Positions 1 to 29,669 are shown, counted from the stretch's first letter. The stretch: 29,669 nt of DNA from an uncultured Candidatus Peribacteria bacterium (GCA_964515125.1 CAZEUQ010000001.1:1-29669); one strand, 5' to 3'. A program made the numbers and translations. The notes: a model not told the origin generated them from the sequence alone.

Positions 1-856
<856 letters not shown>

Positions 857-987
857 GATTTTGATTTGGTCATCTTAAAGTGACCGATAGTGTAGATTCC
901 TTATTTTGCGTGGCGAATACCAAACCACGTTTTAAACTCAAATTTATAGAGTTGGACGTTCATATCTCTACTACACGATGCTGTGAA

Positions 988-1033
988 GGAGCGTGTGTGA
1001 GGCTCGTCCCAAGCGGGAAGAGTCACACGCTCC
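988..1033 (-). other. Hairpin in the pre-rRNA leader
   Basis: Perfect 10-bp inverted repeat GGAGCGTGTG (988-997) / CACACGCTCC (1024-1033), enclosing an inner TCCC-aagc-GGGA stem. Confidence 0.6.
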
Positions 1034-1095
1034 CAAGTTTATTTGGTGGAGCGTGAAGCCACGAAAGAATGGAGTGGCGTTCTCACAGCTGGGGT

Positions 1096-1124
1096 ATCTT
1101 AGTGAGCCGAAAAAGCTGCGTCAA
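1096..1124 (-). promoter_or_regulatory. Sigma70 promoter of the rRNA gene
   Basis: TTGACG (1124-1119), a 17-nt spacer and TAAGAT (1101-1096), about 240 nt upstream of the 16S 5' end. Confidence 0.8.
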
Positions 1125-1157
1125 GGGAGGAAAGGGAGATTTTTAGTGGCTCGCTTG

Positions 1158-1177
1158 CCCTGAGCGAAGTCGAAGGG
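1158..1177. repeat. Short REP-like imperfect palindrome CCCTGAGCGAAGTCGAAGGG
   Basis: CCCT...AGGG ends. It resembles a dispersed intergenic motif I recall from other bacteria; there is one copy in this window. Confidence 0.35.
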
Positions 1178-1255
1178 TGGTGTATAATGCTCGGCCGAGG
1201 AAACTTCTTCTTCGGAAACTCTGCTCTCTTCCCATCATCGGAGGATGCGATCGTG

Positions 1256-1516
1256 ATGGCACTCTTTTTTGAGACACTCGGGTGGATCGGCACCATGACC
1301 TTGATTGTTGCCTACGTTCTTCTTTCCTGGGGAAAGGTTCTGGGCACAAGATTGTCCTATCAGTTCATGCAACTGTTCGGGGCGGTCTGCCTGGGATCAT
1401 CTGGGTTCTACAAAGGCTTTTTCCAAGCTCCAGTTCTAGAGATTTTCTGGTTCATCATCGGGTGTTTTGCAATTCGAAGGATCCTCAACAAAAGAAAAGA
1501 GCCCGGGCCCCGCTAA
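1256..1516 (+). CDS. Small membrane protein, CBU_0592-like (about 3 TM)
   Basis: Hydrophobic ORF with the pattern LGWIG..LIVAYVLLS..YQFMQLFGA..LEIFW. The start was moved from 1187, which overlaps TATAAT at 1183-1188, to ATG 1256 or GTG 1253, downstream of GGAGG at 1240-1244. Confidence 0.7.
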   Translation: MALFFETLGWIGTMTLIVAYVLLSWGKVLGTRLSYQFMQLFGAVCLGSSGFYKGFFQAPVLEIFWFIIGCFAIRRILNKRKEPGPR

Positions 1517-1530
1517 CGCGGGGCTTTTTT
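1507..1530 (+). terminator. Intrinsic terminator
   Basis: GCCCCGC-taac-GCGGGGC followed by T6; the upstream stop codon lies in the loop. Confidence 0.85.
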
Positions 1531-1531
1531 C

Positions 1532-1560
1532 TTGACTCCCCAAAATCCTCACGTTAGAGT
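1532..1560 (+). promoter_or_regulatory. Sigma70 promoter of rpsF-rpsR
   Basis: TTGACT, a 17-nt spacer and TAGAGT. Confidence 0.75.
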
Positions 1561-1624
1561 GCGCTCCCGGTTCGCTCCTCGGCTACGTCTTCGGACTATG
1601 CCGCAGCAGCATCTCCCATGAACT

Positions 1625-2188
1625 ATGCCCACCCTTGTTCCATCATCGGAAGAGACAAAGATCTACGAGCTCTGCGTCATGACGCAGCCGGATTTGATGG
1701 AAAAAGCCGAAGCGCAACTGACAAAGGACATCGATGCGCTTCTTTTGGAAGTAGGCGCAAAGGTTGTCTTTAAAGATAGTTGGGGTAAGCGCGGACTTGC
1801 GTACAAAATTGGCGGACACATGGAAGGAAAGTTCACGGTGTATTACATCGATGCGGATCCCTCCAAAATCCGTGCATTGGATACTGCCCTGCGTTTGGAA
1901 AAAGGAGTGCTACGGCATCTCATCGTTATTCCTCCCAAAGGGTACGAGGCCGTCAGTTATGCCGCCAAGTATGAAGAGTGGTTGAAGAACCGTGAGACCG
2001 TGACCGAAATGCGTGCACGCGAAAAGGCAGAGAAGGTCGAAGAGCGCGTGAAGGCGAAGGCAAAAGTGGAAGCAAAGCGCATGGAGGCAAAGAAGAAAGA
2101 GAAGAAAGCACCCGCACCAAAGATGAGCGCCGGATCCATCGATACCGAACTGGATAAACTTTTGTCCGATTCCGACCTTTCCATCTAA
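1625..2188 (+). CDS. rpsF: 30S ribosomal protein S6 with a long charged C-terminal extension
   Basis: S6 motifs YELCVMTQP, WGKRGLAYKI, G.FTVYY and VLRHLIV; lies directly before rpsR. Confidence 0.95.
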   Translation: MPTLVPSSEETKIYELCVMTQPDLMEKAEAQLTKDIDALLLEVGAKVVFKDSWGKRGLAYKIGGHMEGKFTVYYIDADPSKIRALDTALRLEKGVLRHLIVIPPKGYEAVSYAAKYEEWLKNRETVTEMRAREKAEKVEERVKAKAKVEAKRMEAKKKEKKAPAPKMSAGSIDTELDKLLSDSDLSI

Positions 2189-2190
2189 CC

Positions 2191-2433
2191 ATGGCCAAGA
2201 ACCAAAAACAGCAGCAGCAACAGACTCCGCTTACACAAAAGAAGTGTCCCTTCTGCGGCACCGAAGTGCAGTACTTCGATTATAAGGATTACCCCACGCT
2301 CAAGCCATACATCGACTACTTCGGAAACATCCGCGCGCGGTACTACACGGGCGTGTGCTTAAAGCACCAGAAAATGTTGAAGACAGCAATTGAGCGAGCG
2401 AGGTTTATGGCGATGTTGGCGTACAGGAAATAG
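2191..2433 (+). CDS. rpsR: 30S ribosomal protein S18 (Cys-containing, Zn-type)
   Basis: CPFC..FDYKD..L..YI..FGNI..R.YTGVC.KHQ..L..AIERARFMAML.Y. Confidence 0.97.
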   Translation: MAKNQKQQQQQTPLTQKKCPFCGTEVQYFDYKDYPTLKPYIDYFGNIRARYYTGVCLKHQKMLKTAIERARFMAMLAYRK

Positions 2434-2505
2434 TGAATAGCGATCAGCGGGTAGCGGTTAGCTTTTTTATATTTGCTATACGCTAAACGCTAGCCGCTAC
2501 GCGCT
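2431..2505. repeat. Inverted heptamer array (TAGCGnn / nCGCTA type)
   Basis: tagtgaa-tagcgat-cagcggg-tagcggt-tagc ... gctatac-gctaaac-gctagcc-gctacgc-gct. Confidence 0.75.
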
Positions 2506-2541
2506 TCTTCGATATAATCATCACCTCATACACTCTTTCCT

Positions 2542-3261
2542 ATGTCCGGCCACAGCAAATGGCATAACATCCGGGTCAAAAAAACCGCAAGCGATGCGAA
2601 GCGCGGGAAGATTTACACGCGGCATGCACGGTTGATCGAAATTGCCGCGCGCGCGGGTGGGGATCCTTCGTCTAATACGGCACTCCGAACGGCCATCGAC
2701 AATGCCAAAATGGAAAATGTTCCGAATGAGAACATTGATCGTGCCATCAAGAAGGGAACAGGAGAGTTAAAAGGGGAGCAGATGGCGGAAGTAGTGTACG
2801 AGGCATATGGCCCAGGTGGATCGGCGTTCATCATTGAATGCCTCACAGACAATAAAAACCGAACACTCTCAAATGTGAAGCTCATCCTCACGAAAAACGG
2901 AGGACGGTTTGCGGAAAGTGGGTCGGTCGCGTGGATGTTCGAACGAAAAGGTGTGGTCGTCGCCTCCGGCATTCCTTCGGAGAAGATCGAAGAAGTCGAA
3001 TGGGAACTCATCGATCTGGGTGCCGATGATTTTTCATCGCAAAATGATCATTTTGAAGTCATCACCACGATGTCCAAGTGGGCAGCTGTACGTGATGTGC
3101 TCAAGCAAAAGGGATACACGATCGAATCCGCAGGGCTCCAGTACCTCCCAAAAGATGCACTGACGATCGATGATGCAATGATGGAGCGCGTGGAACAACT
3201 GATCGATGCTCTAGAAGAAGATGATGACGTGAACGAAGTGCACACGAATGTACGTTCGTGA
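2542..3261 (+). CDS. yebC: YebC/PmpR family protein
   Basis: MSGHSKWHNI..K...DAKRGKIYT, YEAYGPGG, TDNKNRT, WMFERKG, LEEDDDVNEVHTN. Confidence 0.97.
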   Translation: MSGHSKWHNIRVKKTASDAKRGKIYTRHARLIEIAARAGGDPSSNTALRTAIDNAKMENVPNENIDRAIKKGTGELKGEQMAEVVYEAYGPGGSAFIIECLTDNKNRTLSNVKLILTKNGGRFAESGSVAWMFERKGVVVASGIPSEKIEEVEWELIDLGADDFSSQNDHFEVITTMSKWAAVRDVLKQKGYTIESAGLQYLPKDALTIDDAMMERVEQLIDALEEDDDVNEVHTNVRS

Positions 3262-3264
3262 TCA

Positions 3265-6171
3265 TTATGGTTGTTCGCGTGCTTTCAGCTCTTCCCCAAA
3301 CGTGAACGAGACGGATTCGTGTGCTTCCGTGAAGTATTCATTCGTCACGCTCACTTTCAGGACATGATTACCTTCCTTTTTCGCATTCCTTGGCATGCGA
3401 ATGCTCACTGTCAGATTCTTCGAGAGAGGATTTTCCTCCGTTCGGATTTTTAAGTCATCCACGAAGAATTCCACTTTGGAAATTTTTGCGAGGGAGCCGA
3501 TATGCACGTCTGCCTGGAATGCGGGGAAGGTCATACTCGCACCCTCCGACGGTGTGAGAATGGAAATGGTAGGGGTCTCACTGCGGCCCGGTGTCTTTGC
3601 AGGGTCACACGATTCCGTCGGCGCGAGAGGGAGGGGAAGAGTTGATCCACTGTGATCGGGAGATGCATTCCATTTCTCCATTTCCTTCTTTGCCCAGCTC
3701 TGTACGGACTGTTCCCAGAGAGGCCAGCGGAGTGGCTGTTCACTGCTTGGCAGAAAGAATGCTTTTTCCTCTACGGCATCTTCCGGGCATGCGGCGGATG
3801 CCAGTAGGTTTGTCACCTTATCCACTTTAAGGAGCTGGCACGCAGGGTCTTCTTTCGTCGGTGGATGATCATCCAGAAACAAGTCCGATCGACGTAGTTC
3901 AACGGGAGTACATGTTGTCGGGAGTTCACCGGAGAGCTTGGAAATTTGTGGCTCGATGAGTCCGTCTGGTCGTGGGAATGGCGCACCTGACGCCTTCAAA
4001 ATCTTGTGTGCGGATATCATGAATTGTTTCCACATCGGGGCAGCGCTGGAGAGGCCATCTGCTTTTGGTGCAAGCGACTGGCTTGTGGCGTTGCCGACCC
4101 ACACACCTGTAACAAGCGTCGGGGAGAAGCCCATCGTCCAGTTACTTTCCGGCCTGCGGTTTGTGCAGCCGCCGTTTTTGTCCCTCTCTAAACACTTGTT
4201 ACTCGTTCCTGTTTTTGCAGCTGCGGTAATACCGGGGACCGTAAGGGTATCTTTCCAGTACTGGTTTGCCGGACGCGCATTGTTATCACTCAATACAGAA
4301 CTGATTTGATAGGCAATGCGTGGGTCTAGCACCTGTTTATCTTTCGCTTCCTTCGCTTGGTACAAAATGTTTCCCTGACGGTCCGTAATTTTGAGGATCG
4401 TCACGGGGGGTCTGTACATTCCTCCATCTGCGAACGTTGCGTAGCCCTGGACCATTTCATAGAGCGGCACTTCGGCAGCACCCAAGGCCAGCGGCCAGCC
4501 GTAGTCAAAGGATGTTCCGCGCTTGGCTTCAATCTCCTCCTTCTGTTTTGATGGCGTCGTTATTCCTATACTTTCGACGAAAGGCAGAATCTGGTCTTCT
4601 CCTCCTGCGAGGAAGAATGTTTTTGCGGCAGGCACATTGCGTGAGTGGGCAAGAGCCGTTCGCATGGACATCAACCCTTCGTACGTTCCGTCGTAGTTGT
4701 CTGGCTGGTCATCACCTATTTTTGTTGGTACGTCATAAATGACGGTTGCAGGATTAAACCCATTCTCAAATGCTTTTGCATAAATGAAGGGCTTAAAACT
4801 GGAACCCGGTTGGCGTGGTGCCATGACCATGTCGATTTTTCCTTCGCTCGTACCGCTCTCGTAATCCACATTCCCGACGTATGCCAGAATTTCCCGTGTC
4901 GTTGGGTTCATGCTGAGAAGTGCGGCATTGTGCGCACCAAAGCGATCCAGTAATTCCTTTTGTTTTCCCTTAATGATCTTCTCCGCCACTTCCTGCAGTC
5001 GCCAGTCGAGTGTTGTCGTCACAGTAAATCCTCCCTGATTCAGGGTCTCTTCATCCACATTATTCAAGAGCGATTGCACCTGATCCCGCACGGCAAGAAC
5101 AAAGTGCGGTGCACGGATATTTTCTCGCGTGCGCGTGAAGACCATCACTTTTAGGTCCGCCAGCGCTTTCACCTTTTCTTTTTCGGTAATCAAATCCAAC
5201 TTTTGCATATTGTCGAGCACCTGGTCCGTGCGTCCCCCCACGTACACAAGATGGGACCCTGTTCCGATGTCCTGCCCGAGGAGGCCGATCGTGACATCAC
5301 GATCCGAAATATCACTGCTTTCGGTAATCTTACCACGCACAATGTCCGCGTAGACATCATCTGTTACGGTTGTGCGAACATGGCTTCCATACGGGCTAAA
5401 GTAGGATGGCCGTTGGGGGAGTGCCGCAAGAACGGCCGACTGTGCGAGGGATAACGCAACGGCACCCGTTCCAAAATACCTATGCGATGCCTGCTCAACA
5501 CCATAGGCATTTTCTCCGTACGGAATCCAGTTTAGGTAGAGTTCTAGTAATTGGTCTTTGTTGTATTTTCGTTCCAGTTCACATGCCAACATATATTCGC
5601 GTACTTTGCGAACAACACTTCGATTACGACCAACAAGCGCATTCCCTGCAAATTGCTGCGTGAGAGTAGATCCTCCGGATCGCACCAAGATGCCTGGTAA
5701 AAATTGGCTCAACACAGCGCGACTAAAACCAATGACATCAAAACATCCGCGGTCTAAAAAGCGTTCGTCTTCAATGGCGATGGTTGCTTTCTTGACGCCA
5801 TTGCTGATGTGGTCAAAAGGGATGTAGGTCCGATCCTGACCGGAAAAAACACGATAGAGCTCCACTCCATTTCTGTCCGCAATAACGGTACTTTGAGACG
5901 CAAAAAGAGTTTTTGGGTCATCAATATTTGGAAGCGTAAACCAAATGATAAGTAAGAAAAGAACGAGCGCCCCTGCACCCCATCCACACGTTTTGAAAAA
6001 GAGGATTTTCCATTCGCGGCGTGTGCGTGGTGTTTTTATCCACCGAATGAGTGCATCCTTCCAGTCACGCCCTTTTGCGAGAAGAGGAGATCTGCGGGAA
6101 GATCTTTTTTCATGGCGAGAACGCCTGTGTCGCTCGCCGAGTTCACGGGTCGAGAATCCAAAATCCTGCAT
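3265..6171 (-). CDS. Class A (bifunctional) penicillin-binding protein, PBP1A-like, with a C-terminal Cys-rich and Ig-like extension
   Basis: Transglycosylase motifs EDERF, GGSTLTQQ and RKVRE; transpeptidase motifs SSFK, SRN and KTGT; N-terminal TM. Start placed at ATG 6171, downstream of the promoter. Confidence 0.93.
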   Translation of the reverse strand: MQDFGFSTRELGERHRRSRHEKRSSRRSPLLAKGRDWKDALIRWIKTPRTRREWKILFFKTCGWGAGALVLFLLIIWFTLPNIDDPKTLFASQSTVIADRNGVELYRVFSGQDRTYIPFDHISNGVKKATIAIEDERFLDRGCFDVIGFSRAVLSQFLPGILVRSGGSTLTQQFAGNALVGRNRSVVRKVREYMLACELERKYNKDQLLELYLNWIPYGENAYGVEQASHRYFGTGAVALSLAQSAVLAALPQRPSYFSPYGSHVRTTVTDDVYADIVRGKITESSDISDRDVTIGLLGQDIGTGSHLVYVGGRTDQVLDNMQKLDLITEKEKVKALADLKVMVFTRTRENIRAPHFVLAVRDQVQSLLNNVDEETLNQGGFTVTTTLDWRLQEVAEKIIKGKQKELLDRFGAHNAALLSMNPTTREILAYVGNVDYESGTSEGKIDMVMAPRQPGSSFKPFIYAKAFENGFNPATVIYDVPTKIGDDQPDNYDGTYEGLMSMRTALAHSRNVPAAKTFFLAGGEDQILPFVESIGITTPSKQKEEIEAKRGTSFDYGWPLALGAAEVPLYEMVQGYATFADGGMYRPPVTILKITDRQGNILYQAKEAKDKQVLDPRIAYQISSVLSDNNARPANQYWKDTLTVPGITAAAKTGTSNKCLERDKNGGCTNRRPESNWTMGFSPTLVTGVWVGNATSQSLAPKADGLSSAAPMWKQFMISAHKILKASGAPFPRPDGLIEPQISKLSGELPTTCTPVELRRSDLFLDDHPPTKEDPACQLLKVDKVTNLLASAACPEDAVEEKAFFLPSSEQPLRWPLWEQSVQSWAKKEMEKWNASPDHSGSTLPLPLAPTESCDPAKTPGRSETPTISILTPSEGASMTFPAFQADVHIGSLAKISKVEFFVDDLKIRTEENPLSKNLTVSIRMPRNAKKEGNHVLKVSVTNEYFTEAHESVSFTFGEELKAREQP

Positions 6172-6180
6172 GAGACACAC

Positions 6181-6209
6181 AGTGTAGTGCCCCGTCCTTC
6201 GGGCTGCAA
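6181..6209 (-). promoter_or_regulatory. Sigma70 promoter of the PBP gene
   Basis: TTGCAG (6209-6204), a 17-nt spacer and TACACT (6186-6181), 9 nt before ATG. Confidence 0.6.
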
Positions 6210-6252
6210 CCGCTGGCGCTTATAGCGTAAAACGCTAAGCTACTCTGCAGAT

Positions 6253-6597
6253 ATGCGGTTTCTCCCTCTTGTGACATCGCTCTTCCTGCTCCTTCCGGAG
6301 CTTGCTTTCGCGGTCAACCCGTCAATGAACAACCATACCGTGACCATTTCCACGGGTGTCAGTTCGTCCATTCCGGCCATTATGAATACGGTGATCATCA
6401 TCATCCATGGTCTCGCCGTATTCATCGTTGTTGCGGTGTTCCTCATCGGTGCGATGTACATGACGGCATCCGGCGGACAGGAGTCCGTACTTACAAAAGG
6501 AAAGACACTCATGAAATCGTCGCTCATCGGGCTCGCCATTATTAGCGGATCCTTTATGATTTTGAGTACCTTCATACGATTTCTTATGGGGAGCTAG
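6253..6597 (+). CDS. TrbC/VirB2-like pilin (CPR type)
   Basis: Signal peptide ending LAFA, then two hydrophobic helices linked by YMTASGGQESVLTKGKTLMKSSLIGLAII, typical of VirB2-like pilins. Confidence 0.75.
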   Translation: MRFLPLVTSLFLLLPELAFAVNPSMNNHTVTISTGVSSSIPAIMNTVIIIIHGLAVFIVVAVFLIGAMYMTASGGQESVLTKGKTLMKSSLIGLAIISGSFMILSTFIRFLMGS

Positions 6598-6637
6598 AAA
6601 ACGCGCTTGACGCAGTGTGCTATACTTACTTTCCTCC

Positions 6638-7222
6638 ATGTCATCATCACTTCATCACGAACGCATTGCCCGCCTTCTTTCGGAGGCGGAAGAATTGAAA
6701 ATGGATGGAAAGAATGGAGAAGCCATCGTCCTTTTGGAATCAGTTCTCTTAGAAGACCCCAATAATGTCCCGGCGCTGGAAGAAGTTGCCGAGAATGAAC
6801 TTGCGCGGGAAGCATATGAGAGGGCTCGTCTTGCGGCACTGCAGGCAGTACAGCTGGATGAGAAGAGCGCCATTGGTCATGCTGTCCTTGGAGAAGTGTG
6901 CATGATCCAAAGGAATTGGGTTTCTGCCTACGATCATCTTAAAATTGCGAATCAACTTCTTCCCAATCATCCGGATACATTGCGCCTTCTTGGATGGGCC
7001 CTTTTCCGCACGGGCAAAACAGTTGAAGGAATTGTCACGCTAGAACGTGCATTGAACCTCGATCCCGATGACTCATTCATCATGTGCGACCTTGCAACGG
7101 CACACTTGGAATCCGGCGATGTTCTGAAGGGAAAACTTCTCTTAGAACGTGCTGCGGATTTGGATCCAACCAATGAGCACATCCGGGAGTGTAAGGATGC
7201 AGCAGAACGCATGATTGCGTAA
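6638..7222 (+). CDS. Tetratricopeptide-repeat protein
   Basis: Consecutive 34-aa repeats (LLEDPNNVPAL, LDEKSAIGH, LLPNHPDTL, LDPDDSFIM, LDPTNEHI); extended -10 TGcTATACT at 6618-6626. Confidence 0.85.
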   Translation: MSSSLHHERIARLLSEAEELKMDGKNGEAIVLLESVLLEDPNNVPALEEVAENELAREAYERARLAALQAVQLDEKSAIGHAVLGEVCMIQRNWVSAYDHLKIANQLLPNHPDTLRLLGWALFRTGKTVEGIVTLERALNLDPDDSFIMCDLATAHLESGDVLKGKLLLERAADLDPTNEHIRECKDAAERMIA

Positions 7223-7314
7223 ATACCAAATAACAAAGGCAAAATGACAAACAATTTTCAATCTATTGAAAATTATTGATTTCTTTTTGTTTGATACTTG
7301 GTAGTTGGCCTTTG
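7221..7314. repeat. Inverted heptamer array (CAAA / TTG type) around a perfect 10-bp hairpin
   Basis: aaatacc-aaataac-aaaggca-aaatgac, core AATTTTCAAT-ct-ATTGAAAATT (7253-7274), then TTG ending at 7293, 7300, 7307 and 7314. Confidence 0.75.
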
Positions 7315-7326
7315 AAACCTTACAAT
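7298..7326 (+). promoter_or_regulatory. Promoter of ftsX-recO, leaderless geometry
   Basis: TTGGTA, a 17-nt spacer and TACAAT; ATG follows after 6 nt. Confidence 0.6.
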
Positions 7327-7332
7327 ATCCCC

Positions 7333-8301
7333 ATGCTCCCCCGTACCCCCGCTCCATCCTCCACTTTTTTTCGTGGCGTTCGGCGCGGTCTTACCAGTGC
7401 TCTGCGTGAGCCAGGATGGGGTGCAAGTATTGGTGCGCTCTTTGGCGTGCTTTTCATCATCCAGGTCCTCATCCTCTTTACGCTTGGTATTCACAGTGCC
7501 ATGTCGCTCCTGCGTGAGCGTACAGATGTACGGTTGGAGATTATCGACGGCGCATCCCTCACCAATATTGCGACCCTGCGTAGTAACTTGGCGAAAGAAC
7601 CATACGTAGAGGATGTTGTCTTTGTAAGCCGTGAAGAGGCATTTGAAAAACAGCGTATTCGTGACCCACAACTCATCGCTTTCCTCGAAAAGTTTGCCAT
7701 TCAAAATCCCTTTCCAGATACCATGGGCGTGCGCCTTAAACACTTGGAAGATTATGGAACACTGCGTCAGTTCCTGAATGATCCTGTGTATCGCGACACG
7801 GTGAATCCCAACTTCCTTTCACAATCAACAGACCAGGAAGACCAGATCCACAAGCTCATTGCTGCGACGCTCGCCATCCGTTCTTTCCTTATTGTCACGG
7901 TTGCGCTTATTACCCTCGTGCTTCTCTTCGTCATCATCGAACTTGTTGGTCGTCGTGCACTGCTACGTAGCGAAGAAATTCTCGTGCAGACACTCGTTGG
8001 GGCAACGCCGCTTACGATCCTCATCCCCTTCTGTATCGAAGTCCTTCTTCTCATGTTCATTGCGCTCCTCCTCGCAGGAGGCTTTCTTGCGGGTGTTTTG
8101 TATGCGATTCCCGCGTTCCTCCCCAGTTTTAGCGCGACGGGACTCTTTGCGCCATGGACACGTATGTTCCAGTACACACTCTTCATGCTGGGTCCTTGGA
8201 TTGCCGCGCTGGAAATCATCCTTCTCCCCGTGCTTGCATTGATTGGTTCCTTCTTCGGACTTTGGACACGGCTGAAAAAACCGACGCTCTCCTCGTTATA
8301 G
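7333..8301 (+). CDS. ftsX: Cell-division permease FtsX family protein
   Basis: TM1, then an extracellular domain (VEDVVFVSREEAFE..NPFPDTMGV), then three TMs with EEI..QTLVGAT..I.IPF..E. Confidence 0.85.
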   Translation: MLPRTPAPSSTFFRGVRRGLTSALREPGWGASIGALFGVLFIIQVLILFTLGIHSAMSLLRERTDVRLEIIDGASLTNIATLRSNLAKEPYVEDVVFVSREEAFEKQRIRDPQLIAFLEKFAIQNPFPDTMGVRLKHLEDYGTLRQFLNDPVYRDTVNPNFLSQSTDQEDQIHKLIAATLAIRSFLIVTVALITLVLLFVIIELVGRRALLRSEEILVQTLVGATPLTILIPFCIEVLLLMFIALLLAGGFLAGVLYAIPAFLPSFSATGLFAPWTRMFQYTLFMLGPWIAALEIILLPVLALIGSFFGLWTRLKKPTLSSL

Positions 8302-8303
8302 TC

Positions 8304-9041
8304 ATGGGATACACACGTTCTACGGAGGCTTTGATCCTCAAAACACATGATATCGGCGAGGCGGATCGATTATGCATCCTCCTCACGAAAGATTTCGGAC
8401 GCATTGCCGCGCGCGCGCGAGCCGTACGAAAACTTACAAGCAGGCATGGAGGGAGTTTGCTTCCCTTACAGTATGTCACCGTGGAACTTGCAGAGAGTGG
8501 ATCTAGCTATACGGTGGCACGCGCTGTGTGCATTGATAGTCACGATGCCTGTCGCAAGGATTTTGCGCGCTTTCTGGCAGCAGAGCAGATGGTCAACCTC
8601 CTGCTTAAACATCTTGAAGATGCAACACCCGTGCCAACATTGTTTCATCTTGCTTCTGACTTTCTCACGCTCCAAAAAACATACCCGCCTGCATTCCTCT
8701 TCAGTGCATTTGCACTCGCATTCTTCCATGAGATCGGCACGTTGCCGTCCTTGCGCCATTCCATCATCACACATGTTCCGTTGTCTTCACAGGATCCACT
8801 CGTCGTGAGCAGGCGCTTTGAAGGAATTTGTTTGCAAGAAGAAGATCCCGCAGGACGTGCTCTTTCTGCTGGCGCACGGGAGCTTTTGTGGAATATCGAA
8901 GAATCTTCGTTGCGATGTTTACCTTCTCTCGATCCATCCCTTCTTCAGGAATTTACGTCCATCGTTGCATCACTCGTGGGCACGACACTCCCGGTCCCAA
9001 TGAGGGCAGGGAGCTCCTCCGCGGTAACGCCCACTTGGTAG
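8304..9041 (+). CDS. recO: DNA repair protein RecO
   Basis: TEALILKTHDIGEADRLCILLTKDFGRIAARARAVRKLTSR.GG.LLPL; starts 2 nt after the ftsX stop. Confidence 0.92.
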   Translation: MGYTRSTEALILKTHDIGEADRLCILLTKDFGRIAARARAVRKLTSRHGGSLLPLQYVTVELAESGSSYTVARAVCIDSHDACRKDFARFLAAEQMVNLLLKHLEDATPVPTLFHLASDFLTLQKTYPPAFLFSAFALAFFHEIGTLPSLRHSIITHVPLSSQDPLVVSRRFEGICLQEEDPAGRALSAGARELLWNIEESSLRCLPSLDPSLLQEFTSIVASLVGTTLPVPMRAGSSSAVTPTW

Positions 9042-10249
9042 AAGAGGGGACGCGCTTGATACACAGAATATGTTTCTGTGATGATGGATCCTGTTGCAGA
9101 TGGCATAACAACAGAGCGGAACCATGAGACGGACATCCCCGGCACACGTTCACCGAGTTTCTTTTGCGTTCCGGGCGGAATATCCGTTGTGTATTCGATC
9201 CTTTTTTCTGTGGGTGCAGCGGTTTGACTCCAGGTGTATGGTCCGAATATTTCCGTCGTACGCGCATCCTTCGTGCCGTAGTATATGAAGTATGCATGGT
9301 TCTCTTCTTCCACCATCGCTGTCTGGATGAGAAGTGCACCCGGTGAATCATTGAGGAATTTCATATCAACGTTTGGTGGATAGATTGTCGCATCCGTCCC
9401 TTGGGGGCTGTAGTAGTGCACCATGTAACTGTGGTTTTTGCGTTGCGTGATAGGGAAGCCATACTCCCACACGCCACGGTACGACGTCGAGCCCACCTGA
9501 CAGAGCCCACCGCCGTAATCGGGCACGGTGCGATCACCTTGGATAACCAATTCTTTCAAATACCCCGCTGCCGCGGTGACGGGCCCCAGCACTTCATTAA
9601 AGGAAAAGACCGTATCTTTTGGAATAAGATGACCGTTAAATTTAAGGAGACCCGTACGGATGTTATGTTTACGACCCTTCGTAGAACCACTGAAGTCCGA
9701 TTCGCCAACAGTTACCACTTCTTTTATGCCACTCGCTGCAAGCTCGGCATCTGTCACCGTGATGGATGGTTGAATTTCTGTGACGGGCAAAAGGATGCGA
9801 TCAATATCCTCTTTGAGCGCCTGGATTGTCATCCGTACGGTTGTATCCATATCCACGGTACGACCAGGAAGCCCAATGCCATCGAATGTGATGGTTCCCG
9901 ATGAATTTTTTCCAATGATCACAGATCCTGCAGCACGATCGAGTTGTTGGGCGATCTTTTCCTGAAGAGTTTGCCGAATGGCATCCTCATTCCACCCTTC
10001 CATCTTTTTTGTACTCCATCCAACAGGTGGCGCGATGCCATCACAACTTGTGCTGCAGAACATTGGCTCTGCGGGAACGTCATAAAAGAACCATTGCTCC
10101 TTCGGTACATTCCATGTTTTTTGGATAGGAATGGTAAAGAGAAAATGTTTATAGGTGTATGTGATGGAGGACGCGGCGTGGACGGGGAGTGCGATGAAGA
10201 AGGATGTGACGATGATGAAAAGGCCGAGACGCGGATGGAATTTGTGCAC
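8945..10249 (-). CDS. Exported VanW-family protein with a G5-like C-terminal segment
   Basis: R..NI..G..KFNG.LIP....FSFNEVLGP, YGGGLCQVGSTSYR, RKNHSY.V.YY..G.DATI and D.KF.ND; N-terminal signal/TM. Confidence 0.9.
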   Translation of the reverse strand: MHKFHPRLGLFIIVTSFFIALPVHAASSITYTYKHFLFTIPIQKTWNVPKEQWFFYDVPAEPMFCSTSCDGIAPPVGWSTKKMEGWNEDAIRQTLQEKIAQQLDRAAGSVIIGKNSSGTITFDGIGLPGRTVDMDTTVRMTIQALKEDIDRILLPVTEIQPSITVTDAELAASGIKEVVTVGESDFSGSTKGRKHNIRTGLLKFNGHLIPKDTVFSFNEVLGPVTAAAGYLKELVIQGDRTVPDYGGGLCQVGSTSYRGVWEYGFPITQRKNHSYMVHYYSPQGTDATIYPPNVDMKFLNDSPGALLIQTAMVEEENHAYFIYYGTKDARTTEIFGPYTWSQTAAPTEKRIEYTTDIPPGTQKKLGERVPGMSVSWFRSVVMPSATGSIITETYSVYQARPLFYQVGVTAEELPALIGTGSVVPTSDATMDVNS

Positions 10250-10274
10250 GAGCGAATTGTACTGGTAGAAAAAG

Positions 10275-10346
10275 GAAATCAGAAATCAGAAGTCTGAGGT
10301 CAGTATCTCAACTTTCTGCTTCCTGCCTTCTGCCTTCTGACCTCTA
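10275..10346. repeat. Inverted heptamer array (GAAATCA / TTCTGCC type)
   Basis: gaaatca-gaaatca-gaagtct-gaggtca ... ttctgct-tcctgcc-ttctgcc-ttctgac-ctcta. Confidence 0.8.
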
Positions 10347-10889
10347 CTCGCTGTCGAGTGCTCTATTGACCAGGCTGTCTGCCCGAAAGTTATCTGCCCG
10401 TGGAATATGCTTAAAGACGACATCCGGAAATTGCAGCGTGAGTTCATGAATTTCCTCTACAAGCGGTGCCAGTGTCGGCATTTTTACGCGGTATTCTCCA
10501 TTCAGTTGTTTGACGACAAGTTCGGAGTCCATATGGCAGATAAGGCGGTTCGGGAGATAATTGAGAGCAAGCTTGAGGCCCGCAATGAGTGCACGATATT
10601 CCGCGACGTTGTTTGTTTCTATGCCAATGCGTTCCATGTGCTCTTCCAGCAGTGTTCCTTCAGGATCCACCAGGATGCAGCCGATGGCGGCTTGTCCTGG
10701 GTTTCCGCGCGAGCCTCCATCTGTAAAGAGATGCAGTGTGCCACCGATCATCTGGGGCACAGAAGGATCTGTTACGGTGACAGATTCCAGTGCTTTCTCT
10801 AAAGCTTCTGCAACAAATTTTTCTCGCTCCTTTGCGCGTGGGAAAATCTCTGCGAGTTTTTTCTCGAGGCGGGCGGGCAATTTCGTCAT
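10344..10889 (-). CDS. rnhA: Ribonuclease HI family protein with a ~45-aa N-terminal helical module
   Basis: FTDGGSRGNPG, TNNVAEY, DSELVVKQ and RADSL retain all four acidic catalytic residues. Start at ATG 10889, 6 nt after TACAAT. Confidence 0.9.
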   Translation of the reverse strand: MTKLPARLEKKLAEIFPRAKEREKFVAEALEKALESVTVTDPSVPQMIGGTLHLFTDGGSRGNPGQAAIGCILVDPEGTLLEEHMERIGIETNNVAEYRALIAGLKLALNYLPNRLICHMDSELVVKQLNGEYRVKMPTLAPLVEEIHELTLQFPDVVFKHIPRADNFRADSLVNRALDSE

Positions 10890-10914
10890 AGAGGTATTGT
10901 ACATGCATGAAATC

Positions 10915-10975
10915 GCGGGCCGAAGGCCCGCTCTGGTTTTATATGGAAAAACCAGCGCAGGCGTTCCCGCCTGCG
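10915..10975. other. Three abutting perfect hairpins
   Basis: GCGGGCC-gaa-GGCCCGC, CTGGTTTT-atatgga-AAAACCAG and CGCAGGCG-ttcc-CGCCTGCG. Confidence 0.7.
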
Positions 10976-10998
10976 GGGTTCGTAGAATATGTATCAGT

Positions 10999-11640
10999 TT
11001 ACGATGTACAATCACACTTCCCTCCACACCTACATGCCATGTCAGAGCTTTCAAGATCCAATTTGAACCGTCCTTCACGGAAATCGATGACCGATCCGCC
11101 AATGCGTTGCAGGGTGAGGATGGATGCAAACACGCGGACATCGGGAGTGCTTTCTCCAAGAAAGGTTTTATCTCCCAATTCCGGTTCATCGCGAAATTCC
11201 ATGAAGAACCCACCGTGCTCATCAGCAAGAACCGAGAGACCCTGCCCACTTTTCCCTTGATCGGTAGCAATCTTTTTAATCTGTTCGCTCGCAGGTTGGG
11301 TGATGGTGAGTGTTTGCGGTCGTGGAGGCATGGTTTCAATCATCGTATTGATGTCCTCTACCAAATTTTCGATATCACGTTCATCGAAGCCGTGCCCTGT
11401 ACATCCTTCCTCCAGTGTCTCCAGTGTATTCGCGCTGCAGCCAAAGCAGTGCAGACCGTACTGTGCCAAAATTTCACTTGCTTGTGGGTACTGCTCCACT
11501 ATGACACCCACGGTCATTCCTTTGTGCACGTGCACCTTCGTCTTCTTGGCCGATGAAATTCTTTTTGCAGGGCGTTTTGCAACAGGCACATTCGCCGTCC
11601 TCACGCCTTCATCCTGCGCTGGATTCTTTTTCTTTGTCAT
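10999..11640 (-). CDS. DUF1858 (CxxC redox-disulfide) domain fused to a HesB/IscA-like A-type Fe-S carrier domain
   Basis: MTVG.IVEQYP.A.EILAQYGLHCFGC..NTLETLEEGC.GHG, followed by LTIT.PA.EQIKKI..VRVFASI..L..IGGS.IDF and a C-terminal CRCGGKCDC. Confidence 0.75.
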   Translation of the reverse strand: MTKKKNPAQDEGVRTANVPVAKRPAKRISSAKKTKVHVHKGMTVGVIVEQYPQASEILAQYGLHCFGCSANTLETLEEGCTGHGFDERDIENLVEDINTMIETMPPRPQTLTITQPASEQIKKIATDQGKSGQGLSVLADEHGGFFMEFRDEPELGDKTFLGESTPDVRVFASILTLQRIGGSVIDFREGRFKLDLESSDMACRCGGKCDCTS

Positions 11641-11678
11641 GTCACTATTCTACCTGCTTCAGAGAAACGCCGCACTCC

Positions 11679-12923
11679 ATGAAATCCCTCTTCCGAACAA
11701 CAGCCATCGTTCTTTTGCCGCTTTTCACGCTGCTTCTTGGCGTTGCCGGTGGCATGAGCTATGTACGGCACCAGCAGGAACTGACTCATTCCACACTTGC
11801 CCATTTTTATGCGGGACAAACAGGCAGCGGTCAAACAGTTCTTGCGGATCCTGAACAAGAGGTAGATCTCACGATCCTCTGGGATGTCTGGAAGAGATTG
11901 CAGACGTACTACATTGCGCCCGATGAACTGAAAATTAATGACATGGTATATGGTGCCGTGCACGGTGCGGTGGAAGCGGTTGGAGATCCCTACACCGTCT
12001 TCATGACGCCGGTTGAAAATCGTGAGTTCCAGTCTGCTCTTTCAGGCGACTTAGAAGGGATTGGTGCAGAACTTGTGTTACGCGATGGCGTGATCATTGT
12101 CGTTGCTCCCATCAAGTCTTCACCGGCGGCAAAGGCAGGGCTTCTTCCGCAGGACATCATCGCGAAGGTGAATGGTGAAGATATCGCAGGCATGCGCCTG
12201 GATGAAGTTGTCGCAAAAATTCGCGGAAAGAAAGGGACGAGCGTGACGCTCACGGTGTACCGCGATGCAGAAGCCGAGCCGCTCGATTTCACCATCGTCC
12301 GCGACAGTATCCACATTCCGAGCGTCGATTCAAAAGTGATCGAAACAGAGTCAGGATCCATCGCGTACATCGAACTCAATTTCTTTGGGGATGAATCCGT
12401 GCATGAAATGCGAAAAGCAATGACGGCACTGGATCCGAAGAAGATACAAGGCCTTGTGCTGGATTTGCGCTTCAACGGCGGGGGCCTCCTCGATGCCGCC
12501 GTTGATATTGTGTCGATGTTCCTTAAAGAAGGGAAGGTTGTAGAAGTGCAGCGCCGCGATGCCGACCTGGAGACACATTTTGTGAATGGCCAGCCACTTC
12601 TTCCAAACGTTCCTATGGTTGTGCTCATCAATGAGGGCTCTGCGTCTGCATCGGAAATCGTCGCAGGTGCACTGCAGGACCATAAACGTGCAACGATCGT
12701 TGGCACACAGAGCTTCGGAAAGGGGACTGTACAGGAAGTGATCGACCTTCCCGGTGGAGCAAGCCTTCGTGTCACAATCGCGCGGTGGCTTACGCCCAAT
12801 GGTTTGAACCTCGGCAAAAAAGGTGTGACGCCGGACATCGTTGTAAAACGCACGACCAAAGATTATGAGAATGATGTAGATCCGCAGCTGGAAAAAGCAG
12901 AAGAAGTACTGCTGGAGCGATAA
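11679..12923 (+). CDS. ctpA: C-terminal processing protease, S41A, with PDZ domain
   Basis: GDPYT, GIGAEL, PDZ GKKGTSVTL, LDLRFNGGG, SASASE, SFGKGTVQ; N-terminal TM from MKSLF. Confidence 0.95.
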   Translation: MKSLFRTTAIVLLPLFTLLLGVAGGMSYVRHQQELTHSTLAHFYAGQTGSGQTVLADPEQEVDLTILWDVWKRLQTYYIAPDELKINDMVYGAVHGAVEAVGDPYTVFMTPVENREFQSALSGDLEGIGAELVLRDGVIIVVAPIKSSPAAKAGLLPQDIIAKVNGEDIAGMRLDEVVAKIRGKKGTSVTLTVYRDAEAEPLDFTIVRDSIHIPSVDSKVIETESGSIAYIELNFFGDESVHEMRKAMTALDPKKIQGLVLDLRFNGGGLLDAAVDIVSMFLKEGKVVEVQRRDADLETHFVNGQPLLPNVPMVVLINEGSASASEIVAGALQDHKRATIVGTQSFGKGTVQEVIDLPGGASLRVTIARWLTPNGLNLGKKGVTPDIVVKRTTKDYENDVDPQLEKAEEVLLER

Positions 12924-12990
12924 GCGTGTAGCGAATAGCACCATAAAATTACTATCCGCTATCCGCTCATCGCAAGCCGCTTCTTCGCTA
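12921..12990. repeat. Inverted heptamer array (TAGC / CGCT type) between the convergent ctpA and ndk stops
   Basis: taagcgt-gtagcga-atagc ... CGCT/CGCA at 12957, 12964, 12971, 12978 and 12986. Confidence 0.7.
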
Positions 12991-13407
12991 GTACGAAAAC
13001 AACTCCTCATCCTTGAAGAATCTTTTAATCTCCTTCTCCGCCGTCTCTGCACTATCCGACGCATGGGCGACGTTGATCATCATATCCGTTCCAAATTCTG
13101 AGCGGATTGTTCCTGGTGCTGCCTTGCGACTATCGGTCACACCCAACATGTCGCGCATCGTCGCGATGACATTCTCTGCCTCCAGCGCAAGAGCAATGAC
13201 GGGCTTGGACGACATGAACTTTTCAATCTCCGGGTAGAATGGTTTATCGGCAACGTGTGCGTAGTGCTCACGCCACACATCTGGGGAAGGGTGCATCATT
13301 TTGCAGCCGATCACCTTAAATCCTGCGTCTTCAAAACGCGTGATGACCTTGCCGCAGAAGCGGCCGCTTACAGCATCAGGCTTTAAAAGAATGAGGGTAC
13401 GTTCCAT
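12988..13407 (-). CDS. ndk: Nucleoside diphosphate kinase
   Basis: MERTLILLKPDAV, G.IITRFE, PGTIRSEFG, and catalytic His in NVAHASDS. Confidence 0.97.
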   Translation of the reverse strand: MERTLILLKPDAVSGRFCGKVITRFEDAGFKVIGCKMMHPSPDVWREHYAHVADKPFYPEIEKFMSSKPVIALALEAENVIATMRDMLGVTDSRKAAPGTIRSEFGTDMMINVAHASDSAETAEKEIKRFFKDEELFSY

Positions 13408-13455
13408 CGGTGGGAAATGAAGAAGCGGGAGGATGGTAGAGGAAACGGACGAAGA

Positions 13456-13523
13456 ATAATAGAGCAAGAGAATAGTAGAATAATAGGATATAGAACCTCT
13501 TACTCTTATTCTTTTACTCATTA
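13456..13523. repeat. Degenerate 6-8-nt periodic inverted array (AATAG / CTTA type)
   Basis: ataatag..gaatagtagaataataggatatagaa / ctcttactcttattcttttactca; the period is irregular. Confidence 0.45.
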
Positions 13524-14780
13524 CGATAAAAGATCCAACAAAGTCTTTTTATTATCCTCCTTCCCAATCACCGCAAGACGGAGTTTCTCGGTTGTGAGCA
13601 GCGTCTTTGCGAGTGCATTTACTTGTTCCAGCGTTACACGGTCGATCTCCTCCATGTATTCCTGAATGTCACGGACATGAGGGTAGAGGAGCTGTTGCTT
13701 TCCATAAAAATGCGCACGTTCTTCGCTGTCTTCTAGGGACAATGTAATTTTTCCTTTCAGATAATCTTTACCGCGTTTCAATTCCTCTTTTGTAATGCCA
13801 TCTTTTGCACACACGTCATATTCATGACGGATCAAGGTGATGGCTTCATGAAGACGCGCTTGATCCACGCCAGCGCGAGTCGACAAAATTCCTGCATCCA
13901 TATAATTATCCGTCGATGTGGAAATGTAGTAGCACATCCCTTTTGCTTCGCGGATGTTCAAGAACATACGTGAGCTCATGGAGCCACCTAGAACAACGGC
14001 CAGAATTTTCTGTGCAAAATGATTTGGATCTTGTGAGGAAATTCCCTGTACGCCTAAGACAAGGTGTGCCTGCTCTGTTGGCTTTGAGCGGAGGAACAAG
14101 CGTTCCTGTGGGCAGGCGGCAAGCGGCTCCCATGCGCGGGCTTTCTTGCCTCCCACCGCTCCAAAATATGTCTCGCCCAGTTTCATCGCATCCTTCTCTG
14201 TGATGTTCCCCGCGAATGTGACGACGAGATTATCGGGTGTATAAAACTCGTTCTTGTGACGCATGAAGTCTTCTTGATTCACGGAACGGATCACAGCTTC
14301 CGTTCCGATGGTATCCCACCCGAGAGGCTGATCCCCAAAAAGGAGCTGTTCAAAATCCCATCCTGCCTGGTACATGGGTGTGTCTTGGTACATCCTGTAT
14401 TCCTCAATAATCACGCCGCGTTCTTTTTCTATTTCATCCTGCGGGAACGTTGCATGGATCAACATGTCCGAGAGCACATCGCATGCCAGTTCCGCATGGG
14501 TCGCTTCTACCTTTACGTAGTAGCCTGCATATTCCTTTCCGGTAAATGCATTGAAATCGCCGCCCACTGAGTCAATGGCCATACTGACCTGCGCCGCCGA
14601 CGTGTACTTTCCTCCGCCTTTGAAGAACATGTGTTCTAAAAAGTGACTTATGCCGCGCTCCGCATTTGTCTCGTAGCGTGACCCTGCGCCCGCAAAGACC
14701 AAAACTGTCACCGCTGCAGTGCCGTCTACGGGGGCCGTAAGAATAGGAAGGCCGGATGCGAGGCGGTTTATGGTGTACAT
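13521..14780 (-). CDS. M16 family (pitrilysin-like) zinc peptidase
   Basis: GSRYE...GISHFLEHMFFKG (HxxEH), NAFTGKEY, IEKERGVIIEE, SSRMF..IRE.KG.CY.I. Confidence 0.95.
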   Translation of the reverse strand: MYTINRLASGLPILTAPVDGTAAVTVLVFAGAGSRYETNAERGISHFLEHMFFKGGGKYTSAAQVSMAIDSVGGDFNAFTGKEYAGYYVKVEATHAELACDVLSDMLIHATFPQDEIEKERGVIIEEYRMYQDTPMYQAGWDFEQLLFGDQPLGWDTIGTEAVIRSVNQEDFMRHKNEFYTPDNLVVTFAGNITEKDAMKLGETYFGAVGGKKARAWEPLAACPQERLFLRSKPTEQAHLVLGVQGISSQDPNHFAQKILAVVLGGSMSSRMFLNIREAKGMCYYISTSTDNYMDAGILSTRAGVDQARLHEAITLIRHEYDVCAKDGITKEELKRGKDYLKGKITLSLEDSEERAHFYGKQQLLYPHVRDIQEYMEEIDRVTLEQVNALAKTLLTTEKLRLAVIGKEDNKKTLLDLLS

Positions 14781-14841
14781 CGAGGCAAGTGTAAGGGAAA
14801 AATACCAAAGGCCAAAGGCTATGCGAAATATCACCCCTCTC

Positions 14842-14895
14842 CGTAGCGGCAGCTCCGGAGCTGCCGCTAGCAGCGAGCCCTGGCTCGCTGCTACG
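14842..14895. repeat. Paired perfect palindromes (REP-doublet-like)
   Basis: A 26-bp perfect palindrome TAGCGGCAGCTCCGGAGCTGCCGCTA (14844-14869) overlaps by TA with a 12-bp stem TAGCAGCGAGCC-ct-GGCTCGCTGCTA (14868-14893). Confidence 0.75.
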
Positions 14896-14901
14896 AAGGT
14901 G

Positions 14902-14930
14902 TTGGCAAGCCAGTATCTCTCCTCTACAAT
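14902..14930 (+). promoter_or_regulatory. Sigma70 promoter of rpmH
   Basis: TTGGCA, a 17-nt spacer and TACAAT, 9 nt before ATG. Confidence 0.7.
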
Positions 14931-14939
14931 GCCCCGGTC

Positions 14940-15083
14940 ATGTTAGGAAAACTTCGATGGCGTCGGCGTCTCCGCAAGCACGGGTTTTTGGCTCGGAGTA
15001 AGAGTCCAACAGGCCGCAAGGTCTTAAAGCGCCGCCGTGCACAGGGAAGAAAGAGGATTGCTGTACAGAAGAAGCTTAAGTAA
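14940..15083 (+). CDS. rpmH: 50S ribosomal protein L34 (47 aa, below the ORF-track cutoff)
   Basis: Translated by hand: [47 protein letters not shown], matching the L34 pattern R.HGF.AR.....GR.VL.RRR..GR.RL. Confidence 0.93.
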
Positions 15084-15174
15084 CACATTGCAGGTTGTGC
15101 GGGCGGCAAGTTTTTTTATCGTGCTACCTTGCCACCTGCTACCCTTTTATGAAGACAAGGAATATCATCCGGTC

Positions 15175-15486
15175 ATGCTTGAATCCGTTCACCGCATCAG
15201 CGCTGTCTTGTTTTACGTTCTTGCCCTCATCGCTCTGTGCGGTGCGGTGCTTCTTCATCGTGACGGGACGGCAGCATCATGGATTCCCGTTGTGAATTCG
15301 CTCGATCTTCCGCTCATCTTGTGTGCCATGGTGTATGGCGGGACCAGTCTGTACGGTGGCCTCACGCGTCGTGGCATGCATTCCATGACCCTCTTCATCG
15401 TCATCACGCTTCCGCTTGCACTACTGTTCGCCTTCTTTGTGTACCTTAATTTTGCGTACCCTGTTGCGCTTCCTGCCGTATCCTGA
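15175..15486 (+). CDS. Hypothetical membrane protein (about 3 TM)
   Basis: Three hydrophobic helices; ATG 6 nt after TATCAT (15163-15168). Confidence 0.65.
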   Translation: MLESVHRISAVLFYVLALIALCGAVLLHRDGTAASWIPVVNSLDLPLILCAMVYGGTSLYGGLTRRGMHSMTLFIVITLPLALLFAFFVYLNFAYPVALPAVS

Positions 15487-16018
15487 TGGTTCTATCCTCA
15501 ATGTGTAATGACTTGTTGGAAGCGCGTGCGGCGGTAAACAAATAATCACTCAAACGATTTACATAGATGATGGCAGCAGTGTTGATCTCTTCGTTTTGCA
15601 TCAGCTCCGCAAGCCAGCGTTCCGCTCGTCTACAAATAGTACGTGCTTGATGGAGCAAGGCTGCAACGTCGGACCCTCCCGGCAAAATAAAGGTGGTGAG
15701 TTCTGGGAGATCCTGCGTGTGTGCATCAATCCATCGTTCCAGCGTCACTGTACGATCCATTTCCATCCGTGGGACCTTCATATGTTCTTTGAGTGGTGTT
15801 GCCAGATCTGTACCAAGCAGAAAAAGGACGTGCTGGATTTCATCTAACTCACGGCGTACATTTTCTGGAAGATCCTCTCTCGCAAGAACGACGCCAAGAA
15901 GTGCATTCAGCTCGTCAATGGTGCCGTATGCATGCAACCGGACAGACGCTTTGGAAACACGGTCGCCGCCGAACAGGCTTGTCGCGCCTTTATCGCCGGT
16001 CTTTGTGTAAATCTTCAT
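15446..16018 (-). CDS. pduO: ATP:cob(I)alamin adenosyltransferase, PduO type
   Basis: MKIYTKTGDKG.TSLFGG.RV.K...R..AYGTIDELN, F.LPGG, ARTICRRAER, YVNRLSDYLF; ATGA overlap with the pheT stop. Confidence 0.95.
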   Translation of the reverse strand: MKIYTKTGDKGATSLFGGDRVSKASVRLHAYGTIDELNALLGVVLAREDLPENVRRELDEIQHVLFLLGTDLATPLKEHMKVPRMEMDRTVTLERWIDAHTQDLPELTTFILPGGSDVAALLHQARTICRRAERWLAELMQNEEINTAAIIYVNRLSDYLFTAARASNKSLHIEDRTIRIRQEAQQGTQN

Positions 16019-18369
16019 GCAGATTTGAGCAGAGCCACCATTTTACCATGCACGGGCAGAACATCTGCTTCTGTGAGCGTGCGGTCTGGTGCACGGTACG
16101 TAAATCGCAGTGTAATGCGCTCATCATCACCGCGTTTATACAGATCCACCGTTTCGACGTGTGCAAGCAGGGGATCCTTTAGTGTACGAAGGAGGGAGCT
16201 CATAGACGTCCCCTTTTTGAGGGAGAGCGTTTCGTCGTACGTCACAGACGGGAACGGCGGGAGCGCAGATGTCGCCATAGTGAGGGGTACACATGCGAGG
16301 AGTGTATCGCAGTTGAGTGCAGCACATGCAACGGGATGATCAAATCCGAACGTATGCTGGATCTGCGGATGGAGTGTCGTGATGGTGCCGATCTTCTTCC
16401 CATCGACAAACATATCTGCTGTTTGTCCAGGATGCATCCATGTTGTTTCCGCTTTTTCTCGTATGAAAGTAACCATGTGACCTGCACGTTTGAGCGCTTC
16501 TGCAAGATCACGTTTGAGGAGAAGAAAAGGATGATGCAGAAGGCCCGGTTCGCTTTTGGTCGCAAGAACGCAGGTGAGTTCCTTTTGCTCGGAGCAATCT
16601 GCACGAAAGATATTTCCTACTTCAAATGCCAAAAGACGATTTCGCTGTCTCGGCAGTTCACGCTTCACGACATCGAGGAGAGAAGGAAGCAAGCTGGGAC
16701 GCATGAGGGAGAGCTCTTCCCCAAGTGGATTTTGAATAGCCGCTGCCGCTCTGGGGTCCAACCCTGCCTTCCTAAGAAGATCGGGACTCACGAATGCAAG
16801 GTTCACGAGTTCTATCCATCCATCCTCTTTGAGCGATGCACGAATACTCTTCATGCGAGCATCCCGCGGCGGAGGAGCAATGTCCGCCTGTGGCATGCTT
16901 TTTTGTATTTTGTTGTAGCCGAAGATGCGTGCAATCTCTTCAATCATATCCGATGTTTCGACGAGGTCATGCTTTCTGTGCAGCGGTGTTTTTACCGTCA
17001 GTTTTTTTGCAGACCCAGTTACCGTGCAGCCAAGGCTTGTCAGAATATCTTTTATTTTCTTCTGTGGAATGGCTTCGCCAATCATGCGTTCAATCGTTGC
17101 TGTTTCAACGGGCAATGTTTTGGGCGTTCCGTTCATTCCCCACGTTTTCAGTTTGGATGTCACGCGTGCACCGGGGACGAGTTCTAAGAAAAGCTCCAAT
17201 GCGCGGTAGAAACCTTTTTCGGCCGTGACTGGCGGAATATCTTTCTCGTAGATTGTTGCGGCATCTGTCCTGTGTCCCGTTGCGATAATGGCTTTGCGAA
17301 TACTTGCGCCATCCACAATTGCGCTGTGAAGATAGATAGTGCGCGTGGAATCCTTTGTGCTGCTGCGTTGACCACCCATAATGCCAAGGAGATCGAAAAT
17401 GCCGTCATCATCACTCAACACGATCGCACCATCCGGCAGTTCACGTTTCACACCGTCGAGTGTTGTGATCGACTCTCCTTTCTTTGCCGTTCGCGCTGTG
17501 ATGGTTCCGCGTAGATCGGATACATCAAAACTATGCAGTGGCATACCCTGTTCGTATTGCACATAATTGGTGATGTCGATCGGCAGATTGATGGATCTGC
17601 AACCGCACGCGGCGAGGCGATCTTTCATCCACTGTGGCGTTTCACCGGTGCTCTCAAAGGTGATAGTGCAGCCAAGGTAGCGCGGGATCAATTTTGGAAT
17701 TGTCGATTTTATGCCAAACGGAAGGGGAGTAGAGGGAAACTTTGGCGCCTTTGGTTCCTTTATTTTTTTCCACAGAGCAAGACCCAGTGCAACGCATTCG
17801 CGTGCAACGCCCATGTGTGAGAACAAGTCGGGACGGTTCGTAATAGCGTGGTTATCAATATGAAAAATCACATCATGCATCTGGAGTGCCTGCTTGAGTG
17901 GTGTGCCAACCTTCAAATTCATCGAAGTGAGATCAACAATGGGTCTTTCACCATCCGTTGTCTTCGGCTCAAACGGAAGTTCCAGTTCTTCACTTGCACA
18001 AATCATGCCTTCACTCGCTTCTCCGCGGATTTTCACAGGAGCAAGTTCCATCACCTCTCCACCGTGCCATTTCACTTGTGCACCGATGTGTGCAAATGCA
18101 ACAAGCATACCCTCTCGCAGGTTTGTTCCGCCGCACACCACGCGCTTCATTCCTTTATCCGTCTGTACATCCACCAGCGTGAGCTTATCTGCATTTGGGT
18201 GTTTCATGAGTTTCTCAATTTTGCCTACGCAGCATTGCGCTAAGAATCTTCCTTGCTCTTCAATATCATCAATCTCGCCCATGCCCTTCGTGAGGGCATC
18301 GGCAATCTTCTTCGGATCATCCTCTTTCCAGGTGATGAAATCGGAGAGCCAGGTTTTAGAGATTTTCAT
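16015..18369 (-). CDS. pheT: Phenylalanyl-tRNA synthetase beta subunit
   Basis: MKIS..WLSDF, HPNADKL, VVCGGTN, SEGMICA..EL, ITNRPDL, D.TNYV, NPL.EE.SLMR.SLLP.LL, FDX-ACB tail. Confidence 0.97.
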   Translation of the reverse strand: MKISKTWLSDFITWKEDDPKKIADALTKGMGEIDDIEEQGRFLAQCCVGKIEKLMKHPNADKLTLVDVQTDKGMKRVVCGGTNLREGMLVAFAHIGAQVKWHGGEVMELAPVKIRGEASEGMICASEELELPFEPKTTDGERPIVDLTSMNLKVGTPLKQALQMHDVIFHIDNHAITNRPDLFSHMGVARECVALGLALWKKIKEPKAPKFPSTPLPFGIKSTIPKLIPRYLGCTITFESTGETPQWMKDRLAACGCRSINLPIDITNYVQYEQGMPLHSFDVSDLRGTITARTAKKGESITTLDGVKRELPDGAIVLSDDDGIFDLLGIMGGQRSSTKDSTRTIYLHSAIVDGASIRKAIIATGHRTDAATIYEKDIPPVTAEKGFYRALELFLELVPGARVTSKLKTWGMNGTPKTLPVETATIERMIGEAIPQKKIKDILTSLGCTVTGSAKKLTVKTPLHRKHDLVETSDMIEEIARIFGYNKIQKSMPQADIAPPPRDARMKSIRASLKEDGWIELVNLAFVSPDLLRKAGLDPRAAAAIQNPLGEELSLMRPSLLPSLLDVVKRELPRQRNRLLAFEVGNIFRADCSEQKELTCVLATKSEPGLLHHPFLLLKRDLAEALKRAGHMVTFIREKAETTWMHPGQTADMFVDGKKIGTITTLHPQIQHTFGFDHPVACAALNCDTLLACVPLTMATSALPPFPSVTYDETLSLKKGTSMSSLLRTLKDPLLAHVETVDLYKRGDDERITLRFTYRAPDRTLTEADVLPVHGKMVALLKSA

Positions 18370-18417
18370 GGGAGTAGCGTAGCGTGAGGTGGGCGTTCTT
18401 GCCACAGGGGGAAAATT

Positions 18418-18476
18418 CGAAGCACGAAGCATGAAATCCGAAATTTTCGGATTTCGATATTCGGATTTCGGATTTA
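18418..18476. repeat. Inverted heptamer array (CGAA / TTCG type), copy 1
   Basis: cgaa-gcacgaa-gcatgaa-atccgaa-att-ttcggat-ttcgata-ttcggat-ttcggat-tta. Confidence 0.85.
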
Positions 18477-18899
18477 TTCTTTTATCTCAAACTGCAATGC
18501 CCTCGCATCTCCATTCGTTTCGTCCCCAACCTTGACGACCATGGTGTAACTGCCAGCCGGCCAGTCCGATTCCTTTTCCAGTTCAAACTTTGCAAGATTT
18601 AAGTTGGGGCTTGCCGTCACGGAATATGATGTGAAGTAGTTTTTGTCATCACCGTACTTCCAGAAGGCAACTACGGGGATGTCCTCTTTTACGTTTTCAA
18701 TTTCCGCATTAAAGAGGATATGCCGGTCTGTTGTCTTGAAGGTGGTCACCGGATTTTCAATCTGCTCCTGCGCGCTGCGCGAGAGACCTGCCGAGATTGC
18801 TCCAACAGTGGTTTCTGGTGTTCCTTTTACCTGGCCAGAGACAGAGGCTTGGCAGGCGGTTAAGAGAAGAATGGCCGACGCAAGAATGAGCTTCTTCAT
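18474..18899 (-). CDS. Putative lipoprotein with a beta-rich, Ig-like domain
   Basis: Lipobox-type N-terminus MKKLILASAILLLTAC; beta-strand pattern with WPAGSYTMVVKVG and a terminal FEIKE. Confidence 0.75.
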   Translation of the reverse strand: MKKLILASAILLLTACQASVSGQVKGTPETTVGAISAGLSRSAQEQIENPVTTFKTTDRHILFNAEIENVKEDIPVVAFWKYGDDKNYFTSYSVTASPNLNLAKFELEKESDWPAGSYTMVVKVGDETNGDARALQFEIKE

Positions 18900-18950
18900 G
18901 CCACAAGGATATAACAGGTGATTGATGAAAAGAAGACAGAAAACAGTGTG

Positions 18951-19040
18951 TGGCGGAGAGGGGGGGATTCGAACCCCCGAGACCCTTGCAGGTCTACACG
19001 CTTTCCAAGCGTGCGCACTAGGCCACTATGCGACCTCTCC
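18951..19040 (-). tRNA. tRNA-Ser(GGA)
   Basis: Acceptor stem GGAGAGG/CCTCTCC, anticodon arm CACGC-TTGGAAA-GCGTG, long variable arm, GGTTCGAATCC T-arm, encoded CCA; 90 nt. Confidence 0.97.
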
Positions 19041-19083
19041 TGATGTAGCCGCGGAAGTATAGCGAAAGAACCATTTTCAAAAA

Positions 19084-19126
19084 AACCAATAACGAATAAC
19101 CAGTCAACCAATCAACCAATAACTTA
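19084..19126. repeat. Single-arm 7/8-mer array (AACCAAT(C) type)
   Basis: aaccaat-aacgaat-aaccagtc-aaccaatc-aaccaat-aac, abutting the rpmB stop. Confidence 0.75.
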
Positions 19127-19333
19127 CACCGCCCTTCCCTCACCCATCCTTTTTGCCAATGTCCTTAAGTACGAGGTCGCTACCTTCATCGTTCTGTATG
19201 TTCCTGTTTGAGGGTCAAACACACGCTTCTTTTGGATGTTCGCACGAAACACACGGCGTGTTGCACGCAGCGAGTGGCTGCGGCGGTTGCCCGAAGAGTT
19301 TCCTTTGCCGGTTTTGACACATCGATGAGCCAT
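19124..19333 (-). CDS. rpmB: 50S ribosomal protein L28
   Basis: MA.RC..TGK....GN.RSHS...T.R.F..N.QKKR. Confidence 0.95.
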   Translation of the reverse strand: MAHRCVKTGKGNSSGNRRSHSLRATRRVFRANIQKKRVFDPQTGTYRTMKVATSYLRTLAKRMGEGRAV

Positions 19334-19342
19334 TGGGAGGGT

Positions 19343-19371
19343 ACTTTAAAGGTACTTTCAGGGTCGGTCAA
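19343..19371 (-). promoter_or_regulatory. Sigma70 promoter of rpmB
   Basis: TTGACC (19371-19366), a 17-nt spacer and TAAAGT (19348-19343), 9 nt before ATG. Confidence 0.75.
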
Positions 19372-19394
19372 TGGTTTCCTTGCTCGCTAGGAAA

Positions 19395-19453
19395 GCACGA
19401 AGAACGAAGCGCGAAACTCGAAATTTTCGGATTTCGTACTTCGAGTTTCGAAT
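19395..19453. repeat. Inverted heptamer array (CGAA / TTCG type), copy 2
   Basis: gcacgaa-gaacgaa-gcgcgaa-actcgaa-att-ttcggat-ttcgtac-ttcgagt-ttcgaat. Confidence 0.88.
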
Positions 19454-19474
19454 TTTCATCGGTACGATGATGCT

Positions 19475-20140
19475 ATGGAATTTCTCACACCCCCTTTCAT
19501 CATCGCCATTCTTCTCGCGCTCTCGTGGCACGAGGCTGCACATGCGCTCATCGCGTATCGACTGGGAGACCCCACGGCGAAGTACGAAGGACGACTGACA
19601 CTCAATCCTATCGCGCATTTGGATCCCATTGGGACACTCATGTTCCTCTTCATCGGCTTTGGATGGGGCAAGCCTGTCCCCGTGAATCCGCGGTACTTCA
19701 AGCATTACAAGCGAGATACGGCCCTCACGGCACTGGCAGGGCCCGTGAGTAATCTCATCCTCGCGTTCGTTGCATTTTTCTTGCTCGCATTCTTCTTCCC
19801 CGCAGCACTCACGGGATCCGTTGATGCATTGGTGCACCCTGTTAGTGGGGGAATCGCCTGGCAAAAATTTCTTGTGGAGATCCTTGCGAACTCACTCTTC
19901 CTCAATCTTGGTTTGATGGCATTTAACTTACTTCCTATCGCTCCGCTCGACGGCAGTAAAATCATTGCACCATTCATTCCTGTTGGCTTTGATGAAGCCT
20001 ACGAGAAATTTCTACGTCAGGGTCCGTTTATTCTTCTTTTCCTTCTCGTTGCAGAACGGGCATTCAACTTCCCGTTTTTGATTTACTGGATCGAGGGGAT
20101 TATGAATGGGGTGCTCTCATTGATGAGTGTGTTCGTTTAG
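19475..20140 (+). CDS. Site-2 protease, M50 family
   Basis: HEAAH, GDPTA..EGRLTLNP.AHLDP.G, GWGKPVPVN, AGP.SN, FNLLPIAPLDG. Confidence 0.95.
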   Translation: MEFLTPPFIIAILLALSWHEAAHALIAYRLGDPTAKYEGRLTLNPIAHLDPIGTLMFLFIGFGWGKPVPVNPRYFKHYKRDTALTALAGPVSNLILAFVAFFLLAFFFPAALTGSVDALVHPVSGGIAWQKFLVEILANSLFLNLGLMAFNLLPIAPLDGSKIIAPFIPVGFDEAYEKFLRQGPFILLFLLVAERAFNFPFLIYWIEGIMNGVLSLMSVFV

Positions 20141-20781
20141 TTATTGCCGTGTAAATCTAGTCCGGCGATGACCGCTTGTATCCACTCCTCATTTGAAACA
20201 TCTAAAGCGGGAGAATCGTTTCCTGCTAGATCTGTTGCTCCGATATCATCAATATCTTCGGATAAGATTCCATCTGGAAAGAATGCAAATGTCTTCACAC
20301 AGGGAATTTCATCAGGACCTTTATCAAGATATTCGCCAAGACTCAATACCCTTGAACTTGTTGCAGGAGAAGATTGGTATCGATCATAGATCTCGAATAT
20401 AAATGCATGTTCTTCTCTTGAGATATGCACCTCGAATTCGAATCCGCGCACGGTGACATATCGCACGATTGATTCTGAATTTCTCATAGCTTCCCCCAGT
20501 GTCACAAAAAGTTGAGGATCTGCTATTGTATAGAGCAAAGCATTGACAGGTACGTTCGATTTTCCTCTTACGGCGATGAAAATATCTTGAGCAACTTTCT
20601 TTTGATTGCTTCCTTCAAGAATTCTGTAAACAAGATGTCGCTCGTCTCCAAAAAGATGTTCCATCTCAGGAAAATGTTCGATGCCATCTATTACATCTAC
20701 ATTGTCCGCAACTTCCTGGAGCAGCTCTACATCATCGTTCTCTTCGAGAAGATGAAAGGCAACGAAGGTTTGCTTTGTCAT
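20137..20781 (-). CDS. Hypothetical acidic protein, low GC
   Basis: 214-aa ORF filling the gap exactly, with a candidate promoter (TTGACT, 16-nt spacer, TAAAGT); no recognisable motif. Confidence 0.7.
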   Translation of the reverse strand: MTKQTFVAFHLLEENDDVELLQEVADNVDVIDGIEHFPEMEHLFGDERHLVYRILEGSNQKKVAQDIFIAVRGKSNVPVNALLYTIADPQLFVTLGEAMRNSESIVRYVTVRGFEFEVHISREEHAFIFEIYDRYQSSPATSSRVLSLGEYLDKGPDEIPCVKTFAFFPDGILSEDIDDIGATDLAGNDSPALDVSNEEWIQAVIAGLDLHGNN

Positions 20782-20823
20782 AGTATTGATACTTTATAAG
20801 AAATTTTATTTAAGTCAATTCCA

Positions 20824-20898
20824 TGGAGCCGCTGACGGGAATTGAACCCGTGACCCCCTCCTTACCATGGAGGTGCTCTACCCCTGAGCTACAGCGGC
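20824..20898 (-). tRNA. tRNA-Thr(GGT)
   Basis: Acceptor stem GCCGCTG/CAGCGGC, anticodon arm CCTCC-ATGGTAA-GGAGG, T-arm ACGGG-TTCAATT-CCCGT, encoded CCA; 75 nt. Confidence 0.97.
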
Positions 20899-20932
20899 CT
20901 AAGTGCGTGGAAGTTTACAAGTCCTCTATGCT

Positions 20933-21334
20933 CTACGAAAGCATCTCTGTCCAGCTTCTCTCTTTCCCTCCTTTTGCCTTCCGTACGGCATTCTTCATGG
21001 TATGCAGCGCAAGCAGCGCACACTTCACACGCCGTGGGCCAACGGGTACGCCGAGGAGGTCATTCATGAACGTTGGCTTCAATTGATCAATCTCTTCCAG
21101 ATTTTTGCCAATCCATTCTTCGCTTGCCATCGACATGCCTGCCTGACTGATGGCGCAGCCGTCGCCGCTCCAGCCAATCTGTTCCACCTTTCCGTTGTTG
21201 ATGATCAATTCAATCGTCAATTCATCGCCACAGCTGGGGTTTATCTCTTTGTGGACAATCGTCGGATTTTGAAGAGACACCTTTCCCCGTGGGTGCCGGT
21301 AGTGGTCGAGAATATTCTCTGCGTAGAGGTCCAT
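20933..21334 (-). CDS. sufU: SufU/NifU-type Fe-S assembly protein
   Basis: LY.ENILDHY.HP, NPSCGDE, GCAISQA, R.KCALL. Confidence 0.93.
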   Translation of the reverse strand: MDLYAENILDHYRHPRGKVSLQNPTIVHKEINPSCGDELTIELIINNGKVEQIGWSGDGCAISQAGMSMASEEWIGKNLEEIDQLKPTFMNDLLGVPVGPRRVKCALLALHTMKNAVRKAKGGKERSWTEMLS

Positions 21335-21341
21335 AAGGAGG

Positions 21342-22580
21342 TTATTGGTTGATTCGTTGGTTAGTTCTTAGTTTGCCGATTGCCTTCTGTAATGCAGTAG
21401 CGAAAAGGTCGAGATCTTCCATCGTGTTGTAGATCCCAACCGAGAGACGAGTTGAAGCAGGGATCTTCAGATGTTTATGAAGAAGCTGCGCACAATGATG
21501 TCCTGCCCGAAGCATCACTCCTTCCTCGCTCAACAGTTGCGTAAGGTCATGAGGGTGGATGTCGTCGATGGTAAAACTGATGCAGCCGGAGATCTTGGAG
21601 GGATTACTTGGGCCTAATACGTTGATTGGTTGATTGGTTTTTAGTTTTTGGAAAAGATCGAGAGCATGTGTAAGAAGTGAGTGCTCATGTTTTTGAATTT
21701 CATCGAAGCCGATGGAATTGATCCACTCGATTGCTGCCCGTAGTCCGACCGCCTCTGCAATAGCGGGAGTGCCTGCTTCAAATTTTCGCGGAAGTTCCGC
21801 ACACAAAAAACCATCTGCGCGTACATCGGCAATCATATCGCCACCACCGAGAAACGGAGGCATGGTATCAAGGAGTTCCTCCTTACCATACAGTACCCCG
21901 ATTCCCGTCGGACCATACATTTTATGGCCAGAGAAAGCTAAAAAATCGCAATTGAGTTTTTGTACGTCAATCGGTTCATGGGCAGCCATTTGTGCGGCAT
22001 CAATCATCACAACTGCGCCTTTCTTTTGTGCAAGATCAATCATCATTTCAATCGGTTGCCTTGTTCCAAGTACATTGCTTACAGCAGAGACGCTCACGAG
22101 CTTCACAGGATGATCTGTGAGGATTTTTTTGTAGTGATCCAGATCGATCATTCCTTCATCATCAATGTCTACCCATTCAATCTGTACACCAATCTCATCT
22201 TTCAGTTGCAACCACGGAACAATATTTGAATGGTGTTCGAGGATCGTGAGAACAATGACGTCGCCTTTTTTGAAGATTGATCGTGCATATGTCTTCGCAA
22301 CAAGATTGATACTCTCCGTCGTGTTTCTCGTAAAAATCACTTCATGCGACTTCTTTGCATTGATGAATCTCTGTACCGTCTTCCGTGCATCGTCGTACGC
22401 AATGGTCGCCGCCTCTGCCAGTTTGTGGACGCCACGATTGATATTCGCGTTCGATGTTGTGTAGAACTGGTCCATGGCATCCAGCACGGCTTGAGGTTTC
22501 TGTGTTGTTGCGGCGTTATCCAGATAGATCACGCCGGACTCAAGAAGAGGGAATTGCCGGCGAATGACATTCAGATCCAC
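21342..22580 (-). CDS. sufS: Cysteine desulfurase, SufS type
   Basis: YLDNAATTQKP, NINRGVH, EHHSN.VPW, FSGHKM.GPTGIG, RAGHHCAQ. Start moved to GTG 22580 (MDLNVIRRQFP). Confidence 0.96.
   Translation of the reverse strand: MDLNVIRRQFPLLESGVIYLDNAATTQKPQAVLDAMDQFYTTSNANINRGVHKLAEAATIAYDDARKTVQRFINAKKSHEVIFTRNTTESINLVAKTYARSIFKKGDVIVLTILEHHSNIVPWLQLKDEIGVQIEWVDIDDEGMIDLDHYKKILTDHPVKLVSVSAVSNVLGTRQPIEMMIDLAQKKGAVVMIDAAQMAAHEPIDVQKLNCDFLAFSGHKMYGPTGIGVLYGKEELLDTMPPFLGGGDMIADVRADGFLCAELPRKFEAGTPAIAEAVGLRAAIEWINSIGFDEIQKHEHSLLTHALDLFQKLKTNQPINVLGPSNPSKISGCISFTIDDIHPHDLTQLLSEEGVMLRAGHHCAQLLHKHLKIPASTRLSVGIYNTMEDLDLFATALQKAIGKLRTNQRINQ
21621..21639 (-). repeat. AACCAATC octamer tandem inside the sufS coding sequence
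   Basis: Minus strand aaccaatc-aaccaatc-aac encodes (K)TNQPIN; the unit matches the intergenic arrays at 19084 and 28833. Confidence 0.6.
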
Positions 22581-22605
22581 ATCTTTTATCTTACATCTTC
22601 TGTCT
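22581..22605 (-). repeat. Single-arm heptamer array forming the sufS promoter region
   Basis: Minus strand agacaga-agatgta-agataaa-agat-GTG, containing TAAGAT 7 nt before GTG. Confidence 0.55.
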
Positions 22606-22629
22606 CCATCCGGTACTCTAAGAACCTCT

Positions 22630-25497
22630 ATGACCTCTCTGACCATCAAACGATTAAGCATGGCCCTTTTCGGCCTCATGCTCGTATGGGGAATCTTTAC
22701 CTTTATTGTCTATCTTGGCGTTCCTGTGCACGGGCTTGTCTACCTTACCGATGCCCAGAATCAGGCGGTGAATGCGGCCTGCACAGGAGATCCTGCAACA
22801 ATCGGTACCCAGTTTTGCCGCGGCATGGAACTTATCTTCCCGTTTCTTGGCAGGCTCGTTGCAACATCTCGACCCATCTGGGGATACATTGTCATTTCCC
22901 TTCTTGCGTACGGCGTCTTTTTGATGGGGCGCGCATTCAAGACAGGACGCTTCGTCATTGAAACAGTCATCACGCCGCTTCACCTGATCGGCGGATTCAT
23001 TCTTTCCGTCTGGCTTTTTGGAACGGTGCTTTCCTTTGGCTCTCTCATGCGTGGTGACGGGGGAGATCGTACTCCTTTCCGACAATTCTATGAACCAACG
23101 CAGGCTGTATACAGTGGTGTAGGGCCAGAAGCTCTCAAGGAGCTGCAAGAGAACTATCAGTCATTGCTTGAACGCGGTTGTTTGAGCGAATTTGCGATGA
23201 CGAATAATGGAGCAAAGGTGTATCACTTGAGTCCACTCTGCATTCAGCAGGCAATGTTTGTGCGCATCGGTGCACAGATTTTCCTTCTTGCAGTGCTCCT
23301 CCTCAACTTCCTTATTGCAGGCAGACTTTTCCTAAAGCTTATCAATCGGAAACAGGCAGCATTGTCACCCCTCCTGGAGTTTGTGTTCAGCATGGGCTTG
23401 GGTTCGTTTGCATGGGTCGTGCTCCTTTGGCTTCTTGCGGCGCTGGGGTTGCTTCGTGGATCCATCGAACTTGCTTTCTTCTTTGGCATTCCTCTTCTGG
23501 CATTCAAAGAAACATTCTATTGGCTGAAGAGCAGTGTGAACCGCAAGATTTCTGTCGATGAATCCACAGGTCACATCATGTGGCTCCTTGTATGGTTGCT
23601 CATCAGCTATCTTGCGCTCAATTTCCTCAACGTGATTCGTCCCTTTCCTATTGGATGGGATGATCTTGGAAGTTACTTAAACCGCCCGCGTCTTCTTGCA
23701 AGTTATGGCTCGTTCATTCCTTCCATGCCCACGTTCCAGTGGGAGTACCTTGCCGCCATGGCGTACTCCCTCTTTGGCATCGACAGTATCATTGGCTCTA
23801 CCTTCGCCATGATCATCAACTGGTCTGCGGGGCTCCTCTCGGTCATTGCTGCCTATACATTTGGTCGTGTGTTCTTTGGGCCCAAAGGAGGCATTCTTGC
23901 CGCTATTTTGTATTACTTCCTGCCCATGACAGGGCACTTCTCATTTGCGGACATGAAGATCGACAATGCATCCTTCTTCACGTCTGCCTTGAGTGCACTT
24001 GCCATCTTTGTGTACCTCTTTGGTGCGCCGGGATTAGAGAGCGAACATTCGCCAAAGGGAAAGAAATCACTCCTTCTCCTTGCGGGACTTATCGCAGGAT
24101 TCTCCTTTGCCATTAAACCGACGGGCGTTCTGATGATCCTTCTTCTTTCCTCTGTCCTTGCGGGGAGCACACTTGGCGTGTGGGGATTTTTGACCGTTAC
24201 AGCGGCATCCTTTGTCGTTATGGCGAAATTTACGCCCTTTAGCATCGTGGAAATTGCGGCAAAAATCGGTATTCCTCTTACCGCAGATCCGGCACTTGTG
24301 CGCACCGTCACCATCGGTGTTTTCGCCGCCATTGCATTGCTCTTTTGCGCCCTTACTCTTCGTCATCACAGGATGCAGTGGAAATCGGTTACCATGTCCA
24401 TCCTCCTCTTTGGTGCGGGCATGGCTCTCTCCGCAGCACCGTGGATGGCTCATAACGCCTGGAGCCATGGCTATCTCCAGGTTTCTTCCTTGTTGAGCTA
24501 CAAAAACACTCTCTCTCCGTACATGAGCTTCTTGCAAAAAGAGGATGTGCCACCCCATCTCGGTCTTCCTGAAAACAAGATCCATTACTTGCCGCCGGAA
24601 CTGAAGCTCAATCCGGAAGACCCTGCCTGCAAGACATCGGCAAAAGTGGAAGAGCTAGATCGTTACTGGGGTTTTGGAACGGGTTGGTCGCACTATCTCA
24701 CATTGCCATGGAGAGCCGTGATGAACAGCGATGCGGTGGGCTATTACGTCACGCTCATGCCGGGGCTTCTGCTTCTTCCGCTCCTGCTCCTCCTTCCTTA
24801 CTTCTGGATTAAGGAAGGAAGGTGGCTTCGCTTCCTTTTCGCAGGCTCTATCGTCTTCCTCATTCAGTGGATGTTCGTTGCAAACGGTGTGATGTGGTAT
24901 GGACTTGGGATGTTCCTGGGATTCTCCCTCGCGCTCGAAGCGCTGGTACGACGTGCGCCTGATCCGCCAAACCGCATTCTTGCAAGCACTCTGATCGGAC
25001 TTTCTATTCTTATCTGTCTCATGAATCGCATGTGGCAGTTTGATGTGCAGAAAAATTTGTTTGAGTACCCGCTTGGCAAAGTCAGTGCAAGCGGCATCCG
25101 CGAAGTGACCATTCCTTTGTACGACAACATACGAGATAGCGTCGTGTCTCGTCATGAATCGATGAACGATCGTCCGTACACGTATCGTATCGGAACGTTC
25201 ATCTCGTACTTCATTCCGAAGAATGCAGAAATCTTCCCACTTGCAGATCATCAGCTTCAGTTCTTCAACTGTATGAATCAGGAAAGGAACCACGCGCTCA
25301 CCCTCAAGCGTCTTCAGGCTCTTGGTTTCAACAGCATCATCTTCGATACGAACACGGCGACCATCGAAAAAGATCCAAATGGATCGCTCCACAAAAAAGT
25401 GCAGGCGTTCCTGGATTTTGCGAATGATCCCACAACAGGTGTCAAACCTGTTTATAGTGAACCAGAGCTTGGCATCGCTTACATGTTGCTTCCATAA
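22630..25497 (+). CDS. Large polytopic membrane protein, putative GT-C fold (ArnT/PMT-like) glycosyltransferase
   Basis: More than 15 hydrophobic segments, an acidic GWDDLGSY loop after a TM, MKIDN and FAIKPTG motifs, and a soluble C-terminal domain, all typical of lipid-carrier-dependent GTs; family not confirmed by HMM. Confidence 0.6.
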   Translation: MTSLTIKRLSMALFGLMLVWGIFTFIVYLGVPVHGLVYLTDAQNQAVNAACTGDPATIGTQFCRGMELIFPFLGRLVATSRPIWGYIVISLLAYGVFLMGRAFKTGRFVIETVITPLHLIGGFILSVWLFGTVLSFGSLMRGDGGDRTPFRQFYEPTQAVYSGVGPEALKELQENYQSLLERGCLSEFAMTNNGAKVYHLSPLCIQQAMFVRIGAQIFLLAVLLLNFLIAGRLFLKLINRKQAALSPLLEFVFSMGLGSFAWVVLLWLLAALGLLRGSIELAFFFGIPLLAFKETFYWLKSSVNRKISVDESTGHIMWLLVWLLISYLALNFLNVIRPFPIGWDDLGSYLNRPRLLASYGSFIPSMPTFQWEYLAAMAYSLFGIDSIIGSTFAMIINWSAGLLSVIAAYTFGRVFFGPKGGILAAILYYFLPMTGHFSFADMKIDNASFFTSALSALAIFVYLFGAPGLESEHSPKGKKSLLLLAGLIAGFSFAIKPTGVLMILLLSSVLAGSTLGVWGFLTVTAASFVVMAKFTPFSIVEIAAKIGIPLTADPALVRTVTIGVFAAIALLFCALTLRHHRMQWKSVTMSILLFGAGMALSAAPWMAHNAWSHGYLQVSSLLSYKNTLSPYMSFLQKEDVPPHLGLPENKIHYLPPELKLNPEDPACKTSAKVEELDRYWGFGTGWSHYLTLPWRAVMNSDAVGYYVTLMPGLLLLPLLLLLPYFWIKEGRWLRFLFAGSIVFLIQWMFVANGVMWYGLGMFLGFSLALEALVRRAPDPPNRILASTLIGLSILICLMNRMWQFDVQKNLFEYPLGKVSASGIREVTIPLYDNIRDSVVSRHESMNDRPYTYRIGTFISYFIPKNAEIFPLADHQLQFFNCMNQERNHALTLKRLQALGFNSIIFDTNTATIEKDPNGSLHKKVQAFLDFANDPTTGVKPVYSEPELGIAYMLLP

Positions 25498-25499
25498 CC

Positions 25500-26168
25500 A
25501 TGCGCCTTGCCGCTGTCATCCCTGCCTATAACGAACAGGACAGAATTGCGCCTGTCATTGATGCAGTCAAGATCTATACCGATGCTGTCATTCTCGTGGA
25601 TGACGGTTCGCAGGACCGCACGGCACAAATTGCGCGCGATCACGGTGTCATTGTCTTCACACACCGAGAGAATTGCGGAGCAGGAGCTGCCACCATGACG
25701 GGATTAGAAGCAGCGCGGAGTATGCAGTTCGATGCCGTTGTGACGATTGATGCAGACGGACAACACAATCCCGCCGATATTCCCCGCCTCATCGAGGCAC
25801 TAGACCATGAACATGCCGATCTGGTGATTGCAAATCGTTTTGGGCAAAAAAATTCCATTCCGATCGTTCGTCGACTCTTCAATGCCATCGGCAACATGGT
25901 TACGTTTGCCGCAACGGGTATGTATCTTTCGGACAGTCAGTGTGGTTTTAAACTGTTTGGGCCAAAGGCCCTTAAGGAAGTTGATTTGCGGATGTCTGGG
26001 TTCGAGTTTTGTACCGAAATTGTCCGCGAAGCTGTGCAAAACAAATGGAAGATCGCATCAGTCCCCACAAAAGTGGTATATTCTGAATACACGCTGGCGA
26101 AAGGACAGTCCTTTGCAAACGGCGTGCGCACTGCCGCAAAAATTCTTCTACGTTCTTTCCTCCGGTGA
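25500..26168 (+). CDS. GT2, DPM1-like polyprenyl-phosphate glycosyltransferase
   Basis: IPAYNE, VDDGSQD, N.GAGAA..TG, DADGQH, SDSQCGFK. Confidence 0.93.
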   Translation: MRLAAVIPAYNEQDRIAPVIDAVKIYTDAVILVDDGSQDRTAQIARDHGVIVFTHRENCGAGAATMTGLEAARSMQFDAVVTIDADGQHNPADIPRLIEALDHEHADLVIANRFGQKNSIPIVRRLFNAIGNMVTFAATGMYLSDSQCGFKLFGPKALKEVDLRMSGFEFCTEIVREAVQNKWKIASVPTKVVYSEYTLAKGQSFANGVRTAAKILLRSFLR

Positions 26169-26497
26169 CCATCACTCCGTACCAAATCATCGTGCCATGT
26201 ATCTCACTCTTCCTCGTCTTGTATGCGTGGAGTCTTGTTATGCGCCAGAAGAAGACGATTTGGGAAGGCTGCCTCTGGACCTTCTTTTGGGGTGTTATTG
26301 CTTACCTTGCGGTGTACCCGGATAGCGTGCAGTTCTTAAGTCGCATTACAGGAATCCGCCGCAACGAAACGGCTATTTCTGTGACAGCCATCGGTGTCCT
26401 GTTCTTCATTGTGTTCTACCTCATTATTCGCATCGAGGAATTGCATCAAAGAATTACAAAGTTGACGAGGGAGGATGCCTTGAAAGATCTTACGTAA
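26165..26497 (+). CDS. DUF2304-family small membrane protein
   Basis: W..FW..I...AV.P.....LSRITGI.R, then I.VLFFIVFYL..RI..L.QRITKL.RE.AL; GTGA overlap with the GT2 gene. Confidence 0.8.
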   Translation: MTITPYQIIVPCISLFLVLYAWSLVMRQKKTIWEGCLWTFFWGVIAYLAVYPDSVQFLSRITGIRRNETAISVTAIGVLFFIVFYLIIRIEELHQRITKLTREDALKDLT

Positions 26498-26523
26498 GGA
26501 GACACGCGCTACCATCATTTCTC

Positions 26524-27678
26524 ATGGATCACCTCACACAATCCTTTCCAGCAACCCTGCAAACAGGGAAGAAGATTCTTCTCGTAAGCCCCTATTGGCT
26601 GGAAGACCATCGCTGGATGATCAGTTCCGTGAAATTAAGCGAGCTCTGGCAACGCATGGGGTACAGCGTCACGGTTGTCTGCATGGGGTCAAAAAACCAT
26701 ATCGAAAAAATCTCGGATACTCTCACGGTTCACTTCCGAAAAGATATTTTCCTTCCAGACCCGTTTAACTATGGTATTGCGTTTGGATTTTCCCGTTACG
26801 TCGCAGCGGTTGCGGATGATATGAAGCCCGATCTCGTCATCGTCAACAAAGTGCTCTTCTGGTCCTCGCTTGCCATCTTCCGTTTGAAAAGGAAGGGATA
26901 TTCCGCGCTACTCATTACGGATGCTCTCGTGGGAATAACCTGGAAGCCGCGCCATTGGTACTCCAAAATTATTATGGCATGTGGTGCATGGACGGTAGGG
27001 CGCATGGTCTTACACGCAGCATCGCGCATTGTGTTCTTCCATCCGCAACCATCCGATGTACTTCAAAAGCTGAAGATCGATCAACAATCGACAGTGATTC
27101 CGACTGGCATTGATCCGTCACTGTTCCATGCAGATCAATCTATGATCGATCAAGCCATTCACATAACGTATGTGGGGCGCTTGGAATCTGTCAAAGGGGT
27201 GGATGATTTTTTAGAAGCAGCACAATGCATCAAAGAAAAATATCCCGAAATCGTCATTCAAGTCGTAGGGTGGTACAAAGATCGTCACGATCTTGTCGCG
27301 AAGTACGAATCATCCGTGATTTTTACGGGGCTTTCGAACGACATCCCCGGGATCCTTCGTGGAACCGATATTTTTGTGCTTCCAAGTCACTCGGAAGGCC
27401 TCAGTAATGCGCTGATGGAAGCTATGGCGAGCGGATGTGCGTGCATCGCAACGAACGTAGGAGGCAATGCTTTTTTGATCGAACACGAAAAGTCCGGCTT
27501 ACTCTTCACGCCGGGGGATCGCAAGGTCCTTCAGATGCATATGGAAACATTGATCGATGATGGCGCATATCGATTATGGCTTGGAACTGCGGCACGACAT
27601 AGGATCGAGGAACAATTTTCCTGGGAGATCGTCAGCAAGCAGTACCGGAATATTTTTGAGAAAATGATGGATCGTTAG
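26524..27678 (+). CDS. GT4 family glycosyltransferase
   Basis: IPTGID, YVGRLESVKGVD, DIFVLPSHSEGLSNALMEAMASG. Confidence 0.93.
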   Translation: MDHLTQSFPATLQTGKKILLVSPYWLEDHRWMISSVKLSELWQRMGYSVTVVCMGSKNHIEKISDTLTVHFRKDIFLPDPFNYGIAFGFSRYVAAVADDMKPDLVIVNKVLFWSSLAIFRLKRKGYSALLITDALVGITWKPRHWYSKIIMACGAWTVGRMVLHAASRIVFFHPQPSDVLQKLKIDQQSTVIPTGIDPSLFHADQSMIDQAIHITYVGRLESVKGVDDFLEAAQCIKEKYPEIVIQVVGWYKDRHDLVAKYESSVIFTGLSNDIPGILRGTDIFVLPSHSEGLSNALMEAMASGCACIATNVGGNAFLIEHEKSGLLFTPGDRKVLQMHMETLIDDGAYRLWLGTAARHRIEEQFSWEIVSKQYRNIFEKMMDR

Positions 27679-27696
27679 CTCATCATCAGCTAACGA
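27672..27696. terminator. Hairpin at the 3' end of the first GT4 gene (possible terminator or processing site)
   Basis: TCGTTAGCT-catcatc-AGCTAACGA, a 9-bp perfect stem with no immediate U-tract. Confidence 0.4.
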
Positions 27697-27778
27697 CCGG
27701 AAGAAATGAATTTTTTTTGATCATCTTTTTCAAATGGATCAATCTATCATTTCTCTGGAGCAGGTTATACTTTCTCTG

Positions 27779-28846
27779 ATGAAGAAAAAAATTGTGCTCA
27801 TCTCCGCATTCCTGCGTCCTCTGCGAAGCGGTGCGGAAGCCATGGTGGAAGAAGTATCCGTCAGGTTGCATGATCACTACACCATCGTCATTGTAACAGC
27901 GCGCATGCAGCGCAAGCTTCCGAAAGAAGATTTGCTCGATGGAGTAGTGCGTGTTCGACGCGTGGGAGTCGGAATATTTTTCATTGATAAGTGGCTGTTT
28001 CCCATCTTTGCATTCTTTGCTGTGCGTCGGGAAAAGCCGGATCTCATCCATGCCGTTCTTGAGTCATTTGCAGGCTTCACACTCACCTTGTGCAAGCTCT
28101 TCTTGCGCAAGCCAAAACGTCTTCTTACGTTGCAAAGCACCAACACGAAGCTTTTTCTGCGTTCCATTCATCGCAGCGCGCACGCCATTACGGGTATCAG
28201 CTCCGTTCTTCTGCTTCGCGCACGTCAGTTTGGTCGCGATGACGTGATCTACATTCCAAATGGCATTGACCTTCCTGCTCTGCAAGCGTCATGCACGCGG
28301 TTCCAGCGCGTTCGAGGGCGCATCCTTTTCGTTGGGCGCTTAGAACATGTGAAGGGGGTCGATACACTCCTCCTCGCATTTTCGGAACTGACTGATACAA
28401 CCCTCACCCTGACCATCGTAGGGGATGGAAGCGAACGTGATGCACTGCAGAAGCAGGCACAGCAACTGCGGATTGCAGATCGCACGGAATTCCTCGGTAA
28501 GCTCACGCCGCTCAAGGTCTACGACCAGTACGCAAGTGCAGAAATATTCGTAGGGCTTTCCCGCAGTGAGGCACTGGGCAATGTCTTTTTAGAGGCACAG
28601 GCAGCAGGATGTGCTGTGGTCGCCTCCAATGTGGGCGGTATCCCGGAGATTGTGAAAGATCAGGTCACAGGGATTCTCGTTCCACCGGAAGATCCGGATA
28701 TGGCCGCACAGGCGATCCATCAACTCCTCACAAATGTACCGCTTCGAACATCCCTTACTGCGGCTGCGCAGGAGCATGTGAAGGTATTTGATTGGCGGCT
28801 CATCGCAGAGCGATATAAGAAGGTTTATGAGGGGTTGATTGGTTGA
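27779..28846 (+). CDS. GT4 family glycosyltransferase
   Basis: SGAE, IPNGID, FVGRLEHVKGVD, SRSEALGNVFLEAQAAG; ATG 7 nt after TATACT (27766-27771). Confidence 0.93.
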   Translation: MKKKIVLISAFLRPLRSGAEAMVEEVSVRLHDHYTIVIVTARMQRKLPKEDLLDGVVRVRRVGVGIFFIDKWLFPIFAFFAVRREKPDLIHAVLESFAGFTLTLCKLFLRKPKRLLTLQSTNTKLFLRSIHRSAHAITGISSVLLLRARQFGRDDVIYIPNGIDLPALQASCTRFQRVRGRILFVGRLEHVKGVDTLLLAFSELTDTTLTLTIVGDGSERDALQKQAQQLRIADRTEFLGKLTPLKVYDQYASAEIFVGLSRSEALGNVFLEAQAAGCAVVASNVGGIPEIVKDQVTGILVPPEDPDMAAQAIHQLLTNVPLRTSLTAAAQEHVKVFDWRLIAERYKKVYEGLIG

Positions 28847-28937
28847 TTGGCTTGAGAGTTGACTGGTTCATTGTCCACATCGCCGGTTTATCGTAAAAGA
28901 GATCACTAAAAACGAATCAACGAATCAACCAACAACC
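28833..28937. repeat. Inverted octamer array (GGTTGATT / AACGAATC type) between convergent genes
   Basis: ggttgatt-ggttgatt-ggcttgag-agttgact-ggttcatt ... aacgaatc-aacgaatc-aaccaac-aacc. Confidence 0.8.
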
Positions 28938-28942
28938 TTTAT

Positions 28943-29668
28943 CTATCCTTCCACCAATCCTCGTATTCTTTCTACGCACACATCCAGCTCATCATTCACG
29001 ACAAAATGATCAAACAACTGGGGATGTTCATCGAATGCTGCCAGATCTGTTTTTGCGACTTCTATACGTTCTCGGATCTGCGCTTCTGTATCGCGTCCAC
29101 GGGAACGCAGTCTGTGGAGCAGAGAAGAGAGCATTCTGCGACGACTGTTTCCGGGAGGCAAGAGACCGCAACTCAAAATGGCTCGGCGCCCAAGGTGTTT
29201 CTCTAATCCCTTGAGGAGGTGAATATCGGTAACGACAATCGGGAGCTTCCCTGCGTTCCACATCGCCTCGATATCACTCTTCAAATAGCCATATCTCCTG
29301 TCTTCCGTTGAGGAGGTCATGGTTGTGGAGGCGATCATTGCGCCGGATGCCAATAATGCATCAAACTTTTTTGGTGTGCAGTAACGGTATGGATCCTTCT
29401 CCCCAATTTTGGGTTTGCGGGTGGTGTGAATGGGGACTTGTTCCGCGTAGGAAGAAAAAAGAGGGAGGAGCGTACGAGTAATGGTCGTTTTTCCGACACC
29501 AGAAGGTCCTGTGAGAGACAACACATAGCGTTGGATTTTTATCTGTGGCTCACGTGCAGGGGTCGTTACTCGATATTTTCGGTCGTACACCATCAGCCCG
29601 TTTTCGAGCGAGCGGATCTTCCGTATGCAAGGCGAAACCTGCGCACCGATGGTCGGCGTCAGTCCATC
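28943..29668 (-). CDS. gmk: Guanylate kinase domain protein; frame stays open to the right edge (possible N-terminal extension or fusion)
   Basis: LTGPSGVGKTT, HTTRKP..GE, YGY, L.SRGRD....I..R and VVNDELD. The frame upstream of ATG 29593 has no stop up to 29668. Confidence 0.85.
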   Translation of the reverse strand, partial: DGLTPTIGAQVSPCIRKIRSLENGLMVYDRKYRVTTPAREPQIKIQRYVLSLTGPSGVGKTTITRTLLPLFSSYAEQVPIHTTRKPKIGEKDPYRYCTPKKFDALLASGAMIASTTMTSSTEDRRYGYLKSDIEAMWNAGKLPIVVTDIHLLKGLEKHLGRRAILSCGLLPPGNSRRRMLSSLLHRLRSRGRDTEAQIRERIEVAKTDLAAFDEHPQLFDHFVVNDELDVCVERIRGLVEG

Positions 29669-29669
29669 T

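Follow-up and report, generated by a model that had tools for sequence, protein, structure and literature searches.

Hairpin arrays among the genes of the window

The window is a stretch of 29,669 nucleotides that forms contig C1 of a 1.0-Mb MAG (G000) from an uncultured Patescibacteria bacterium; a filamentous cyanobacterium is excluded as the host. The seven main loci of inverted 7- or 8-nt repeats named in the original prediction are present, each folding into a long stem, and the case at 13456–13523 that had been regarded as weaker also folds. The eight hairpins have z scores of −2.1 to −5.2 and stems with an internal loop each 7–8 nt. The first (2427–2510; z −5.0 for the fold of 2425–2512) comprises TAGC-type 7-nt units, four to five per arm, and its first unit includes the TAG stop codon of the gene at 2191–2433. 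In metagenome run X2, positions 2436–2536 are swapped for a different 85 nt. The hairpin at 7221–7306 (z −2.5, fold of 7215–7312) is flanked by two convergent stop codons and has CCAAA/CAAA-type 7-nt units in 42-nt arms that are 71% complementary; the orthologous site in the congener, G001, bears an AGAACCA-type hairpin. CAGAA-type 7-nt units form the hairpin at 10275–10346 (z −2.5, fold of 10268–10350), which adjoins the stop codon (10344–10346) of a minus-strand gene. Strains X2 and X7 do not have one 7-nt unit at 10323, and the G001 counterpart is a CCAAA-type hairpin. The TAGCG-type 7-nt units at 12913–12990 (z −2.8, fold of 12912–12992) fill the space that separates two convergent stop codons (12921–12923 and 12988–12990), where G001 possesses a GCTAG-type hairpin, and the GAGTAAGA/AGAATAAT-type 8-nt units at 13456–13523 (z −2.9, fold of 13450–13530) adjoin the stop codon at 13521–13523.

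Two further hairpins are built from CGAAA-type 7-nt units. One (18406–18483; z −5.2) is located in the region from the stop at 18474 to the pheT start and is replaced in G001 by a CAGAAGG-type hairpin. The other (19387–19460; z −2.8) is located where rpmB and an M50 peptidase gene diverge, and the site carries a CAGAA-type hairpin both in G001 and in strain L140, in which the flanking coding sequence is near-identical. The hand count of ~22 paired positions in 28 for 19395–19453 is revised to 23 Watson-Crick matches in 35 by ungapped alignment and to 24 positions, G-U pairs included, by RNAfold. The last hairpin (28833–28937; z −2.1, fold of 28828–28935) is situated between convergent stop codons and consists of GGTTGATT / AATCAACC 8-nt units with a spacer of 56 nt, and its left arm forms the last codons of a glycosyltransferase gene. 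A weak hairpin of GCAGGT/GGTAGC-type units (15092–15145; z −1.6) is situated just past the rpmH stop codon and has an ACGAG-type hairpin as its counterpart in G001.

Of the single arms that had been proposed, those at 19084–19126 and 21341–21375 are genuine arrays, that at 14805–14819 is minimal with two CCAAAGG units, and that at 22581–22605 is marginal, being uncalled by TRF at a score of 30. The array at 19084–19126 has AACCAATC-type units and adjoins the stop codon of rpmB on the minus strand; it is unpaired with no fold, is assigned a period of 7 by TRF though the unit belongs to an 8-nt family, and is retained in diverged form in G001. An identical metatranscriptome contig of 235 nt spans tRNA-Ser, this array and the 3′ end of rpmB, a match for which transcript and DNA carry-over are indistinguishable. 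The GGTTGATT-type units at 21341–21375, also unpaired with no fold, overlap the terminal codons of sufS, a gene that contains another short copy internally at 21621–21639; the final eight residues of SufS are unalignable with those of G001. In strain X7, positions 14785–14916 are swapped for a 78-nt sequence similar to a CGAAA-type arm. A further single arm, of two CAGAA units, is beside tRNA-Ser (18931–18946) and has four units in G001.

Abundance, families and placement of the arrays

The shared architecture, 7- or 8-nt period and dispersal of these loci extend to the entire genome. With an array defined as ≥3 units at ≥85%, 105 arrays were detected at lag 7 compared to 2.0 in shuffled controls, and 36 at lag 8 compared to none; longer lags were scarce in the same test (four arrays at lag 9 and one at lag 10). 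TRF recovered 135 arrays of period 7 and 93 of period 8, with 19 of each in block-shuffled DNA. Among 529 intergenic regions of ≥30 nt, 138 (~26%) contain an array; the figure is ~1% after shuffling and 1.6% for coding controls. The total load is well over a hundred arrays in the 1-Mb genome. Over-represented intergenic tandem 7-nt units in at least two to three copies also characterize heptameric simple-sequence repeats and STRRs, the heptamer repeats of heterocystous cyanobacteria. The analogy with STRRs that had been drawn holds for this resemblance, but the host is a member of the Patescibacteria and the units differ, being presumably unrelated to the STRR1–3 consensus.

The cores recur across the genome as about ten families, with the order of the arms fixed within each family (26:0), and the same unit families are found in G001. 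Members of a family are 77–82% alike over 70–90 nt, but their loops differ and their unit counts vary. Stems comprise ~20–32 pairs and, like those of IVS-type elements, are long and formed by terminal inverted repeats; complementarity between arms holds mainly at the level of the family rather than of single units (646 matches observed and 567 expected, of 846). An origin of the arms by fold-back was rejected: unit-by-unit complementarity barely surpassed a unit-permutation control, in a test that is inflated by choice of the best register. No near-identical copies of whole elements were found except in two pairs, and at least one of these (C71/C10) represents another repeat type; given this paucity and the unconserved loops, a copy-paste MITE is not favored. 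At the sites read individually, neither target-site duplications nor empty sites were seen, and as the loops also are unconserved, transposition is not demonstrated.

The arrays are close to stop codons (median distance 8 nt; ≤5 nt in 43%) and ~54 nt from start codons. This placement fits a role in which the hairpins serve the host as terminators, 3′-end protectors or operon punctuation, as does the finding of no match to Rho_RNA_bind in this 95%-complete genome. Convergent regions also are slightly richer in arrays (32% versus 24–27%), and a hairpin is present in G001 at every orthologous intergenic region that was examined, as the original prediction had proposed to check. We nevertheless regard such a role as the primary explanation as unlikely. 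Divergent regions are as array-rich as tandem ones, no U-tract rule is apparent in the examples read, and canonical terminators with a GC stem and T-run coexist with the arrays in the genome (e.g., C7:11885–11921). The stems are long and mismatched, which together with the equally populated divergent regions excludes function solely as intrinsic terminators. Nor does the transcribed strand display a G-U bias: wobbles are unenriched on the sense strand (30 versus 49), and selection on pairing at the RNA level was rejected on this basis. Moreover, near-identical strains swap or shorten the hairpins, and the arrays are not found in sister genera without a PF05635 match (see below). The common structure-based function that had been suggested thus is not favored, although it is compatible with the interpretation preferred here because elements can be co-opted.

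PF05635 cassettes and their distribution

A search for four-helix-bundle genes, which had been recommended, proved key to interpretation. The genome contains five PF05635/TIGR02436 ("23S rRNA IVS protein"; IVP) genes, and all five are enclosed on both sides by inverted 7- or 8-nt arrays. In four of these cassettes the arms clearly correspond to families of gene-less hairpins: GAGAATT on C7, GGTTGATT in both cassettes on C16, and AAGGCAAT on C3. The fifth, at the end of contig C115, has TAGGG-type arms. Cassettes in G001 have arms of CAGAAGG, ACGAG, GAATT and GAGTAAGA types, and clean single-period arms are evident in 27 of 49 cassettes from relatives with enough flanking DNA. For every family in which a cassette was seen, the hairpins have the same arm order as the cassette; no cassette in G000 or G001 was found for the abundant CGAAA, TAGCG, CCAAA and GTTTATTC hairpin families. 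The sequence-independent generator that had been invoked to account for seemingly unrelated cores therefore is not supported, as there are instead about ten recurring families with fixed arm order that are common to the congener, several of which match cassette arms. Within the window, the hairpin at 28833–28937 shares its unit family with the arms of both C16 cassettes, and by eye, unaligned, the arms at 13456–13523 look like the same family as cassette L143 of G001. A PF05635 open reading frame in the loop is absent from all of the window loci, and as cassettes of the same families exist elsewhere, the window copies are gene-less relatives.

The IVP proteins match the sequence of 2GSC, a solved relative from Xanthomonas campestris that is a pentameric ring (PMC4990558). 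An alternative identity as Avd, the accessory protein of diversity-generating retroelements (DGRs), was rejected: three of the five proteins score 23–42 bits against NF033474, for which the cut-off is 80, and the other two are unmatched. A DGR link also is countered by the result of the proposed reverse transcriptase check, in which the genome yielded no RVT_1 match. At orthologous sites in G001, the C7 cassette is conserved, the C16 site has unrelated GC hairpins and the C3 site has a 4.5-kb insert, and no clean empty site was found in this comparison of cassettes with solo hairpins. It is highly improbable that the arrays are REP/REPIN-like elements moved by RAYT-type Y1 transposases, since although the genome has four PF01797 (Y1_Tnp) genes, none is bordered by 7- or 8-nt arrays or located between heptamer arms, and at least three instead have short, GC-rich, REP-like palindromes on their flanks, which belong to another repeat class.

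Across 26 related genomes, some of whose contigs were sampled because they hold an IVP gene, array density correlates with the number of PF05635 genes (Spearman rho 0.80, with relatives that are non-independent). Nine of the ten genomes without a PF05635 match have essentially no arrays; the exception, G016, has arrays but no match. Phylogenetically independent pairs number only four to six, of which two to three are concordant and none discordant, which is too few for significance. When arm period (7, 8 or 9 nt) was mapped on the IVP tree, five changes were required compared to 6–11 in 5000 shuffles, none of which matched the observed fit. The clade with 9-nt arms comprises proteins from five genomes, and among the genomes sampled the density of arrays at lag 9 is highest in G018, which has a 9-nt cassette. 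The correlation between protein and arm sequence is weak (Mantel r 0.145). The 23S rRNA gene of G001 is interrupted by two gene-less hairpins of GAATT type at model positions ~96–195 and ~1177–1241, the latter being helix 45, the classical IVS site. The window copies are intergenic rather than in 23S helices 9, 25 or 45, and the 23S gene of G000 is unassembled.

These distributions bear on whether the arrays are plain simple-sequence repeats that emerge de novo by slippage and hairpin template-switching, with no tie to any gene and with IVP genes merely landing or surviving in them. Near-identical strains differ by loss of one 7-nt unit or by a hairpin of another family at one site, and such polymorphism in unit number, the variable loops and unit counts, and complementarity that is mainly at family level are what this explanation anticipates. 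Slippage also is proposed as the cause of heptamer over-representation in PMC4692102, which cites a 2007 survey. We consider it improbable as a full account: the arrays fall into few recurring families with invariant arm order that are common to the congener, essentially none were found in nine of the ten relatives without a PF05635 match, and arm period tracks the IVP clade. The hairpin replacement in L140 could reflect allelic recombination rather than insertion because this substitution, the only one readable at strain level, covers the entire intergenic region.

Probable relationship to 23S rRNA intervening sequences and heptamer repeats

The window arrays probably are gene-less members of hairpin families that belong to the type of element known as the ORF-bearing 23S rRNA intervening sequence (IVS). 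In Coxiella burnetii and Leptospira, such elements comprise an inverted-repeat stem around a PF05635/S23p gene (PMC4990558), as do the cassettes here. In Coxiella the IVS comprises a stem of 28 bp, an S23p ORF and tandem GACAGAT heptamers that vary between strains, and RNase III cleaves at the first repeat (PMC4990558). The cassettes likewise have heptamers of variable copy number arranged in tandem within the stem next to the ORF, the same hairpin family is at helix 45 of the 23S rRNA in the congener, and an RNase III gene is present in G000. In contrast to the 23S elements, the window copies are devoid of a gene and are located between protein-coding genes, the genome carries more than 100 arrays in ~ten unit families per 1 Mb, and the arms consist nearly entirely of 7-, 8- or 9-nt units with periodic mismatches. 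Moreover, whereas the IVP gene is decaying in Coxiella, an orthologue pair here has a dN/dS of 0.13, and the protein therefore is under purifying selection.

By analogy with IVS stems, the window hairpins are probable substrates of RNase III, which would cleave the mismatched stems after transcription so that read-through transcripts merely would be processed. The elements may be selfish or nearly neutral and would persist where harm is least, flush with stop codons and away from promoters and start codons, with replication slippage altering the number of units. A tentative extension, which we hold to be possible but the less probable outcome, is that the PF05635 four-helix-bundle protein is a trans-acting reader of tandem 7-, 8- and 9-nt units, with the clade of the protein setting the period, and that it propagates or maintains the inverted arrays with no need for a transposase or reverse transcriptase.

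Heptamers described elsewhere include (GGGAATC)n convergent pairs in Xanthomonas and GGGGAYT in Nostoc (PMC4692102), and TAACTGA in Beggiatoaceae, cyanobacteria and Bacteroidetes (PMC4679880). Shared with the arrays here are tandem 7-nt units, mostly ~four per array, and variation in length and sequence at orthologous sites between close species; in Xanthomonas, the source of the solved IVP relative 2GSC, inverted pairs also are frequent (70–75 cases). However, the published repeats involve one or a few units per genome and no gene association is given, whereas in this genome many families coexist, 8-nt units occur too, and each family is matched to a cassette lineage save for the four abundant families noted above. 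A survey of rRNA-gene insertions in CPR bacteria (PMC11270868) concerns the same host group and reports 23S_rRNA_IVP ORFs in some 16S and 23S insertions, but is confined to rRNA genes and mainly homing-endonuclease introns, with no heptamer arms or intergenic copies described. Like MITEs and REPINs, the hairpins are short, non-coding, intergenic inverted repeats that far outnumber their gene-bearing relatives, but they have no conserved interior, no target-site duplication was seen, their arms comprise tandem units and vary in length, and the associated gene is no known transposase. No paper linking heptamer repeats to the IVS element was found in the literature searched.

The hairpins reshape gene ends, as illustrated by the C-terminal codons of SufS and the glycosyltransferase, and probably fragment assemblies; their fast-changing sites offer possible markers for typing strains of wastewater Patescibacteria. 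The population represented by this genome is abundant in sequencing runs from activated sludge and wastewater. What bacterial heptamer repeats (STRR, GGGAATC and TAACTGA) are for and where they come from, and what the ORF-bearing 23S IVS is, have been two separate puzzles. The same hairpin families occur here in three settings, namely flanking the IVS-protein gene and, with no gene of their own, both between genes and within 23S rRNA, and array abundance and period track the protein. Thus, both puzzles become the single question of whether tandem 7–9-nt units are what the four-helix-bundle protein binds or propagates. If it propagates or maintains them, the arrays would represent a mobile or self-propagating element of a new type that would account both for the STRR-like heptamers of cyanobacteria, Xanthomonas, Bacteroidetes and CPR bacteria and for rRNA intervening sequences.

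Tandem Arrays and Their Unit Families

The window is contig C1 (29.7 kb) of the host genome (G000; 1.015 Mb in 141 contigs, 49% G+C). It carries the housekeeping genes yebC, pheT and sufS, others for a class A PBP, a ctpA-like S41 protease, an M16 peptidase and glycosyltransferases, a VanW-like gene, the 5′ part of a 16S rRNA gene, and two tRNA genes. Genes rpmH (L34; 14940-15083, forward strand) and rpmB (L28; ~19127-19342, reverse strand), each with an array directly 3′, were missed with an 80-aa ORF cut-off. On sequence grounds the host is a CPR bacterium and not a filamentous cyanobacterium, because the closest named relative of its PheT protein (69% identity) is from a Patescibacteria group bacterium MAG. 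The genome encodes RNase III.

Tandem runs of 7- or 8-nt units, with the inverse complement after each run, were evident in the window sequence, as predicted originally. When folded, the seven main loci and one that had been rated as weaker formed long stems with an internal loop each 7-8 nt (z -2.1 to -5.2); single arms did not fold, which matches expectation. In a genome-wide lag autocorrelation that required at least three units with at least 85% lag identity, lag 7 yielded 105 runs and lag 8 yielded 36, compared to two and none, respectively, in shuffled sequence, and only four runs were recovered at lag 9 and one at lag 10. TRF identified 135 period-7 and 93 period-8 arrays genome-wide, but 19 of each in block-shuffled DNA. 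Arrays comprise 2-7 units (mode 4). Of the 529 intergenic regions in our own gene map that span 30 nt or more, 138 (26%) contain an array, compared to ~1% of their shuffled counterparts and 1.6% of controls from coding sequence.

The cores had been thought to be private to each locus, but instead recur genome-wide in about ten families (CAGAAGG, CGAAATC, TAGCG, GAGAATT, ACGAG, CCAAA, GGTTGATT, GTTTATTC, AAGGCAAT, and TAGGG). Each family has a single arm order: with nine core definitions, adjacent inverted pairs were arranged "forward then reverse" in 26 cases and oppositely in none, for which the chance probability is ~2^-19 when the first pair of each family is discounted. Thus, the shared architecture proposed in the original prediction was borne out, whereas the recurring families and their fixed arm order argue against the suggested sequence-independent origin. 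Family members are only 77-82% alike and loop sequences vary inside families. Watson-Crick pairs occupied ~76% of stem positions and 67% after units were permuted within an arm, and therefore most of the complementarity stems from family identity. As G-U wobbles showed no enrichment on the transcribed strand (30 vs 49), nothing indicates selection on RNA pairing.

Array Variation and Position Relative to Genes

The window is fully syntenic with contig C11 of the same-genus genome G001, in which every orthologous intergenic region examined contains an inverted array, mostly of a different unit family. The family switches from CGAAA in the window to CAGAAGG in G001 at 18406-18483, from CAGAA to CCAAA at 10275-10346, and from CCAAA to AGAACCA at 7221-7306. 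Contigs from three other metagenomes, with flanking coding sequence near-identical to the window, revealed changes at strain level. A single 7-nt unit was absent at window position 10323, the hairpin at 2436-2536 was swapped for a different 85 nt, and 14785-14916 was swapped for 78 nt resembling a CGAAA-type arm. Moreover, the entire rpmB/M50-peptidase intergenic region was exchanged, with a CAGAA-type hairpin in place of the CGAAA-type hairpin of the window and differences at 0-3 positions in the flanking genes. Therefore, the arrays change in two ways, by slippage of units and by replacement of whole loci, and the latter could reflect insertion or allelic recombination.

The tRNA loci also differ between the two genomes. 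Beside the G001 orthologue of the tRNA-Ser gene (window 18951-19040), an extra ~130 nt (C11 ~169600-169760) repeats the tRNA 3′ end (TGGCGGAGAGG) and resembles a scar left by element integration. By the tRNA-Thr orthologue (window 20824-20898), a ~1.2-kb insert that is absent from the window (C11 ~171600-172800) lies between partial and full copies of the tRNA-Thr 3′ end and includes two small ORFs that may form a toxin-antitoxin-like pair.

Arrays occurred in 24% of tandem, 27% of divergent and 32% of convergent regions. The median distance from stop codon to array was 8 nt, with 43% at 5 nt or less, compared to ~54 nt from start codon to array, and several window arrays overlap the stop codon or encode the final codons of the gene (sufS and the second glycosyltransferase). 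This anchoring to stop codons agrees with a role for the hairpins as host terminators, as does the failure to find Rho in the genome; however, the role is at odds with arrays in divergent regions, the absent G-U bias, and the array-less sister genera. Individual copies may have been co-opted.

Units of the GGTTGATT type encode the C-terminal residues of the second glycosyltransferase (28833-28846), the last eight residues of SufS (21342-21375), which do not align with G001, and an internal SufS stretch, TNQPIN (21621-21639). One metatranscriptome-library contig of 235 nt, identical to window 18941-19175, spans tRNA-Ser, the AACCAATC array and the 3′ end of rpmB, which may denote co-transcription or else DNA carry-over.

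PF05635 Cassettes and the Gene-Array Link

The co-occurrence of four-helix-bundle genes with the arrays, raised in the original prediction, was found: the genome contains five PF05635 matches and inverted 7/8-nt arrays flank all five. Each protein matches TIGR02436 ("four helix bundle protein"), with DGR Avd matched below threshold, and one has a match to 2GSC, a solved Xanthomonas protein deposited with five chains. The arms of four of the five cassettes clearly belong to families also known as gene-less hairpins. The arms are GAGAATT on contig C7, GGTTGATT in both copies on C16, and AAGGCAAT on C3; the fifth cassette, at the end of C115, has TAGGG-type arms. The forward arm is on the upstream side of the gene, matching the arm order of gene-less hairpins. 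Cassette arms in G001 are CAGAAGG, ACGAG, GAATT, and GAGTAAGA, and the C7 cassette is conserved at the orthologous site with a dN/dS of 0.13 for its protein. The site of the C3 cassette is occupied in G001 by a 4.5-kb segment (C11:277808-282376) and not by the 0.7-kb cassette. Cassettes with arms of the abundant CGAAA, TAGCG, CCAAA, and GTTTATTC families were found in neither of these two genomes. Among relatives, the ORF was present in 52 of 53 fetched loci, and of the 49 loci whose flanking DNA was long enough, 27 had clean single-period arms.

Across 26 related genomes, whose relatedness means that they are not independent, PF05635 count correlated with 7/8-nt array density in sampled DNA that included contigs chosen for holding a PF05635 gene (Spearman rho 0.80). 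Nine of ten genomes without a PF05635 match have essentially no arrays; genome G016 is an exception to the association. The PheT tree provided only 4-6 independent contrasts, of which 2-3 were concordant and none discordant. When arm period was mapped on the tree of PF05635/TIGR02436 proteins (IVP), five changes were required compared to 6-11 in 5000 label shuffles. Arms of 9-nt units occur in five of six members of one well-supported IVP clade, from five genomes, and lag-9 array density among the sampled genomes peaks in G018, which possesses a 9-nt cassette. Slippage alone, by which arrays would arise without any tie to the gene, accounts for unit polymorphism, but leaves unexplained why families are few and arm order is fixed, why arrays are scarce in relatives without a PF05635 match, and why period maps to clade. 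A link with RAYT transposases was rejected since the four RAYT-like Y1_Tnp genes of G000 (PF01797; C87:1967-2197, C17:4810-5103, C51:4998-5213, and C5:17372-17608) carry another repeat class, short GC-rich REP-like palindromes which flank at least three of them, and reverse transcriptase genes, also proposed for scrutiny, were not found in the genome.

Two gene-less heptamer hairpins of the GAATT type break up the 23S rRNA gene of G001, one between model positions ~96-195 and the other at 1177-1241, the helix-45 site that is the seat of the classical intervening sequence (IVS). Therefore, hairpins of one unit family are present in three settings: flanking the PF05635 gene and, without it, in intergenic DNA and in 23S rRNA. 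In locus L172 (G001:C66:866-6404), the 23S match ends at model position 2044 of 2925, which indicates another insertion or a break beyond that point; hairpins of 9-nt units flank the gene (L172:126-219 and L172:4429-4576).

Other repeats also were noted. The palindromes by the Y1_Tnp genes represent a second class, and a GC-rich double palindrome is located upstream of rpmH (window 14836-14890) and is conserved in G001. A third repeat of ~96 nt surrounds a GCCCTGAGGCCTTCAGGCCC-type hairpin in copies that are 93-99% identical (G000 C71:4578-4673, C10:14041-14136, and C14:1-71).

Relation to Known Intervening Sequences

The IVS described for Coxiella contains an S23p ORF, has a stem of 28 bp, and carries, next to the ORF, tandem GACAGAT heptamers that vary between strains; RNase III cleaves it at the first of these repeats (PMC4990558). 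Published precedents are intervening sequences of rRNA that bear ORFs (PMC4990558), CPR rRNA insertions, some of which hold IVP ORFs (PMC11270868), TAACTGA repeats (PMC4679880), and heptamer repeats, among them the convergent pairs of Xanthomonas (PMC4692102). The Xanthomonas study does not mention a PF05635-type gene (PMC4692102), and no paper in the literature searched joins these observations. Both the means by which the arrays spread and any effect that the protein has on them are inferred. The new elements here are cassette and gene-less forms within one genome, array dynamics visible at strain level, and tests of period against clade and of abundance. Overall, the arrays are assigned to a class of IVS-type elements that live mainly outside rRNA.
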